64,000 bases of DNA, taken from a virus. The notes beneath the pieces are model-generated. The model saw only the letters and a program-made list of their open reading frames with translations, searched no databases and was not told the DNA's origin. A program made the translations under genes and the position numbers. The stretch's first letter is position 1; each line of letters begins with the position of its first letter. This document shows, in pieces, positions 1 through 64,000 of the stretch. The DNA lies in IMG/VR virus record IMGVR_UViG_3300009144_000037. One strand, given 5' to 3'.

Positions 1-231
1 GCTATCCGCCTGCTCGTTGTCGTCCTGCCCCGGCGTGAACACGTCACCCGCGCTGTCCTCGCGCCCCGTGCGCGCCGGCGTGAAGAGGCGCCGGAGGTAG
101 CCTTGCAGGTCGGTCGAGTAGGGGCATTCGTCGGACGTCAGGTAGTTCGGATCGAACTCCATCAGCTGTTCGATCGCCCGCAGCTTGAGGGCCAGGCCTT
201 CTGGCAGGGCCGGATAGGTCCTATCTGTCAT
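1..231 (-). CDS. Hypothetical protein, runs off the left edge (MTDRTYPALPEGLALKLRAIEQLMEFDPNY...)
   Basis: ATG at 231 on the minus strand, open to position 1, GC3-rich codons; not in the ORF track. Confidence 0.65.
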   Translation of the reverse strand, partial: MTDRTYPALPEGLALKLRAIEQLMEFDPNYLTSDECPYSTDLQGYLRRLFTPARTGREDSAGDVFTPGQDDNEQADS

Positions 232-394
232 GATCGAAGTCCGCTCCGAGGGCTCGCTGACATAGTGGGTCGGTAGTCTTAATCCAAGGCGAGCGGAAGA
301 CGGACATTGCAGCAATGTACCTAAGAAGGTCGAATATCTAGTTCGATGATCTTGGGTGCCACCGGCGCTGCGGATGATCTGCTTGGGGGCGTAA

Positions 395-766
395 ATGGCT
401 GATCGTTATGGAGAAATCGGCAGGTACGAAACGGACCGTGCGGGGTCAGCTTCGCTCTGGCGTATCCGGCACCCGGATCACGCCTACTACGTGGCCTTCA
501 TCGGGGATGGGGATGGGGACCGCGTCCAGCGTGAGCACCTGCGCCTCGTCTTTCGTCTCGACGGGTCGCCGCCGCCCGAGGCCCTTCAGTTCGGGCGTCG
601 GCGTGACGCGGGGCAGTTCGCCCAGGCCTTCCTGATCCCTGAGATCCCCTGGATCTTCGAGCCCTCTGTGGCCCCCGCTCCGGCCTTGTGGAGCGAAAGC
701 GCGCCGCCCGACCATCTGCTCGAGGCCTTCCAGCGAGAGCTGGCCGAGGAGAGCCTTCGGCCGTGA
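395..766 (+). CDS. Hypothetical protein coupled to TerL (positional candidate for a packaging accessory protein or TerS)
   Basis: 123-aa ORF; stop overlaps the TerL GTG (GTGA at 763-766); no TerS motif recognised. Confidence 0.6.
   Translation: MADRYGEIGRYETDRAGSASLWRIRHPDHAYYVAFIGDGDGDRVQREHLRLVFRLDGSPPPEALQFGRRRDAGQFAQAFLIPEIPWIFEPSVAPAPALWSESAPPDHLLEAFQRELAEESLRP
423..437. promoter_or_regulatory. Box A variant GGTACG-AAA-CGGACC (inside gene)
   Basis: One mismatch to consensus. Confidence 0.6.
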
Positions 767-2475
767 ACCCGCACCTGACGACCTTCATCGCGGGGCTCGA
801 CGAGCGCTTTCCCGACGACAGCACGACCATGTCGATGTCGGAGTGGATCGGATCGAACACCAAGCTCCGGCAGCGGCCGTTCAGCTTCAAGGGGTTCGAG
901 TTCCAGCGTCAGATCGTGGACGACATGCATCCCGACCTGACGTGCATGAAGCTCTCGCAGATCGGCCTCACCGAGGTCCAGATGCGGAAGTTCTTCGGCT
1001 TCCTGAAGCGCAACGTCGGAACGTCCGGCATCTTCTCGATGCCCACGCTTCCAATGCGCGACCGCCTATCGCAGACCCGGATCAAGACCCTGATCGATGG
1101 CGAGTCCATCTTCAACGGGCCGATGGTCGCCAAGCCCGTGCGTCACAAGGGGCTTTATCAGGTCGACGAGAGCTTCGGGTACATCACCGGCACCACCGAG
1201 GGCGAGGCGACCTCAATCTCGGCCGACATCCTCATGGAGGACGAGGTCGATCTGGCCGACCAGTCCATGCGCTCGCTCTTCCAGTCGCGCCTCCAGGGCT
1301 CGCTCTGGAAGATCACGCAGCGCTTCTCGACGCCCACCTACCTCGGCTACGGGATCGACGCCGCCTACCAGGCGTCCGACAAGCACGAGTGGTTCATCCG
1401 CTGTGCCTGCGGGCACCATCAGGTGCCGATCTTCCATCCTCGGTTCCTCTGCCTGCCGGGGCTGCGAGGAGACCATGAGGATCTCTCGAAGCTCTCTCAG
1501 GAGCAGGTCGATGCCATCGACATGGACGGCACCTACGTCCGCTGCGAGAAGTGCTCCCGGCCGCTCGATCTCGGCGCGCCCGGGCGCGAGTGGATCCCGG
1601 AGTTCCCTTCGCGGCGAGCCCGGGGCTATCGCGTCCGGCCCTTCTCGATCACCACGATCACGATCCCCTACATCTTCCGCATGCTGCTGGAGTACCAGCG
1701 CAAGGACAATCTGAAGGGCTGGCACAACACCGTCATCGGCGAGGCCTTCAACGACAGCAACGCCCGGATCAGCGAGGAAGACCTCATCGCCATCATGACG
1801 CCTCGGCAGGTCGAGGCCGGCGAGCTGGGATCGGGCGACCTCTTCCTGGGCTGCGACGTCGGGCAGACCTGTCACGTCGTCATCGGGAAGCCGAACGCTC
1901 TCCTCGAGTTCCACCAGGTTCCACAGCACGACATCGTCGAGTTCGTGAAGGGCCGCGTGGAGACGCTGGGCATCATCCAGGGGGGCATCGACATGTACCC
2001 CTATACCCCGACCGCCGAGGCGATCCGCGACGTCACGAACGGCGTGATCATGCCTATGGCCTACTCGACGTCCAAGGTCGCGCCGGCGGTGAAGGAGCAG
2101 GTCGACGAGTTCGAGGTGATCACCCACTACACCATCAACCGGACGCAGGCTCTCGATCTGGTCGCGAAGCAGTGCCGGCTCCGCACCTGGCAGCTGGCCG
2201 GATACGGTCCTTTCGCCTCGCTCGTGAAGACCCACTTCCGTGACATGATCCGCATCGAGGCTCCCGACGAGCCTCCGGTCTGGAACAAGATCAATGGAGA
2301 TGATCACTTTCTGCATGCCGCTGCTTTGCAGCAGACGGCAGTTCGTCTGCGTGCGGGCATCGAGTTTTCGACCGATCAAAGATCTTCTGTTTTCTTAGGA
2401 GGCGGCTCACGGTTGTTCCAGCCTGTCGGTCGACCCATATTTCGTGGCGCTGATCATGCCGGGGTTCTACGCTAG
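763..2475 (+). CDS. terL: Terminase large subunit, lambda GpA-like
   Basis: GpA-type Walker A variant KLSQIGLTE, Walker B ILMEDEVD, FSTPT coupling motif, CxxC Zn motifs, nuclease GCDVG...DDHFLHA; start placed at GTG 763. Confidence 0.9.
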   Translation: MNPHLTTFIAGLDERFPDDSTTMSMSEWIGSNTKLRQRPFSFKGFEFQRQIVDDMHPDLTCMKLSQIGLTEVQMRKFFGFLKRNVGTSGIFSMPTLPMRDRLSQTRIKTLIDGESIFNGPMVAKPVRHKGLYQVDESFGYITGTTEGEATSISADILMEDEVDLADQSMRSLFQSRLQGSLWKITQRFSTPTYLGYGIDAAYQASDKHEWFIRCACGHHQVPIFHPRFLCLPGLRGDHEDLSKLSQEQVDAIDMDGTYVRCEKCSRPLDLGAPGREWIPEFPSRRARGYRVRPFSITTITIPYIFRMLLEYQRKDNLKGWHNTVIGEAFNDSNARISEEDLIAIMTPRQVEAGELGSGDLFLGCDVGQTCHVVIGKPNALLEFHQVPQHDIVEFVKGRVETLGIIQGGIDMYPYTPTAEAIRDVTNGVIMPMAYSTSKVAPAVKEQVDEFEVITHYTINRTQALDLVAKQCRLRTWQLAGYGPFASLVKTHFRDMIRIEAPDEPPVWNKINGDDHFLHAAALQQTAVRLRAGIEFSTDQRSSVFLGGGSRLFQPVGRPIFRGADHAGVLR

Positions 2476-4049
2476 TGGCCGACAATCTTGCATCGAAGCT
2501 GCTGGCGATCGTACCCTTCAAGAAGAAGGCGCGTGCCGGCGGTACTGCGAACACGCCGACCTACAATCCGCAGAACGCGGATCAGGTCCTGACGCTGCCG
2601 CAGTACCGTGACCACCAGGACGATCTCTTTCAGGACCGTCTGGCGGACAACAGCCAGAGCCTCATCAAGAAGATGATGCAGAACGACCCGGACATGTCCG
2701 GGACCGTGAACGGCTACCTGACGCTCGCCGACACCCAGATGATCGTCTACGCCGAGGATCTGGACGGCAATGTCGACGAGGAGAAGAGCCGCGAGCTGCA
2801 GCAGCTCGTGACGAAGCTCTCTCACCAGACGGACTATACCCTCGGCTTTCAGCTTCGGCAGGGCATCTACCGTCAGGCTGAAGAGCTTCGCTACATGCTC
2901 CTGATGCGGGGCGCGATCGGGGGCGAGCTGGTCTTCGATAAGGCCGGGACACCCGACCATATTCGCAATGTCGACATGGCCGGCATCCGCTGGGTCGAGA
3001 AGAAGCCCGGCGACTACAAGCCGGGCCAGGTCGTGCCCGGCGTCTCGGATCCTGTCCCGATCGACACGCCCGCCTTCATGGTGGCGTTCTATCGGCGCGA
3101 TCCCACCGCGATCTACACCGTCTCCCCGTTCGTCTCGGCGATCAACACCATCGCCGCGCGACAGCAGGTCATCAACGACCTCTACCGCATCATGCGCGCG
3201 ACCGGGTATCCGCGCATCGAGATCAAGGTGCTCGAGGAGATCCTGACCAAGAACATGCCGGCGACCTATCGCCAGCCTGGCAGGGAGCAGGAGAAGCAGG
3301 ACTGGCTGAATGCGCGCTACGGCGAGATCCAGTCCGCCTTCGACAACATCGCGGTAGACCAGAGCCTCGTCCACTCGGATGCCGTCGAGCTGAAGATGCT
3401 CAATGACAAGGCGCCGGGGACGGCGCTCAACATCACGCCGATCATCGAGGTGCTGAACGCCCAGAACCAGGCCGCACTCAAGACCATGAGCACGATCCTA
3501 GGTCGAGGCAGCTCGGGCGTGAACACGGGCTCCGTCGAGGCGCGCCTGGCCGCTCTCTACGCCGACCAGCTGAACGAGCCCCTGGCCGACTTCTACGGTC
3601 GGATGTTCTCCTTCGTCCTGCACCAGGACGGCTACCAGGGCTTCGCTCGCGTCGAGTTCGATCCTGCCGAGCTGCGCCCATGGACCGAACTCGAGCCGCA
3701 GCTCACGCTTCGCTCGCAGCGCCTGCGCCAGGACCTCTCGGACGGCCTCATCACGGACGTCGAGTACCATCTCTGGGTCTACAAGCGACTGCCGCCGCCG
3801 GGCGCTCCGCAGCTCTCAGGGACCGGTTTCTTGTCGGCCATCGAGAGCGCGCCGGCCGGCGATACCTCGGGCACGACCAAGGCGAAGCCCGAGGACGTCA
3901 GCCCGAAGACGGACAGTGTCGGTCGTGCCTCGAGTCCGCCGCGCACGCGCGCCACGGCCGCCAACCGCCGGCAGACGCGACGCCTGGCGATGGCAAGTCT
4001 CACCGGGCAAGCCTACAAGATGATCGAGGAGCAACGTACTGACCCCTAA
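2475..4049 (+). CDS. Portal protein
   Basis: 524 aa directly after TerL (1-nt overlap); size and synteny. Confidence 0.8.
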   Translation: MADNLASKLLAIVPFKKKARAGGTANTPTYNPQNADQVLTLPQYRDHQDDLFQDRLADNSQSLIKKMMQNDPDMSGTVNGYLTLADTQMIVYAEDLDGNVDEEKSRELQQLVTKLSHQTDYTLGFQLRQGIYRQAEELRYMLLMRGAIGGELVFDKAGTPDHIRNVDMAGIRWVEKKPGDYKPGQVVPGVSDPVPIDTPAFMVAFYRRDPTAIYTVSPFVSAINTIAARQQVINDLYRIMRATGYPRIEIKVLEEILTKNMPATYRQPGREQEKQDWLNARYGEIQSAFDNIAVDQSLVHSDAVELKMLNDKAPGTALNITPIIEVLNAQNQAALKTMSTILGRGSSGVNTGSVEARLAALYADQLNEPLADFYGRMFSFVLHQDGYQGFARVEFDPAELRPWTELEPQLTLRSQRLRQDLSDGLITDVEYHLWVYKRLPPPGAPQLSGTGFLSAIESAPAGDTSGTTKAKPEDVSPKTDSVGRASSPPRTRATAANRRQTRRLAMASLTGQAYKMIEEQRTDP

Positions 4050-4071
4050 TTGTTAGGGGCACGTACGTTGC
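4031..4071. repeat. 41-bp imperfect palindrome over the portal stop (GCAACGTAC-tga-CCCCTAA-ttg-TTAGGGG-cac-GTACGTTGC)
   Basis: Read directly from the sequence. Confidence 0.9.
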
Positions 4072-4135
4072 TGTCGTGTTGAAGCATAAGGCGGTTATTC
4101 CTATCTCGCTGCAAGCTCAACACGGACCCCTTGTT

Positions 4136-5296
4136 GTGAAGCAGCTCACCCTCAACGACGAACTGAAGGCCCGCGTCAAGTCCGCGGCGCCGGACGTCGA
4201 CCCGGAGAAGGTGGCGATTTTCGAGGCCGCGGCGCTTTCCACGGCGCCCGTCCGCAAGAAGCACCCGGTCTACATGGGTGCGGTCCACACGACGAATTTC
4301 CTCGCCCAGATGCTGGGCGAGCTGACCAAGGAGAGCCGGCCGCTGCAGATCATGCACGGCAGCTCGGACGGAGATCAGCTCCCTATCGGGCGGGTCTTCG
4401 CCGGCAACATCTCCGAGGGAACGGGGATCGACGGCGCGACCGAGTTGCTGACCCTGTTCTGGATCGACAACACCCACTCGGATCTGATCGCGAAGGTCAA
4501 TTCGGGCACCATCGACCAGGTGAGCGTCGCGATCCTGGGCAAGTCGGCGAAGTCCAACAAGACCGGCTTCGACTTCATGGGGCCGAAGGCTGACATTGAG
4601 AACATCTGGGGCGGTGTCGACGACAAGGGCAACCGCATGGGCCACGACGGGGCGCATGTGATTGTCGACGAACTGGACAGCTGGTTTGAGATGAGTCTGG
4701 TCGGCCAGGGCGGCGCGCAGGGTGCCCGCATCAAGGGCAACCGGCTTCAGCTCTCGGCCTCAGGGCAGGAGGTCCCCCAGCTGACCCTCGAGCTTTCCAC
4801 CGGGTCGGCGGCGCCGACGCCGATCAAGACCGACCCGCAGAAGGACCTATTCGACATGGACGCCAAGGATTTCGCCGGCATCATCGCCGAGAACGCGACC
4901 AAGCTGGCCAACGCCGAGGCCGCGGCGAAGACCGAGAAGGAGCGCGCCGACGCGCTGCAGACGCAGCTCACCGCGGCGCAGTCGGAGCTGACCGAGCTGA
5001 AGGGCTCGGACCAGGCCGCGAAGCTCACCGCCGCCGAGGCCAAGGCGACCGACCTCCAGACCAAGCTCGACGCCGCGCTCGCCCTCCCCGGCAAGCTCGT
5101 CGCCCCGCTCTTCACCATGCTCGGCCAGACGAGCGCGACGCTCGATGCCGACCCGGACAAGGCCGTGACGCAGGTTCGCGAGGCGCTCGACGGCGTCAAG
5201 GCGATCGGCGCCCGGCTGTCCGGCGGCCTCGCTCAGCTCGGCTCGGCGCCCGCCCGCTCCAACAGCAACGCCGGCTTCAAGCGGCGCGCCTCGTAA
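4136..5296 (+). CDS. Prohead protease/scaffold fusion
   Basis: N-terminal protease-like region (H..D...PIGRVF, VSVA, EMSLV.QG) plus Ala-rich coiled-coil C-terminus; lies between portal and MCP; probable GTG start at 4136 (ORF track 4076). Confidence 0.75.
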   Translation: MKQLTLNDELKARVKSAAPDVDPEKVAIFEAAALSTAPVRKKHPVYMGAVHTTNFLAQMLGELTKESRPLQIMHGSSDGDQLPIGRVFAGNISEGTGIDGATELLTLFWIDNTHSDLIAKVNSGTIDQVSVAILGKSAKSNKTGFDFMGPKADIENIWGGVDDKGNRMGHDGAHVIVDELDSWFEMSLVGQGGAQGARIKGNRLQLSASGQEVPQLTLELSTGSAAPTPIKTDPQKDLFDMDAKDFAGIIAENATKLANAEAAAKTEKERADALQTQLTAAQSELTELKGSDQAAKLTAAEAKATDLQTKLDAALALPGKLVAPLFTMLGQTSATLDADPDKAVTQVREALDGVKAIGARLSGGLAQLGSAPARSNSNAGFKRRAS

Positions 5297-5345
5297 GCGC
5301 CGGCTCCCGCCGCCCCGCAACACGATCTGACAGGAGCCAACGGCC

Positions 5346-5762
5346 ATGTCCGCCCCCTTCCACAAGACCGTTCACGTCCACTCGATCAAGAACGAGCCCT
5401 TCAACCGCACGATGGTCTTCACGCTGCCCAACGGCATCAGCAAGACCGACGTTCTGGGCCGCCTCGTGGAGCCGGACCCGGCGGTCCCCTGCGGGATGAA
5501 GCTCCTGACGGACGGTGCCCAGATCCACGGCAGCGTGGCTCGCATCGACGTCTACGAGGATCGCGGCATGATCACCGCCCAGTTCCGGTTCTCCGAGCTG
5601 GTCCCGATCCTCGCCAACGACACCCTCGCTCAGGGCGATCCCGTGGTCGGCGCCGGTAACGGCTTCGTGAAGAAGGGTGTCGCGGGCAACAGCCCCGGCG
5701 TCTTCGTCGCCGAGGTTCTGACGATCAAGGGCGTGAAGTACGCGTCCATCGTCAAGCTCTGA
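5346..5762 (+). CDS. Head decoration/cement protein
   Basis: 138 aa between protease and MCP; Gly-rich beta-type C-terminus. Confidence 0.6.
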   Translation: MSAPFHKTVHVHSIKNEPFNRTMVFTLPNGISKTDVLGRLVEPDPAVPCGMKLLTDGAQIHGSVARIDVYEDRGMITAQFRFSELVPILANDTLAQGDPVVGAGNGFVKKGVAGNSPGVFVAEVLTIKGVKYASIVKL

Positions 5763-5768
5763 TCAATA

Positions 5769-5792
5769 CCGACCGGGTCGTTACTCGGTCGG
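5769..5792 (+). other. 9-bp hairpin upstream of the MCP gene, no U-tract (possible mRNA stabiliser or processing site)
   Basis: CCGACCGGG-tcgtta-CTCGGTCGG with one G-U pair. Confidence 0.45.
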
Positions 5793-5822
5793 CCCAACGC
5801 AACAACTGTGTTCAACCCTAGT

Positions 5823-5837
5823 GGTACGTTCCGTACC
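5823..5837. promoter_or_regulatory. Box A GGTACG-TTC-CGTACC, 26 nt before the MCP ATG
   Basis: Perfect palindrome. Confidence 0.8.
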
Positions 5838-5863
5838 AAGAACAGCCCGAGGAGTACGGGACA

Positions 5864-7072
5864 ATGACCATCCGCCCCCTGCATGAGCTTGCCGCGGCTC
5901 GCCAGTCCCCTGAGGGCCTTCTGGCCGGTCTGGCGCTGCGCAACGACGAGGACGGCTCGATCCGGGCCGGCAAGCAGCTGATCTCCAGCGCCCGCTCCTA
6001 CGGCCTGGAGATGCGCGACTACCTGCGGCTCGCCATCGACCCGACGAAGTCGGAGAACCGCGACAACTACGAGGAGCTGAACGGCTACGAGGCCGCGCTC
6101 AAGTTCCTCAACCTGCCGATCGGCGACGACTTCGACAGCGGCGTCACCCTCGACCTCGCCTCGGACACCTTCCAGTACAGCCCCGGCACCCGGGCGCTGT
6201 TCCCGGAGGTCGTGGACGACCTCATCCGTTCGACCTCGCGCCAGGTCGACTACGAGACCCTGCCCTCGCTCGTCGGCTCCAGCCGGACCATCAACGGCGT
6301 GGAGATGATCTCGACGGTCATCAACGACGAGAACGCCGACGACTTCAAGGTCATCGGGCCGGTCACCGAGTTCGGCCGGTTCCGCATCGGGTCCATCTCG
6401 ACGAGCGAGAAGCGCGTCAAGATGTACAAGATCGGCGGCGGCTACCGGACCTCCTACGAGTTCCAGCGGCGCTCCCGCCTCGACCTGCTCACGCCCTATG
6501 CGGCGCGCATGATGCGTGAGCTGGAGCTGTCGAAGGTCGGCCTCGCCACGGAGCTGCTCGTCAACGGCGACACCGTCAACCCGGCCGCCGTCGTCAAGAC
6601 CCAGTCGTCCTTCAACGGCACGCCCGGTGTCCCGAACGCGACCGCCGGACGGATCTCCTACCTGCACCTCCTGCAGTGGCTCGTGTCGCGGGCCAAGGCC
6701 GGTGTCCCGATCGACACGGTCGTCGGCAACTGGGACAGCTACATCCAGTGGCTGTTCATGTTCGCCCTGCCGACCGCGGGCGCGGCGACCACGACCGACG
6801 CCGAGAACCTCGCGGCGACCGGCTTCCGCATCGGTGGTGTGCCGCTGCTCAACGGCCAGATCAACTTCGTGCTCTCCACCACGGCGCCGGCCGGACAGCT
6901 CATCGGCATCCGCCGGTCCGAGACCCTGGAGCAGCTGACGGAGGCGGGCTCGCTCATCAACGAGAGCGAGCGCGCGATCCAGGAGCAGTCGATCACCTAC
7001 GTCAAGTCGGAGGTCTCCGGCTTCCGCCTGGTCTTCGGCGACACCCGCGAGATCTACAACTACAACGCGTAA
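5864..7072 (+). CDS. Major capsid protein
   Basis: 402 aa, strong SD (GAGGAG), highly biased codons, KIGGGY.TSYE segment typical of HK97-fold capsids; synteny. Confidence 0.85.
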   Translation: MTIRPLHELAAARQSPEGLLAGLALRNDEDGSIRAGKQLISSARSYGLEMRDYLRLAIDPTKSENRDNYEELNGYEAALKFLNLPIGDDFDSGVTLDLASDTFQYSPGTRALFPEVVDDLIRSTSRQVDYETLPSLVGSSRTINGVEMISTVINDENADDFKVIGPVTEFGRFRIGSISTSEKRVKMYKIGGGYRTSYEFQRRSRLDLLTPYAARMMRELELSKVGLATELLVNGDTVNPAAVVKTQSSFNGTPGVPNATAGRISYLHLLQWLVSRAKAGVPIDTVVGNWDSYIQWLFMFALPTAGAATTTDAENLAATGFRIGGVPLLNGQINFVLSTTAPAGQLIGIRRSETLEQLTEAGSLINESERAIQEQSITYVKSEVSGFRLVFGDTREIYNYNA

Positions 7073-7094
7073 GTTGTAGGCGCTGTCTCGAGCA

Positions 7095-7127
7095 CCCGCC
7101 GCGCAGTTGTGTGCGGCGGGACTATTT
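7095..7127 (+). terminator. Probable weak intrinsic terminator after MCP
   Basis: 11-bp GC stem CCCGCCGCGCA/TGTGCGGCGGG followed by ACTATTT. Confidence 0.55.
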
Positions 7128-7144
7128 CGCGGAGGGTCGCACCT

Positions 7145-7516
7145 ATGAAGATCCTAGTCAGTACCAACGGCCCGTTCCAGCTCATGAACTCGGCCCGCGA
7201 GGAGCTGGTCCGTGCTGACGGCATCACCGTGGTCGAGAAGTCCCTGCACTGGTCCGAGTTCATCTCGCTCGGGAAGGTCGAGGTTCACGCTCAGGTCAAC
7301 GACGAGGCGACGGATGCGGAATGGCTGGAGACGCTCGCTGCCAGCGATGGTGACGAGGAGCTGGCTCTCGCGAGCTTCCTGGATCGCTACCCCGTGGACG
7401 CCGAGAGCGCCCGGCGGCCCGAGAGCAAGCCCGTCCCGCCCTCGACCAAGCAGGTCGAGCACAACGCGCCGAAGAAGGGCCGTCAGGCCAGCCCCGCAGC
7501 GTCGAAGCAGGAGTGA
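7145..7516 (+). CDS. Hypothetical virion-module protein
   Basis: ATG 7145 after GGAGGG; acidic core, basic tail. Confidence 0.7.
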   Translation: MKILVSTNGPFQLMNSAREELVRADGITVVEKSLHWSEFISLGKVEVHAQVNDEATDAEWLETLAASDGDEELALASFLDRYPVDAESARRPESKPVPPSTKQVEHNAPKKGRQASPAASKQE

Positions 7517-7519
7517 CCT

Positions 7520-8272
7520 GTGGACGTCCTACCTTCAACCCCCGTGACGCTCTGGGTCGATTTCGAGGCGCCACAGGGGCTGGTGGTCCCGGACGTCGGC
7601 TCGGTCAAGTACAGCCTGTATGATGGCGCGGGTGCCCCACTGACCATCGCTCAGGCTCTGGCCCCGGAGGCGGACGCCACCGGGGTCTCTATCCCCATCC
7701 TCGCCATTCACCAGACCATCGCGTTGGATCGTAGCTTCGAGCGCCGGCAGGTCGTGGTGACCTTCACGGCCGAAGGCTGTGGCTACCAGAAGCGCCTCGC
7801 CTACCGCGTCGTCGAGCTGCCCCTGCACAGCGTCGTGCCGGACGATGTCCGAGCCTACCTCGGCATCAACGAGGACGAGCTGCGCGACGACGAGGTTGAT
7901 CTTTTCGCGGCCGGCTTGGTCCTCGAGGGCCTCGTAGGGAAGGATCGCCTGGAGGCGGCGCTGACGTCTGGCACGTTGGCCGAGGTGCGCGCCACACGCG
8001 CCGTCGTGCTGTCGGCCGCTCAGCTGCTCTTCCCGGGCCTGCGATACCGGATCGCGCAGTCGAAGACGGACGGGACCCTCAAGTTCGAGCGGTTAAAAGA
8101 GGCTGGCACCTTCGATGCGCTGGTGGCGGCGACTGCCGACGAGCTGACCGGGATCGCCGTCGAGATGGGCTACGTCGGACCCGATGTGGGAGCCATCCCG
8201 GCCCTGCAGCTCGGCATCGTCACGACCGATCCGGTCACCGGCGTCGCGCCCGCCACCAGCATCGGGGGCTGA
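7520..8272 (+). CDS. Putative head-tail adaptor
   Basis: Synteny; V...DVRAYLGI..DEL.D motif typical of adaptor proteins. Confidence 0.6.
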   Translation: MDVLPSTPVTLWVDFEAPQGLVVPDVGSVKYSLYDGAGAPLTIAQALAPEADATGVSIPILAIHQTIALDRSFERRQVVVTFTAEGCGYQKRLAYRVVELPLHSVVPDDVRAYLGINEDELRDDEVDLFAAGLVLEGLVGKDRLEAALTSGTLAEVRATRAVVLSAAQLLFPGLRYRIAQSKTDGTLKFERLKEAGTFDALVAATADELTGIAVEMGYVGPDVGAIPALQLGIVTTDPVTGVAPATSIGG

Positions 8273-8276
8273 GCCC

Positions 8277-8834
8277 GTGCCGAAGCTGCTGTCGCGTCTT
8301 CAGGCGCAGAATGAGATCTGGCTCAAGAAGCTCGGCAAGGCGACCCGCTTTCGCGGCGTCATTTTTCCGGTCAACCCGACCGCCCTGCCGACCAGCGTCT
8401 TCGTTCTACCGCGGCTCGGTCTGCGCACGCGCCCGCGCGAGCCCGTCAAGGCGCGTGATCTTTTCCAGGACCCAGCGAACCGGATCATGCTCGTCGGTAA
8501 TTGGGAGCTGCCTCTCGCCCACGACGATGTCGTGTCGCGCTGCTTCGTGCTGTTCCAGATGACCGCAGAGGTCTCCTGGCAGCGGCGGGCTAGCGCCACG
8601 ATGAACCCTGTCACCGGACTCCCCCAGGCGGCGGGAGCTTTCGTGGAGCTGGGACCGATCTGGGTGTCGATCGAGAATTACACGCATGGCAACGAGGACC
8701 CGGGCCTGCGGGTGCCCACCGACCGGCTGCGGCTGATCACGGGCGCCCGCGTGCAGCTTGGCGACGTCGTGAACGGCAAGACCGTGAAGCGGCTGAACCC
8801 GGCGCTGGGGGTCTCGATCGCCGAGATCGAGTGA
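8277..8834 (+). CDS. Putative head closure/stopper protein
   Basis: Synteny; GTG at 8277. Confidence 0.5.
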   Translation: MPKLLSRLQAQNEIWLKKLGKATRFRGVIFPVNPTALPTSVFVLPRLGLRTRPREPVKARDLFQDPANRIMLVGNWELPLAHDDVVSRCFVLFQMTAEVSWQRRASATMNPVTGLPQAAGAFVELGPIWVSIENYTHGNEDPGLRVPTDRLRLITGARVQLGDVVNGKTVKRLNPALGVSIAEIE

Positions 8835-8838
8835 TGCC

Positions 8839-9708
8839 GTGCCTGACTTCACCCTCCTGTTCAGGGTCGGCGGTAGGCGCGCCAACACAGTCGACCAAGA
8901 CCCCAGCTTCGTAGCCGCGAAGAGCGTAGAGCTGCTGCGTGCTCAGGCGGAGAAGAAAGGCGTCGAGCGGACCGCCGAAGGCATCTTCGCCGCTCGAGAT
9001 GACATCGTCCGGGACATTGCTCAAGACGCCGATCGCTTCGGTTCGCAGGCCGCCCGCGTCTTCACCAAGATCCGGTCACCGGCGAGCGGCACCATCACGA
9101 CGGCGCTCGACGGCATCAGCCGGGCATCGGCGGTCTCCTCGACCGATAGCGCCTCCTCACGCCTTAAGGGGAAGACGACCGTCGAGTGGGTAGCTCTCAC
9201 CAAGCGAACGCTGGAAAACAAGCGCCGCCGGATGGTGTCGAGCCGGCGGCGCCGGGGCGCGGTCTCTGCCGGCCAGCCGGACACCTTCTTCGTGGACACC
9301 GGCAACCTGCGCAAGGTCCTCCTCGACTACTTCGGCCCTGCCCTGGCTTCGCTCGTCGACCCGAAGATCATCGTGCGACGAGGTCCTCGGAAGGTCACCG
9401 TGTCACTCTCCATCCTTGCCCAGGCGTCCGGCAAGGAGAAGGCCGGCGTGAGCCCTCAATCGCTTCCGGGGGCCTATGGTGACGGGGGCGCTCGAAGCGA
9501 GAGCCTGTTCGTCCGATACCTCAAGAAGGTCGGCGCACCGGACCGCGATCCCAAGCATCCCCTGCTCTACAAGCTCGAGAACCCGCATGGCACCCATCGT
9601 CCCTTCTTCCAGAACACCCTGATCTTCTGGATCAGCAATCGACTCCCCATAGTCCTGGACAAGTCCCTGCGGAAGGCCTTGAGCCGGCGTGTCAAGAAGG
9701 TGACCTAA
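8839..9708 (+). CDS. Putative tail completion/neck protein (very basic)
   Basis: Synteny; DTGNLR and RPFF motifs as in HK97 gp10-like proteins. Confidence 0.55.
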   Translation: MPDFTLLFRVGGRRANTVDQDPSFVAAKSVELLRAQAEKKGVERTAEGIFAARDDIVRDIAQDADRFGSQAARVFTKIRSPASGTITTALDGISRASAVSSTDSASSRLKGKTTVEWVALTKRTLENKRRRMVSSRRRRGAVSAGQPDTFFVDTGNLRKVLLDYFGPALASLVDPKIIVRRGPRKVTVSLSILAQASGKEKAGVSPQSLPGAYGDGGARSESLFVRYLKKVGAPDRDPKHPLLYKLENPHGTHRPFFQNTLIFWISNRLPIVLDKSLRKALSRRVKKVT

Positions 9709-9709
9709 G

Positions 9710-10150
9710 ATGTTCAAGATCGCTCGCCTATCGACGGTCCGAATGATCATCGACACGGCAGCTCAGTTCGGCTCCGACGTTCAGTACACGGAGTGGGATG
9801 GTCATGCCGAAGACTTCAAGCTTCCGAATAAGGATCTCGTCGGTCTTGTTGGCTTCTCTTGTACGGAGAACGACAAGTTCCACGACCTGAACTTCGGGAT
9901 CGGCATCATGGTCATCGACGACCCCAGCCTTGTCCGAGCGACCAACTACGCGGACCTCTTCTATCAGCGTCTTCAGGCGCAGAAGCGGTTCCCGATGTTC
10001 AACGACGATGGATCACGGACCGGTTTCGAGGCCGTGATCTTCGACGGAACCTCCGTCTCGCCGATGACGCGCGTGGACTATCGTCCGACGTTCGACATCC
10101 AGGTCAGCGCGCGCGTCACGCGAGCGGGGACGCTACCGGCTCAGACGTGA
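9710..10150 (+). CDS. Putative tail terminator protein
   Basis: 146 aa directly before the major tail protein. Confidence 0.55.
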   Translation: MFKIARLSTVRMIIDTAAQFGSDVQYTEWDGHAEDFKLPNKDLVGLVGFSCTENDKFHDLNFGIGIMVIDDPSLVRATNYADLFYQRLQAQKRFPMFNDDGSRTGFEAVIFDGTSVSPMTRVDYRPTFDIQVSARVTRAGTLPAQT

Positions 10151-10355
10151 CCTCGGCATTCATCTTGTAGAGCAGATGCACGGTCTCCCGGACGCTCTCT
10201 GAGGTACAACCGAGAGCCGTCTCGATCAGAAACACGATCTCCTTCGTGACGCTCCGATGGTTCGCGACGGCGCGTGCCCGAAGAACAGCATCAAGATCGG
10301 GTTTGACCATGACAGTCAGAGGACGTTCGACGTTCGATTGGCTCTGCCTGGGCAT
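10116..10355 (-). CDS. Arc/Mnt-family ribbon-helix-helix protein, antisense to the tail operon
   Basis: MPRQSQ...PLTVMVKPDLDAVLRARAVANHRSVTKEIVFLIETAL matches the Arc pattern (beta strand, helix, RS..xEI); GGGAAG SD upstream. Confidence 0.8.
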   Translation of the reverse strand: MPRQSQSNVERPLTVMVKPDLDAVLRARAVANHRSVTKEIVFLIETALGCTSESVRETVHLLYKMNAEVTSEPVASPLA

Positions 10356-10368
10356 AGATCTTGATCTT

Positions 10369-10385
10369 CCCATAGATTTTAGGGG
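10369..10385. promoter_or_regulatory. Box B operator candidate CCCATA-N5-TAGGGG
   Basis: Same arms and spacing at 28910-28926; variant at 4043-4059. Confidence 0.65.
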
Positions 10386-10461
10386 CTCTGCTTTGGAAAA
10401 ATGGGGCTCAGAGCCAATATTGCAAGCGACAGTTTTCAGACCCTGAGACGGAGATTTCTCC

Positions 10462-11238
10462 ATGGTACCCGGCACCGCCCTCACGGGTCGCTTCCACTTT
10501 TCGACCGCCTCGCTGCTCATCGCGCCCATGGCGCAGCAGAAGGCGATGAACCCGCTCACGCACTCGGTCGGCCTGGTCAAGAACGTCCGCGTCGAGGCTA
10601 CGCCCTCGAAAGTGGACCTGACTCAGGGCATCATGAACGATGTTGTCGCGAGCGTGAACAACGGCATGCCGATCACGGGCTCCGGTGAGGTGTACGAGTA
10701 CACCTCCCGGAACCTCGCCTACGGCCTGTCGCAGGATCCGACCGGCCTCGTCGACATGGCTCCGCCCCAGGCGATCACCGCTGCGGTGGCCGCTGGTGCC
10801 ACGTCCTTCACGACCGCCGCCGCGAACACCTTCGCTGTCGGCGACTGGGGCTATATCCAGGAGGCCCTGGACGACCAGATCCACATCTTCAAGGTGTCGG
10901 CGATCTCGACCAACACCGTGACCTTCACCGGCTATCCGGTCCCCACCGGTCTGTCCTTTACCACCAACGCCCGGGTCGGCGAGTTCAATAAGATCGACGC
11001 CGACCCGGCCAAGGCGAACAACTACTTCGCCGTTCGTGTCGTCGGCATCGCCGTCGATCTCTCGACGCCCGTCGTGCTGCACTTCCCCAAGTGCCGGATC
11101 ACGAAGGGCTTCGCGATGGGCTTCAGCTCCGACAACTTCTCGAACCTCCCGTTCGAGTGGACGCCGCTGGTCCCCGTCGCGACCGACCCCGGTTACGATG
11201 CGGACTTCCGGCAGCGGATGCAGATCTTCAACCGGTAA
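10462..11238 (+). CDS. Major tail (tube) protein
   Basis: 258 aa, biased codons, followed by a terminator and the tail chaperones. Confidence 0.8.
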   Translation: MVPGTALTGRFHFSTASLLIAPMAQQKAMNPLTHSVGLVKNVRVEATPSKVDLTQGIMNDVVASVNNGMPITGSGEVYEYTSRNLAYGLSQDPTGLVDMAPPQAITAAVAAGATSFTTAAANTFAVGDWGYIQEALDDQIHIFKVSAISTNTVTFTGYPVPTGLSFTTNARVGEFNKIDADPAKANNYFAVRVVGIAVDLSTPVVLHFPKCRITKGFAMGFSSDNFSNLPFEWTPLVPVATDPGYDADFRQRMQIFNR

Positions 11239-11260
11239 GAACAAAATCGATCATGTCGAG

Positions 11261-11293
11261 AAAAGGCCCCGTGAAAACGGGGCCTTTTCTTTT
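11261..11293 (+). terminator. Intrinsic terminator after the major tail protein (possibly bidirectional)
   Basis: AAAAGGCCCCG-tgaaaa-CGGGGCCTTTT-CTTTT. Confidence 0.85.
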
Positions 11294-11341
11294 GACCACT
11301 CGCACCCACATTGGAGAAAGCCAGCAGATGAGGCCTTGATC

Positions 11342-11779
11342 GTGTCAGTATCAACTTCCGCGCCACCGCCTCGTCTGAAGATCAAGCTCGACCCAGACAA
11401 GGATGAGAGCCGCGAGCTGTTCATGAGCTTCGGGCTTCTGAACGAGATCAGTGCGCTCGTCGGAGGGGTGGAGGGCGTCCCGAACCTCTCGTTCGACCCA
11501 CAGACGGCGCTCACGGCGCTGGAGATCGTGCTCGCGCCGCGGGATGAGCGGGGCGCTGTACTGTCGGCCTCGGAGGCCGGATCGGACGCGATCTCGGTTC
11601 ATCACATCCAGCCCGAGGTCGCCGAGCAGATCCTGGACTGGATCGGGGCGCATGCGCTGGATTTTTTCGTCCGCCGGTTCGACAAGAGCGCGACTCTCCT
11701 GGCGAGCAACGCGGCGAAGCTACAGGCTGTCGCATCATCTCTGACTTCTTCGGGGAACTCAGCTGGGAAGACAGCCTGA
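11342..11779 (+). CDS. Tail assembly chaperone (gpG-like)
   Basis: Between MTP and TMP; GTG 11342 after GAGG. Confidence 0.75.
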   Translation: MSVSTSAPPPRLKIKLDPDKDESRELFMSFGLLNEISALVGGVEGVPNLSFDPQTALTALEIVLAPRDERGAVLSASEAGSDAISVHHIQPEVAEQILDWIGAHALDFFVRRFDKSATLLASNAAKLQAVASSLTSSGNSAGKTA

Positions 11780-12018
11780 TCCTCGCTTTCAGATGTCACC
11801 CGAGCGACCTGACCAAACTGTACTGGTCAAAGACACTCGATGATCTTCGTCGTGTGTCCGGTTTGTTCATCCGGTTCGAGATGGTCAAGGCCATGTCCAC
11901 GACTGAGAGCTTGCTCTTCGTCGTGGGCCGCATGTTCAGCGGCTCCAAGTCCGAGCCCAAGCAGCTGGAGAGCGTGGACGACATGATGGCGTTCGCGCGC
12001 ATGGTCAATGGCGGGTGA
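11342..12018 (+). CDS. Tail assembly chaperone -1 frameshift product (gpGT-like)
   Basis: In-frame slippery heptamer T TTT TTC at 11662-11668; the -1 frame stays open to TGA 12016-12018 (...LSWEDSLILAFRCHPSDLTKLYWSKTLDDL...). Confidence 0.75.
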
Positions 12019-15000
12019 AGACCATCTGAATGTCGACCTCGACGTCGGCTCGAACGAGCTGGAGGCCTCTCTCCGGCGCACCTTCGAGGCGATGACGGCT
12101 GGTCTGCGCGCCGCGGAGGCGATGCGGACCACGATGGAGAAGGCCGTCAAGGCCTCGGCCGACTACAAGGACAACCTCGTCGCAGCGCAGAAGGCCGCCG
12201 AGAAGGCGGCGCCCGGGTCGGCCGCGGAGACCCGCGCCTTCGGCCGGATCGAGAAGCTCAACGCCGAGCAGGCCAAGTACAACGACAGCCTCGCGAAGGA
12301 GGTTCAGCTTCAGCGGGAGCTGAGCGTAGCCCGCGGCGCCGTGGATCGGGTCCGTTCCGAGGGCCGGGTCGCCGATGGCCGCACGGTCGGGCAGGCTCGT
12401 GCTGCCGAGAACGCTCTGAAGGATGCCCTCACCGGCATCAATACCACCACCGATCAGCTCACCGCGCGGCTCGCCCTGGCGACAGGCAAGGCGATGGAGC
12501 GCCTGCTGACGTCGACCAGCCAGGCCGTCGAGGGTGCCCTGGTCGCGGCCCAGCAGCGGGTCCAGATCCGAGCTGTCCGGCAGGCCGTGCCTGGTTCGGC
12601 CGACGCGGCTATCGCTGATGCGCGCATCTCTACGGAGCGCGCCGTCCGGCGGCTGGGCGAAGGCAGCACGCTCGCAGAGCGCGACGCCTTCGCTGATCGG
12701 CAGGCCATCGCTCGTGTCCAGGCCCTGCGGGAGCGGGCGACGGCCGAGGCCGAGAACAAGGACCGTGACGCCACCGATCGGCTGCGCGCGCGCCGGGAGC
12801 GTGAGACCGCGGAAGCCGAGAACAAAGAGGTGGATCGGATCCGCCGGCTGCAGGCTGTGCGCGAGCGCGCCAACGCCGAGACCGAGAACAAGGATCGTGA
12901 CCGCCGGCTGACAGGGGAGACCGCTCTTCGGCAGGTCTCGCGCGATACCGCTTTCGTGAACCGCTACGGGGTCGAGCGGGGCGAGTTCCAGCGCATGATC
13001 GCGCAGGAGAACCTGTCGATCAATGACCAGAAGGCGTTGCTGCGCACCTGGGCGTCCGAGCGTCGCGCGGCGGTAGGCGCCGCGACACCGAAGACGGACG
13101 AGCAGCTTCAGTTCGGCGCCCGGGAGGGCTTCCGGGCGCGTCGAGCTGCCTTCGATCTGGACGGTGGGGCTCAGCAGTTCGCGTTCCAGGCGCAGCTCGC
13201 CGCGAACTACGCGACCTTCGGCCTGCTGACGAGCGCGATCACTGGGGCGATGGCAGCGCTCGTCGCCTTCGACGAGAACCTGGTCAAGTTCCAAGCGATC
13301 ACCGGCGCGGCCAACTCGGAGATGGCTGGCTTCCGCGCCAACCTCCTCGAGGTGGCCGCGACCAGCAAGTTCTCGGTCAACGATCTCACGCAGGTCGCCA
13401 TCTCCCTCGGCCAGACCGGTCTTGCCGCCAGCGAGGTCACGAAGGCGCTCAAACCCGTCGTGGATCTCGCGGCTGCGTCGGGCTCGACCCTGCAGGAGAG
13501 CGTGTCCGCCATCACTGGCGTGCTCGGTGCCTACAACATGGAGGCCGGGCGCGCGGCCGAGGTCGCCGACGTCTTCGTCGCTGCGCTGAACCGCACCAAG
13601 CTGACGATGGACCAGCTCCAGCTGGGCATCCAGTACGCCGCGAACATCGCGCGCGACAGCGACGTGAGCTTCACGGAGCTGACCGCCTCGATCGGCGCCA
13701 TTGCCCAGGCCGGCGTGAAGTCGGGGTCGACGATCGGCACCGGCATGCGCCAGCTCATCACGGAACTAGCCGCACCGTCCGACAAGCTGCGGAGCGTCCT
13801 GAAGGAGGTCGGGATCGACCTCGCGGATGTCGACCTACGGACCCAGGGCTTCTCCGGCGTCCTCCAGAACCTGCAGAAGGCCGGTTTCGGCACCGCCGAG
13901 GCGCTTCGCTCCATGGATCTGCGCGCCGCGGCGGCCTTCTCGGCTCTCGTCGGGCAGGCCGACAAGCTCAGCACCCTCCAGAAGGAGTTTCTGCTCACCT
14001 CCGCAGCGACGGAAGGGGCGGCCAAGGCCAACGAGAGCCTGTCGTCCGCCGGCCAGCGTCTCACGAACATCGTGTTCGGTCTCGTGGACACCGCCTTTGC
14101 CCCGCTGGTGAAGGTCCTGACCGCGGCGGCCGGCGGCACCGGCACGATGCTGGAGAAGCTGAACCAGCTCGGCCCGATCCTGCCTGTGATCGCCGCTGGC
14201 TTCGGCTCCATCGCCACAGCCATCGCCGCCGTGAAGATCGGCCAGCTCGTGGCCGGCTTTACCTCTATGCTCGGGGCGGGCGGTGCTCTGGCGCTGCTCT
14301 CTGGGCCGGTCGGCCTGGCGGCCGGTGCGGTGGCGGGCGCCGGTGGGCTGATCTACTACCTCACCACGCTCCAGTCGGAGGCCGAGAAGGCGCAGGTCGC
14401 CCTCGACATCCTGAAGCGGTCCGAGAACGAGCTGACGTCCCGGCAGTCGACGCTCCAGCAGCGCTCGACCGACCTGGACCGCACGATCCAGACCCTGATC
14501 GACCGCCGGGAGAAGCTCAACAGCGATCCGCTGATGCGTGAGACGGCGGTGATCGAGGCCCAGAAGGCGTTCGGGGACATCGGTCTTGCCGCCGACCCGG
14601 CCCGTACCTCGGTCGACGAGCTGATCAAGAGCCTGCAGGGGTTGCGCGTCGAGCTGAACACGCAGCTCCCCACTCTGCTGTCCGAGCAGATCTCGGTCCT
14701 GAGCAAGAAGATCGAGGAGCTGAACCGACTTCAGGCCGCTCGCGCCCGGGGATCGCAGGTCACGGTCGGGACAGCCTCCGGCGACGTGGCTGGGATGGGC
14801 GCCCTCATCGACGTCGATCCGCTGGCCGACATCCAGCGGCTCGACCGGAACGGCCCGGGTATCTACTCGACCATGGCTCAGGTCATCCGTGACCCGCGCC
14901 TCCTCGGCGAGAACCCGCTCGGCGGCGCGGCCCCCTACCGAACGGCCGCGCTCCGTGAGGTCGATGAGCTGCGGACCCAGGCCACGCGTGCGCTCATCGC

Positions 15001-18000
15001 CGGATACAAGTCAGGGGCCGACCGTCTGGATGCCCGGGTCAAGGCGGTCGAGGCGGCGCTCGCTCGTTTCAACGAGGTCGTGGCGACGGCGACCGACATC
15101 CAGGCTACCGAGCAGCAGCGCCGGACGGCGCAAGCCGCCGAACGCGCGGCCAGCCTGCAGGATACCTCAGAGTTCGCCGCGGTCCGCTCGGCCCGCGACC
15201 GCCTCTCGGGCCAGCAGCTCGCTGGCGTCACCGAGGCCAGCCGTCGCGCCGGCTTCGGTGGCCTCCAGGACATGCGCGCCGCCGCCCGCGTCGTCTCGGG
15301 AGAGGCGCAGGGCGTCTTGGACCAGATCAAGGTCCTGAAGGACGCCATCGTCGCTCGTGGAGGCAGCGACGAGGAGCGCGAGCAACTCCGCAAGGCGGCC
15401 GACGATGCCTATCGCGAGGTCACCACGGGGCTCGAGGCCATCGTCCGTGGGCAGAGCAAGGAGGTGCGGGATCGCTTCTCGGCGAGCGCGCCGGAGCAGA
15501 AGGCCGTCCTGAACGCGCGCATCCGCTCGGACGAGGCGCAGCTCGCGCTCATCCAGCGTCAGACTGCAGCGTCCGGCGACCCCACCCGGGTGGCCGGCTT
15601 TCGCGCGATGGCCGAGCAGATCCAGCGCGAGATCAATGCGGCCCGCGAGCAGATCTTCCAGATCGAGCAGGGCAACACGCCCGAGGAGATCGTCAACAAG
15701 AACCCCGAGCTACGCGCCCGGCGTGACGAGATCCAGCGTGAGGGCAAGGCGAAGCTCGACCAGCTGACGGTCACCTACGGCGAGATCCACAAGCGGCTCC
15801 AGGACCAGATCCTCAACTACAAGATCGAGGGCGAGCAGGACCGGAAGAGCCTGATCGAGAACCAGATCAAGGGCTTGGAGAAGGTTCGGGACGACGTTCG
15901 CTCGACCCCAGAGCAGATGCGCGCGGCCGTGCAGGAGATCAACCGTCTCCTCGGCGAGGTCGCTGCGATCGGCAAAAGCATCAACGCTCTCCAGGTTCAG
16001 AAGGGCGACATCCGCATCCCGGACGTCGTCCCCGGCACGACCTATCGGGGCGGCTCGACCCAGCAGCGGATCGTCGACACCCTCCGGGGGCAGGGCGTCA
16101 GCGAGGAGCGCATCCGCTATGCCCTAGCGAATGGGCAGATCGAGACCGGCGGCTATGATCCTCGGGTGATCTCGGGCGAGCGCCGCTCATCGGCCGGCGC
16201 CACCGGGCTCTTCCAGTTCCTGCCCTCGACCTGGGAGCGTATGTACGGCACCCGCAATGTGGATGTCGGCTTCGAGGCGCAGATGCGCGCCTTCCAGGAG
16301 TTCACTCAGCGCAACGCCGGGACCTTCCGCTCGAACATGGGCAGGGAGGCGACGAACGAGGAGCTCTACCTCATGCATCAGCAGGGCGCCGGCGGCGCCC
16401 TGAGCCTGCTGCGCGGCGGCGATCGGTTGGCCACGGACATCCGTGGGCTCGATGCCGTCCGGGGGAACATGGGCAAGGACTTCCGCTCCGACATCACCGC
16501 GGAAGAGTTCGTCCAGTACATCCTGCGCAAGTACCGAAACGCCGAGACCACTGTCGGGAACCCCTCCCCCACGAGCCGGGCGACGGAGACTGCCCGCCGG
16601 CAGCAGACGGCCGATGACCGGACCGCGGAGGACTTCGAGAACCGCCGGCAGGCCAACGCGCGCGCCGAGGAGAAGGCGAACCGCGAGCGCATGCTGGCGG
16701 ACCTGCGCAAGCAGGATCGGGCGCTGAGCGAGCAGTACGACACCCAGCTGACCCTGGCGAAGCGGGTCCAGGATCCCGCCCGTGTCATCGACGCGAACCG
16801 CGACGCCTTCACGACCCTGGGCCAGCTCTTTCAGAATGCCCGCCAGCGCGACGAGAACCAGCCGGATCGCGGCAGCGACGAGGACCGCGAGACGGCTCGT
16901 GCCGCGACGCGCCGACGCTTCGCCGACCTCTACTCCCAGCAGGGCCTGAACCAGGCCGAGACCGCCGGCAAGGCGAGCTTGAAGGAGATCACGGACCGGC
17001 TCGAGCAGCTCATCGCTGCTCGCAAGGAGTTCGAGCGCCCCGAGAACATCGCTCGTGCCGGTAACACGGAGCGCATCAACCAGCTCAACGACGAGATCAA
17101 CACCCTCCAGAAGCGCAAGGAGCTGGAGGGCGAGTACGCCGCCAACCAGGCCAAGATCATCGCGCTTGAGGAGACCCTCAAGCAAATGAAGGCGGTCGGC
17201 CTTGACACCGATCGCGACACCCTCGCGATCCGGGAGCGCCTGCGCGACGTCACCGAGCAGCAGAAGCGGCTCGAGCCCACCAACAACCTCGCTCGTCAGC
17301 AGGCGCGCACCGAGCGCACGCTCGGCGAGGCGGGCACCGGCGCCGTCGACTCCTTCATGAAGAGCCGTGGGATCGTCGATTTTCAGGGTCGGCTCGTCGA
17401 CCCTATGGTCGAGGCTCAGAAGCGCATCGAAGAGAGCCTGACGGTCATCGGCAACTCCTTCGACAACCTCTGGACGAACCTGTTCAACGGATCGATGAAG
17501 GCCGGCGATGCGCTGAAGAAGTTTGCGACCGACATTCTCGGCGGCCTGATGTCGTCGATCTCGAAGAGCCTGACGAACAGCATCTTCCGCTCGATTTTCG
17601 GCGGCGAGGGGTTGAGCGGAGGCAGCGGCGGCAGCATCACGAGCTTCTTCTCGTCGCTCTTCGGAGGCACCCAGGCCGCCGCCCTCGGTGGCGTGATCCG
17701 GCGCGCCGGCGGCGGCACGGTGCCGGTCTCCGACGCCGCGCTGGCGAACCGAGACAGCAAGATGGTCTACGCCATGCCCGGCGAGTTCATGCTGCGGAAG
17801 TCGGCGGTCGACGCGATCGGCCGCGACAAACTCGAGCAGATGAATGCCCTGGGCAACACCATGGTGAGCCGGGCGCCGCCGATCGACACCTCAAGGCGCC
17901 TGGGCGGCGCCTCGGCGAGCGCCAATGTCTACGTCGTTCCCCCCGAGCAGGTCCCGCCGCCGAGCGAGAAGGACATCGTCCACATGGTCGGCAACAACAT

Positions 18001-18055
18001 CCGCAAGGGCGGGGCTCTGAAGGAGCTGGTCAAGAGCGTGGCCACGCGAGGCTGA
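12008..18055 (+). CDS. Tape measure protein with an internal lytic transglycosylase-like domain
   Basis: 2015 aa, helical; TP901-type core (~13200-14100); SLT-like motifs QIETGG...ATGLFQF...LYLMHQQGAGG at ~16100-16530. Confidence 0.92.
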   Translation: MAGEDHLNVDLDVGSNELEASLRRTFEAMTAGLRAAEAMRTTMEKAVKASADYKDNLVAAQKAAEKAAPGSAAETRAFGRIEKLNAEQAKYNDSLAKEVQLQRELSVARGAVDRVRSEGRVADGRTVGQARAAENALKDALTGINTTTDQLTARLALATGKAMERLLTSTSQAVEGALVAAQQRVQIRAVRQAVPGSADAAIADARISTERAVRRLGEGSTLAERDAFADRQAIARVQALRERATAEAENKDRDATDRLRARRERETAEAENKEVDRIRRLQAVRERANAETENKDRDRRLTGETALRQVSRDTAFVNRYGVERGEFQRMIAQENLSINDQKALLRTWASERRAAVGAATPKTDEQLQFGAREGFRARRAAFDLDGGAQQFAFQAQLAANYATFGLLTSAITGAMAALVAFDENLVKFQAITGAANSEMAGFRANLLEVAATSKFSVNDLTQVAISLGQTGLAASEVTKALKPVVDLAAASGSTLQESVSAITGVLGAYNMEAGRAAEVADVFVAALNRTKLTMDQLQLGIQYAANIARDSDVSFTELTASIGAIAQAGVKSGSTIGTGMRQLITELAAPSDKLRSVLKEVGIDLADVDLRTQGFSGVLQNLQKAGFGTAEALRSMDLRAAAAFSALVGQADKLSTLQKEFLLTSAATEGAAKANESLSSAGQRLTNIVFGLVDTAFAPLVKVLTAAAGGTGTMLEKLNQLGPILPVIAAGFGSIATAIAAVKIGQLVAGFTSMLGAGGALALLSGPVGLAAGAVAGAGGLIYYLTTLQSEAEKAQVALDILKRSENELTSRQSTLQQRSTDLDRTIQTLIDRREKLNSDPLMRETAVIEAQKAFGDIGLAADPARTSVDELIKSLQGLRVELNTQLPTLLSEQISVLSKKIEELNRLQAARARGSQVTVGTASGDVAGMGALIDVDPLADIQRLDRNGPGIYSTMAQVIRDPRLLGENPLGGAAPYRTAALREVDELRTQATRALIAGYKSGADRLDARVKAVEAALARFNEVVATATDIQATEQQRRTAQAAERAASLQDTSEFAAVRSARDRLSGQQLAGVTEASRRAGFGGLQDMRAAARVVSGEAQGVLDQIKVLKDAIVARGGSDEEREQLRKAADDAYREVTTGLEAIVRGQSKEVRDRFSASAPEQKAVLNARIRSDEAQLALIQRQTAASGDPTRVAGFRAMAEQIQREINAAREQIFQIEQGNTPEEIVNKNPELRARRDEIQREGKAKLDQLTVTYGEIHKRLQDQILNYKIEGEQDRKSLIENQIKGLEKVRDDVRSTPEQMRAAVQEINRLLGEVAAIGKSINALQVQKGDIRIPDVVPGTTYRGGSTQQRIVDTLRGQGVSEERIRYALANGQIETGGYDPRVISGERRSSAGATGLFQFLPSTWERMYGTRNVDVGFEAQMRAFQEFTQRNAGTFRSNMGREATNEELYLMHQQGAGGALSLLRGGDRLATDIRGLDAVRGNMGKDFRSDITAEEFVQYILRKYRNAETTVGNPSPTSRATETARRQQTADDRTAEDFENRRQANARAEEKANRERMLADLRKQDRALSEQYDTQLTLAKRVQDPARVIDANRDAFTTLGQLFQNARQRDENQPDRGSDEDRETARAATRRRFADLYSQQGLNQAETAGKASLKEITDRLEQLIAARKEFERPENIARAGNTERINQLNDEINTLQKRKELEGEYAANQAKIIALEETLKQMKAVGLDTDRDTLAIRERLRDVTEQQKRLEPTNNLARQQARTERTLGEAGTGAVDSFMKSRGIVDFQGRLVDPMVEAQKRIEESLTVIGNSFDNLWTNLFNGSMKAGDALKKFATDILGGLMSSISKSLTNSIFRSIFGGEGLSGGSGGSITSFFSSLFGGTQAAALGGVIRRAGGGTVPVSDAALANRDSKMVYAMPGEFMLRKSAVDAIGRDKLEQMNALGNTMVSRAPPIDTSRRLGGASASANVYVVPPEQVPPPSEKDIVHMVGNNIRKGGALKELVKSVATRG

Positions 18056-18056
18056 A

Positions 18057-18497
18057 ATGGCTGTCTCCGACATTTTCGACTTCCCCTACCACACCCCCAA
18101 CGACGAGTACCCGGGTAGCTCGTCGTTGAAGCTCGGGCGCGGCTACCGCTTCGCGGCGAAGCCCCCTGGACCGGACGAGGTCCTCGTTCACCTGAACTTT
18201 CCCAGCATGTTCGTGTGGCAGCTCAATGCCGGCGATGGTCCCAACAAGACCGTCTTCCCACAGCTCAACATCTATGCCCTGGAGACCTTCTACAAGAAGG
18301 TGAGGATGTACGAGCCGTTCACCTATCCCCACGCCACGAAGGGGAACGTCATCGTTCGGTTCACGAAGCCACTGATCATGCCGAAGACCATCAAGACGTC
18401 GCCGGGAGAGATTGGCGGCATGACCGTCGCCGGCACCTCTTACCGCCTGCACCAAGTCGAACCCTTCGATCTCGAGCTGATGTACTTGGACGCCTGA
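18057..18497 (+). CDS. Distal tail protein, lambda gpM-like
   Basis: Position after TMP; size; FY......EPFTY motif. Confidence 0.6.
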   Translation: MAVSDIFDFPYHTPNDEYPGSSSLKLGRGYRFAAKPPGPDEVLVHLNFPSMFVWQLNAGDGPNKTVFPQLNIYALETFYKKVRMYEPFTYPHATKGNVIVRFTKPLIMPKTIKTSPGEIGGMTVAGTSYRLHQVEPFDLELMYLDA

Positions 18498-18498
18498 C

Positions 18499-19008
18499 AT
18501 GCCCGTTCCCAGCTCCCATGTCGACGAGGGCCTCAAGCTCACAGCGGACGGCGAGGTCGTCTTCTTCGAGATCGCCCTCAAGAACGTGCCGAACGGCGCG
18601 ACGGCGGTGATCCGCTTTCGCGATGGACCGCAGGGACAGACGACGACCTGGAACGGGAAGGTGTGGGACCACCTGCCCTGCCAGATGTCGGGCTTCACCC
18701 GCTCGTCCGAGGAAGAGCGTAATCGACCGACCCTTCAGCTCGTCAACCCGCTGGGCATCTTCAACGACGCTGCCTTCGCCGGCCGCTTCGATAGCGCGAT
18801 CCTGCAGAAGTTTACGGTCCTGCGCGATCACGTCGAGCGAGGGCTTCCGATCGCCAACAACGAGATCTGGTTCATCGGCCGCGTCATGGACCTCATCTCC
18901 GGGCAGTCGATCAGCTTCGAGCTGCGTGCCCTCTCGGATGTCCCTGACCAGCTCATCCCGGCCCGCATGTTCACGCCCGGCGACGGCTTCCCGTTCGTGA
19001 CCCTGTGA
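18499..19008 (+). CDS. Minor tail protein, lambda gpL-like
   Basis: Synteny; W.G..W...P..MSGF..S and RPTL...N motifs. Confidence 0.7.
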   Translation: MPVPSSHVDEGLKLTADGEVVFFEIALKNVPNGATAVIRFRDGPQGQTTTWNGKVWDHLPCQMSGFTRSSEEERNRPTLQLVNPLGIFNDAAFAGRFDSAILQKFTVLRDHVERGLPIANNEIWFIGRVMDLISGQSISFELRALSDVPDQLIPARMFTPGDGFPFVTL

Positions 19009-19011
19009 AGC

Positions 19012-19026
19012 GGTACGTTTCGTACC
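19012..19026. promoter_or_regulatory. Box A GGTACG-TTT-CGTACC, 12 nt before the NlpC ATG
   Basis: Perfect palindrome. Confidence 0.8.
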
Positions 19027-19038
19027 TACATCCCTGCC

Positions 19039-19551
19039 ATGATCAAGACGGATGGTCTTCTCGGGCTCGAGTTCGAGCACGGCGTCAACGACTGCTACTC
19101 GCTGATGCGCCGCTTCTACGCAATGAACTTCGGCATCGACGTGCCTGACCTCGCCCGGCCGGACAGCTGGTGGGACAAGGACGCGCACGGCAAGAGCCTC
19201 AATCTCTATCTCGACCACTACGCCTGGGCCGGCTTCGGCCTTGTCCATGGCCGCCCGCAGGACTGGCTCCCCGGCGACGTGATCCTGATGGCCATCCGGT
19301 CCGAGGTGGCGAACCATGGCGCCATCCTACTGCCGCGCGGCCAGATCCTCCATCACTTCCTGGGTGCGCTCTCGCAGATCGAGCCGTACAGCCGGCCGCT
19401 GTGGCGAGACACGACGGTTGCTGTCCTGCGGCACCCGCAGGTCGACGGCACCAAGTTCCTGCAGGAGACCGAGATCGACGCCATGGAACTGGTCCCTCAG
19501 CGGATCCGGGACATGATCGAGGACGCGAGACAGGGGACTCTCGATGTCTGA
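19039..19551 (+). CDS. NlpC/P60 tail tip assembly protein (gpK C-terminal half)
   Basis: G..DCYSL, PGDVIL, NHGAI.L..GQILHH catalytic motifs. Confidence 0.85.
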   Translation: MIKTDGLLGLEFEHGVNDCYSLMRRFYAMNFGIDVPDLARPDSWWDKDAHGKSLNLYLDHYAWAGFGLVHGRPQDWLPGDVILMAIRSEVANHGAILLPRGQILHHFLGALSQIEPYSRPLWRDTTVAVLRHPQVDGTKFLQETEIDAMELVPQRIRDMIEDARQGTLDV

Positions 19552-19924
19552 CCTGATCGCGGACCTTCTCGTGCTCTACGAGGACGATCTACTGGCCCCG
19601 GAGCGCTGCGGCTTCGTCGTGGACGACAAGATCGTCGAGGTGAAGAACATGTGCCACGAGCCGGCCGATGGTTTCGACATCTCCGGCGAAGATCTTATGA
19701 AGTACGAAGATGTTGTGACTGCATCCTGGCACACCCATACCGGGACAGACTGTAATCTCACCCGGGATGATCTTGTCTCATTCTTGAATTACCCCCACCT
19801 GCAGCACTATATCGTCGGCTCGGACGGCGTTGCTTGCTACGTCGTAGAGCAAGGGCGAGTGCTTCGTGCTGCGACGTATCCACCTTCACGGCGCGCTGAA
19901 GAGCATTCATCCGGGGATCCTTGA
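19544..19924 (+). CDS. JAB/MPN metalloprotease-domain protein (gpK N-terminal half)
   Basis: ERCGFV ... WHTHT ... T..D JAMM motif. Confidence 0.8.
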   Translation: MSDLIADLLVLYEDDLLAPERCGFVVDDKIVEVKNMCHEPADGFDISGEDLMKYEDVVTASWHTHTGTDCNLTRDDLVSFLNYPHLQHYIVGSDGVACYVVEQGRVLRAATYPPSRRAEEHSSGDP

Positions 19925-20414
19925 GATCCATGCTGCCACCCCCGCCGAAGCCCTGAAGGCGATCTCTCGTCAGATCCCGGGCTTCGGCGGGAACGCGATC
20001 ACCGGCCCCCTTCGGGTCAAGGTCGCGGGGCTCGAGACCGTCGAGGAGCTGATCTCGCCCGGCGGTCCGCAGGACCTCCACATCTTCCCGCAGCTCAACG
20101 GCGGCAAGAACGGTGGCTTCTTTCAGATCATCATCGGGGCTGTGCTCGTGGCGGCGAGCTTCGTGACCGGCCCCGTGCTCGGTCCGATCCTCTTGAAGCT
20201 CGGTATCTTGATGGTGCTGGGGGGCATCCTGCAGATGTTCAACACGCCGAAGCGCGACAACAAGGACGCCCCCGAGAAGAAGAACCACTATCTCGGCGCT
20301 CCCAAGAACACGGTCGAGATCGGCACGCGTATTCCGATCCTCTGTGGCCAGGACCGTGTGGGTGGCCACTACTTGTCCTTCCAGATCGACGCCGTCGACA
20401 CCGGAGTCGTCTGA
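19866..20414 (+). CDS. Tail tip assembly protein, lambda gpI-like (ubiquitin-like fold plus TM)
   Basis: IHLHG.L...EA..A, HIFPQLNGG, hydrophobic segment, N....G.RIPILCG. Confidence 0.8.
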   Translation: MLRRIHLHGALKSIHPGILEIHAATPAEALKAISRQIPGFGGNAITGPLRVKVAGLETVEELISPGGPQDLHIFPQLNGGKNGGFFQIIIGAVLVAASFVTGPVLGPILLKLGILMVLGGILQMFNTPKRDNKDAPEKKNHYLGAPKNTVEIGTRIPILCGQDRVGGHYLSFQIDAVDTGVV

Positions 20415-23400
20415 TGGCTCTCGGCTTGAAGGGGCGCAAGGGCTCGACCACGACGAGCCGAAAGGCGACGCGGCACGACGACACCCTGTTCGCGACCGAC
20501 ACCGTCGAGCTGTTGCTCGCGATCTCGGAGGGGCCGATCGACGGCTTCGTGGATGGGGCGGCGAGCTTCTACGTCGGCGACGTCCCTCTGCTCGACAAGG
20601 GCAGCAACACCCCGAACATCTCGAACTTCGAGCTGCGCATGCTGCGCGGCACGAACCCGGCCGACAGCATCCGGCTCAACCTCGGCGGATTGTCGTCGTC
20701 GAAGAACGTCGGCTTGGAGCTGCGCACCGCTGGGCAGGCGATCGTCACGCAGGGCGACAAGACCCAGATCGACTACATCGACATTCGCATCGTCGTGCAG
20801 CAGCTGCTGTCGCTCTCGGCGGAAGGCGGCGAGTTCCCGACCGGTGTCGAGTTCAAGATCGAGATCAAGCCGCGCTCGGCCTCGACCTGGCAGATCCCCT
20901 TCGACAACCAGCCCCCTCCCCCCGTCGAGAACACGTCGGGTGCCTCGAACTATCGTCCGGGTGCGTCGACCCCGGGCACGGTGATCAACGACAGCTACCG
21001 GGAGACCTACGTCTCGCCTGGTACCGCCACGCAGCCCGTGCCCAAGGCAACCGGTGCGATGTGGTTCCTGTCGGACCTCACGCCCTGGAGCCCGCGCATC
21101 TGGAACGGCACGTCCTGGCAGGTCCCGAACGGTTTGGCCTCCGGGAGCCGCAGCGGGTACGCGATCTGGACCTGGACCGACTACGACGGCGCTTCGCGGA
21201 CCGCTTGGTATAGCCCCAGCGGCACCGCGCCGCCGCCGGGAACCTTAGGCGTGGGCGACTTCCTGCTCACGCCGCAGTCCGGCGAGCAGGTCTACGCCTT
21301 CAACGACACGTCGTGGGTCTCGACCAAGCAGTTCGACACGCCGGCCATCGCGGCCCCGGGCGTGATCCAGATCGCCGGTCTGACTCGGTCGCCCTACCCC
21401 AAAGACTATCGGATCCCGGTCGCGCGGATCAACGAGCCCTATGACGTCCGCCTGACCCGCATCAGCCCGGTCTCGGACAAGACCGTCGTCCGCAACATCA
21501 CCTTCGAGAGCATCCAGGAGGTGAAGCGAGACGTCGTGTCGTTCCCGGATCTCGCCCTTGCCTGGTTGACGATCAAGGCCACCGACACCTTCACGCAGGT
21601 CCCCGACTTCACCGGCGTCTATCGGGGTATCCGTGTCCCGGTGCCGTCGAACCACGTCTTCAACGAGACGACGAACCTCTCGGAGTTCCCGGGGATCTGG
21701 GACGGCACATTCAAGATCGCCTACACCAACAACCCCTCCTGGCACGCCTACAACTTCATCAAGAACTCTCGGTACGGGAAGAACGCCTACTACCCCGAGG
21801 TCCCCGATCAGTGGGACTTCTATGAGTTCGGCAAGCACTGCTCGGCCCACGGCTTTCGGTTCAACGAGTATATCCAGGACCCTCGTTCCACCAACGAGCT
21901 GATCAACTACATCGTCGGCATCGCCGGCGGTCGATACGTCGACCGCGGCGACGGATACTCGACTGTGATCTGGGACGCGGATGACCAGGTCGCGCAGGCG
22001 ATCTTCGCGCCCGAGAACACAGTCGAGGGGTCGTTCTCCTACTCCTTCACCGACGCGGCCGAGCGGAAGAACGATTTCAAGGTCTCGTTCAAAAACCCGG
22101 GCCTGAACTACCGAGAGGATCGTGTCCGGGTCTACGACCAGAACACGATCGATGTGAACGGCCGCAACGCCGAGGAGTTCGTCGCGGTCGGCTGTCGCGA
22201 TCCCGAGGAGGCCGTGAAGCGCGGCCGGCTGCGGCTCGCCACGTCGCTGACCGAAAAGATCATCGTCTCCTTCAAGACGAACCGGATGGGCCGCTACCTG
22301 CTGCCCTTCCAAGTCATCCTCATCGCCGACGATCAGTCGACCAACGTCATCTCCGGCCGGGTCAAGAACTCGGCGGCGCTGCCAACCGGGACCTCGGTCC
22401 TGCCGCTGCGCGACCAGATCTATCTCGAGGCGGGGGTTTCCTACTCGATCCAGTTCACCCTCTCGAACGGGAATGGGGGTCTGAAGGTCGTCACATACCC
22501 GCTCACGGTGGCGACCCCTGGCCTGCAGAGCCAGCTGCAGCTCTCGCAGGCCCTCTCGGAGCCGCTGCCCGAGTACGCCGTCTTCTCGATCGGTGCCCCC
22601 AAGCCGTTCCGCATCGTCTCCATCACGCAGGACAAGGACGAGCCCGACCAGATCGAGATCACGGCGATCGAGGTCAATCGCCTGAAGTGGGCCTTCGTGG
22701 ACGGAACGGTGGAGCTGCGCGATCTCGTAGCGCTCCAGACCGGCCCCCTCTCCCGCTATGTCTACCCGGTCACCGGCGCCCAGATCGTGCCGGAGATCAC
22801 TGCGGACGGACGCTACAACCTGCTCGCCACCTGGAACCCGACCGAGACCAAGCTCAACCGCGGTTACCGGGTCTACCAGTCCTTCAATCAGGGGCCGATG
22901 AGCCTCGTCGCCGAGCCCAGCGACACGCTCTACCGGATCGAGTCTCCGGCCGCCGGCACCTACATCTTGTCCATCGTCGCAGTCGGCCTCGATAACGTGA
23001 CCGAGAGCCCGCCGGTCACGGTGAGCTACGTCGTCGCCAGCACGACTTCGATCCGATCGGTCGCGCCGCCGAAGAACCTTCGGCTCGTGAACGAGCCGGC
23101 TGCACCGCTCTTCTACGCCATCAACCCCCAGTTCACCTGGGAGGCAGCGGAAGACCCGCTCGTCATCAAGTACATCGTCGAGGTGCTGAACGGCGCCGGC
23201 GCCGTGCTCTACACCGAGCGCGTCGAGGGGCAGCTCGTCTTCTCCTACACCCTCGCCCAGAACAAGGCCTCGAACGGCGGCGTCGCCCTGCGCGCGTTCA
23301 CGGTTCGCGTTCGCTCGATCGACATGACGGGCTCGTTCTCCGAGCCGGTCACCCTCGCGGTCAATAAGCCGGCTCCCCCTGCCGTCGTGCCCGACCTCCA

Positions 23401-26400
23401 GCCGGCTGGGCTCAGTGTCGTGGTCTCCTACGAGCGCCCTGCCCTGACCACCGACATCGCAGGCGCCCTGGTCTGGATGGAGCAGGCCTCCGGCTACGAC
23501 CCGCTCCAGAAGGTGCCTGCCTATGACGGCGAGCTGAACCCGGTCTTCATCAAGGGCGAGAAGGGCAAGACCTACTACGTCCGGGTGGCCCTTTACGACA
23601 GCTACGGCAAGTCAGGGCTCAATATCTCGGCCGAGAAGTCGATCAGCATTGGCACGGACCTGATCGATACCGTCGCGCCCATCATTCCAGACGCACCGAG
23701 CCTCAGCACCACGCTCGACAAGAGCGTGGATGGCAAAGTCTCGGCCTCGGTCACGGCGACCTGGGCAGCAAGCCCCTCGACGAACTTCGGACGTTTCGAG
23801 GTCCGCTTCCGAGAGACGGCAACCGGCAACTGGGGGCCTGCCGAGAACGTGGGCGCCGGCCTGGCGATCACGAAGCGCAACCTTCTGCCGGGTACGGTCT
23901 ACCAGGCTCAGCTGCGTGCCGTGAACCAGGACGGCTTCGCTGCCTCCGGGTGGTCGGCAACCGCGGAGATCACCTCGGCCGCCAACACGGCCCCGCCCGG
24001 AGCAATCACGGGGCTCGTGGCGGTCGGGGGCTTCGAGCGTGCCTACCTGTCCTGGAGCAATCCCACGGACAACGACCTGAGCTATCTCGAGGTCTACGCC
24101 GGCACCTCGAACGTGTTCGCCAACGCGACGCGGATCGCGACGCTCAGCCCGCGCGACACGACCTATCAGGATCCGCTGTCGACGACCGGGACCAAGTTCT
24201 ACTGGGTCCGTCCGTTCAACAGCTCGAAGGTCGGCTCGACCTCTATCACGGGACCCGTCAGCGCCACCTCGGTGGCCTTGGTCGGCGCTCAGATCGGCGC
24301 CGGGATCATCGATCAGACGAAGGTCGCATCGAGCCTGGCGCTCGTCGAGACGGTGTCTGTGCTCCCCACGACAGGCAACTTCGTCGGTCGGCAGGCCTAC
24401 CTGACCGCGGACAGCAAGCTCTACCGCTTCAGCACCTTAGGTTGGACGAGAGAGGTCGACGGCGCCGACCTCAGGGCAAACTCAATCCTCGCGGGAGCTA
24501 TCGCCGCCGGAGCCGTCAAGGCCGCTCAGCTCGATGCGGGCGCAGTCACCGCTTCCAAGCTCGCCATCCAGTCGGCCAACCAGTTCTTCAACGGTGACCT
24601 CGCGCAGGGCATGCGCGGCTTCGCCGTGGCCTACAAGACAATCACGATCCCGACCGGGGTCCAGGTTGGCCCGTCCGTCTGGGGGCCTGATGGTCTCCCG
24701 AAGCAGCTGCAGCTCTATGCGACTGGCACACCGTCCTCCGGTCAGGTGATGGATGCGGACTGCTATCGCATCGACGGGAACGGCAACAACACCTTCTACA
24801 GCGTTACGGGAGGCCAGACCTACGAGTTCTCGGCCGCCGTCTCCGCGCATCGGTCCTCTGCGCTCTGCTACATCTCTTGGCTTGACGCCAGCCAGAACTT
24901 CATCTCGCAGCCCGCCAGCGCGACGGTCTACAATAATCAGTCGACGGGCGGCCCTATCTCGACGTTCCAGCGCGTCGGCCTGATCGCTGTTGCGCCCTCC
25001 AACGCTGTCTACGCGAAGCCGAGCTTCCGCCTGATCGCGGACGGAACAGTCAATCCCATCGTCTTCGTCTCGGCGATCATGTGGGCGGGGGCTCGTACCG
25101 GCCAAACCGAGCTGAGCCCCTACGTCGACCCCACCGTCACAGCGATCGACGGCGCCAACCTCTTCACCGGCTCGCTCAACGCCAACCGCATCATCGCGGG
25201 CAGCATGACGACCGACCGCTTCACGGCGGGGACCATCGATGCTGCGATTATTGTCGCTGGCTCGATCAAGGTCGGCATGCTCGACGCGAGCGTGCTGACC
25301 GCGGCCAACATCACGGTTTCGGGCGCGACGCGGCTTTCCTCCTGGCTTGGTGGCACGGACACGACCAAGATCAACGGTGGCGCTATCGAGGCGAACTCGA
25401 TCCGGACCAACAGTATCCAGATTGGCGCTCGGGGTATTAGCGTCGTCGGCATCGAGTTCCAGATGGGACGAGATGGCAACGGGAACCTGACCAACACTAT
25501 CCAGTGGACCGCTGGGTACGTTCTCTACATAAACGATAGTGGTGTGGTCGCCAGCGCGCAGATTAGCGCTGGTAGTGTGCCTACGGGCGGCGGGTTCTAC
25601 TACATTTTCTGGCAGAAGGGTGCAGGCGTCTTCATTGCCGCCGACACTAACAGCTACCCGAGCTACCTGTCCAACCCCGACCTCGTCCTCATGGCCAGCA
25701 CCGGGAGTGCGACGGGTCTTGCCGTCTTCTACGGCGGCACGGTGATCGATGGTACCAAGATCACGACTTTGTCGATCACGGCTGCGCAGATTGCCGCGAA
25801 CCAGATCCAGACGCAGCACATGCAGGCGAACTCGATCCAGGGCGACCGGATCGCAGCCGGCTCCCTGGTTGCCGAGAAGATCGCATCGGGCACCATCACG
25901 GCTGCGATCGTCTACATTGGCAACGACCGGATGTACCTTCAGAACTCCAACGGTCCTCGCCTGATGGTCTACGACACCAACGGTGTGAACCGGGTGGCGA
26001 TGGGCGAGTTGAGCGGCAACGGAAGCAACGTCTACGGCGCAATTTTCCGCAATGCGCAGAACCAGATCGTGATGGACACGACGGGCCTCGGGGGTGCGGG
26101 CATCGGCGTTCCCGGCACGGGTCTGCTGGCCTCGGGCGGCAGCGCCAATGTCCTCGACAACGCCACGTTCGACCTCGGCACGGCCGGCTGGCTGAACTAC
26201 TCGAACACGACCATCGCAGGTTATGGCATCGACCTGAGTGCGTCCTACGCGCTCTCGAACGGGCACACCTACTGGCTCGGGGGCGCCAACGGCGACAACG
26301 GCGCCGTCTACATCGTTTATGCCAACCGGGCCGATGGTCGGATTTACTACCCGGCCACGCCGAACCAACGTTGGGAAGCTTCTGCCTGGCTGAACCCTCA

Positions 26401-26908
26401 TCGCTGCAGCGCTCGCGTCGTCATCGCGTTCATGGACGGTAACGGAAACGCTCTCACGACGGTGGCGTCGAGCAACGTCGTCAACAATGACAGTAACGGC
26501 AGCGACCTGACAGGCTACAAGCGTGTGGGCTGCTTCGCTCTGGCGCCCGGCGGCACGGTGTTCGTTCGCATCCAGATAGAGGCCTACGCCAATGGACAGG
26601 GAAGTCCCTATCTTTTCTTCACCCAGCCCCACCTCGGCGTCGCGCTGCCGAACCAGGCCGAGCTGAGCCCCTGGTCGCCGGGCGGCGGCCAGATGGCGAA
26701 GCTCAACTCTGGCAACATCGGCGTCTATATGGCGGCCGCGACCATTGGCGACGCGCAGGTCGGCACGCTCTCGGCGAACAAGATCTCGGTCAATCAGCTC
26801 TCGGCCTTCACCGTCGACCTCGGTGAGGTCACGGCGGGTCGGGCGCGCTCGGGTGATAGCAAGTTCGTGATCGACTTCAACGCCCGCTACCTCGCCATCT
26901 GGGACTGA
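20414..26908 (+). CDS. Tip attachment/central tail fibre protein, lambda gpJ-like, with FN3 and carbohydrate-binding-like modules
   Basis: 2164 aa; ISEGPIDG start, YTNNPSW, J core, FN3 repeats, two CBM-like copies. Confidence 0.9.
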   Translation: MALGLKGRKGSTTTSRKATRHDDTLFATDTVELLLAISEGPIDGFVDGAASFYVGDVPLLDKGSNTPNISNFELRMLRGTNPADSIRLNLGGLSSSKNVGLELRTAGQAIVTQGDKTQIDYIDIRIVVQQLLSLSAEGGEFPTGVEFKIEIKPRSASTWQIPFDNQPPPPVENTSGASNYRPGASTPGTVINDSYRETYVSPGTATQPVPKATGAMWFLSDLTPWSPRIWNGTSWQVPNGLASGSRSGYAIWTWTDYDGASRTAWYSPSGTAPPPGTLGVGDFLLTPQSGEQVYAFNDTSWVSTKQFDTPAIAAPGVIQIAGLTRSPYPKDYRIPVARINEPYDVRLTRISPVSDKTVVRNITFESIQEVKRDVVSFPDLALAWLTIKATDTFTQVPDFTGVYRGIRVPVPSNHVFNETTNLSEFPGIWDGTFKIAYTNNPSWHAYNFIKNSRYGKNAYYPEVPDQWDFYEFGKHCSAHGFRFNEYIQDPRSTNELINYIVGIAGGRYVDRGDGYSTVIWDADDQVAQAIFAPENTVEGSFSYSFTDAAERKNDFKVSFKNPGLNYREDRVRVYDQNTIDVNGRNAEEFVAVGCRDPEEAVKRGRLRLATSLTEKIIVSFKTNRMGRYLLPFQVILIADDQSTNVISGRVKNSAALPTGTSVLPLRDQIYLEAGVSYSIQFTLSNGNGGLKVVTYPLTVATPGLQSQLQLSQALSEPLPEYAVFSIGAPKPFRIVSITQDKDEPDQIEITAIEVNRLKWAFVDGTVELRDLVALQTGPLSRYVYPVTGAQIVPEITADGRYNLLATWNPTETKLNRGYRVYQSFNQGPMSLVAEPSDTLYRIESPAAGTYILSIVAVGLDNVTESPPVTVSYVVASTTSIRSVAPPKNLRLVNEPAAPLFYAINPQFTWEAAEDPLVIKYIVEVLNGAGAVLYTERVEGQLVFSYTLAQNKASNGGVALRAFTVRVRSIDMTGSFSEPVTLAVNKPAPPAVVPDLQPAGLSVVVSYERPALTTDIAGALVWMEQASGYDPLQKVPAYDGELNPVFIKGEKGKTYYVRVALYDSYGKSGLNISAEKSISIGTDLIDTVAPIIPDAPSLSTTLDKSVDGKVSASVTATWAASPSTNFGRFEVRFRETATGNWGPAENVGAGLAITKRNLLPGTVYQAQLRAVNQDGFAASGWSATAEITSAANTAPPGAITGLVAVGGFERAYLSWSNPTDNDLSYLEVYAGTSNVFANATRIATLSPRDTTYQDPLSTTGTKFYWVRPFNSSKVGSTSITGPVSATSVALVGAQIGAGIIDQTKVASSLALVETVSVLPTTGNFVGRQAYLTADSKLYRFSTLGWTREVDGADLRANSILAGAIAAGAVKAAQLDAGAVTASKLAIQSANQFFNGDLAQGMRGFAVAYKTITIPTGVQVGPSVWGPDGLPKQLQLYATGTPSSGQVMDADCYRIDGNGNNTFYSVTGGQTYEFSAAVSAHRSSALCYISWLDASQNFISQPASATVYNNQSTGGPISTFQRVGLIAVAPSNAVYAKPSFRLIADGTVNPIVFVSAIMWAGARTGQTELSPYVDPTVTAIDGANLFTGSLNANRIIAGSMTTDRFTAGTIDAAIIVAGSIKVGMLDASVLTAANITVSGATRLSSWLGGTDTTKINGGAIEANSIRTNSIQIGARGISVVGIEFQMGRDGNGNLTNTIQWTAGYVLYINDSGVVASAQISAGSVPTGGGFYYIFWQKGAGVFIAADTNSYPSYLSNPDLVLMASTGSATGLAVFYGGTVIDGTKITTLSITAAQIAANQIQTQHMQANSIQGDRIAAGSLVAEKIASGTITAAIVYIGNDRMYLQNSNGPRLMVYDTNGVNRVAMGELSGNGSNVYGAIFRNAQNQIVMDTTGLGGAGIGVPGTGLLASGGSANVLDNATFDLGTAGWLNYSNTTIAGYGIDLSASYALSNGHTYWLGGANGDNGAVYIVYANRADGRIYYPATPNQRWEASAWLNPHRCSARVVIAFMDGNGNALTTVASSNVVNNDSNGSDLTGYKRVGCFALAPGGTVFVRIQIEAYANGQGSPYLFFTQPHLGVALPNQAELSPWSPGGGQMAKLNSGNIGVYMAAATIGDAQVGTLSANKISVNQLSAFTVDLGEVTAGRARSGDSKFVIDFNARYLAIWD

Positions 26909-26912
26909 CGCC

Positions 26913-27353
26913 ATGACGATGCGTCTTCTCTGCGGGCGGCACCCGGCGACGGGTGAGACCGGCTTCTGGATTGCGAAGCCAGGCTACGACTGCGTCAACG
27001 ACGATCGCACCGATCGCACCAAGTTCCTGTTCTCCTCCAGCTTCGCGGGCCGCCGGCCGTTCCGCACGCTCGCCAGCGGGCAGACCGCGTCGAACACGCC
27101 GATCTACCTGCCGGGGTCCCTCGCCAGCCTCGGAGGCACGCCGGCCCTCGTCTATCGACCGATGAACAACGCGACGCAGGAGCGGCAGAACAACCTCTAC
27201 GGGACGCAAAACGACGGCGCCGGCAACGCCTTCGCCTACACCGAGTTCTTCAACCGCTTCGTCGACGGCAACCCGGCTCAGTTCCTGATCCTGAACAGCC
27301 AGACGCCCTCCTCGACGGGCTTCCTGCTCCGCTACATGGTCCTGCTTCTCTGA
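26913..27353 (+). CDS. Small tail-tip-associated protein (paralog 1 of 3)
   Basis: FWIAKPGYD N-terminal motif shared with the next gene. Confidence 0.65.
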   Translation: MTMRLLCGRHPATGETGFWIAKPGYDCVNDDRTDRTKFLFSSSFAGRRPFRTLASGQTASNTPIYLPGSLASLGGTPALVYRPMNNATQERQNNLYGTQNDGAGNAFAYTEFFNRFVDGNPAQFLILNSQTPSSTGFLLRYMVLLL

Positions 27354-27730
27354 TGGCCAAGCGCGTCATCATACGGCCCGGCTTCATCCGGGTCTCGCGG
27401 CCGGGCTATGATGTCGACACAGCCTCGGAACGAGACCTCCTGCTGTCGCTCGGAGCACGCAACAACCAGATCATCCAGCGTGGTCAGGCGACGATGACTC
27501 TGGTCAATCAGGCCGGCGCCATCAACACCTACCAGAGTAATGTCTGGTTCCCTACGCAGGCAACAGCCCCGGATTTCTGGTTCGGGATCACGACCAGCGT
27601 GGTGACAAACGATGGAACAACATACACCGTCGTCTCCTATACTGACCATCTATTCGTAGAGGTCAAGGTCGTGAGTGCCACACTGACCACAGTACCATAC
27701 CTGATCTTTCGCAAGAGGCTGTCCGGCTGA
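27353..27730 (+). CDS. Small tail-tip-associated protein (paralog 2 of 3)
   Basis: FIRVSRPGYDV motif; coupled to both neighbours. Confidence 0.65.
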   Translation: MAKRVIIRPGFIRVSRPGYDVDTASERDLLLSLGARNNQIIQRGQATMTLVNQAGAINTYQSNVWFPTQATAPDFWFGITTSVVTNDGTTYTVVSYTDHLFVEVKVVSATLTTVPYLIFRKRLSG

Positions 27731-28164
27731 TGTTCCTCGACATGAACGGCCCCGACTTCTTCCGCGTCCAGAAGGGGGCCAACACGGGCCGCATCAGCGA
27801 CGTCCTCGACCCGGACGTGATGTTCTCCGGCGTCTATGACGACGGACAGGGGCTGTACTTCGAGCAGGCCGTCAGCGCACCCGGTCTGTCGACGAACAGC
27901 TACACCGTATCCTACGGCACGACGTTTGGCGTCACCCCCATCGTGTTCGCGGCGCTCCGGCTCACCCAGAGCGTCGTGCAGGACGGAAAGACCCTCTTCA
28001 ACACCGGAGAGATCATCGCGGCACCCTGCTTCGGGCAATACAATCGCTTCGGTGCGGGTCGCGTCGTCAACTACGGCTTCTACATTGTGACCGGGACAAG
28101 CAACATGACTGTTGTTGTGAACGGCTTCACCGGTACGGCCTACTTGCTCGTGATGGACATCTAA
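27730..28164 (+). CDS. Small tail-tip-associated protein (probable paralog 3)
   Basis: FFRVQKG...DVMFS N-terminus; coupled. Confidence 0.6.
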   Translation: MFLDMNGPDFFRVQKGANTGRISDVLDPDVMFSGVYDDGQGLYFEQAVSAPGLSTNSYTVSYGTTFGVTPIVFAALRLTQSVVQDGKTLFNTGEIIAAPCFGQYNRFGAGRVVNYGFYIVTGTSNMTVVVNGFTGTAYLLVMDI

Positions 28165-28165
28165 G

Positions 28166-28891
28166 ATGATCGTATCCTATGACAACGTGACCCGAGCCAT
28201 CGTTGGCACTGCCGAGACCGTCAACGTCGAGGGACTCAAGACTGTTCTCACGCAGCGGGGGGTTCCTCACCTGGAGTGGCAGGGTGCTCTGCCGGACACC
28301 ATCGAGCGGCTGTGGGTGACGCCCGGCGGCGGGCTCGCCCTGCGCGAGCCGATGCCCTTCCCGGTGCCGGCCGACCTGGCGCTCGCCGCCCCCTACACTG
28401 TGGCCCTGCCGGCCGGCGCCCCTGCCGGTGCCGTCTGCGAGCCCGCCGCCGGCACCGTGCTCGGCTCTGGGCTGCACGCGGTGGTGGTTCGGGCACCAGG
28501 GTTCCACGACGCGCGCTATGCCGTCGAGGTTCATACGCCCGAGGACGAGCAGGCCCGGCTCATCGCAATCGCCGAGGATCTTCGCTGGCGCCGCGAGACG
28601 GGCGGCACGGTTTGGGACGGACACCCGGTCTACACCGACGATCGGGCAAAAACCCTCATCATGGGCTCGGTGATGAGCGCGCAGCTCGACCCGACCTACC
28701 GGACCACCTGGCAGTTCCGCGATGGGACCTCGCAAGAGCTGGGAGCGGCTGAGATCGTTGCGCTGGGCCGCGCCCTCGGCGCGCACGTCGCAGCCGCCTT
28801 CGCGGTCTTCAAGGATGTCAAGTCCGACATCCTGAACAACACGATCACAACGGAAGAACAGATCGAGGATCGGTTCGTAGCGTCGGACTGA
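28166..28891 (+). CDS. DUF4376-type tail fibre assembly-like protein
   Basis: C-terminal RWRRETGG...TDDRAK...W...DG...L.A.EI.ALG.A...HV...F pattern. Confidence 0.75.
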   Translation: MIVSYDNVTRAIVGTAETVNVEGLKTVLTQRGVPHLEWQGALPDTIERLWVTPGGGLALREPMPFPVPADLALAAPYTVALPAGAPAGAVCEPAAGTVLGSGLHAVVVRAPGFHDARYAVEVHTPEDEQARLIAIAEDLRWRRETGGTVWDGHPVYTDDRAKTLIMGSVMSAQLDPTYRTTWQFRDGTSQELGAAEIVALGRALGAHVAAAFAVFKDVKSDILNNTITTEEQIEDRFVASD

Positions 28892-28909
28892 TCCAGTGCC
28901 AGAACTCTT

Positions 28910-28926
28910 CCCATAAGAGATAGGGG
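28910..28926. promoter_or_regulatory. Box B operator candidate CCCATA-N5-TAGGGG
   Basis: Shares TCTTCCCATA and TAGGGG, at identical spacing, with 10365-10385. Confidence 0.65.
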
Positions 28927-28965
28927 AAGTCTATCGGCTGCTAGTAGGGGCGCCTATATCTGGGC

Positions 28966-29148
28966 ATGCCCCGCGGGAAAGCCATCATGACCTACGGCAC
29001 GCAGTCGGATCGACTGCGTGTTGCGGCTATGGCGAAGCTGAAGAAGCTCTCGATCAGCGAGTATCTTCTTCAGTTTATCCGGGACGACTACCGCGCCGTC
29101 TACGGCGAGACGCCCCCGGAGAAGCTCGATGCCCGCGTCCAGTGCTGA
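28966..29148 (+). CDS. Small ribbon-helix-helix-like DNA-binding protein
   Basis: 60 aa; IMTYG-helix-KLSISEYLLQFI RHH signature; overlaps the endolysin start. Confidence 0.6.
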   Translation: MPRGKAIMTYGTQSDRLRVAAMAKLKKLSISEYLLQFIRDDYRAVYGETPPEKLDARVQC

Positions 29149-29878
29149 GCGCCTCGAGCGCTGTCTCCCCTACATCTTCGAGGGCGAAGGCGGCTACACG
29201 GCGAACCCGAAGGATCCGGGCAACTGGACCGGGGGCAAGGTCGGCAAGGGGACCCTGAAGGGTACCAAGTTCGGCATCGCGGCCAACTCCTTCCCGGACC
29301 TCGACATCAAGAACCTGACCAAGGCCCAGGCCGCGGAGATCTATCGGTCTCGCTACTGGGACCAGGCCGGGTGTCAGCTCCTGCCCGATGGCGTGGACCT
29401 GCCGATCTTCGACGTCTCGGTGAACTCCGGCCCCGGGCGGGCGAACACCTTTCGCAAGGCCACCGAGGCCGTGATCGAGGCTGTCGCCCGCATCAAGGCG
29501 ATCTCGGGCAAGCGCCGCGCCTTCTACCAGGGGCTGTCGACGTTCAAGACGTTCGGCAAGGGCTGGCTCGCTCGCGTCTCGAAGATCGAGGCCGCCGCGA
29601 TCAAGATGGCGCTCGCTGCCGCCGGCGCGAGTCCGGTGCTCGTCGCCAAGCAGCTGCAGGCCGAGGCCGGGCTGTCCCAGACCAAGGTCAAGCAGGGCAC
29701 CGTCGCTGCGACCGGTACGACCGCCACGGGTGGCGCCGTCGCCTCGCAGGGCACCGACTGGCTGCAGATCGGGCTCGCCGTGGCCGTCGTCGCCGTGGCG
29801 GTGCTGATCGCCCTCCATTTCATCCGCGCCCACGGGGAGCGCGCTCAGGCCTTCCAGGCCGAGGCACTGAAGGTCTGA
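29129..29878 (+). CDS. Endolysin, GH108 N-acetylmuramidase with C-terminal TM segment
   Basis: EGGY.ANPKDPGNWT, TKFGI, DVSVNSGPGRA, FGKGWLARV; C-terminal WLQIGLAVAVVAVAVLIALHF. Confidence 0.9.
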   Translation: MPASSAERLERCLPYIFEGEGGYTANPKDPGNWTGGKVGKGTLKGTKFGIAANSFPDLDIKNLTKAQAAEIYRSRYWDQAGCQLLPDGVDLPIFDVSVNSGPGRANTFRKATEAVIEAVARIKAISGKRRAFYQGLSTFKTFGKGWLARVSKIEAAAIKMALAAAGASPVLVAKQLQAEAGLSQTKVKQGTVAATGTTATGGAVASQGTDWLQIGLAVAVVAVAVLIALHFIRAHGERAQAFQAEALKV

Positions 29879-29881
29879 GCC

Positions 29882-30490
29882 ATGAACCTCGACTTCTCTT
29901 CGGTGAATTGGGGGCCGGTCGCCGGCCAGCTCATGAAGATCGGCGCACCGGTCCTCGGTACCGTCATCGGCGGTCTGCCGGGCGCGCTCGCCGGCCAGCT
30001 GATCGGATCGCTGGCCGATGCCATCGGTGCGGACCCGACGCCTGAGAGCGTGTCCTCCAAGCTGCAGGAGCCGGGTGCGCAGGAAGCAGCGCGCACCTTC
30101 GAGCAGGATAATCGGGAGCGCCTCGAGGAGCTGGCCGAGAAGACCCGTCAGGTTCAGATCGAGCAGGCGAACCTGTCGCTGCGCGCCGAGGTCACGGCGG
30201 GCGATCGGTTCCAGCGCTGGGCGCGGCCCTTCAACATGTACTGCGTCGGTGCCGTCACGCTGAGCTACGGGCTTTGCTGCGTGGCCGCCGCGGTCAACAC
30301 GATCGTCACGAAGGACCCCACCGCCCTCACCCACCTGGTGAGCGTCGGCGGCGCCCTTACGGGCGTGCTGATCCCGGCTGGCGCTGTGGCCGGCGTCACT
30401 GCCTGGCAGCAGACCAAGGAGAAGCTCGCTGGGGTCGTTCAGCGCCCGCCGCCGGCCGTCTTGGTCCCCGGAAAGGTCATCAAGAAGTAG
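29882..30490 (+). CDS. Holin, GTA 3TM-like
   Basis: APVLGTVIGG start, E...D.F...ARP motif, hydrophobic segments; follows the endolysin. Confidence 0.75.
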   Translation: MNLDFSSVNWGPVAGQLMKIGAPVLGTVIGGLPGALAGQLIGSLADAIGADPTPESVSSKLQEPGAQEAARTFEQDNRERLEELAEKTRQVQIEQANLSLRAEVTAGDRFQRWARPFNMYCVGAVTLSYGLCCVAAAVNTIVTKDPTALTHLVSVGGALTGVLIPAGAVAGVTAWQQTKEKLAGVVQRPPPAVLVPGKVIKK

Positions 30491-30500
30491 GAGCAGGCCG

Positions 30501-30914
30501 GTGAAGCAGCTGCGCTTTCGGCGCGGCAGCATGCCTGATGTCCCGCTTCATCAGCGTGATCGGGACAGCGAGCTGCTGTCACACGGCGCCTTCGATGCCC
30601 GGGGCAATCAACCCCGCATCATCGAGTTCTCGGATCTACACATGGATCTTCAAGAGATCCTGTACCGAATGGATGAGGCTCAAGTCGAGAATTTGAAGAC
30701 CGGCCTTCATATCCTCGTCCGCCTTGAGCCGGAAGACTTTGCCCGGGTTCGCGCTGCACTCAAAGCTGTCAGCGTCATCGCGGTTCTATGGAGGGTGCTG
30801 AAATGGTCGGTGGCGTCCTTCTTCGCGGGGCTCGCAGCAGTCGTTGTTGCCGGCGATCAACTTCAGAAGATCTGGGGTTGGGTCACAAATGCTCTCAAGG
30901 TGTTCAAGTCATGA
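30501..30914 (+). CDS. Membrane protein of the lysis region
   Basis: C-terminal TM segment; start may be ATG 30531. Confidence 0.6.
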   Translation: MKQLRFRRGSMPDVPLHQRDRDSELLSHGAFDARGNQPRIIEFSDLHMDLQEILYRMDEAQVENLKTGLHILVRLEPEDFARVRAALKAVSVIAVLWRVLKWSVASFFAGLAAVVVAGDQLQKIWGWVTNALKVFKS

Positions 30915-31423
30915 AGCACTGGATCACCAAGTTCGCTGTCGCCACCTTCATCTTGACCGTGGGTGGTTGCGGCGGCTGGCTCGGGTCGAAGATCCAGAAC
31001 AAGGGCTATCCTCTCTCGATCATCGAGCGCGTGAACCTCACTCCGGTGGTCAAGCCTGGTGAGGCGATCATGCTGGCTCAACACGCCGATCGAAAGGACC
31101 AGTGCGACGTCGTCGTCAAGCGCGTCATTCGTACCTCGAGCGGACAACGGATGCCGGTCAAGCAAACGTTCGAGGAGGATTTCGGACCCTTGGGCGGCGA
31201 CAAGTACCTGCTTCCCATCCCCACCGATCCCGCCGCCACGCTCGGGCCGGCAGTCATGTACTCGAAGGCCTACAGCTGGTGCTCGTGGCTCGACTACATC
31301 CAGCCGTCTGAGGCCGAGAGCTGGACGCTCAACTTCAGCTTCGCTGAAGACACGGTGCGAGAAGATCCGCCCGAGACCTTCGCGCGGATCGGCGTCAAAT
31401 CCGCCAGCGTTGGCAAGAAGTAG
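30911..31423 (+). CDS. Membrane-anchored or lipoprotein-like protein of the lysis region
   Basis: ATGA overlap; N-terminal hydrophobic segment ending VGGC. Confidence 0.65.
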   Translation: MKHWITKFAVATFILTVGGCGGWLGSKIQNKGYPLSIIERVNLTPVVKPGEAIMLAQHADRKDQCDVVVKRVIRTSSGQRMPVKQTFEEDFGPLGGDKYLLPIPTDPAATLGPAVMYSKAYSWCSWLDYIQPSEAESWTLNFSFAEDTVREDPPETFARIGVKSASVGKK

Positions 31424-31486
31424 TTCGATCTTAATCCGACAGCATTCGTCGCTATATGTGGCGGATCTCTACTCGTGGAGCCAGCG

Positions 31487-31900
31487 ATGAGCCTGACGAA
31501 GTACGACAAGGGGCTCTTCTCTGGAAGCGCCGGGATGGGTCTCGATCGTGTTCAGGCCGGTGTTCGCCTGGATGACGGCTCTTGGGCCGACGCCGTCGTC
31601 ATCCTGCGCGACCCGGTCGCCCTCACCACGGTCTACGCAGACGTCCTCATGCCGAACTGGACCAAGGTCGCCACGGTCACCAAGTCGACGCGCGCCCTGC
31701 GGATCGGCATGCCCGGCAGCGCCAGCGTCTTTGACGTCGAGTGGGTCTCCGTCCCGGCCGGCGATCCGGCGCCGAGCAACTCCCTCCCCTACGGAGAGGC
31801 CATTCTCGGTGGCGAGGACTTCCCCGCCGGCCTCCCTCTCGGAGACATCTACGCGCGCTCGGCGAGCGGCGCCGCGGTGATCGTCAAGACCGGAGCCTGA
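31487..31900 (+). CDS. Hypothetical protein (possible adaptor for the SGNH protein)
   Basis: ATG after GGAG; GCTATATG -10-like element at 31451-31458. Confidence 0.7.
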   Translation: MSLTKYDKGLFSGSAGMGLDRVQAGVRLDDGSWADAVVILRDPVALTTVYADVLMPNWTKVATVTKSTRALRIGMPGSASVFDVEWVSVPAGDPAPSNSLPYGEAILGGEDFPAGLPLGDIYARSASGAAVIVKTGA

Positions 31901-31901
31901 G

Positions 31902-33143
31902 ATGGCCAAGCTCGTCCCGATCACCGCTCGGCAGATCCGCAACTTCGCCCCTGCACGCAGCCGCTTCGGCCAGCGCATCCTGAACCGTGGTGGTTCGGGC
32001 TTCACCGGCCCCCGCACCGGGCTGACCTGGGTGGCGGCCGAGAGTGATTTCGCCTGGGCGCGCGTCCTCTACGCCAACCAGACCGGTGCCTCGATCACCA
32101 TCGACAAGACCACGCTCCAGGCCTCGGCCAGCATGGCGACGCTGGCCTGCGTGGACGAGGCCGGCGCCAACCTGCCGATGCTCCCGGCCTACGCCAACGC
32201 GGGCGGCGCGGACAGCAAGCCCGGCGAGCTGACGGGCACCGCGCTTCCGCTGGTGATCCCGGCGGGCACGGCCGCCAACGATACCAAGGCCTGGACGGAC
32301 TGGGTGAAGGTCGCGTCGCGCCCTCGAGCAGACGGCGCCTTTCGACCATTGCTGCAGGTTCGTACCTACATCGCCGGCACGACGACGCTCTACAACGAAG
32401 TCGACAAAGATGTCTGGGATGATCCGGCCGTCAACCTCGGTCGCATCATCGATCTCTTTGACGGCGGTAACGACCAGACGGGGGCCGCGAACCCGACCGC
32501 TACGATGTCCGAGGTCATCCGCTGCTACATCGCGGGTGTCGAGTTTCTCGGCCCCAAGATGGTTCAGGTCGTGCTCGGGATCGGCGACAGCGAGACAGAA
32601 GGCAACCAGTCGACTTCGGGGCGCAAGAACTTCCTGCACATCGCGACGGCGGCGCTGAGCCGGGCCAATCGCCCTGTCGCGCACATCAACTCGGGCTATT
32701 CCGCCCAGACGACGCAGCAGTTCGTCGATCGCGGGATCGGGGACATCCGCCGTTTCAATCCCTCGGTGGTCGTGTTCCCGGCCTTCAGCCCGAACGACGC
32801 CCCGACCACCATGGATCTGGCCCGCAACGGCTGGGCGAACTGCCTTCGGCTACTGCAGGCCTGCCGTGAAGCCGGCGCGATCCCGATCGTCTGGACCTCG
32901 TTCCCCATCAACGGGCGGACAGCTCTCCAGGATGCACCCCGGCAGTGGCTGAACAACCAGCTACGCGGTCTCCGGGACAACGGCGTGCTGATCGCGGACT
33001 TCGACCTCCTGATCTCAGACGGCGGGTCGCCGCCCTCGATCAAGTCGATCTTCGACAGCGGCGACGGGCTTCACCTGAAGGACGCTGGGTGGGACGCCTG
33101 CGCCGGCGTTCTCAAGCCGGTCCTGAACCAGGCTCTGGGCTAG
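31902..33143 (+). CDS. SGNH/GDSL hydrolase-domain protein (putative deacetylase)
   Basis: Blocks GDSET, NSGYSA, PND and DGLH all intact. Confidence 0.85.
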   Translation: MAKLVPITARQIRNFAPARSRFGQRILNRGGSGFTGPRTGLTWVAAESDFAWARVLYANQTGASITIDKTTLQASASMATLACVDEAGANLPMLPAYANAGGADSKPGELTGTALPLVIPAGTAANDTKAWTDWVKVASRPRADGAFRPLLQVRTYIAGTTTLYNEVDKDVWDDPAVNLGRIIDLFDGGNDQTGAANPTATMSEVIRCYIAGVEFLGPKMVQVVLGIGDSETEGNQSTSGRKNFLHIATAALSRANRPVAHINSGYSAQTTQQFVDRGIGDIRRFNPSVVVFPAFSPNDAPTTMDLARNGWANCLRLLQACREAGAIPIVWTSFPINGRTALQDAPRQWLNNQLRGLRDNGVLIADFDLLISDGGSPPSIKSIFDSGDGLHLKDAGWDACAGVLKPVLNQALG

Positions 33144-33345
33144 GCGTGTCGTGGCCGTGTGAGGCGTTGACGCTCCGCACGATCCACTCGGCCATCTCCT
33201 TCTGAACCGTCGAGCCGACGACGCGTCGGTTCGCGTCCCAGATGAAGCCGTTGCTGTAGACCCAGGGCAGCGGATGCGCGTCGACTCCGGGGCGGACAGG
33301 CAGCGGCTTGCTGCCCCGGAACGGGATGACGTCGGCGGTGCTCAT
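33112..33345 (-). CDS. Hypothetical protein
   Basis: Last gene of the leftward arm; coupled chain. Confidence 0.6.
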   Translation of the reverse strand: MSTADVIPFRGSKPLPVRPGVDAHPLPWVYSNGFIWDANRRVVGSTVQKEMAEWIVRSVNASHGHDTPSPEPGSGPA

Positions 33346-33587
33346 CGCTTGAAGTCGTCCGGCAGCTTGATCGGCAGCATGCCGAGGATGATCAGGCCGT
33401 GGACGACGGCGATCGGTTTCGCCGCATGAAGCATCATGTGAGTGACAGCCTCGGGAGCGACCTCTTCCGGGGTCCGACCTTCGCGCTCCGCCCGCTCCTT
33501 GATGTCGTCATAAAGCGGTTGGAACCAAGCTCGCCACTCCTCGCGGGTCTGTTCAGGCTGTTCAGATTGTTCGCTCATGGCCGGCAA
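33342..33587 (-). CDS. Hypothetical protein
   Basis: 4-nt overlap with the next gene. Confidence 0.6.
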   Translation of the reverse strand: MPAMSEQSEQPEQTREEWRAWFQPLYDDIKERAEREGRTPEEVAPEAVTHMMLHAAKPIAVVHGLIILGMLPIKLPDDFKR

Positions 33588-33610
33588 CCTCGCCGACCTC
33601 TAGGCGCGGG

Positions 33611-33919
33611 TCAACCTGTCACGGCGCCGTCCATCAGCGCCGCGAACGCCAGGTTGGGCGCCGCGCAGATCAGGACCTCCCGAAGCGTCCAGGTCGTGTC
33701 CCTGCCCCGCAGGAGCACCAAAGCACTGAGCACGCAGCCGGCCGCGTAGAGCCCCAAGATCGAGGGTAGGCCTTGGCGTCCGAGCGTGAAGCCTGCGATC
33801 ATGAAGACGGGGATCGTCAGCAGCCAGCTCAGGCCGCCGAAGGCCCAGGACTGCCCTTCGGTGTAGAGGCAGACACCCCACCAAGCGCCCAGCACCGCGA
33901 AGAAGATGACGAGGTTCAT
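33611..33919 (-). CDS. Multi-TM membrane protein
   Basis: About 4 hydrophobic helices; ATG 33919. Confidence 0.65.
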   Translation of the reverse strand: MNLVIFFAVLGAWWGVCLYTEGQSWAFGGLSWLLTIPVFMIAGFTLGRQGLPSILGLYAAGCVLSALVLLRGRDTTWTLREVLICAAPNLAFAALMDGAVTG

Positions 33920-33944
33920 CACGCACGGATAACCGGGGCCTCGC

Positions 33945-34226
33945 TCACTCGTCCAGGGACGGGAGCCGGGTCTTGTTCGGCTTGTGAACGGGACCGTCAT
34001 CCGCCTCGACACCAAGCGATTTCAAGCGCTCGGTGTTCTCGCGGAGGTCCTCCTGCCACATCTCGGTGAGGGCAGCGCGAATGCGCTCTCGTAGGACCCC
34101 CTGCGCCGGGCGGCCCCGGATCTCGATCTTGATGTCCTCGTCGGAAAGAGCATCCTGGATGCTCTCCCGCAATCGGGTACGCTCGAAGATCAGCTCCTTG
34201 ACCCTCTGTTGGTTCGAGAGCTTCAC
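33945..34226 (-). CDS. Hypothetical protein
   Basis: Coupled ORF with phage-like codon usage. Confidence 0.65.
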   Translation of the reverse strand: MKLSNQQRVKELIFERTRLRESIQDALSDEDIKIEIRGRPAQGVLRERIRAALTEMWQEDLRENTERLKSLGVEADDGPVHKPNKTRLPSLDE

Positions 34227-34822
34227 GACACCGCCTCCTGCGCCTGCGCCTCGGCCGACTTGTCCCGGTTCACGGCCCCCTCCGTGGTGTAGGAGAGGCC
34301 CTTGAAGCGCTCGATCAGCTTCGCGACGTTCCGCTGCACCACTCCGAGCAGCGACCAGCCGGTCGCGTTCAGGTAGAGTTGGCCGTACCAGAGCAGGTCG
34401 CCCAGCTCGTCGGCCTGGTCGGCCGGCTTCACGGGCTTGCCACAGAGGATGTCCAGCTCCTGCTGAAGGATCTCGTCGGCCTCGGTCCGCATGCCGAGGG
34501 CGGCGTGGATGCGAGCGAGGCCGGTCTCGAGGTCCGCCTGCGAGTAGTCCGAACCGGCATGCAGCTCCCGGGTGCGCTCGACCTCGGCCCGAAAGCCGGC
34601 GATGACTGGCCGGTCCTTGCCGTACATCAGGGCCTTCTTGGCGTCATCGATCAGCTTGGCGTCAGCCAGCGCTCGGGTCAGCACCGCCCGCATCACCCTC
34701 GCCGGCACCAACGTCGTGTCCGGCTTGTTCGCGGCGAGGCGGCTCACGAAATGCGAGTACCCGGCCGGGCTGCAGTGATCCTTCAGGCTGTCCTTGGTAT
34801 CGGAAGCGGTCATCGGTGCCAA
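34223..34822 (-). CDS. MazG-like nucleotide pyrophosphohydrolase
   Basis: HAALGM.TEADE...DELGDLLWY...N.AKL..R. Confidence 0.85.
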   Translation of the reverse strand: MAPMTASDTKDSLKDHCSPAGYSHFVSRLAANKPDTTLVPARVMRAVLTRALADAKLIDDAKKALMYGKDRPVIAGFRAEVERTRELHAGSDYSQADLETGLARIHAALGMRTEADEILQQELDILCGKPVKPADQADELGDLLWYGQLYLNATGWSLLGVVQRNVAKLIERFKGLSYTTEGAVNRDKSAEAQAQEAVS

Positions 34823-35186
34823 TTCCCTTGTCGTAGAACTCGATTAGAAGCATCACGCCGAAAGCGATCTGGGCTAGGTGAGGAAGACCGCTTTCGTCAT
34901 CGATGTCTTCGCCTTCTCTCCACGCATCGAGATGCCTTTGAAGGCTCTCGTAGCCGGAGGTCCAACTGCCGCCGCGGCGCCAGTTGTTCGCGGAATACTT
35001 GATTGCGCCGTAGCCGAGGGCGGCGGCGGTGTAGCGACCGAGGCTCGCCGGCACGAGCGACATGCGCAGCTTGCCGCTATTGAAGCGGAGCATCCCGCCA
35101 TCCTGCGCCAGCGTGGTACGTTCCGTACCAGTGGCTTCGGGCACGGCTTTGGGTGGCCGTTCTCGCGTGATCCAGTCTTCAGTCAT
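34662..35186 (-). CDS. DUF5664-type (dATP/dGTP diphosphohydrolase N-terminal) protein
   Basis: FNSGKLRMSLVP...YGAIKYSANNWRRG...SLQRHL.AW..GED.DDESGLPHLA. Confidence 0.85.
   Translation of the reverse strand: MTEDWITRERPPKAVPEATGTERTTLAQDGGMLRFNSGKLRMSLVPASLGRYTAAALGYGAIKYSANNWRRGGSWTSGYESLQRHLDAWREGEDIDDESGLPHLAQIAFGVMLLIEFYDKGIGTDDRFRYQGQPEGSLQPGRVLAFREPPRREQAGHDVGAGEGDAGGADPSAG
35115..35129. promoter_or_regulatory. Box A GGTACG-TTC-CGTACC inside the DUF5664 gene
   Basis: Perfect palindrome. Confidence 0.75.
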
Positions 35187-35223
35187 AGAAGTATCCTTCT
35201 ATAAGTAGTCGGGCGAAAGCGGA

Positions 35224-35823
35224 CTAATTGGCCGTGGGCGCGGCATCAGTGAAACCCTCCCTGAAGAGTTGGTAGAAGCGGCGCACCCACGACGCCGCGG
35301 CCACGTCGTCGGTGACCGGGACGATGTGGATGCCGAGCTTGTTCTCCTCGGCGACCGCGCGGTCGGCCGCATCCAGGTGCTCGAACATGAAGAGCCGCTC
35401 GTCGTAGGAGATGCGGCTGTCGAAGTCCTTGATGGCCTCGAAGGCCCAGGACGGGATGCCGAAGACCTCACCGAGCCGGTGCATCGAGCAGGCGTCGGCC
35501 GCCTGGATGCCCGGGCAGAGGTTCTTGATGGGGCGAGGGATCTCGCCGGTCCACAGCTCAGGCACGTCGTGCATCAGAGCCGCGCGCTGCCGGTGTCGGC
35601 ACGAGCCGACGACGTGGGAGAGGAGCAGGCTGTGCTGCGCGACGCTCACCGAGCGCTCGCCGGCGCCCCCGAAGCGGGCCAGGCGTGCGAGGCCGCGCCC
35701 GATCAGCGGCGGCGGCAGGTCGCTGGCCTCGAAGTGATAGGCGTCGATGCGCCGGCCGGAGCCGAAATAGACCTGCGGGCCGGGATACGGGCACGCGGCG
35801 ATCGGGGGAGACCGGTGCATCAT
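35224..35823 (-). CDS. HD-domain 5'-deoxynucleotidase-like (YfbR-type)
   Basis: RF.G...SVAQHS...ALMHDVPE..TGEIPRPIK. Confidence 0.85.
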   Translation of the reverse strand: MMHRSPPIAACPYPGPQVYFGSGRRIDAYHFEASDLPPPLIGRGLARLARFGGAGERSVSVAQHSLLLSHVVGSCRHRQRAALMHDVPELWTGEIPRPIKNLCPGIQAADACSMHRLGEVFGIPSWAFEAIKDFDSRISYDERLFMFEHLDAADRAVAEENKLGIHIVPVTDDVAAASWVRRFYQLFREGFTDAAPTAN

Positions 35824-36152
35824 CACGCGACCCCCGGGCGATTGAAGTACGCCTGGGGCGCGGCGGGGGTCTGCCGGGGCCAGGAATAGAGCTGCTGCCA
35901 CCCGTCCTTGGTGACGTGGGTCGCCATGTAGTGGGTGCCGGCGTCGTAGCGCTGGCGCGCGAGGCTGACGGCGGCGCGGTGCTTGGCCTCCCAGGGCTCG
36001 CCCACCGGCTTCTGGGCCATCAGGCGGCCTTCCCACCCCACCCGCGCGGCCGGCGGGCGCCCGGTTGGCGTTCGGACATCGTCCGGCAGTTCTGGTGGGC
36101 GCTCCGGCGCCCGGAGGCGCAGCCCAAGGCTGCGCAGCTGCTGCTCGACCAC
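35823..36152 (-). CDS. Hypothetical protein (true start may be ATG 36020)
   Basis: Fills the gap between SbcC-like and HD genes. Confidence 0.45.
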   Translation of the reverse strand: MVEQQLRSLGLRLRAPERPPELPDDVRTPTGRPPAARVGWEGRLMAQKPVGEPWEAKHRAAVSLARQRYDAGTHYMATHVTKDGWQQLYSWPRQTPAAPQAYFNRPGVA

Positions 36153-36153
36153 G

Positions 36154-38103
36154 TCAGTTCTCCAGCTTGATGACCCGCGGGCAGACCGGGGTCTTGTGGG
36201 TGATGACCAGGATCTGATGGAGCTTGCCGTCGAGCGCAGTGAGCGCGTCGTGGAGGTGCCCTGCCCTGTCGGCGTCCATGGACGCGTCCATCTCGTCGCC
36301 CATGAAGACCGGGAAGACGCCGTTGGTCAGAATGCGCCCGAGCCCCAGGCGGACGGCGAGGTTCGCGCAGACCTTCCCGGATCCCGACAGGGTGTTCAGC
36401 GGCTGGCCGTCGACTTGGATCTCGAAGTCCTCGTCCACGGCGATCCGGCCGCGGGCACCACCCGTCATCTGCGAGAGCATGTGCGAGGCGACCCGGCTGA
36501 GCGCAGGCGCGAGGTAGGTCTTGGTCTCCTGGCGCACCTCGTTGAGAGCCATCTTGCCCTGGCGCCAGCTGTCCTCCTCGCGCCGGAGATCGGTGAGCCG
36601 ATCACGGCCCTGCGCCCAGTCCGTAAAGGCGCGCTCGTAGGCGGCCTGCTGGGTGTCGTAGACGCTCACGGCGGTAAGGAGCTGCTCTGCCGCCTCGAGG
36701 CGGCCGGGAGGCGCTCCACGGCGCGCCAGGGAGAGCGCGGCGCGCGTCGCACGGGCCTGCACCGCCCAGGTCGTCAACCGGGCCTGTGCCTCGGCCTGAG
36801 CGGCCAGGAGGGCATCCCGCTGGCGAACCTGCGTGGCGAGTGCCTGGACGTCCTCACGACTCCGGCCAGCGAGCCCCAGCTCTTTCAGCGCAGCAGCGAC
36901 CTCGGAGACGTGGACGGCGCCCTTCGCCTCGGACAGCTCGCGAGACGGACGGGGGACAGCAGGAACATCCTTCAGACGTTCCCACTCGACCCGCACCGAC
37001 TCCAGGCTCCAGGTACGGATCGCTTTTTCCTCCCGGTCGAGGTCAGGCTGGGCGTAGCCTTCGAGCTGCGGGATCCCGGCCAGCTCGGCCTCGATCCGAG
37101 CGATCTCGGCGTCGGCCGTCGTGAAAGGCTTGCCACAAGGGCAGACGATCTCCGGGCTTTGCCGAAGCCGCTGGCGGTCACGCGCAAGGCCGTTGCGCCG
37201 GTTCTGCTGGTCGACCTGATCCTGCGTCACGGTGGGTTGGGGGAAGTAGCGCTCGACGAACCGCTGCCGGCTACACCACTGGTCGTAGGCGACGTAGCCG
37301 GCCTCGGCCTCGGCAAGGTCGAAGTCGTAGGTGCGCAGCCCGAGGATCTGGTCGGCCTTCTCCAACGTCGCGAGCGGGACCTCGGTGAGCGCCGGGCCGA
37401 CTACAGGCACGACCGGCTCATTGGCCAGGAAGGCCTCGCCTTGCACGATGGTCTCGCGCATCGTGCGCAGGTTCGCGATCTCCTTGCGCAGCTCGTCCGC
37501 CGGCTGGTAGCCCTCCGGCTTCACAGGGCGCACCGGCTCAGCGCCCAGGCCCGACTCCAGGCCGGCGATCTCGCGCGAGACACCGAGCGCCTGCTCGCCG
37601 CACCAACGGGCGATCTCTTCGATCGCGTCGGCGCCGATCAGGCGGTCGACCATCGCCTTGCGTTCGGTCGGCTTCATCTTCGAGAGCCGCTCGGCGTCGC
37701 CCTGGTTGGCGACGTTGGCGACGCGAAAGACGTCGAGGCCATAGCCGAGGATCTGGAGGATGCGCGCGTTCACCGGCTTGGTGCCGACCGCGAGCGTCTC
37801 GCCATTGTGGTCACTCGCCAGCGCCGCGTTCTTGACCGTGCGGGAGATCGAGTAGCGGTGCCCTCGGATGGTAATCAGACCGGAGGCCTTGAGGTGCTTG
37901 TAGTCGGCGGCAGCGCCGCGCAGCGCGGCCGAGCCGAACAGCAGGAACTCGATCATCTCGAGCGTGAGGGTCTTGCCGTTCTCGTTCGGGCCGGTGATCG
38001 CCGTCATGCCCTTCGAGAAGTCGAAGGTGCGATCGAACGCGCGGCCGAGCGGGTAGTGGTCGGTCGGCGGGAACCTAACCGTGAAACTGAGCTGCTCGAT
38101 CAT
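36154..38103 (-). CDS. SbcC/Rad50-like ATPase
   Basis: Walker A GPNENGKT, CPCG hook, LSGSGK signature, FMGDEMD Walker B, ITH. Confidence 0.9.
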   Translation of the reverse strand: MIEQLSFTVRFPPTDHYPLGRAFDRTFDFSKGMTAITGPNENGKTLTLEMIEFLLFGSAALRGAAADYKHLKASGLITIRGHRYSISRTVKNAALASDHNGETLAVGTKPVNARILQILGYGLDVFRVANVANQGDAERLSKMKPTERKAMVDRLIGADAIEEIARWCGEQALGVSREIAGLESGLGAEPVRPVKPEGYQPADELRKEIANLRTMRETIVQGEAFLANEPVVPVVGPALTEVPLATLEKADQILGLRTYDFDLAEAEAGYVAYDQWCSRQRFVERYFPQPTVTQDQVDQQNRRNGLARDRQRLRQSPEIVCPCGKPFTTADAEIARIEAELAGIPQLEGYAQPDLDREEKAIRTWSLESVRVEWERLKDVPAVPRPSRELSEAKGAVHVSEVAAALKELGLAGRSREDVQALATQVRQRDALLAAQAEAQARLTTWAVQARATRAALSLARRGAPPGRLEAAEQLLTAVSVYDTQQAAYERAFTDWAQGRDRLTDLRREEDSWRQGKMALNEVRQETKTYLAPALSRVASHMLSQMTGGARGRIAVDEDFEIQVDGQPLNTLSGSGKVCANLAVRLGLGRILTNGVFPVFMGDEMDASMDADRAGHLHDALTALDGKLHQILVITHKTPVCPRVIKLEN

Positions 38104-38296
38104 AGTGGGCCTGCAGAATGTGATGCTTTTCGAGACGACGGAAGGTATTCTTCAGTCCTTCCAGGGCATGCCAACGGAGGCTCCCTGGCTCGACAGCGCG
38201 GGTCTGATCCCAGAAGACAGCATCGCTCTCGGAGGCTGCTGCACAGAGCCAATGGAGGACAGCGTTCTCTTCGGGCGTGAACTTCACGCCTTGCAT
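38075..38296 (-). CDS. Small hypothetical protein (MQGVKFTPEENAVLHWLC...)
   Basis: Fills the 220-nt gap between the SbcD-like and SbcC-like genes. Confidence 0.45.
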   Translation of the reverse strand: MQGVKFTPEENAVLHWLCAAASESDAVFWDQTRAVEPGSLRWHALEGLKNTFRRLEKHHILQAHYDRAAQFHG

Positions 38297-38324
38297 GAGA
38301 AGTCCGAGCCCGGTGAGGAAGAAC

Positions 38325-39341
38325 TTACCCTTCTGCACCGAAGGTCTCCCTCCAGCGCTGGTCGATCTGATCCCGGACCTCCGGGATGATGTCGTGCTCG
38401 TCGAGCGCGGCGCGCGCGGCGGCCGTGGTGTCGAAGCCGTCCAGGGAGACCTCACCGGCGGGCTCTTCCTCGACCGGGCGCACGCGCTGAATGTCGAAAG
38501 ATAGACAGTCCGGGACTTCGCCCTCGAACTGCTCGCCCGGCTGGAGCTGGAGGCGGACGCAGACATTGCTGAGCGCTTGCGGATCGTCGACCAGCAAGTC
38601 CTCGAGGCCGTTGATGCAGAATGTCCGATACTGGACAGAGCCAGCACACTGGCCACCGTCCTCACCCTGCGCGTAGGGCTGCATGCTCCCCACGACCTCC
38701 ACCTCGACACCATCCCGTTTGAAGGTGGAGGGCAGATGGACGTGCCCGGTGTAGGCCTTGGTGATACCGAGGGCCGCCAGCTCCTTGGTCGGGATCAGGT
38801 TGTGGCTGGGCGACCGGGGATCGACGTCCCAGTGACCATAGGCGGTGGTGATCCCGACACTGATCCCCATCCTGTTGAAGGCACCCGCCATGTTGGCGGC
38901 AACCTCCAGCTGATCGGATGCGCTCTTGGTCGGGTGCCAGGGAAGCAGCAAGCCAACGCCGGCCACCGCGACCGGCTCGATTACGCACCGCACGTTCTGG
39001 ACGCCGCGCACCAACTGCCCGAACACGTCCCAGGCCGTCACCTCGGCGAGGTCCCGGCTGTCGTCGTGGTTGCCCTGCAGGAGGTAGAAGATGGTGCGCG
39101 GGTTCGCGTAGGCCGCCGCCATGTAGGCCTGGGCGGCGAACAGCAGGGTGTCGTAGTCGACCTGCGGCTTGTCGAAGAGGTCGCCGAGGCAGATGTGCGT
39201 GGACGCTCCCTTCGGGTCGAGGCGGCGGACGAAGTCCTCGCGCACTAGCTGCTCGCGTTGGCCCCGGCGCTCGACCGGCACGCCCTTGGTGAAGCGGCGC
39301 CCGAGATGAGGGTCACCGAGAATGACGGGTTTGGTGCTCAT
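38325..39341 (-). CDS. SbcD/Mre11-like metallophosphoesterase nuclease
   Basis: GDPHLG, GDLFD, GNHD, GHVH motifs; adjacent to SbcC-like. Confidence 0.9.
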   Translation of the reverse strand: MSTKPVILGDPHLGRRFTKGVPVERRGQREQLVREDFVRRLDPKGASTHICLGDLFDKPQVDYDTLLFAAQAYMAAAYANPRTIFYLLQGNHDDSRDLAEVTAWDVFGQLVRGVQNVRCVIEPVAVAGVGLLLPWHPTKSASDQLEVAANMAGAFNRMGISVGITTAYGHWDVDPRSPSHNLIPTKELAALGITKAYTGHVHLPSTFKRDGVEVEVVGSMQPYAQGEDGGQCAGSVQYRTFCINGLEDLLVDDPQALSNVCVRLQLQPGEQFEGEVPDCLSFDIQRVRPVEEEPAGEVSLDGFDTTAAARAALDEHDIIPEVRDQIDQRWRETFGAEG

Positions 39342-39994
39342 GACGCGAAGATCGCCCGGATCTGATAGAGGCAGTCGTGCAGCGCGTTGTGCGCGTCACC
39401 GACCGGCTCGATGGTCTTCCAGAAGTCGCGACGGTTCTCGTGACCACGGCCCAGCAGATAGCTGTTCAGGTCGATCGCCTCGCGATAGTGAAACGGCTGC
39501 ATCAGACCGTACTGGCGGAAGTACGACGCGATGAAGTTATAGTCGAAGGTCGTTGGCTTGCCCCAGAATGCTCGAGGGCAGAGGCTCGAACCTTCGGCGA
39601 CCCAGTCCCAGAAGGCCTTGATCACGATCGCGGACGGCTCGGCCCGCGAAAGGATGCCACGCAGCACGTCCGGCTGGCCCATCCACCAGTCCCGGGTGCT
39701 CTCCGACCAGTAGCGCCCCTCCGGCACGGTGAGGGCGCGATCGAAGAACCGATGGTCGATCTCCTTTGTGTGCCGGTTGAAGCGAACCGCGGCGATCTGA
39801 ATGATCGCGTTCTCCTCCGGGTTCGTCCCGGTGGTCTCGACGTCGATCATGTAGTCGAACATCGGCGCGCCAGGCTGGGGCATGAACGCCGTCCGGTGTT
39901 CGGTCTCGACAGGGATCTCGTGCGGACCCACTTGGACGATCTCCGTCACGGCCACTGTGGGCGGCTTCCCGCGGGGGTCAGCTCCGTCGAACAC
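39338..39994 (-). CDS. DEDDh 3'-5' exonuclease
   Basis: IDVETTG, FDY..I, HNALHDC. Confidence 0.85.
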   Translation of the reverse strand: MFDGADPRGKPPTVAVTEIVQVGPHEIPVETEHRTAFMPQPGAPMFDYMIDVETTGTNPEENAIIQIAAVRFNRHTKEIDHRFFDRALTVPEGRYWSESTRDWWMGQPDVLRGILSRAEPSAIVIKAFWDWVAEGSSLCPRAFWGKPTTFDYNFIASYFRQYGLMQPFHYREAIDLNSYLLGRGHENRRDFWKTIEPVGDAHNALHDCLYQIRAIFAS

Positions 39995-40410
39995 TTGAAC
40001 TCTCCCATCTCAGTCCAGGCCATGGACTTCCGGTCAGTCTTGCTTTCGTGCAGCCTGATCCACGCCATCGAGACGCAGTACCAGTCGCCGGTGCTCATTC
40101 GATGGATGAACACCCAGTATGCGCCCCCGGCCGCTACGATCTGAGCGCCGTGGGCATTCTGCCCCTTCTTCAGGAGCTTGAACTCGAAGAGCGTGTCGTG
40201 CTGCGTGCTCTTCACCTCGGCGAAGAACGTCTTGCCGCGCACGGCGCAGATGTAGTCGGCTGGCGTTGCATCGACGCCAGCACCGACCGAACCCGTGAGG
40301 CCCTTGATCGCGGCGGCGTCCTTGATGCGGTAGAAGTAACCCTGTTTCCCGAGCGCGTTGATGCTGCTCTCGAACAGGGCCTCCGTTGGCTTGCCGGTGT
40401 TCTTTTTCAT
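39946..40410 (-). CDS. Holliday junction resolvase-like PD-(D/E)xK nuclease
   Basis: GKPTE..FE, PADY, FFAEVKS. Confidence 0.75.
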   Translation of the reverse strand: MKKNTGKPTEALFESSINALGKQGYFYRIKDAAAIKGLTGSVGAGVDATPADYICAVRGKTFFAEVKSTQHDTLFEFKLLKKGQNAHGAQIVAAGGAYWVFIHRMSTGDWYCVSMAWIRLHESKTDRKSMAWTEMGEFKCSTELTPAGSRPQWP

Positions 40411-40425
40411 GGTACGTTTCGTACC
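40411..40425. promoter_or_regulatory. Box A GGTACG-TTT-CGTACC abutting the resolvase ATG
   Basis: Perfect palindrome. Confidence 0.8.
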
Positions 40426-40428
40426 TTG

Positions 40429-40465
40429 AGAAGCCGCCGACAGCAAGAGTCGGCGGCTTCTTTTT
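40429..40465 (+). terminator. Intrinsic terminator-like hairpin with U-tract on the + strand, against local transcription
   Basis: 13-bp stem AGAAGCCGCCGAC/GTCGGCGGCTTCT followed by TTTT. Confidence 0.7.
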
Positions 40466-40471
40466 CGGGGC

Positions 40472-40843
40472 TCAGACGATCGTGGGGATCTCGGGCTCGA
40501 GCTGGACCTGCACCATCGTGTAGATCTTGGTCACGTCGAGCGGGCCGGAGCCGGCCGCTGCGTCGGTGAGGCCCTGCACGACCGCGAGCGCCGAGTAGGG
40601 ACGGCCCTGGTTCATGGCGGCCTGGGCGCCGTAGCCGGTGACGAGGTTGATCAGGGCGTCGACCTGAACCATCTGCACCCGGGCCGGGCGCTTGGTGCCG
40701 TCGTCGAGAACGACCTCGACGTGCTCGCCGACGCGGACCTTCTCGAAGAGATCGGCGCCCTTCGTGAAGGTCGACATCGGCATGCCGCCCTGGAGGTACT
40801 CGACACTGGGCACCGAGAGTTGGGTAAGCTTCTTCTCAGCCAT
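40472..40843 (-). CDS. Hypothetical protein
   Basis: 123 aa, strong codon bias, SD GGAGG. Confidence 0.75.
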   Translation of the reverse strand: MAEKKLTQLSVPSVEYLQGGMPMSTFTKGADLFEKVRVGEHVEVVLDDGTKRPARVQMVQVDALINLVTGYGAQAAMNQGRPYSALAVVQGLTDAAAGSGPLDVTKIYTMVQVQLEPEIPTIV

Positions 40844-41114
40844 TGGTGGCCTCCTGCTGGATATGGCTCATGTGACGCTGAGCCTCGGGGGAAAGCATGG
40901 CGACGCGAGCCGCATCCATCGGCTGGTGCCGCAGGGCGCCGGGCGGGAAGGTGCCCGGGTTGCCGGTGAGCTGGAGGAGGTACATCAGCGCGATCTCCAG
41001 CACGTCGGTGGTGGTGATCCCGTTGCGCGGGCGGAAGAGCGCCGGCGGGGCGTTCTCCGCGGTCGGCATCACGACGTCGGCCTCCTCGGCTTCACGGTCG
41101 ATTTCGGTGGTCAT
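40836..41114 (-). CDS. Hypothetical protein
   Basis: ATG 41114 overlaps the ThyX stop. Confidence 0.65.
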   Translation of the reverse strand: MTTEIDREAEEADVVMPTAENAPPALFRPRNGITTTDVLEIALMYLLQLTGNPGTFPPGALRHQPMDAARVAMLSPEAQRHMSHIQQEATNG

Positions 41115-41986
41115 GCTCTCTCTCCGGGTAGGGTCTTGCGGTACTGGATCCAGCCCGGCCCGAGGTTCCCCGCCAGCTCGGGGTGAGCCCAGCTGCCGTC
41201 CGGCAGCTTGGTGTCGGGCGTGGCCTGGTGCTCGCACGGGCTGGCATGCATCGGGCGCGCGGCGATCAGCGCGTCGTGCCGGGCGACTTCCTCGGCGATA
41301 GTGAGCCGGGCCTCATGGAACGGCACGTAGCTGACCTGGGCGCACCGGGTGACGGAGCAGGCCCTCAACACGGCCCAGTCGAAGCCGGAGGGATCAGGGC
41401 CACGCTCGTCGTCCGAAATGTACGGAAGGTGCCACTCGCCTCGTTCCAGCTGCGTAGGCTCGATCAGCGCTTCCTTCATCGCGACCGCGAGGTCGCGGAT
41501 GTGGGGCTCGGCCGCCGGGTCGTCGCGGAGCGCGTCCCAGTTCGAGAGGTTCGTCGTGGTCAGCACCACGTCGATGTGCAGGAACGGGGCGAGGAGCCGG
41601 TTGCAGATCTGCTTGTGGTAGCCGGCGCGCATGTAGCGCTCGGCGTGCCGCACTGCGTCGTCTCGAGCTTCGAGCCAAGCCTCGTCCCGCGTGACGTCCG
41701 GCTCGTTGCCGGAGCCCTCGAGGAGCGCGTTGTGCTCCTCACCCGCCTGCATCCCCTTCTGGTTCCGCCCCCAGTACCGGGGGATGAACGGCGCCGTGCG
41801 GACCTCCTCCAGCATCCGGGCGGTCGGCACGGCCCGCGAGGACCGCGCGTTCCGGCTGAAGACCCGGTGGGTCATCAGCTCGGCGTGGATCTGGAGCGGG
41901 TAGCGCAGCTGGAAGCTGGTGATCGGCGGGGCATCGGGATGCCCCACCGATCTCCGCAACACCTTCGCAAGTATCTGACAGCTCAT
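41111..41986 (-). CDS. thyX: Flavin-dependent thymidylate synthase
   Basis: AELMTHRVFSRNARSSRA motif, NRLLAPF, HASPCEHQA. Confidence 0.9.
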   Translation of the reverse strand: MSCQILAKVLRRSVGHPDAPPITSFQLRYPLQIHAELMTHRVFSRNARSSRAVPTARMLEEVRTAPFIPRYWGRNQKGMQAGEEHNALLEGSGNEPDVTRDEAWLEARDDAVRHAERYMRAGYHKQICNRLLAPFLHIDVVLTTTNLSNWDALRDDPAAEPHIRDLAVAMKEALIEPTQLERGEWHLPYISDDERGPDPSGFDWAVLRACSVTRCAQVSYVPFHEARLTIAEEVARHDALIAARPMHASPCEHQATPDTKLPDGSWAHPELAGNLGPGWIQYRKTLPGERA

Positions 41987-42249
41987 TCCCTGTACCCCGC
42001 GAGCGTCTCCGAGACGCGCCCCTGGCTGACGTTGAAATGCTCAGCGATCTTCGACTGGACCAAGTCGGGAAAGCTGGCGGCGAACTTGCGGATCTGCGCT
42101 CGCAGCTCTGGCGTCATCCGCTCCGAGCTGACCGGAGCGCGACGTGTCGGTGGTCGACGACGAAGCTCGTCGGCGAGTTCTGCGAGCCGAGGGAGCCCGT
42201 GCGTCGCCGCCAGCTCCCTCAGCTCCTCGGCGATCTCCGGCGTCCTCAT
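41983..42249 (-). CDS. Small HTH DNA-binding protein
   Basis: QSKIAEHFNVSQGRVSETL HTH; ATG overlaps the RNR stop. Confidence 0.7.
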   Translation of the reverse strand: MRTPEIAEELRELAATHGLPRLAELADELRRRPPTRRAPVSSERMTPELRAQIRKFAASFPDLVQSKIAEHFNVSQGRVSETLAGYRE

Positions 42250-44273
42250 CGGATCGGGCACCCGCCGGTCGCGCACTCGCCCTGGTCGAGCAGCTCGGCG
42301 GACTTGTCCTCGGAGATGTCGATCGGTGAGAGCCGGCGCCGGTACGCTTCGTACCGCTCGCGCGAGACACACTCCTGCGGGAGGTACTTGAAGCCCAGCT
42401 CCTCCGCGGTGGCGAGCGGGTTGTTGCGCTTGAGGAATGACACGCCGACGTACTCGTCCCAATGCTCCATGAACCAGTCGACCATGGCCGGGATCTCGGC
42501 CTCGTCGAAGGACACCGTAATCGAGCAGTTGTGGTCGACGTAGTGCTTCATCAGGAGGCGGTAGCGCTCCAGCTGGCTGATGGCACTCTCTCGGTTCACC
42601 TCGAGGTGCTCACCCTCGACCAAGTCGATAGCGGTGAACTTCGACGACGCAGGATACTCGACGGGCCAGCAGACGATGACGCCGGTCGGGTCGTTCGGGT
42701 TCGGCTTCATGTCGTAGCCGGCGGCCCGGAAGGCGCCGAGCATCGGATCGTTCGATGGGAAGTTGATCCAGTTGAAGATCCAGCGGCTCAGGGCCAGGTG
42801 CGCGCCCTCGTGGACCTCGTCGCCCTCCAGGCCCAGGGCCTTGGACGACGTGCCGGCTGGCTGAACCTGCGTGACGCGCCGGGCGCGTGGAGCGCCGAAC
42901 TCGTCCGCCATGCTGTCGGCGCCCGACACCGCGGCATCGCGCGCGGCCTCGAGCATCTCGGGACTCTCGATCCCGTCCCAGGCCACCGCGCCGGTCGGGG
43001 AGACGCCGCAGAGGCGCAGGAGCTTCTGGGCGTCGTTCCACTGGAGCTGGAGCACGCCGTCACGCATCGACACGCAGGTCTGGCGGTAGTTCGCCCGGCC
43101 GGCGAGGTACTGAGCCCGCAGGAGCCCGGCGAGATCGCCGTTGAAGCGGTGCCAGACGACCTGCACGAGGTTGCAGAACCCCTTGTTCGGCAGGAGGATC
43201 TCCGCGCAGGGGTTGAGGCCCTCCATCTCCGGCGCGCGCCGCCGGGCATGCTCGACGTTGACGAAACCGGGTTCCCCTGTCGGGAGGATCCGCTTGAGGA
43301 GATAGCTCACTACGGGGGCGGTAGGCTTGCGAGTGAAGCCGATCGAGTTGTTCGACTGCTCCCGCTGCCCCTCGCCCCGCTGCCACCGATCGGTTTTGAA
43401 CTCGATGTACCACTCGAGGTCGGTGAGAAGCTCGTCCAGGTTGCTGGCCTCAGTCTCGATGAGACAGATCTGGGCCGACCGGCGGCTCGACAGGACGGTG
43501 CCGAGGAAATTGACGACGTCGATGATCTCACCCTTCGTCAGCGGTCGGTGCGCGGCTTCCTGGAGAATGCCGGCGATGCGCTCCAGAGCGGTCGCCAGCG
43601 GTTGCCAGCCCGACGAGATCCAGCCGTAGCCGCGGAGCCGCTTGCCGCCAGGGCGCAGCTCGGAGAAGTCGAGGATCAGCTCGCCGACCCGCGGCTTCTC
43701 ACCGAACAGCATGCCGAGCGCCTTCGCCCAGCCCTTGGCGCTGTCGCCGAAGGTGATGCGCCAGGTGCCGGCGGCCATATCGATGGACTCGGAGCTGTTC
43801 TCCTCGCCGCCTCGTCCGGTACGCGTGCTCGGCACCACGGTGATCTTCTTGATCGACGAGGGGAAGCCGGACAGGAGGCCGGTGACCGGCTTGAAGCCGA
43901 CACCGCACCCGTTCAGCAGCAGCCAGAAGATATCGACGAGGTCGGCGGGGGTGTAGGCGACGGAGAATGAGCAGTTGAACGCGCCGGCCGAGCGCTCCCG
44001 GACGAGCGCGGTGCCGCCCATCCACTTCACGCGGCCGGACATCGACACCTTCGCGGAGCGCATCAGCCCTTCGAGTTCGTCCAGCTCGGCGGACTCCTCG
44101 GTGTTCAGGTCGCGCCCGAGCTGCCGCTCCCAGAGCCACCGCTGGTGGCCGACGACCCGGCTCATTGCCTCGTCCACGGTCTCGAACCGAGTCCCCTCCT
44201 CGTTGAGGGGACGTAGGTAGGTGCGACGATGCGTGAACTGCGCGCGCACCGAGGGGGTGTGGTTCGACAACAT
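42246..44273 (-). CDS. nrdJ: Class II (adenosylcobalamin-dependent) ribonucleotide reductase, monomeric RTPR type
   Basis: AFNCS, GCGVGF, RRSAQI, NPCAEI, FCNLV, VQPAGTSS, HNCSIT, C-terminal CATGGCPIR. Confidence 0.92.
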   Translation of the reverse strand: MLSNHTPSVRAQFTHRRTYLRPLNEEGTRFETVDEAMSRVVGHQRWLWERQLGRDLNTEESAELDELEGLMRSAKVSMSGRVKWMGGTALVRERSAGAFNCSFSVAYTPADLVDIFWLLLNGCGVGFKPVTGLLSGFPSSIKKITVVPSTRTGRGGEENSSESIDMAAGTWRITFGDSAKGWAKALGMLFGEKPRVGELILDFSELRPGGKRLRGYGWISSGWQPLATALERIAGILQEAAHRPLTKGEIIDVVNFLGTVLSSRRSAQICLIETEASNLDELLTDLEWYIEFKTDRWQRGEGQREQSNNSIGFTRKPTAPVVSYLLKRILPTGEPGFVNVEHARRRAPEMEGLNPCAEILLPNKGFCNLVQVVWHRFNGDLAGLLRAQYLAGRANYRQTCVSMRDGVLQLQWNDAQKLLRLCGVSPTGAVAWDGIESPEMLEAARDAAVSGADSMADEFGAPRARRVTQVQPAGTSSKALGLEGDEVHEGAHLALSRWIFNWINFPSNDPMLGAFRAAGYDMKPNPNDPTGVIVCWPVEYPASSKFTAIDLVEGEHLEVNRESAISQLERYRLLMKHYVDHNCSITVSFDEAEIPAMVDWFMEHWDEYVGVSFLKRNNPLATAEELGFKYLPQECVSRERYEAYRRRLSPIDISEDKSAELLDQGECATGGCPIR
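42341..42355. promoter_or_regulatory. Box A GGTACG-CTT-CGTACC inside the nrdJ 3' end
   Basis: Perfect palindrome. Confidence 0.7.
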
Positions 44274-44321
44274 TCTGTGGGGGATCCGCTACTGAAGGGT
44301 CACACGATATGGGGTCGGTTT

Positions 44322-44336
44322 GGTACGTTTCGTACT
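44322..44336. promoter_or_regulatory. Box A variant GGTACG-TTT-CGTACT upstream of nrdJ
   Basis: One mismatch; overlaps the ligase stop. Confidence 0.7.
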
Positions 44337-45405
44337 AGTCCGGCCGGTCAAAATCGATGGCGACCGGGAAGCGCGGCATGCCGTCCGGGGTGGGCGTGAA
44401 GTAGCGGACCGTCACGATCTTCGGCTGCGGCCGAGCCAGCAGCTCGGCCATCTGCTCGCGCGTCCCACGAATGCCACCACCGCACTCCCGGCCGTCGTCG
44501 AGGCGGAAGCGGATCCGCTTCGCGAGCCCGGCCCAGTTGCCGTTCCCGGGCTCGACGGCGATCAGCTCGAACTCGCGGGTCTCGAACTCCTTCCGCTTCA
44601 GGAGTTGCTTCGAGCGCTTGTTCTCGTAGGGGCCATCGAGCCGAATGATCTGGCCCTCGTAGCCGGCCTCGAGATAGGTGCCGTAGGCCCGGTCGAGCTG
44701 CTCGATGGTCGCGACTGGAGAGGTCGGGACCTTCACGATCTCGTTGCCCGGCAGCTGCGCCACGAACAGATCGAGCATCTGGTCGCGCTGACTGAACGTC
44801 TTGTCCGTGAGGACGAGGTCGTAGACGTGGTACTGGACGAGCTTCGACGCCTCGAGGATGTCGTCGTCCTCGGGCTTCGACTTCCTCACCATCGAGACGA
44901 TCTTGTTGAAGTCGTCCTTCAGCTCGTGGTTGTACAGCTCGCCGTCGAACTCGAGATCCGGCTTGTTGACGAAGGCGGGGGCGAGGATGGCGAAGATGTG
45001 CGGGGCGCCCAGGATCGGCTTGCCCGTGCGGCTCCACATGCCGTGCCGGTTCACCTTGCACCGAATGCCGTCGAGCTTCGGCTGCGAAAAGCACTCGCCC
45101 GGCCACCCCTCGAACTTGTGGGCGAGCATGACCTTCGGTCCGAAGGACCGAGGCTCGTCGACACCGGCCTCGGTGACGGCGTAGTCCTTGTCGAGCTTCT
45201 TCCCCATCTCGGCCTCGGCCTCGAACAGGGCCTGCTCTTCGGCTGTGTCGCGGCTCTTGGGCACGCAGGTCGTCCAGCCGGACGTCACCACGGCCCCGCC
45301 GAGCACGCCGCTATGCGACCGCCACCGGTCGCCGTCGACTTCATAGTTCCAGGTACGTATCGTACCATTGGTGTCACGCTTGAAGATCCTCTTCCCCGTC
45401 GACAT
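44335..45405 (-). CDS. lig: ATP-dependent DNA ligase with N-terminal extension
   Basis: QPKLDGIR adenylation motif, FDGELY, YDLV, YEGQIIR, KRSKQLLKRK, C-terminal OB domain. Confidence 0.92.
   Translation of the reverse strand: MSTGKRIFKRDTNGTIRTWNYEVDGDRWRSHSGVLGGAVVTSGWTTCVPKSRDTAEEQALFEAEAEMGKKLDKDYAVTEAGVDEPRSFGPKVMLAHKFEGWPGECFSQPKLDGIRCKVNRHGMWSRTGKPILGAPHIFAILAPAFVNKPDLEFDGELYNHELKDDFNKIVSMVRKSKPEDDDILEASKLVQYHVYDLVLTDKTFSQRDQMLDLFVAQLPGNEIVKVPTSPVATIEQLDRAYGTYLEAGYEGQIIRLDGPYENKRSKQLLKRKEFETREFELIAVEPGNGNWAGLAKRIRFRLDDGRECGGGIRGTREQMAELLARPQPKIVTVRYFTPTPDGMPRFPVAIDFDRPD
45352..45366. promoter_or_regulatory. Box A GGTACG-TAT-CGTACC inside the ligase 5' end
   Basis: Perfect palindrome; uses the rare ATA codon. 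Confidence 0.75.
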
Positions 45406-48326
45406 CAGGCTGCTTCCTTCATCCGAACACGTTGCTGTTTCAGGTACTCGACGACGTCCCGGATGCCCTGGTCGTCCAGGCGCTTGCCGGCGCGCTCCTT
45501 GCCGACGACCGCGGCCTCCGGCTCGAACAGCTCGATCTGGCCGCCGTAGGCCTTCCGCTCGTTCCAGGGCTCGAAGGTGACGCCGATGGCCGGCGAGCTG
45601 TCGAGCTTGCACCGCTTAAAGATATCGTCGTGCGAGACCATGATCCGGTGCGCATCCCGGATGAACGGGACCGCGAGGTCCTGGTGAACCGACCAGACCA
45701 GCTCGTCATGGATCGGGATCAGGAACCGGAACTCGCGGTCCCCCCAGCCGAGCGACCGGAAGTGGAGAATGGTGCGGACGATCGAGCGCTTCGCCAGCGT
45801 CGCGCAGGTCCCCTGAATGAGAGCGTTGACGGTCTGATTGCCGGCGCGCTTCTGGATCTTGCGCATGATCCAGCGGACGATGGCGTTGTAGTTCTCGGCT
45901 CCGACCGTCTGAAGCAAAAACTTGTCGCACCACTCCGAGGCCCAGGAGTTCGTCGCCTCGTAGCGGGTGTAGCGGTGCCCGTCCGGCAGCGTGACGTAGC
46001 CCAGCATGTTGACGTCGCTGATCTGCTGGACCCGCCAGGCCTCCGCGACCGGGAACTGCGCCCGGTAGGCGTCGGTGGCGTCGGCGGTCTTCTGCGGCGA
46101 CCAGCCGGCGCGCTCGCCGATCGTGGCCAGCCAGCCGGAGTAGAAGTAGTTGAAGTTGGCCTCCTTGCCGAACACGGTCCGCCAGTAGCCGTAGGCCTTG
46201 GCGCTCTCGAGCAGCTCGCCCTTCAGGTTCGTCATCAGGCGCGGCAGGCGGTCGGCCTCGCCGTGGTGGTCCGAAAGCCACTCGTTCCACGAGGTCATGC
46301 CCTTGAGAGATTTGAACAACTCTAGGTTCATCCCTGGGCAATCTAGGGATAGCAAAGCTGTCGCCGTGCCGGCGTGGAGATCCTGGTGCGGGATCTGCCC
46401 GAAGGCCTTGTGGAACTCCGGGTCGCCGGAGAACTCGCCGATCTCGACCAGCTCGACGCCCGACCAGTCGAGCGAGACCATGAGGTGATCGTCGTAGTCG
46501 GCGACGTAGAAGCCGCGGACGTAGGCGGCCTCGCCCCGCTTGCCGAGCTGCATGGCGTTCGGTGACGACGCCGCGAGGCGGCGCGTCGCCAACAGGCTGG
46601 TGACCTGCGGGTACATGCGGCCGGTCTCAGGGTCGACCAGCATGCTGTAGGGCGTCAGGTAGAGCTTCATGCGCTGCTCGACGCCGGCCAGCCGGTTCAG
46701 GCAGTCGATGACCTTGAGCGCATACCGATTGTGGTGCAGGGCGAAGGGCTCGAGGTCCTCGCGCGAGGGCTTCTCCTCGGCTTGGATCCTCGTCCAGCGC
46801 GCCTGCTGCTCTTCGAGCGCGATGCCGGCGGCGAGCGCGTCCTCCCCGCCAGCCTCGATACGGACAGCCAGCTCGGCCTGCAGCTCGGCCCAGGCCTGCT
46901 CGAGCTGCTCCTTCGAGAGGTGCTTGCCGTCTTTCAGTCGGTCGACGATCCGGCCGCGCGCCTCGCCGTCAGAGGCGACCTTGCCCTTCGAGACCACGAC
47001 CTTGCAGCCGAGGAGATCGTAGAGGATCGTGCGTACCGGCATGTAGTGCGAGAGGTTGACCCCCAGGAGCTTCTTCTCGTTGACGCCGTGCTCGGCCGCC
47101 CAGGCGTTCGTGACGGGACCGCGGACCTGTAGGGCCTGCTCGTAGTCGTCATCGCTGTCGGACGCGTCCAGCCAGATCTGCACGCGCTCGCGATAGGTGG
47201 CCGCGTTCTTGACGTACCAGCTCTCACGCTTGAGCAGCTCCGGGACCAGCTCGCCCGGCCAGCTGAAGTTGCGGGCCGCCGCCTTCATCTCGCGCAGGAT
47301 GCCGGCGGCGGTCGCACGCTCAGCCTCGGTGCGTTGGCGAATGGCCGGCGCGTTCACGCGCATGCCGCCGATCGCGATCGAGGAGAAGATCGCCGGCATG
47401 ACGTTCTCCTGCTCGAAGAACGTCTTCACGAGCGTCGGCCCGCCGTTACGCATCATGTAGGCGAGGAGGTGCCGGAACAGGCGCACGGCCCAGTAGGCGT
47501 CGTCGGCGCCGTAGGCGGCTACCTGCTCGCCCGTGACGAGGCCCATGTGGGCCTCCCCGTCGAGCGTGTCCTCGAAGGTCCGCATCTGGACCCCGAAGTG
47601 CGACCGCACGGCCTGCTTCAGCCCGTAGCCGTAGGCGATGGCGGCCACGAAGCCGTTCCAGGAGAACGAGGCCTTCGACGACTTGCCGATGATCTTGAAC
47701 ACCAGCTCGGACAGGGCCGGCGACATCTCGCCGGTCTCACGGTCGAAGCCGTGGCAGTTTCGGATCAGACCCTCGACGAGCTGACCGATGTCGCCCTGCC
47801 CAGCCGCGAGCCAGGCCTCGAGGCTGTAGGTGTCCGGCCCGTAGGCCGACACGGCCTGCGTCATGGAGCAGATGATGCTGCCCGGCGGGAAATCGTAGTC
47901 GAGCACCGCCTTGATCACGGTCTGCTCGAAGGCGCTGTTGTGCGCGATGAAGTGGGCGTTCTCGGCCGGCAGCGCCTTCAGCAGGTCGAGCAGCAGGCCG
48001 ATCGGCAGACGGTTCTCCGCGTCGCTGTGGCCAAAGTTGATGTAGTAGGCCCTGTCGGGGCGCTCCTCCGAGTAGAACGACGCTCCACAGATCGTGGTCC
48101 GGCGCCAGTCGAACACCGTCTTCGAGGTCTTCGACTTGAAACCCTCGTCGTTGTACTTGCAGAAGCGGGTCAGGCCATCGTGCCGGCGGCTGTCCTCGGT
48201 CTCGAGGTCGAAGCCGACGAATTGGCTGCTCTGGATGAGCGCTCTGATCTCGTCGATGACCTCGGGGTTGCGAGCGTCGACCAGAACGGTGCGGGGCTCG
48301 ACCTGCACGGGATTGTGCATGTTCAT
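45405..48326 (-). CDS. polA: Family A DNA polymerase with 3'-5' exonuclease domain
   Basis: ExoI DLETED, ExoII HNSAFE, ExoIII YGADDA; motif A DWSGVEL, motif B GKEANF (Phe at the 762-equivalent), motif C IHDE. Confidence 0.93.
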   Translation of the reverse strand: MNMHNPVQVEPRTVLVDARNPEVIDEIRALIQSSQFVGFDLETEDSRRHDGLTRFCKYNDEGFKSKTSKTVFDWRRTTICGASFYSEERPDRAYYINFGHSDAENRLPIGLLLDLLKALPAENAHFIAHNSAFEQTVIKAVLDYDFPPGSIICSMTQAVSAYGPDTYSLEAWLAAGQGDIGQLVEGLIRNCHGFDRETGEMSPALSELVFKIIGKSSKASFSWNGFVAAIAYGYGLKQAVRSHFGVQMRTFEDTLDGEAHMGLVTGEQVAAYGADDAYWAVRLFRHLLAYMMRNGGPTLVKTFFEQENVMPAIFSSIAIGGMRVNAPAIRQRTEAERATAAGILREMKAAARNFSWPGELVPELLKRESWYVKNAATYRERVQIWLDASDSDDDYEQALQVRGPVTNAWAAEHGVNEKKLLGVNLSHYMPVRTILYDLLGCKVVVSKGKVASDGEARGRIVDRLKDGKHLSKEQLEQAWAELQAELAVRIEAGGEDALAAGIALEEQQARWTRIQAEEKPSREDLEPFALHHNRYALKVIDCLNRLAGVEQRMKLYLTPYSMLVDPETGRMYPQVTSLLATRRLAASSPNAMQLGKRGEAAYVRGFYVADYDDHLMVSLDWSGVELVEIGEFSGDPEFHKAFGQIPHQDLHAGTATALLSLDCPGMNLELFKSLKGMTSWNEWLSDHHGEADRLPRLMTNLKGELLESAKAYGYWRTVFGKEANFNYFYSGWLATIGERAGWSPQKTADATDAYRAQFPVAEAWRVQQISDVNMLGYVTLPDGHRYTRYEATNSWASEWCDKFLLQTVGAENYNAIVRWIMRKIQKRAGNQTVNALIQGTCATLAKRSIVRTILHFRSLGWGDREFRFLIPIHDELVWSVHQDLAVPFIRDAHRIMVSHDDIFKRCKLDSSPAIGVTFEPWNERKAYGGQIELFEPEAAVVGKERAGKRLDDQGIRDVVEYLKQQRVRMKEAA

Positions 48327-48338
48327 GGCGCCCTCCCC

Positions 48339-49154
48339 TCAGTGCATGAATTGTCGGAGCACGGCGTCGCCGGCCGCCTGGTTCGGCTTGCCGACCGTGA
48401 TCCCCTCCTCCCAGTCGCCGGGCATCGGCAGGAAGGCGGTGACGTCCCAACAGGCTCGAAGGTGATCGGCCTGCTCGACGATACGGTCGGCGGTCGGCTC
48501 CTTCACGCCGGCGCGGAGGAACATCTCTCGGTGAACCTGGCCGGCGGCGAGCGCCTTCATGGCCATGTTCAGGAGGGGCCAGTCGCACTTCGCGAAGGTC
48601 AACGGGCCGAAGTTCGGCAAGCCAGGGACGCGGTCACTGGGATCGCCAACCAGAGCCTTGTAGAGATGGATGAAGCAGGGCTCGACGATCCGGTCCTGCT
48701 TCGAGTCGAGCTTGTCGACCACGATCTTGAGCGCGCTCACGTCGACCTTGACCTTCGCGGTCTCGAGCGCCTTCAGGTCGCGGTCGATCGTATGGACCAT
48801 GACGGGGCCGGTCTCCCCGTAGGTCTCGCAGAGGTGGGCGATGACGTCGTCGGCCTCACGCTGCGGAACCGCGACCTGGATCGCGCGGGTGTGCTCGAGC
48901 GCCTTGCGGGTCAGATCGACCAGCGCGTGCAGCCCGTCCGTCATGGTCGACGGACGATCCTTGTAGCCGGGGAGGATCCGCTGGCGGACGAACTTCGCCC
49001 CCCTCCCCTCGAAGCACCAGACCGCCACGTCTGCCTTGGGCAGCGCCAACATTTCGGTGAAGACCGAGCGCGGGCCACGCCCGAACTGTCCCGGCAGCGC
49101 CTCGTCGAAGCGGCGCCGGAGCACTGCCATCCCGTCGTAGATGTGAATGGTCAC
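48339..49154 (-). CDS. 5'-3' exonuclease/flap endonuclease (Pol I N-terminal-like)
   Basis: IYDG, R.RILPGYK, EADDVI, DRDL, LVGDPSDRVPGLP.FG; GTG 49154. Confidence 0.88.
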   Translation of the reverse strand: MTIHIYDGMAVLRRRFDEALPGQFGRGPRSVFTEMLALPKADVAVWCFEGRGAKFVRQRILPGYKDRPSTMTDGLHALVDLTRKALEHTRAIQVAVPQREADDVIAHLCETYGETGPVMVHTIDRDLKALETAKVKVDVSALKIVVDKLDSKQDRIVEPCFIHLYKALVGDPSDRVPGLPNFGPLTFAKCDWPLLNMAMKALAAGQVHREMFLRAGVKEPTADRIVEQADHLRACWDVTAFLPMPGDWEEGITVGKPNQAAGDAVLRQFMH

Positions 49155-49486
49155 CGCCCGCTCCTCCAGCGGGACTCCACGACGGTGACGACGAACCACC
49201 AGACGAGCGCGCAGGTGCCGACGAGCAGGCCGGCGTAGCACAGGAAGATCAGGATCGAGGCGACGACCCAGAAGAGCAGAGGCACCGGCCACGCGAACAG
49301 GTAGCCCCAGCTCCAGAGATTGCCCTGCTCGAATTGAGGACCGAGGAACCAGGCGTGGACCAGGGCACCGATGCCGAGGTAGCCGGCGACTCGGACGAGG
49401 TGACGGATGAGCGGGCGCTCGTTGACGCGACGCTCCATCAGGCCGCTCGGATCGAGCGTGACGAGTGATGGCGGCTTCTGAGGCAT
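49151..49486 (-). CDS. Membrane protein
   Basis: 2-3 hydrophobic helices. Confidence 0.65.
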   Translation of the reverse strand: MPQKPPSLVTLDPSGLMERRVNERPLIRHLVRVAGYLGIGALVHAWFLGPQFEQGNLWSWGYLFAWPVPLLFWVVASILIFLCYAGLLVGTCALVWWFVVTVVESRWRSGR

Positions 49487-49512
49487 GACCCCTGCTCCAG
49501 GCTGACAGAGAG

Positions 49513-49545
49513 AAAAGGCCCGTGCCTTGGGTAAGACACGGGCCT
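49513..49545 (-). terminator. Intrinsic terminator after the SSB-like gene and ncRNA candidate
   Basis: Minus strand AGGCCCGTGTCTT-accc-AAGGCACGGGCCT-TTTCTCTC. Confidence 0.8.
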
Positions 49546-49552
49546 GTTGTGC

Positions 49553-49729
49553 ATCGGTGTTCAGGACACATCCTGTGTTCGCCGCGGCGGCAGGGTCAGC
49601 ATCGCCAGGCTCGTGACCTAGACGAGGAGGCTTTTGACCGCGTAACCTGACCCGACCAGGTCGAACCCTCTTGTTCCGCGTACTTCGCCGTCCCGCCCGC
49701 AGTGTTTGCGAAGCTCAGGGACCACCGAT
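49553..49729 (-). ncRNA. Candidate structured non-coding RNA of unrecognised family
   Basis: No ORF; nested complementary segments, with 49553-49559/49723-49729 closing the domain. Confidence 0.35.
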
Positions 49730-49744
49730 CTCTTCAGGCCGCGC

Positions 49745-50431
49745 TTAGGCGACCTTCTTCTTGGCAGCGGCGTCGTCGATGATCTCGTAGCCGAACACGC
49801 CGTAGTCCTGGCCGGAGCCCTTCTTCGGAACCGCGGTGATGCGGACCTTGAACGACTGGTCGGGGCCGTACTTCGGATACTGCTCCTTCAGGAAGGCGCC
49901 GAAGGCCTTCGAGTTCATGTAGGAGATCGACAGGCCGACGACGGTGCCCTCCTTGAGGTTGCCGCCCTCCTTGCGCTTGCCCTCGGCGAGCAGTCGGACC
50001 GGCAGCTCGATCAGGTCGGACGCATAGGAGTTGGCGTCCATCTTCTTGCCGTCCGCGATGACCGCGGCCCAGTTCTGGCGCGAGCGAACCTCGGTCACGC
50101 CGTCGTAGGAGGTCTTGTACTGCACGCCAGAGGGGGTGTTCACCCGAAGCGTGTACCCGGCCTTGGCGTCGCCGAACTTCATCTCGACGTCGATGCTGTC
50201 GTGGATGAGCTTGTCCTTGCCGAAGCGCAGGCCCAGCTCGGAGACGGTGATGTAGGCCTCCACATTCATGGACGCGCTGTCCATGAAGTCGGTCAGGGAG
50301 CGCGGGGCGCCGCCGGTGACAGGAAGGCCCGCGGACGCGGCCGGAGCCTGGGCGACGGCAGTGTTCGGAGCGGGGGTCTCGGCGGCCTCCTTCTCGGCGG
50401 CGGCAAGGGCGGCGTTGATGGCGTCGGACAT
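49745..50431 (-). CDS. Putative single-stranded DNA-binding protein
   Basis: Highly biased codons, beta-rich core with aromatic residues, replication-module context; no motif proof. Confidence 0.5.
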   Translation of the reverse strand: MSDAINAALAAAEKEAAETPAPNTAVAQAPAASAGLPVTGGAPRSLTDFMDSASMNVEAYITVSELGLRFGKDKLIHDSIDVEMKFGDAKAGYTLRVNTPSGVQYKTSYDGVTEVRSRQNWAAVIADGKKMDANSYASDLIELPVRLLAEGKRKEGGNLKEGTVVGLSISYMNSKAFGAFLKEQYPKYGPDQSFKVRITAVPKKGSGQDYGVFGYEIIDDAAAKKKVA

Positions 50432-50465
50432 TTGAATTCTCGCTGTGATTTGAACTGGAAATGTT

Positions 50466-50480
50466 GGTACGGAACGTACC
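50466..50480. promoter_or_regulatory. Box A GGTACG-GAA-CGTACC upstream of the SSB-like gene (arms extend to 10 bp, 50462-50484)
   Basis: Perfect palindrome. Confidence 0.8.
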
Positions 50481-50485
50481 AACAA

Positions 50486-50752
50486 TTATCGAGATAGAGG
50501 TTCCCCGCGGGGTTGTCTAGCCCCTCTTGCTCGATCTCGTAGAGCCTCCAGCTGCGCGCGCTGAGCGGGCGAGAAGGTGGCCAGGCTTTCCTGCTGACAG
50601 TGCGATAGGTCCCTGTCAGCAATGAATTTCTTGACCGCGACGCAAAGCACGTGCCGGACCAGCCACCGCCCCTTGTGACGCTGGAAGTACCCGGCGCCCG
50701 TCTCGACGAGGCCGCCACGGTCAGAGCAGACCCCAGGATAGCTGTTGCGCAT
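50486..50752 (-). CDS. Hypothetical protein
   Basis: 88 aa; ATG abuts a Box A variant. Confidence 0.55.
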   Translation of the reverse strand: MRNSYPGVCSDRGGLVETGAGYFQRHKGRWLVRHVLCVAVKKFIADRDLSHCQQESLATFSPAQRAQLEALRDRARGARQPRGEPLSR

Positions 50753-50767
50753 GGTCCGTTTCGTACC
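50753..50767. promoter_or_regulatory. Box A variant GGTCCG-TTT-CGTACC abutting an ATG
   Basis: One mismatch. Confidence 0.7.
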
Positions 50768-50770
50768 TCG

Positions 50771-52180
50771 TCACCAGGGCATGACGACGCGACCGCGCTC
50801 GACCTTGGCCGCATCCTGGGACTTCCGCTTGGTCAGCCGCATGATGTGCTGGTCGATGCTGTCGACGTAGGTGGAGATCTTGATCCGCAGAGCAGATCGC
50901 CGAGCCTCGCGCATAGCCCGCTTGTAGGCCTGGAAGAACGCCGTGTCCTGGTAGTCCATCGACACGAACAGGACGTCCTGAACCTCCTTGGCGCCGCAGA
51001 ACTGCCAGTTGAAGCCGCAGTCGGCGACCCGCGGCGAGCCGATGATCGTGTCGAGACGGCCGGCGATGAAGGCCTTGTCGATCTCGCCGGCCTGCTTCGG
51101 TGAGGTGTCACCGTTGATGATCTCGGCGCGACGCCCCGCAGCCCGCGCGACGTCGAGCATCTGGCGCTGCTGCGGCTTGAGCGCCGCGTAGGCGAGGAGC
51201 GGTCGCGCGAGCGACGTGAGCTTCTCGCAGTCGTCGCCGAACTCCTCGAGCTTGCCCGGCGTCTCGCCGGGGCAGATGTCGACCCACTGCCCGGGGTTCA
51301 CGAGGTCGGGGAACGCGTTGGGGTGCTCCATGATCTGCCGGGCGCGCGTGAAGGCGACGCCGGGCTTGGTGCCGTCCACGAAGAACTGCTCCAGCTCCAG
51401 GAGCGCCGTCTCCCGGAAGGTCTCGTAGGCCTTCCGCTGCCGCTCGTTCATCCGGCAGCGGGCGATCTCGACGACCAGCTCCTCGGGTCCATGGACCTCG
51501 CTCCAGAGCCGCTTGATGGAGTGCTTCGAGAGGATCGCCTCGAGACGATCGAGATTGTCGTGCCCGACCACCTTGCGGGACCATGGATCGACGATGTTGT
51601 GCATCATGTCGAAGGCCTCGGGCGTCCCGTAGTAGCGGGGCTCGATGACCTGGATCGCGGGGTACACCGTCGAGGGGCGGCCGTTGTAGCTGGTGCCCGT
51701 CATCGGCACGAACCAGAGGTCCTTCCCGCGCCGGGCGCACCAGCGGTAGAGCGCCTGGGTCCGCTTGCTCTCGTGGCCACCGAAGGCCTTATGCCACTCG
51801 TCGATGTCGACGGCGTAGAAGCCCTGCTCCGGCGAGAACGCCTCGCTGCTCAGCTCGAACCGGGTGTAGCCCATCAGGACCACCTTGGCGGCCAGATGGC
51901 GCGGCTCGACGGGACCGTCGAGGATGACGACCTCGTCCTCACCCCACTCGCCCCAGAGCAGCGCCTCGTCGAGGTTCTTCTCCAGGAGCTTCATCGGCAT
52001 CAGCCAGAGGGTGCGATGGCCGTGCTTGTCCCACCGCGCTCGCTGGAGGACGCAGATGGTCGGCGTCTTGCCGGTGCCCGGCTCGCCGCCGTGGATGCAG
52101 CGACGCTCCTTGTAGAACAGGCGGCCGAGGTCCTGGATCTGGTCGGGTCGCAGCTCACGGGGCGCAGCGGTCACGGTCAT
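50771..52180 (-). CDS. SF2 (SNF2-like) helicase
   Basis: EPGTGKT, DIDEWH, MTGT, INGDT, GFNWQ, QAYKRAMR. Confidence 0.88.
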   Translation of the reverse strand: MTVTAAPRELRPDQIQDLGRLFYKERRCIHGGEPGTGKTPTICVLQRARWDKHGHRTLWLMPMKLLEKNLDEALLWGEWGEDEVVILDGPVEPRHLAAKVVLMGYTRFELSSEAFSPEQGFYAVDIDEWHKAFGGHESKRTQALYRWCARRGKDLWFVPMTGTSYNGRPSTVYPAIQVIEPRYYGTPEAFDMMHNIVDPWSRKVVGHDNLDRLEAILSKHSIKRLWSEVHGPEELVVEIARCRMNERQRKAYETFRETALLELEQFFVDGTKPGVAFTRARQIMEHPNAFPDLVNPGQWVDICPGETPGKLEEFGDDCEKLTSLARPLLAYAALKPQQRQMLDVARAAGRRAEIINGDTSPKQAGEIDKAFIAGRLDTIIGSPRVADCGFNWQFCGAKEVQDVLFVSMDYQDTAFFQAYKRAMREARRSALRIKISTYVDSIDQHIMRLTKRKSQDAAKVERGRVVMPW

Positions 52181-52183
52181 GGA

Positions 52184-52513
52184 TCAGCCCTCCCTCTGCC
52201 GGCGCTGGACCGCAGTCTCGGCGATGCGGGCGACCGCGTGCCGGACCCCGTCCGGGTCGGGCGAGCGGAACGCAGCGCGCGCCGCGTCGAACCGCCGGAC
52301 GATGAAGGGCATATCGGCTCTGACCCGCTTGAACAGAGAGCGCAGACCGGCCTCGTGCGGCTTCAGGTAGGACTGGCCCAGCTGCTTGTAGAAGACCCGC
52401 AGGAAGGCCTCATCACCGTAGCCGACCAGGGCATCGAGCGCCCTGACCTCCTCCTCGGTGACCACGAAGGTCACGGTCCCGACGACGTTCGCGGCGGCGC
52501 GTAGCTCTGCCAT
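52184..52513 (-). CDS. Hypothetical protein
   Basis: ATG 52513 after GGAGG. Confidence 0.65.
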   Translation of the reverse strand: MAELRAAANVVGTVTFVVTEEEVRALDALVGYGDEAFLRVFYKQLGQSYLKPHEAGLRSLFKRVRADMPFIVRRFDAARAAFRSPDPDGVRHAVARIAETAVQRRQREG

Positions 52514-52515
52514 GG

Positions 52516-53871
52516 TCAGTCCTCCCTCACCGGCACCAGGTCCACCTCCGACGTACCCGGCAACGGACCACGACCGTGACGGCGCGATCGCTTCCCGCGG
52601 ATCTTGGCCATGATCTCGGGCGTGCTGACCCGCTCCAGCTCGCGCTCGCCGCACGCGGCCATGTCGAAGCGGAGGAGCGTGGCGAGGCCGGCGAGGCAGG
52701 TCAGGGTCCCGCCTATCTCCTGCCCCGGCTCGCCGACCGGGCGAGCAAAGACATAGTCGACGAGCTGCAGGACCTGCTCCCGCGTCATGCCGGCGGCCTG
52801 GAGCAGCTCGAGGCTCTCCTCGCCGAAGCGTGCTGCGCGCTCGGGCAGGTCGGTGGGATCGTCCCGGAAGCACTCCTCCATCCAGACCGCGTTCCGGGAC
52901 TGGAAGCCGGTGTCGAACATGCGCGGGACGATCTCGCCCGAGGCGAGGTTCAGCTCCTTCATGTCCTCCAGGGTCGTGATGCCGTGGAGGACCGCGCCGG
53001 CCTGCAGCCAGCCGAGCCACCGGCAGGCCTTCGTCTCGCTGTTCAGCTCTCGGCGAACCAGCGAGACGGCCAGGAACTTCAGGTGCCCCGGGCTCAGCCC
53101 GTCATGATCCCCTTCACCACGGAAGGCAGGCTTGTCGGGGAAGTGATGATCGAGCCGCTTCAGGATCTCGGTCGCGCAGTAGGCTGCGCGGTCGATCCAA
53201 TTCGCCTTCGCGGGCTCTGCCGCAGGGGGCGGGGCGGCGGCGAGGGCTGAGCGCAGGGCTTTGACGTGCTCCCAGATATGATCCAGGCCGACGATCCAGA
53301 GCAGGTGTCGGGCCGTGGTCTCGTCGTCGGTTGGCGTCTTGAGGTCACGGAGCTTGCCAAGCGCCACCGTAGCCGCGGTGACCGAAGCGTCGTAGCCCTC
53401 GATCGCGCCTCGCCAAACGAGCCATCTATCCGCCGCCCTGCCACCGCCCTCGGTGGATGCGGTCGGGAGGGCACGGATCGCCGCCGCGATCTCATCGCCG
53501 TCGTAGGGCTCGGTGCGACCGAACTCGGCGGCGCGGTGATGGCTCTCGACCACCTGTGCAGCACGCTCGCGCATGTCCTCGGCCGTCCCTGCAGTCATGA
53601 GATGGCTCTCGACAGCGGCTCGGGCCGCGGCTTCGGTGACCTCGAAGACCTGCGCGGACGAGGGCGCGAACGGCGTCTTGAAGGCGCCCGGCAGGATCGC
53701 GCGCAAGCGCAGATAGGCCTTGTGCAGCTCGTGGCCCTGCTCGACACGATCGCGCAGTCTCTCCGCGATCTCGATCGAAGCGGCATTCAGCGTGTAGACG
53801 CCGTCAGTGGCGTCCTTCCACCGCTCAAGGATGGCAAGGATCTCACGCGACAGCAGGGTCTCGGTGGCCAT
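52516..53871 (-). CDS. Mosaic multi-domain protein with C-terminal MazG-like domain
   Basis: ERAARFGEESLELLQA.G...V.YVF.RPVGEPGQEIGG motif. Confidence 0.7.
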   Translation of the reverse strand: MATETLLSREILAILERWKDATDGVYTLNAASIEIAERLRDRVEQGHELHKAYLRLRAILPGAFKTPFAPSSAQVFEVTEAAARAAVESHLMTAGTAEDMRERAAQVVESHHRAAEFGRTEPYDGDEIAAAIRALPTASTEGGGRAADRWLVWRGAIEGYDASVTAATVALGKLRDLKTPTDDETTARHLLWIVGLDHIWEHVKALRSALAAAPPPAAEPAKANWIDRAAYCATEILKRLDHHFPDKPAFRGEGDHDGLSPGHLKFLAVSLVRRELNSETKACRWLGWLQAGAVLHGITTLEDMKELNLASGEIVPRMFDTGFQSRNAVWMEECFRDDPTDLPERAARFGEESLELLQAAGMTREQVLQLVDYVFARPVGEPGQEIGGTLTCLAGLATLLRFDMAACGERELERVSTPEIMAKIRGKRSRRHGRGPLPGTSEVDLVPVRED

Positions 53872-53873
53872 GA

Positions 53874-54455
53874 TCAGCTCCTACGGATGAGGTGGTAGAG
53901 CTGGCGCCGGCCCTCGGCCGCCCAGTCGTGGTTCATGGGGAGCCCGGCCGGGTCCAGGACCTCGGCGCCGGGCAGCTTCAGGGGACCGCAGACGATCAGG
54001 TTGCGCAGGCGCGGCATCGCCGCGAGCGTCTCCAGCTCGACGAGATCGCCAGGCTCGGTGTCGGTGATGGCGACGGGCGCGACGTTGGTGAGCAGGAGCT
54101 TTGGCGCGAGGCGCGAGATGCGCGGCCGGCGCAGCACCGTGTAGGGCTCGACGAAGCGATGGAGCGTCGGCGTCATCGCCGACAGCCGCCAGATCCAGTG
54201 GACGTCGGCCGCGCGGACGTAGAAAAGCCGAGCCTCCTGGTCCGGCCCCATGGCCCGCGCGAACGGGTGATCGAGGACCGGGCCGATCTCCGGAGGACAG
54301 AGTCGGTGCGGGCAGCGCAGCCAGTGCGGCACCCGCACGTCGAACGGGCTGTCGAGCCGGCCGTAGCCGGGCGACAGACACCGGCCGCCGTCCTGCTCGT
54401 GCAGGAAGAGGAACTCGTCCTGCCGATGGATGCCGTAGTGGGTGGCTGGGGTCAC
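53874..54455 (-). CDS. Possible degenerate DUF5131 (Gp37/Gp68)-like protein
   Basis: EP...V.L...LIVCG...PMNHDWA..RRQ resembles the DUF5131 C-terminus; the SPG motif lacks its Fe-S cysteines. Confidence 0.45.
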   Translation of the reverse strand: MTPATHYGIHRQDEFLFLHEQDGGRCLSPGYGRLDSPFDVRVPHWLRCPHRLCPPEIGPVLDHPFARAMGPDQEARLFYVRAADVHWIWRLSAMTPTLHRFVEPYTVLRRPRISRLAPKLLLTNVAPVAITDTEPGDLVELETLAAMPRLRNLIVCGPLKLPGAEVLDPAGLPMNHDWAAEGRRQLYHLIRRS

Positions 54456-54625
54456 GATCGTCTCCGCAGGAACAGCGCGAGGCAGCGGCGGGTAAGCGGG
54501 TCGGAGTTGATCCGGCCATCGGCGATCAGCTTCAGGCGGCCGGAGAGGTCGTCGCGCCGCGCGGTCGGCGAGAGCCGATGGTGGATGCGCAACAGACCGA
54601 AGAAGGACTTGGTGTCGAGGATCAT
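54452..54625 (-). CDS. Small hypothetical protein (57 aa, MILDTKSFFGLLRIHHRL...)
   Basis: 4-nt overlaps at both ends; below the ORF-track cutoff. Confidence 0.6.
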   Translation of the reverse strand: MILDTKSFFGLLRIHHRLSPTARRDDLSGRLKLIADGRINSDPLTRRCLALFLRRRS

Positions 54626-55083
54626 GCGGCTAAGGCTCCGTCAGGAGGACACATGAGATCCTCGATAGAGGTCCCCAGTATCGTCGAGATCTTTCGGATC
54701 TCAGTCATGGTGAAGTCGTGGTATCCCTGCTCCATGGCGGACAGGGTTACTCGGTTCGAGAAGTCGAAGTGGGCGGCGAACTCGCTGAGCGTCATGTGCT
54801 CGGAGAGGCGAAGCTTCACCAGCTTGCGTCCGATACGGATGTGCTCAGCACTGATGGCCTGCCGCTCGGAGAAGGGCCGGTGGTAGGCGTCGGTCGAAGC
54901 GGCGCCGCGCGTCGCACGAGCCTTCTCCATCCGCGCCCGCTGCTCGGGCGTGAACCCCTGCACGATGCGGTTGAAGTAGACCCGGACCGTGGACGGCGAG
55001 AGCTTTGGCAGCTCTCGGGCCGCCTCTTGGTGGGAGAGGCCCGCGAGGGCCAGATCCCGGATGCGGGAGTCTGTGGCGTTCAT
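54622..55083 (-). CDS. Two-HTH transcriptional regulator (N-terminal HTH plus XRE-type HTH)
   Basis: GLSHQEAARELPKLSPSTVRVY and IGRKL..LR...MTLSEFA...LSAMEQG...I.KISTILG.S. Confidence 0.8.
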   Translation of the reverse strand: MNATDSRIRDLALAGLSHQEAARELPKLSPSTVRVYFNRIVQGFTPEQRARMEKARATRGAASTDAYHRPFSERQAISAEHIRIGRKLVKLRLSEHMTLSEFAAHFDFSNRVTLSAMEQGYHDFTMTEIRKISTILGTSIEDLMCPPDGALAA

Positions 55084-55739
55084 GCGTCGGTGAGCCTCCG
55101 ATCGATCATGCGACGACGTGAGCCGTGCGCCGGGAAGCCGACGATCACGCCGCGTGGCCGGGGCCGGGAGCAGAGGTTGCAGGTCGAGCATGTCACCCGA
55201 TCGCTGAAGGTGGCCGGGCACACGGCCACCTCGCGGCCGCTGGGTGTGTGCGTCGGCCGGCGGCCGTGATCGGACGGCAGCACGGTGACGACGCTCATGT
55301 CAGGCGCAGCGTCGAGCACGGCGTCGGCCTCCGCGAGGCTGTCGGTCGAGACGTTGATGTGCATGCCGAGCGCCCCGGCCTTGCGGTACGTATCGTACCT
55401 ACGACCATGGGTAAAGACGATCGCCTCCCGGCCGCCGTTGGCGCGGGCCAGGGCGACCACATCGGCGGGCTCGGGCGGCAGGTCGCCGGCCGTGCCGTAG
55501 CGCCAGCGGATCCGCTTGGGCAACGCGCGGATAAGGTGCAGCAGCTGCTCGAACGTGACCTGGTTCGGAGCGTCGCCCGCGGTGAGCTTGCGCCAGAAGA
55601 TCGAGGCCGGACCGTGCTCGGCGTAGCAGCCGGCGCCGCGGAGCGCACAGGTCGAGGGGCATGTGGCCTGTGAGGCCATGACGGCGGGCATGGGTCCGAG
55701 CTTGCGATTGGTGGACACGCGGCGGAAGTGGAACATCAT
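55080..55739 (-). CDS. Cys-rich Fe-S/radical-SAM-like phage protein (GP88/DUF7227-like)
   Basis: N.KLGP, TCPSTC...GCYA..GP, RY..AGD, FTH, INVS.D, CPA...CSTC.LC, FPAHG. Confidence 0.7.
   Translation of the reverse strand: MMFHFRRVSTNRKLGPMPAVMASQATCPSTCALRGAGCYAEHGPASIFWRKLTAGDAPNQVTFEQLLHLIRALPKRIRWRYGTAGDLPPEPADVVALARANGGREAIVFTHGRRYDTYRKAGALGMHINVSTDSLAEADAVLDAAPDMSVVTVLPSDHGRRPTHTPSGREVAVCPATFSDRVTCSTCNLCSRPRPRGVIVGFPAHGSRRRMIDRRLTDA
55385..55399. promoter_or_regulatory. Box A GGTACG-TAT-CGTACC inside the Fe-S protein gene
   Basis: Perfect palindrome. Confidence 0.75.
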
Positions 55740-55761
55740 GGCATATCCTCGGCGGGTTGTC

Positions 55762-55776
55762 GGTACGAAACGTACC
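55762..55776. promoter_or_regulatory. Box A GGTACG-AAA-CGTACC upstream of the Fe-S/HTH operon
   Basis: Perfect palindrome. Confidence 0.8.
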
Positions 55777-55783
55777 GAGTTGT

Positions 55784-56104
55784 TCAGGCAGCAAGATCCA
55801 GCGGCTCCGACGCGGAGAGCGTCCTCTCGGTGGGCAGGTCGACGGTGGCGAGCCGGCGCTCGACCGTGAGCGTGACGGCGGCCAGGGTGAAGATGGCCAT
55901 GGTGGCGCCGCAGGGGAGCACGGCTTCGCCGAGGCCGTTCAGGAGCTGCGACGGCCCATGGATCAGGTAGCTGTCGCAGTAGATCGGCTTGCCGTGCTTG
56001 CCTCGGGTCACCCGGACGGCGGGCTTGCGCAGCTCCCGTGGGAGCTTCCGGTTCTCGGCCACGATATGGCGGTTCATCACGATGTAGATCGGAGGCTGTT
56101 TCAT
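55784..56104 (-). CDS. Hypothetical protein
   Basis: Coupled ORF. Confidence 0.65.
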   Translation of the reverse strand: MKQPPIYIVMNRHIVAENRKLPRELRKPAVRVTRGKHGKPIYCDSYLIHGPSQLLNGLGEAVLPCGATMAIFTLAAVTLTVERRLATVDLPTERTLSASEPLDLAA

Positions 56105-56580
56105 GATTGAGCCTCCTTGGCTCCCATGCCTCGCATGAGCGAGAGGTCCTCTCGCTCAGCGGCCTGCTTGGCGTAGATGTCGATGTTGCGCTTCGAGATC
56201 TCCTCGCGAGCCTCGAGCGACTTGAGCGCCTCCTTCTTCATGTCCTCGAACATGGTCTCCATCTGGGACCGAAGATGTTCGTCGATCGTCTGGCGCGCGA
56301 TGGATCGCCCGAACTGATCCAGTTGCTCCTTGACGAGGGTGACGATGATCGCGCGCGTGGCGCCGTTCATGTGGCCATACTTGTTGCCAATGTCGTTCAG
56401 CTGCCGGTTCACGGCCTGCTGGACGGCGTCGCCCAGCTTACCGGCGCGCTCCTCGACCTTCCGAGCGAGAATGCCGGCGAGCTGCGGCACGGCCTGGTCG
56501 AGCAGCTGGATTTCGATCTCGGGCTTGGTGGCGATAAGGCTCTGAAGTTCGGCGAGGCCGATGACGATCTTGGTGGTCAT
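56101..56580 (-). CDS. Hypothetical coiled-coil protein
   Basis: ATG after GGAGA. Confidence 0.7.
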   Translation of the reverse strand: MTTKIVIGLAELQSLIATKPEIEIQLLDQAVPQLAGILARKVEERAGKLGDAVQQAVNRQLNDIGNKYGHMNGATRAIIVTLVKEQLDQFGRSIARQTIDEHLRSQMETMFEDMKKEALKSLEAREEISKRNIDIYAKQAAEREDLSLMRGMGAKEAQS

Positions 56581-56600
56581 AAGGATCTCCCAGTTGTTGA

Positions 56601-56628
56601 CGGGCTCGGGGAGCGGTCCCCGAGCCCG
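56601..56628. repeat. Perfect 12-bp hairpin without U-tract
   Basis: CGGGCTCGGGGA-gcgg-TCCCCGAGCCCG. Confidence 0.85.
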
Positions 56629-56677
56629 GGAGCGAGGATCACAACTCGTTCCTGCAGGACGTAGAACCGCCCCGCAT

Positions 56678-56956
56678 TCACCCGTCCCTGGCAGGAACGG
56701 ATGAAGTGTCCGCCGCCGAGCTTGCCCCGGAACGGCGCTGTCTCGAGCGCTGCTCGATCCAGCCGGTGATCTCGCCTGTCACGCGCTTCACGATGCTGTT
56801 ATGGACAGATCGTCGATGGACGTTGTTGGCGAGATATTCGGGATGTGCCTTGAAGCATTCGTAGATCGCGCCTTCGGTCAGGCGCCAGATCTGACCATAG
56901 AGTGCGTTCGTTCGCTTCTCAAACTTGATGCGTCTGCGCTTAGGCTTATTTGACAT
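56678..56956 (-). CDS. Hypothetical basic protein
   Basis: ATG 56956 (ORF track starts at 56980). Confidence 0.6.
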   Translation of the reverse strand: MSNKPKRRRIKFEKRTNALYGQIWRLTEGAIYECFKAHPEYLANNVHRRSVHNSIVKRVTGEITGWIEQRSRQRRSGASSAADTSSVPARDG

Positions 56957-57007
56957 ATGGCTACACCAAATATTTGACACCTATCAGAAAGCGCACTGAC
57001 GAAATCA

Positions 57008-57865
57008 TCAAGTGTCCAGACCAAGCACTTGAATGCTAGCTTGTTTGACCATTACGCCACCACCTCGACCTATCCTGTATTTTTTATTCCTTCTCCAAGT
57101 CTCGTAGCATGATAGTGCTTTATAAAACAGTTCGAGGTTACGCTTGCTCTGACTGGAAGTTATCGCAAGAGAAGTACACAAGTAATGTAGCGCTTGAACG
57201 CCGTCACAATACGTAGGGGTTTTCACGCCGGCATTTTGATTAAGAGAATTGAAGAACTCGAGAGCACTTTGACCTTTTTTATGCAGAAGAATTAAAGCAG
57301 CAGCCAGAATAGGCGCTTTGAATATTCTCGCAGATGGGTTGATACTATCGATAGCCGCAATGGCTGACCCAAGAATTTGAACCTTAACGTAAACGTCTTT
57401 TCCAAAAACCTGATCCAACATGTTCAATGCACTAGTCCATTGATACTTCGCCATCAGATTACTATTTAGCACAATGCCCGCCTGTCGAATTGCTCCGGCC
57501 AAACGATCGCTTGTGCTTTCAGCCGCGTTTTTATTGTCGAAGCAATCGTATAGGTCGAGAAGCGCTTTTTTCGTATTACACTTATAGACGTCGGCGTGGA
57601 TTAGCTTCGGAGCTGAAAGCTTTCCCTCCGACCAAAGTAGATTTCTGGTGTGACCATCGACCTTGTAAAATGTCCCCTCGAACTCTGCTATAGCTACCCG
57701 CATTTGTGTGTCGGACGTATTCGCAAGATGCCGTTTAATTGAATATTCAGCGTGACGCTTTGTATCTCGCTGGCGGGGATGATCCATCATCGCTTGAAAG
57801 GAGGACAGCGGCATCGTCTGCATGCCCTGGAAGGATGCGACGTCTGATTGCTGAATGACGGACAT
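57008..57865 (-). CDS. Low-GC ParB/Srx- or DGQHR-like domain protein
   Basis: HPRQRD and YKVDGHTR motifs; two sampled 60-nt rows are 35% and 42% GC against a visibly much higher background. Confidence 0.6.
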   Translation of the reverse strand: MSVIQQSDVASFQGMQTMPLSSFQAMMDHPRQRDTKRHAEYSIKRHLANTSDTQMRVAIAEFEGTFYKVDGHTRNLLWSEGKLSAPKLIHADVYKCNTKKALLDLYDCFDNKNAAESTSDRLAGAIRQAGIVLNSNLMAKYQWTSALNMLDQVFGKDVYVKVQILGSAIAAIDSINPSARIFKAPILAAALILLHKKGQSALEFFNSLNQNAGVKTPTYCDGVQALHYLCTSLAITSSQSKRNLELFYKALSCYETWRRNKKYRIGRGGGVMVKQASIQVLGLDT

Positions 57866-57868
57866 AGC

Positions 57869-58465
57869 TCAGATCTCCTCAAAGCGAGGCGAGGCCATCT
57901 CATCCGGGAACCGGACGAAGGTCTGGCCGTGTGCGTTGCGGTATACGGTGACAGGGTCACCATCGATGATGGGGCGCCAGTCGCAGCCCGGGTTAAAGTT
58001 GCTGGCCTGGAACAGCGCCTTCCCGGCAATGACCGCGTAGTCGGTGTCGCGCTTGGTGTGGTGGACGCGGCGCTCGCCGGAGGCGAAATTGATGGCGTCC
58101 ACGATGCGGTCGCGCAGGGCTTCCTGCGCGGCCCGGCCGCCGGCGATGCCCTGGAGCCTGAGCTGGCCAACGCAGGCACCGCGCTCGTCGCAGAGCATGA
58201 TGCCGGTCCCGACGATCGAGCTATAAGCGACGGCACGCGCCGTGACACGGGGTTCGGGGAGTGCTTCCATCTCGTCCGCCCCGACGCAGACGATGATCGA
58301 GCTGTCATCGCCCGGCGGGCCGACCACGACGTGGTAGAAGCCACGCTCGTCGACTTGGTCGATGAAGCCAGCGACCCCCGGCGGGAAGCAGATCTCCCGG
58401 TCCTCGGCCGTGGCGCCCTCACATGCGAGGAGCATGCGGACGCGCTGCCCTGCCTTGAAAGCCAT
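57869..58465 (-). CDS. Mosaic hypothetical protein (SH3-like N-terminus; C-terminal H.KR...Y..I...V.VYR module)
   Basis: ATG 58465 after GAGGA. Confidence 0.6.
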   Translation of the reverse strand: MAFKAGQRVRMLLACEGATAEDREICFPPGVAGFIDQVDERGFYHVVVGPPGDDSSIIVCVGADEMEALPEPRVTARAVAYSSIVGTGIMLCDERGACVGQLRLQGIAGGRAAQEALRDRIVDAINFASGERRVHHTKRDTDYAVIAGKALFQASNFNPGCDWRPIIDGDPVTVYRNAHGQTFVRFPDEMASPRFEEI

Positions 58466-58524
58466 TTGATCCTCGCGTGTTTTCGGTGTGGAAGTCCCGG
58501 GGCAAGTGCCCCGGGTGGTCGCGG

Positions 58525-60189
58525 TCAGGCCTTGGGCTCGACAGCCGTCACGAAGTGCACATCGACCCACCACGGGCCGTAGCTGGTACGAACCTGGATC
58601 TGCGGCGTGTCCCAAGTCAGACCCATATCGATGACCTCGAGCCAGGCGGCCGGGGCAATATCGTGGCCGGTGATGTAGACCCGGCCGCCGATCTCGGCGC
58701 GCATCCAGGGACGCGGCGTCACGGCGCCGTAGCGGGCCCGGGTAATTACCTGGGTGCCGTCATGCTCGGTCTGCACCATCACGCCGATGTCGTTGGAGAC
58801 GATCACCGGGTAGATGCCGGCCGGCGGCCAGCCGGGGCCAGTCGCCTCGACGAGGTCGCCGGGCTGCGGCTGGTAGGGCTCGGTCTCGACGGCCGGCTCG
58901 AGCTGCTCGACGTCATCCTCGACGTCCTGGGCCACGACAGACTCGGGCAGCGGAAACAGCTGCTTGCCGTCCTCGTCCGAGACCACGGTGATATGCTGGT
59001 TCTGGACCGGCACCCGGGTCTGCTCGTCGTCATTCAGCTCGATCTCGAAGACAACGTCGGTGGGCACGTCCTGCGCACCGTCGCCATTCTCCTCGAGACC
59101 AGCGATGACGTAGCGGCCATCACGCAGCCGGGGGTGATCCGTGATCGTGACGGTGCAGCCCTCGTAGGCGAGCATCGCGGCCGTGACCCGCTCCCGCGGG
59201 ATGATCTCGACGAAGTCGGTGTCCGAGACCCAGCAGTCGCTGCCATCGGTACCGGTCACACGAACCCGGATCGTGTCCTCCTCGTCGATCCCGACAACTA
59301 GGCCGACGAATGCCACGTCATAATCTCGATAGGAGATGACGTCGCCGACCTTGACGCTCTCGTAGGGCGTGAGCGCGATGTTCGCGTCCGCCTGCTCCTC
59401 GGCGGCCGGCACCTCGGGCAGGCGGCTGCGCGGGGTCAGCACGGGGCGGCCGAGGATGGTGCCGGCGTAGACGTCGTCCAGCTCGTCGATCACCTCGTAG
59501 GCGCAGATCCGCATCTTGGTGCCGTTGTAGCTGTGGGGCACGGAGACGACGTCGTGCGGCCAGACGGCGATGAGCATGACGCGACGGCCGGTGGTGCCGA
59601 GGCTGAAGTCGCTGACGTAGCCGGGCGTGCCGACGTGGAGGCCGGTCGAGCAGCAGGCGTTCGGGTCGGCGTTGACCTGGGTCCGCGGCATGAAGGGCGT
59701 GTCGCCGATCATGTTGCGGAACGTCTTGCCGGTGTGGATGTCGAAGTAGTCCTCCTTGACCGCCTTGTAGGCGATGAAGCGGCCGTCCTCGAGGAAGCCG
59801 AGGCCCGACTTCTCCAGGAACACCGGCAGGCGCTCGATCGCCTCCGGGGTCGGGTTCAGGACGAGCGAGCCGAGCGCGTTGAAGAGCGGCGTGAAGGGCT
59901 CGCTGGCCGCGCGGAACTGCTTGATCTTGTCGACCCAGAGCCCGTGCAGGACCTGGCCGCGGTAGACGAGGTCGGCGCCGATGATCTGGAGGGCGCCGTG
60001 GCTGTCGCGCAGCAGGGCCTGGCGGGCGTCGACCATCTCGATCAGCCGCTGGACGGGGTGCGCCCCGGGCTGCTGCAGGAGGTCCTTCGCGGCGAGGAAG
60101 TGCTCATGGTCCTTCGTGATCGAGTAGGGCTTGCCCTTCACGAAGAAGGTCAGGGACTGGTTCGAGATCGTGTGGGGAAGACGAGACAT
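58525..60189 (-). CDS. rIIB: rIIB-like protein with an extended C-terminus
   Basis: L.LNP, F.EDG.FIAYKAV..DY.DIHTG, V..DPN..CSTGLHVG, P.DVVSVP..Y...KMR.C.YEV. Confidence 0.88.
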   Translation of the reverse strand: MSRLPHTISNQSLTFFVKGKPYSITKDHEHFLAAKDLLQQPGAHPVQRLIEMVDARQALLRDSHGALQIIGADLVYRGQVLHGLWVDKIKQFRAASEPFTPLFNALGSLVLNPTPEAIERLPVFLEKSGLGFLEDGRFIAYKAVKEDYFDIHTGKTFRNMIGDTPFMPRTQVNADPNACCSTGLHVGTPGYVSDFSLGTTGRRVMLIAVWPHDVVSVPHSYNGTKMRICAYEVIDELDDVYAGTILGRPVLTPRSRLPEVPAAEEQADANIALTPYESVKVGDVISYRDYDVAFVGLVVGIDEEDTIRVRVTGTDGSDCWVSDTDFVEIIPRERVTAAMLAYEGCTVTITDHPRLRDGRYVIAGLEENGDGAQDVPTDVVFEIELNDDEQTRVPVQNQHITVVSDEDGKQLFPLPESVVAQDVEDDVEQLEPAVETEPYQPQPGDLVEATGPGWPPAGIYPVIVSNDIGVMVQTEHDGTQVITRARYGAVTPRPWMRAEIGGRVYITGHDIAPAAWLEVIDMGLTWDTPQIQVRTSYGPWWVDVHFVTAVEPKA

Positions 60190-60208
60190 CGTTGTATCCT
60201 CGTGGTCT

Positions 60209-60223
60209 GGTACGAAACGTACC
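60209..60223. promoter_or_regulatory. Box A GGTACG-AAA-CGTACC upstream of rIIB
   Basis: Perfect palindrome. Confidence 0.8.
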
Positions 60224-60268
60224 TCTGATGATGGGCGCAACTGTCCCATGGGACAGTTGCTTCAGCGA

Positions 60269-62389
60269 TTACTTGGCGAGCAGCGCGAAGTAGTGGTCGA
60301 GACGGCGCTGCTCTTCCTTGGACGGCTTCGTGTCGTAGTAGCTGCGGCACATCTTATCGATGAGCAGCTCGAGCAGGGGAGCCTGCTCGAGGAGTGCGTC
60401 CCAACGATCGTTGATGGGCTGTGTCGGATCTTTGGCGACCGACTTGACGTCGGTGCCCGTAATCTTGAGGTTGAGCGCGGCGAGCTTGTCGTGCTCGTTC
60501 TCCGCGCGGTCGAGCCCGTCGCGGGTCTGCAGCATCGCGAGCATCTCGTAGTAGATGTCGCGCATCTCCTGCGGCGCCGTGCCGATGTCGATGTTCTTGT
60601 CCCTGATCTTGATCAGCTCGCTGGGGAAGCTGCTCTCGCTCCAGGGGATCGTGGGAGCGACCTGCATCGGATCGAGCGCCGCGTCGATCAGCTCGGCGAA
60701 GTAGTCCGCCACGTGGATCCAGTGCGGCCGGACCTCGGTCTTGCTGTCCACGACGACGAGGTTGAAGTCGTCGGGGAGAAGACCGTGCTGACACATCTCC
60801 TCGCAGTAGCTGGCGAACCGGGACGCTGCCCACGACCGTGCCTTATCTTCGTAGCGAGAGGAGATGGTCCGGCGGCTCCCGCGGCCGTCGAGCGTGCAGT
60901 AGACCAGCTCCTCGTCGGTATCGAGCAGCTCGGTGTGGGTTCGATTGCCGCCACTGTTGCGGCTCAGGACCTTGAGCCGCTTCACGCTCTCGGGGCGCTG
61001 CTCGCGCTGGCCCTTCTGACGCGGCGGGAGCTTGATGTCGTCGAGCACGACGTAGTCAGGGCGACCCATCCGGTCGAGCGCGTAGTCGAGGTCGGCCCGC
61101 TTGACCCGGACCCAGAGGCAGGGCGTGTCCATGAGCCCGGCCGCCTCGAACCGCTCGAGCGAGCGGCTGGTGGCGTGCTGGATCACGACGACGCGGCCCT
61201 CGACCTCGCCGGGGTTCACGCTCCAGTCGGCCTTGAACGTGAGCGGGATCAGATGCGCCCCGGCGTCCCGGCGCCGGACACGGTCCATGTCGGGCCAGCA
61301 GCAGGCCTTCACGCGGCCCTGCTCGGGGAACAGGTTGTCGTAGAAGCTGAAGCCGCGCCAGCCGATCTCACGGACCATCAGCCAGCCATTCTGGCCGAGG
61401 GATCGGCTGATGTCGTCGGCCTTCCAGCGAGCCCGGAAGTAGGTCGGCTCGACGTCGACCGCCGCGTGGGCCTTCTGCATCCAGTCCTGGTCGTAGTGCT
61501 CGAAGAGCGCGCGGAGCCCGGCTTCGGTGCGGTCGTCGTACTGCAGCGCCTCGCGGCTCGCCGAGACGGAGATCGAGCCGATCTTGGCCTTGAAGACGAT
61601 GCAGGTGTTGCTCTCGAGCAGGCGCGAGGCACGCGGCGCCAGACCCCAGTTGACCGGGTACATGACCGGGCCGAGCTGAACCTGCGGACCGGAGAACGGT
61701 ACGGTCTCGTTGCGATAGACCGTCCAGCCGTCGCCCTGGTGCAGCACCTTGGGCTGTCCGAAGTCGATCGCCGGGGTGATCACGGGCTTGGGCTCGAAGG
61801 ACCAGTAGACCGCCTCGGCGTGCTCGTGGAAGCGGTCGATGTCCCCCTCGCGGACGAGGAACGTGATCTCCAGGCCGGTGCCGCGGTCCTCAGGCTCGAG
61901 CACCCACTCGCCCATGAACTGGATCTCGATCTTGCCGGTCGCGTTCACGCCGATGACGTAGACCCGGCGGAAGCCGCGGTGCCGGCTGATCACGGTGAAG
62001 GAGCCGGCGCCATCCGAGCGCATGAGGTAGGCGAGCGCCGCCTTCGAGCCGAAGCCCCAGCCGCCGACCGCGTCGTCGTCGCCGTCCTTGGTGCTCTCGC
62101 CGATCTTGGCGTAGCTCTTCATCGCGAACTTGTGGCTGATGCCGGGGCCGAAGTCGCGGATCGTGAACTGCGGGTTGAAGGTCGTCGGCAGCTCGACCTC
62201 GAAGGGCTTGCCGGCGGGCGAGACCTCCCAGGCGTTGGTGGCGTACTCGCGGACGGGGTACACGACCTTGTCCGACACCATGCCGGTGAGCAGGGCGTAG
62301 ACGATCTTGGCATCACCGCCGACGCCGGTCTGCTGGACCTGCATCGCGCCTTCGGTGGCGTTCTCCTGGATGGCGTGTACCATACGCAT
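60269..62389 (-). CDS. rIIA: rIIA-like protein (GHKL/HATPase N-terminus)
   Basis: VREYATNAWE, IRDFGPGI, STK......GGWGFGSK; adjacent to rIIB. Confidence 0.9.
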   Translation of the reverse strand: MRMVHAIQENATEGAMQVQQTGVGGDAKIVYALLTGMVSDKVVYPVREYATNAWEVSPAGKPFEVELPTTFNPQFTIRDFGPGISHKFAMKSYAKIGESTKDGDDDAVGGWGFGSKAALAYLMRSDGAGSFTVISRHRGFRRVYVIGVNATGKIEIQFMGEWVLEPEDRGTGLEITFLVREGDIDRFHEHAEAVYWSFEPKPVITPAIDFGQPKVLHQGDGWTVYRNETVPFSGPQVQLGPVMYPVNWGLAPRASRLLESNTCIVFKAKIGSISVSASREALQYDDRTEAGLRALFEHYDQDWMQKAHAAVDVEPTYFRARWKADDISRSLGQNGWLMVREIGWRGFSFYDNLFPEQGRVKACCWPDMDRVRRRDAGAHLIPLTFKADWSVNPGEVEGRVVVIQHATSRSLERFEAAGLMDTPCLWVRVKRADLDYALDRMGRPDYVVLDDIKLPPRQKGQREQRPESVKRLKVLSRNSGGNRTHTELLDTDEELVYCTLDGRGSRRTISSRYEDKARSWAASRFASYCEEMCQHGLLPDDFNLVVVDSKTEVRPHWIHVADYFAELIDAALDPMQVAPTIPWSESSFPSELIKIRDKNIDIGTAPQEMRDIYYEMLAMLQTRDGLDRAENEHDKLAALNLKITGTDVKSVAKDPTQPINDRWDALLEQAPLLELLIDKMCRSYYDTKPSKEEQRRLDHYFALLAK

Positions 62390-62413
62390 CGGTGTTCTCC
62401 TCGGAGGGTTGCT

Positions 62414-62428
62414 GGTACGATACGTACC
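62414..62428. promoter_or_regulatory. Box A GGTACG-ATA-CGTACC upstream of rIIA
   Basis: Perfect palindrome. Confidence 0.8.
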
Positions 62429-62478
62429 AGGACATTGCAGCAAACGGCAAGCCTTTTCTAGACCTACCATAGAATTAG

Positions 62479-62727
62479 TTAGTTGCTATTACTGGAGCAA
62501 AGCTTCGCCCGCCGCGACTTCAGCTCACGAAGAGCGAGGTTGCGGTAGTGTAGTGCTTGCTGCTGGGCTCTCGGTGCTTCGGGGGCAGCAGCTCCCGAAG
62601 CAGTCAGCTCGCTGATGTCACGAGCGAAGCGGCGGATCAGGGCATCACACTCGCCCAGCTCGACGATATCGGCTGCGGTGCGGGTGCGAGCGCTATCCAC
62701 CCAGATCGGCTGGCGACGGTTACCCAA
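62479..62727 (-). CDS. Hypothetical protein
   Basis: ORF track; start uncertain (TTG). Confidence 0.5.
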   Translation of the reverse strand: MGNRRQPIWVDSARTRTAADIVELGECDALIRRFARDISELTASGAAAPEAPRAQQQALHYRNLALRELKSRRAKLCSSNSN

Positions 62728-63289
62728 GCCCCTCCCCTTCCCTGTACTCGACCGGCACGACAGCCCGGACGCCGCGCAAGTTGGCGCGAGCCTCGGCCTC
62801 GGTGTCGAACATATAGAGGAAGAGTCCGCGCTCCGCAGGGTACTCCTTGCCGCCGACGACCTGCTTGCCCTCCTCGTTGAGCTTGCGGTCGTAGATCCGC
62901 AGCCAGCGGGTGACGGTGGGGTTCACCTCGACGACATCGCCCGGGTGATCGCCCTTGCTCGCCGGGTGGCGCCCGGCCTTGGTGCGGGCTCCGGTGATGA
63001 AGCTGCCGTCTTCCGCATGGATGCGGACATGCAGACAGAACTCGCTCCCGGAGCCGTCGTCGAACTTGAGGATGTCGACCGGACGCCCGCTGCGGGTCTG
63101 GTACTTGCTGTCGGGGCGCAACGAGCGCGGGGTGAAGCCGCTGTCGCTGGAGAGGTCGATCTCCTCACCGTTGACGACGAACTTCGGCGCCTCGCGCAGA
63201 GCAGCGAGAGCCTGGCCGGCAGCGGCGTAGGCGTTCGCAGCGAAGACATCCGTCTGGTACTGGACATTGAAGGCTGGCAACGTGGTCAT
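62720..63289 (-). CDS. Hypothetical protein
   Basis: ATG after GAGGAG; YQTRSGRPV.I motif. Confidence 0.7.
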   Translation of the reverse strand: MTTLPAFNVQYQTDVFAANAYAAAGQALAALREAPKFVVNGEEIDLSSDSGFTPRSLRPDSKYQTRSGRPVDILKFDDGSGSEFCLHVRIHAEDGSFITGARTKAGRHPASKGDHPGDVVEVNPTVTRWLRIYDRKLNEEGKQVVGGKEYPAERGLFLYMFDTEAEARANLRGVRAVVPVEYREGEGLG

Positions 63290-63304
63290 ACTGATGTTCT
63301 CCTC

Positions 63305-63505
63305 TCAGGGTTCGTGCCGCGCGTGGATCTGGTCGATGATGTCGGCTTGGTGGGCGATGGAGAGGTCGTCGATGCCGTCGACCTCGATCTCAAGCGGTGC
63401 GCGCCAGCCGACCTCCGGGTAGTCACGGCCTCGACGGGCGTCGTAGTCGACGTCGATCGAGGCGTCGGGGTCACGGGGATCGGTGACCGTCATGCGGTAG
63501 GCCAT
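63305..63505 (-). CDS. Small acidic hypothetical protein
   Basis: ATG 63505 after GAGGA. Confidence 0.6.
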   Translation of the reverse strand: MAYRMTVTDPRDPDASIDVDYDARRGRDYPEVGWRAPLEIEVDGIDDLSIAHQADIIDQIHARHEP

Positions 63506-63530
63506 GTGATGTCCTCGAAGGGTTGGCGGT

Positions 63531-63545
63531 GGTCCGTTTCGGACC
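63531..63545. promoter_or_regulatory. Box A symmetric variant GGTCCG-TTT-CGGACC
   Basis: Both arms changed, palindrome retained. Confidence 0.7.
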
Positions 63546-63564
63546 ACCGGAGTTGGGCGCAGGT

Positions 63565-64000
63565 TCAGGCGGTGGCCCGGCGCTCGCGCTTGATGCGCGC
63601 GTCACGCTTGGCCTTCGTCTCGCCGAAGATCTTGCGGAGCGGATCGAGAAGGCCTGGCTTCTCGGCGACGGCAATGGCCTCGTCGACCTGGGCACGGGTC
63701 GGGTGATTGGCGAAGCGTGCGACCACGGAGGGGTGCTGCACGAGCTTCTGGCGCAGCCGGCGCTGGGCGGGCTTGCTGCCGGCCGGGTCGCAGGCGGCCA
63801 TCGTGATCCCGTTCCGGGTGATCACGGAGCCGAGGCGGTTCTGGCGGGTGCGGAAGCCGACGTGGGTGGTCGGGTGCCGGCGGGTGCGCCGCTTCTTGGG
63901 GGCGGCGCGTTCCGCGGTCGCGTGGCCGAGCTTGCGCATCGCGGCCTGCTCGAACCAGCTGTACACGAGCGTGCCGGCGGTGGTGTAGGGGTTCGGGCCG
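63565..64000 (-). CDS. Basic hypothetical protein, 5' end beyond the window
   Basis: Frame is open to the right edge (GPNPYTTAGTLVYSWFEQ...). Confidence 0.6.
   Translation of the reverse strand, partial: GPNPYTTAGTLVYSWFEQAAMRKLGHATAERAAPKKRRTRRHPTTHVGFRTRQNRLGSVITRNGITMAACDPAGSKPAQRRLRQKLVQHPSVVARFANHPTRAQVDEAIAVAEKPGLLDPLRKIFGETKAKRDARIKRERRATA

What the first reader, a model, noticed from the sequence alone, without database searches (positions are those of the whole stretch)
423..63545. Genome-wide network of at least 15 copies of a 15-bp palindrome (Box A: GGTMCG-NNN-CGKACY)
Seen: 11 perfect copies (5823, 19012, 35115, 40411, 42341, 45352, 50466, 55385, 55762, 60209, 62414) and 4 near-perfect copies (423, 44322, 50753, 63531), all with an AT-rich 3-nt spacer. 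My hand estimate is about 0.01 perfect copies expected by chance at this GC. Ten copies lie 0-48 nt upstream of start codons in both arms (MCP, NlpC, resolvase, nrdJ, SSB, rIIA, rIIB and others). Known analogues are dispersed repressor sites: mycobacteriophage L5/Bxb1 stoperators and Streptomyces phiC31 conserved inverted repeats. Inference: one phage protein could silence or coordinate the whole genome through promoter occlusion plus roadblocks. That would be notable in a phage with no visible integrase and lytic-looking replication genes, and could point to a plasmid-like, carrier or pseudolysogenic state. Alternatives: a parS-like condensation site, triloop DNA hairpins, or an RNA hairpin for a processing or translation factor.
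Basis: partly seen in the sequence, partly recalled or inferred. Interest (0 to 1): 0.92.

Follow-up and report, generated by a model that had tools for sequence, protein, structure and literature searches.

The report
Phage-wide palindromic promoter-operator boxes
A 15-base palindrome repeated 24 times in an 84-kb temperate phage of Methylobacterium-type bacteria heads nearly every block of genes. It is most likely the docking site through which one phage-encoded two-domain regulator shuts the whole genome down. The logic is known from other phages, but the motif, its directional flank and its likely binder are new.

Summary
All 15 boxes are at the stated coordinates, against 0.1 expected by chance, and the whole 84,125-bp genome has 24.

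The box (K-GTMCG-WWW-CGKAC-M) is the symmetric core of a directional module. A -35-like hexamer (yTTGCC) lies 10 nt upstream, on the side facing away from the gene. The start codon or Shine-Dalgarno follows 0-35 nt downstream.

The module sits at the same gene junctions in six relatives, including a circular-looking 84-kb contig of Methylorubrum suomiense. That host's 5.5-Mb chromosome has essentially none of it. A relative that lacks a 153-aa two-HTH protein also lacks the boxes.

The two arms vary independently, which argues against a hairpin. The protein's Xre-type domain is predicted to homodimerise.

Best reading (about 0.5): Box A is an operator laid over the core of most phage promoters, read by this regulator. 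This would be a global off-switch like mycobacteriophage stoperators, P1 C1 operators or phiC31 CIRs. An activator-dependent promoter remains a serious rival (0.25).

An integrase and an excisionase-type gene lie just outside the window. A ParA gene and circular relatives do support a plasmid-like state.

The scan has reported analogous networks before, on other phage-plasmids.

The parts
423..437 (+). Box A (GGTACGAAACGGACC, one-arm A-to-C variant) in the divergent region before the small ORF and large terminase
   Evidence: Orthologous boxes in G001 (43468) and G002 (4317). Large terminase 763-2475. May lie inside ORF 395-766.
5823..5837 (+). Box A, 26 nt before the major capsid protein ATG, with SD GAGGAG between; hairpin upstream
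   Evidence: Same position in G001 38324, G002 11359 and G005 21694.
19012..19026 (+). Box A filling a 30-nt gap: stop, 3 nt, box, 12 nt, ATG of the minor tail protein (phrog_30)
   Evidence: Orthologous in G001 24629, G002 25399 and G005 35199.
35115..35129 (-). Box A with hexamer CGTGCC, 21 nt before an in-frame ATG upstream of the MazG-like gene block
   Evidence: Orthologous in G001 5901, G002 39110 and G005 55878.
40411..40425 (-). Box A directly abutting the resolvase ATG (0 nt), preceded by a terminator-like hairpin whose loop carries TTGCTG 17 bp upstream of TACGAA
   Evidence: Box-to-ATG spacing is 0, 1, 3 and 3 nt in G000, G001, G002 and G005, with TTG at -21 in all four.
42341..42355 (-). 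Box A inside the 3' end of the ribonucleotide reductase gene (hexamer TGTGTC), upstream of the 97-aa HTH gene
   Evidence: Same place in G002 46346.
44322..44336 (-). Box A (outer-base variant) overlapping the ligase stop codon, 48 nt before the ribonucleotide reductase ATG; hexamer TTTGAC
45352..45366 (-). Box A inside the first ~50 nt of the ligase coding sequence
   Evidence: Orthologous in G001 80924 and L028 15771.
50466..50480 (-). Box A, 34 nt before the ATG of the 228-aa gene 49745-50431
   Evidence: Orthologous in G001 74200, G002 54651, G005 71671, L028 10077, L029 14282 and L031 13984, all with TATCTC nearby.
50753..50767 (-). Box A (one-arm variant), 3 nt after the SNF2 helicase stop and abutting the ATG of an 88-aa ORF
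   Evidence: Orthologous in G001 74109, G002 54740 and G005 71748.
55385..55399 (-). Box A embedded in the DUF7227 coding sequence (encodes R-Y-D-T-Y-R), ~300 nt upstream of the regulator gene
   Evidence: Present in all seven Box A phages. G004's DUF7227 has unrelated residues at that position.
55762..55776 (-). Box A, 22 nt before the ATG of the DUF7227-regulator operon, with SD GAGGA between
60209..60223 (-). Box A, 19 nt before the rIIB ATG, after a 10-bp hairpin
   Evidence: In G001, G002 and G005 a Box B palindrome lies between Box A and the rIIB start.
62414..62428 (-). Box A at the gene-proximal end of a 336-nt AT-rich gap, 24 nt before the rIIA ATG; TTGCCG 18 bp upstream of TACGTA
63531..63545 (-). 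Box A (both-arm variant GGTCCG/CGGACC), 25 nt before the ATG of a 66-aa gene
54622..55083 (-). Candidate Box A binder: a 153-aa protein with an N-terminal LuxR/sigma-region-4-like HTH and a C-terminal Xre/Cro-type HTH. It is translationally coupled to its neighbours by 4-nt overlaps.
   Evidence: Pfam HTH_3; PHROG repressor/regulator families; PDB profile hits for both domains; AF2 model with two helical domains; Xre-type fold matches; homodimer prediction passes; phyletic fit.

Best explanation
Box A is the symmetric core of a conserved, directional promoter-operator module that heads most transcription units of this temperate phage. The module has three parts. A -35-like hexamer (consensus y-T-T-G-C/T-C) lies 10 nt upstream. 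The 15-17-bp palindrome Y-K-GTMCG-WWW-CGKAC-M-R follows. The Shine-Dalgarno or start codon then comes 0-35 nt downstream. A phage-encoded 153-aa regulator (54622-55083, minus strand) binds the palindrome on duplex DNA as a homodimer through its Xre-type domain. Its second, LuxR/sigma4-like HTH may read the flanking hexamer. The mRNA must begin at or before the 3' edge of the box, so the bound dimer sits over the -10/start region or on the transcribed leader. It therefore blocks transcription by promoter occlusion or roadblock. One protein can thus silence early, replication, excision and late genes together while the phage sits as an integrated or plasmid-like prophage, and it regulates its own operon. 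Shown: the motif, its enrichment, orientation, position, conservation and phage specificity, and the co-occurrence with the protein. Inferred: the identity of the binder, binding as a dimer, and the sign of regulation.
For: Enrichment: 15 sites against 0.1 expected, and 24 in the genome. Directionality: T, G and C at -14, -13 and -11 occur in 45, 55 and 49 of 73 sites; hexamer orientation agrees with gene direction in 78 of 90 informative sites, p=5e-13; -35-like hexamers peak only in the gene orientation. Location: 78 of 101 sites are intergenic or at a start in genomes that are about 91% coding. Conservation: the module sits at orthologous junctions (MCP, resolvase, rIIA, rIIB, DUF7227 and others) in G001, G002, G005, L028, L029 and L031. 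Phage specificity: the M. suomiense chromosome has one GTACG-N3-CGTAC site among its listed matches, with a GC spacer, while the 84-kb phage contig has at least 22. Duplex DNA rather than hairpin: 23 of 29 variant sites break the pair, and the single-arm variants would fold at only -1.3 kcal/mol. DNA-level selection in coding sequence: the DUF7227 box is absent from G004's orthologue. Binder: the protein is present in all seven Box A phages and absent from G004, which is 97% complete and has no boxes. Its recognition helix FSNRVxLSAMEQGYHDF is invariant. Trp-Gly just before that helix occurs only in the two phages whose boxes carry T/A outer bases. The homodimer score is 0.47 against a best control of 0.00, a mark reached by 20 of 30 solved pairs and 1 of 23 single chains; the runs agree in at least 95% of contacts and partner pLDDT is at least 79. 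Geometry favouring repression: start codons lie at -1 to +3 and SDs begin from +1 after the box. Temperate lifestyle: integrase, xis-type gene and ParA. Boxes flank the divergent xis / early-operon control region.
Against: No experiment shows binding, a transcription start or an effect on expression. No canonical -10 is visible. With the hexamer as a -35 and a 17-bp spacer, the -10 would be WCGTAC, which lacks the key A. It is therefore unclear whether host RNA polymerase alone can fire these promoters, as a repressor model requires. Canonical sigma70 promoters are at chance level in the 30-kb leftward arm. The regulator gene is translationally coupled inside a lytic-looking operon, which is unusual for a lysogeny repressor. 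The core specificity is conserved across phages whose regulators are only 42-62% identical, which is unlike fast-diverging immunity specificities. Boxes also precede late structural genes such as the MCP gene, where a strong promoter makes more sense than a roadblock. The co-occurrence of protein and box rests on one clade plus one informative outgroup.
Confidence: 0.5

Rival explanations
1. Activator-dependent phage promoter. The module is a phage-specific promoter that host RNA polymerase cannot use alone. The two-HTH protein acts as a promoter-specificity factor. Its Xre dimer binds the palindrome and its sigma4-like domain binds the hexamer at about -30, comparable to T4 MotA, P1 Lpa or R-M C-proteins. 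It would turn on all lytic units, and the prophage stays silent while the activator is off.
For: No recognisable -10 or correctly spaced -35. Canonical promoters are at chance level in the arm. Intrinsic terminators are followed at 0 nt by Box A and then SD plus start in five relatives, which looks like re-initiation. Boxes precede the MCP, terminase and tail genes. The specificity is conserved like that of core transcription machinery. The regulator gene is coupled within a lytic operon, with two Box A copies upstream, which would give positive feedback. The hexamer lies 12 bp from TACGWW, the same spacing as the MotA box from the -10 (own knowledge). C-protein promoters likewise lack a -10 and give leaderless mRNAs (PMC2632904).
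Against: SDs and start codons begin 0-20 nt after the box, so the box centre lies within about 8-16 bp of any usable start site. A duplex-bound Xre dimer there should clash with RNA polymerase. Known activators of this kind bind at about -22 (P1 Lpa) or further upstream, at about -30 (T4 MotA) or over the -35 region (C-proteins); these positions are from my own knowledge. The first leftward promoter and xis also carry boxes, so infection could not start without pre-made activator. G000 lost the box after its strong terminator at 49516-49545, yet keeps the essential polymerase genes downstream.
Confidence: 0.25
2. RNA or single-stranded DNA hairpin. The box folds into a 6-bp stem with a triloop in mRNA. 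It then serves as a processing site, a 5'/3' stabiliser or a translational operator next to start codons, or as an N4-type extruded DNA hairpin promoter.
For: Perfect copies fold at -6.0 to -8.2 kcal/mol. The boxes sit next to SDs and start codons. Seuss's analogous palindrome contains the SD. One metatranscriptome contig ends inside box 44322 (weak).
Against: The arms do not covary. There are 23 unpaired against 6 compensated variants at positions 4/12 (Fisher p=0.07), and 31 of 101 outer pairs are non-complementary. Single-arm variants at conserved positions (423, 50753) fold at only -1.3 kcal/mol. The sequence, not just the pairing, is conserved. No phage RNA polymerase was found in Pfam and PHROG scans of the larger and regulatory ORFs. 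The conserved hexamer is upstream and unpaired.
Confidence: 0.05
3. Chromosome-handling sites. The boxes are parS-like centromere or condensation sites, packaging or replication sites, or nick sites.
For: A ParA-type ATPase is encoded. The relatives look plasmid-like.
Against: The sites are oriented with genes and lie at 5' ends of genes. They are not clustered at the par locus; the nearest is about 870 bp from parA in G000. The ParB-like gene occurs only in G000, while boxes occur in all relatives.
Confidence: 0.03
4. Host transcription-factor regulon. The boxes are sites of a Methylobacterium regulator that the phage has borrowed.
For: None specific. A Crp/FNR-type gene is carried by G000, G001 and G005.
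Against: The 5.5-Mb host genome shows no enrichment: 62 matches to the loose pattern against 65 for the reversed control. Nearly all chromosomal matches have GC-rich spacers. The Crp-like gene was not found in G002, which has 23 boxes, although that contig is only 86% complete.
Confidence: 0.03

Closest known systems
Cluster A mycobacteriophage (L5, Bxb1, TipsytheTRex) immunity repressor with operators and stoperators
   Same: More than 20 sites are dispersed over both arms of a temperate siphophage genome. They lie in promoters and short intergenic gaps, and their orientation tracks the direction of transcription. The binder has two DNA-binding domains in one chain, and its gene is co-oriented with lytic genes (PMC9283540).
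   Different: The L5-type site is a 13-bp asymmetric sequence read by a monomer. Here the core is a palindrome read, by prediction, by a dimer, and asymmetry comes only from a hexamer 10 nt away. The proteins are unrelated: here the domains are LuxR-like plus Xre, and the PDB profile search at E<=1 did not return the mycobacteriophage repressor. The host phylum is also different.
Phage P1 C1 repressor and its dispersed operators
   Same: One repressor controls many scattered operons of a plasmid prophage. This comparison was suggested by earlier scan report e1-5323508.
   Different: P1 operators are asymmetric 17-mers bound by a monomeric 283-aa protein (own knowledge). No sequence or domain relation was tested beyond family scans.
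Streptomyces phage phiC31 conserved inverted repeats (CIRs) bound by the c repressor
   Same: About 18 near-identical inverted repeats lie in intergenic regions next to conserved non-host-like early promoters of a temperate phage (own knowledge: Ingham et al. 1994; Wilson et al. 1995). This is the closest match for a palindrome paired with a conserved promoter.
   Different: The sequence, host and repressor family differ. CIRs are confined to early regions, whereas Box A also precedes late genes. I could not retrieve the primary papers with the tools.
Restriction-modification controller (C) proteins and C-boxes
   Same: The binder's C-terminal domain matches C.AhdI and C.BclI folds. C-proteins are Xre dimers that read short inverted repeats with a 3-bp spacer. 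Their target promoters lack a clear -10, and leaderless mRNAs are common (PMC2632904).
   Different: C-boxes are paired operators in a 35-bp unit about 17-18 nt upstream of the protein's own start codon, at one locus per system. Here a single palindrome abuts starts at about 24 loci, and the protein carries an extra N-terminal HTH.
Caulobacter phage Seuss (nearest described genome) and its gp77 HTH regulator
   Same: The genome architecture is the same. gp77 is a distant homologue, 32% identical with E=4.6e-12. Seuss has a 6-3-6 palindrome, TTTACC-N3-GGTAAA, at five unique gene starts including rIIA. It shares the TAC-N5-GTA core with Box A.
   Different: Seuss has no Box A. Its palindrome contains the SD and has no upstream hexamer. 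Its recognition helix differs (S-RVRIRTMEVGAHDF). No integrase is annotated in Seuss.

Membership tests
Stoperator-type global repressor network (mycobacteriophage cluster A) | More than 20 binding sites dispersed across one phage genome, in promoters and short intergenic gaps | tested here: met
   24 sites in 84 kb; 78 of 101 sites in four genomes are intergenic or at a start.
Stoperator-type global repressor network (mycobacteriophage cluster A) | Site orientation correlates with direction of transcription | tested here: met
   78 agree and 12 disagree, judged by the flanking hexamer. The palindromic core itself has no orientation.
Stoperator-type global repressor network (mycobacteriophage cluster A) | Asymmetric 13-14-bp site bound by a monomer | tested here: not met
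   The core is a perfect 6-3-6 palindrome. The binder's Xre domain is predicted to homodimerise, 0.47 against control 0.00.
Stoperator-type global repressor network (mycobacteriophage cluster A) | Repressor homologous to L5 gp71 (HTH plus Stoperator domain) | tested here: not met
   Pfam, PHROG and PDB profile searches give LuxR-type and Xre-type HTH hits only.
Stoperator-type global repressor network (mycobacteriophage cluster A) | Binding represses initiation and blocks elongation | not testable with these tools
   Only contigs of public runs were available, with no transcript ends.
R-M controller C-protein / C-box circuit | Small Xre-type HTH dimer | tested here: inconclusive
   The C-terminal domain fits: TM-scores of 0.6-0.7 normalised to the C.AhdI and C.BclI targets, and the dimer prediction passes. 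But the protein is 153 aa with an extra N-terminal HTH.
R-M controller C-protein / C-box circuit | Paired operators in a ~35-bp unit about 17-18 nt upstream of its own leaderless gene | tested here: not met
   The sites are single palindromes. The regulator's start codon overlaps the upstream gene's stop, and the nearest boxes are ~300 and ~680 nt upstream.
Phage-RNA-polymerase promoter (T7-type or N4 hairpin type) | Phage encodes its own RNA polymerase | tested here: not met
   No RNA polymerase family appeared in Pfam or PHROG scans of the larger and regulatory ORFs of both arms. Many small ORFs were not scanned.
Phage-RNA-polymerase promoter (T7-type or N4 hairpin type) | N4 type: the promoter works as an extruded hairpin, so stem pairing is maintained | tested here: not met
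   23 of 29 variant sites break the pair at positions 4/12.
parS / ParB centromere sites | Sites clustered at or near the par locus and bound by a conserved ParB | tested here: not met
   The nearest box is about 870 bp from parA, and the sites are spread over 84 kb. The ParB-like gene occurs only in G000.
Sigma70 promoter with overlapping operator | -35 hexamer, 16-18-bp spacer, then a -10 hexamer with A at position 2 and T at position 6 | tested here: inconclusive
   -35-like hexamers peak at -15 and at -21/-22 from the box start, in the gene orientation only. The -21 register gives TACGWW as the -10 (A2 present, T6 in about a third of sites). The -15 register gives WCGTAC (no A2). The consensus scan finds no excess of canonical promoters.

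The most novel reading that the evidence does not exclude
The 153-aa two-HTH protein is a new kind of promoter-specificity factor. An Xre-type dimer anchors on the palindrome that replaces the -10 region, and a sigma-region-4-like domain docks on the hexamer at about -30. It hands host RNA polymerase to about 24 otherwise dead promoters that start transcription at the edge of the box, producing leaderless or very short-leader mRNAs. The whole temperate phage would then be gated by one positive-feedback factor rather than by a repressor.
Probability: 0.15. Interest if true: 0.85.

Novelty: new variant of a known kind. Interest (0 to 1): 0.55.

Why it matters
If the reading holds, this adds a third, unrelated solution to the problem of silencing a large temperate phage genome with one protein. 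It is a palindromic, dimer-read operator fused into the core of nearly every promoter and made directional by a flanking hexamer. It would stand beside the asymmetric monomer sites of mycobacteriophage L5 and coliphage P1.

It also defines the regulon, the probable regulator and the unit boundaries for an undescribed family of about 84-kb temperate or plasmid-like relatives of Caulobacter phage Seuss. These live in Methylobacterium/Methylorubrum, bacteria that turn up as contaminants in many sequencing projects.

The compact 31-33-bp module and its cognate small regulator could become an orthogonal switch for methylotroph engineering.

The unresolved geometry makes a simple 5'-end mapping experiment unusually informative. 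That geometry has no visible -10, start codons that abut the box, and two registers of -35-like hexamers.

Tried and rejected
1. The 97-aa HTH protein (41983-42276) as binder. Rejected: it is absent from G001 and G005, which have boxes, and present in G004, which has none.
2. The ParB-like protein (57008-57865) as binder. Rejected: it occurs only in G000.
3. The Crp/FNR-like protein (G000 7053-7796) as binder. Not excluded but unlikely: it was not found in G002, which has 23 boxes, although that contig is only 86% complete.
4. A hairpin function. Rejected on the lack of arm covariation.
5. A host regulon. Rejected on the whole-genome scan of M. suomiense.
6. A phage RNA polymerase. None found in the family scans.
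7. Sigma54, EcfG and other ECF promoter geometries, considered by hand. The spacings do not fit; this was reasoning, not a tool test.
8. A MerR-type spacer operator, considered by hand. The palindrome is not centred in a 19-20-bp spacer.
9. Treating Seuss's TTTACC-N3-GGTAAA as the same element. Kept only as a lead, because it contains the SD and has no upstream hexamer.
10. Transcript ends from public runs. Only assembled contigs were available. X5 and X8 look like DNA, and the metatranscriptome pieces (X17, X18) are too few. Six of about 13 pieces overlap a box, but that is not interpretable.
11. Unbiased palindrome and 12-mer searches in the Box A-less relatives G003 and G004. They found no substitute motif.
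12. Literature searches for this phage group and for phiC31 CIR papers. They returned nothing usable.

Full report
**Observation**

That gives 29 strand-matches, against a mean of 0.10 and a maximum of 2 in dinucleotide-preserving shuffles. Allowing one mismatch adds only four doubtful sites.

The window is bases 17877-81876 of an 84,125-bp, 65% G+C virus record. The full genome has 24 boxes. GGTACG is by far the commonest arm among all perfect 6-3-6 palindromes: 17 of 98.

**What the element is**

The genome is a siphophage with the architecture of Caulobacter phage Seuss. A rightward structural arm is flanked by leftward replication and early arms. Nucleotide identity to Seuss is only about 69% over polymerase-region fragments.

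A tyrosine integrase (Phage_integrase plus Arm-DNA-bind_3) lies at the contig's right end, just outside the window. A convergent HTH_17 excisionase-type gene lies beside it. A ParA-type ATPase and a Crp/FNR-type regulator lie in the left arm.

**Anatomy of the sites**

When the sites are oriented by the neighbouring gene, the palindrome extends to 17 bp (Y...R). It gains an asymmetric partner: a hexamer at -16 to -11 from the box start, with consensus y-T-T-G-C/T-C. T, G and C at -14, -13 and -11 occur in 45, 55 and 49 of 73 sites in three genomes. Nothing comparable occurs on the other side.

Across four complete genomes (101 sites):
- Hexamer-based orientation agrees with gene direction in 78 of 90 informative cases (p=5e-13).
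- 78 sites are intergenic or at a gene start, in genomes that are about 91% coding.
- -35-like hexamers peak at two registers, -15 and -21/-22 from the box start, and only in the gene orientation.

Downstream, the start codon follows at -1 to +3 nt in at least eight cases. For the resolvase gene the spacing is 0, 1, 3 and 3 nt in the four genomes. Most other starts follow at 6-36 nt, and Shine-Dalgarno sequences begin as early as +1 after the box.

Upstream there is often a stop codon or a terminator-like hairpin. In five relatives a canonical intrinsic terminator with a U-tract is followed at 0 nt by the box.

In some promoters a second palindrome, Box B (CCATAT-N3-ATATGG), lies between Box A and the start codon.

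**Conservation and specificity**

Six relatives carry the same core, K-GTMCG-WWW-CGKAC-M, at the same gene junctions:
- two IMG/VR genomes (G001, 85.7 kb; G002, 71 kb);
- a circular-looking 84,253-bp contig of Methylorubrum suomiense DSM 14458 (G005);
- three assembly contigs (L028, L029, L031).

These have 26, 23 and 28 sites in the three full genomes. G001 and L028 use T/A rather than G/C as the outer base.

One box sits inside the DUF7227 coding sequence in all seven phages and takes each genome's flavour. The G004 orthologue, from a phage without boxes, has unrelated residues there. The box is therefore selected at the DNA level.

The M. suomiense chromosome (5.5 Mb) shows no enrichment: 62 matches against 65 for a reversed control, almost all with GC spacers. 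The AT-spacer sites pile up on the phage contig. The motif is therefore phage-specific.

More distant relatives G003 and G004 have no such palindrome and no substitute. Seuss has a different 6-3-6 palindrome, TTTACC-N3-GGTAAA, at five gene starts. It shares the TAC-N5-GTA core with Box A.

**Duplex DNA or hairpin**

The arms vary independently. At positions 4/12 there are 72 A/T pairs, 6 compensated C/G pairs and 23 unpaired combinations (Fisher p=0.07). At the outer pair, 31 of 101 are non-complementary. Single-arm variants at conserved positions would fold at only -1.3 kcal/mol, against -6.0 for perfect copies. This fits two half-sites read independently by a dimeric protein. It does not fit an RNA or extruded DNA hairpin.

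**The likely binder**

The 153-aa product of 54622-55083 (minus strand) carries a Cro/C1-type HTH (Pfam HTH_3; PHROG repressor families). Its N-terminal 50 residues match LuxR/NarL-type HTH domains weakly but consistently in a PDB profile search.

An AlphaFold model (mean pLDDT 79) shows two helical domains joined by a disordered linker. The C-terminal domain resembles Xre dimers such as C.AhdI, C.BclI, SinR and ClgR.

The family is tiny, with nine database hits. Every locus that encodes the protein has Box A. G004, which is 97% complete, keeps the flanking DUF7227 and SNF2 genes but lacks both the protein and the boxes.

The recognition helix and the following stretch (FSNRVxLSAMEQGYHDF) are invariant in all Box A phages and altered in Seuss gp77. 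A Trp-Gly just before that helix occurs only in the two phages with T/A outer bases. That is probably one evolutionary event.

A homodimer prediction for residues 74-153 passes. The score is 0.47 against a best control of 0.00, a mark reached by 20 of 30 solved pairs and 1 of 23 single chains. The runs agree in at least 95% of contacts and partner pLDDT is at least 79. The invariant HDFT stretch lies in the interface. This supports pairing but does not prove it.

**Mechanism**

SDs or start codons begin 0-20 nt after the box, so the mRNA 5' end must lie at the 3' edge of the box or upstream of it. A dimer on duplex DNA would then cover roughly -15 to -1, or the first bases of the transcript. 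Proteins in those positions block transcription.

At the resolvase junction, all four genomes have TTG(C/T)NN exactly 17 bp upstream of TACGAA, in the left arm of the box. The start codon follows 7-10 nt after that hexamer. This reads as a sigma70-type leaderless promoter with the operator over its -10.

Two boxes, plus a one-mismatch copy between them, flank the divergent control region between the excisionase-type gene and the first leftward operon. Two boxes precede the regulator's own gene, which would give autoregulation.

I therefore favour a global repressor-operator network, with confidence about 0.5. Its logic is that of L5 stoperators (PMC9283540), P1 C1 operators and phiC31 CIRs.

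**Weaknesses and the main rival**

- No canonical -10 is visible. Canonical promoters are at chance level in the leftward arm.
- The main hexamer register does not give a usable -10.
- The regulator gene is translationally coupled within a lytic-looking operon.
- The specificity is conserved across divergent phages.
- Boxes precede late genes such as the MCP gene.

These points fit an activator-dependent promoter, as with C-proteins (PMC2632904), T4 MotA or P1 Lpa. I give that reading 0.25.

One natural experiment weakens the idea that the box is an obligatory promoter. G000 has lost the box that follows the strong terminator at 49516-49545 in five relatives, yet essential polymerase genes lie downstream.

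**Other evidence**

The exact sequence occurs at full length in runs from at least a dozen unrelated studies, including groundwater, bat, volcano, plant and soil samples. This fits a Methylobacterium-type laboratory or reagent contaminant as carrier.

Only assembled contigs were available, so no transcript ends could be read. One run holds the phage as a single 84,097-bp contig.

**Earlier scan notes**

Notes on this genome had already proposed the two-HTH protein as binder, and had argued from half-site variants for a dimer. I tested both and they hold.

Two earlier reports describe analogous dispersed palindromes in other phage-plasmids, one of them in a Methylobacterium virus. I did not test those.

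**Verdict**

This is a new variant of a known kind of phage regulatory network, with an unusual bipartite site and a two-HTH candidate regulator. The sign of regulation and the transcription start sites remain to be measured.

Noticed in passing
L004:984-2249 (-) and L004:900-1097 (+), i.e. genome 82860-84125 and 82776-82973, just right of the window: A tyrosine integrase and a convergently overlapping HTH_17 excisionase-type gene. A Box A lies 8 nt before the xis-like ATG. A second box heads the leftward operon 110 bp away, and a one-mismatch box (GGTCCTTTTCGGACC) lies between them.
   Followed up: partly
L003:11814-12524 (-) and L003:7053-7796 (+): A ParA/MinD-type ATPase and a Crp/FNR-type regulator (cNMP_binding plus HTH_Crp_2) in the poorly conserved left arm. 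Together with the circular 84-kb relatives, this suggests a phage-plasmid lifestyle alongside integration.
   Followed up: partly
L003: 1822, 6136, 7369, 8133, 9932, 10516, 10819 (each 15 bp): A second 6-3-6 palindrome family, CCATAT-N3-ATATGG, confined to the left arm and lying 10-37 nt before start codons. In G001, G002 and G005 a copy lies between Box A and the rIIB start, the position of a second operator.
   Followed up: partly
L003: 9071-9085, 9094-9108; window 304-318 (genome 18180): A third palindrome, ACATTGC-N-GCAATGT. A tandem pair lies in a 600-bp non-coding region, and one copy lies in the divergent region before the structural arm. A half-copy sits just upstream of the rIIA Box A.
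   Followed up: no
window 49486-49545: A strong intrinsic terminator (13-bp stem plus U-tract) is followed directly by SD and ATG, with no Box A. Five relatives have terminator, then Box A, then SD at this junction. The loss in this genome implies read-through or antitermination for the polymerase operon.
   Followed up: partly
window 55000-64000 (whole phage): The identical sequence is present at full length in runs from many unrelated studies (groundwater, bat, volcano, plant, marine sediment, soil). This pattern is typical of a reagent or laboratory contaminant host such as Methylobacterium.
   Followed up: partly
window 57008-57865: The low-GC island encoding a 285-aa protein (PHROG family of unknown function) is absent from G001, G002, G005, G003, G004 and Seuss, so it is probably a recent insertion.
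   Followed up: partly
L002 (Seuss 68938, 76122, 82486) and L001 (717, 1515): Seuss carries TTTACCTSAGGTAAA at five unique gene starts. It contains the annotated ribosome-binding site and is usually preceded by a hairpin. It may be the counterpart of Box A for the diverged gp77 regulator.
   Followed up: partly
window 10116-10355 (-): The only minus-strand ORF in the structural arm gives weak ribbon-helix-helix hits (FitA-like RHH at E=0.006; Arc at E=0.015). It is conserved in G001, G002, G005 and G004.
   Followed up: partly
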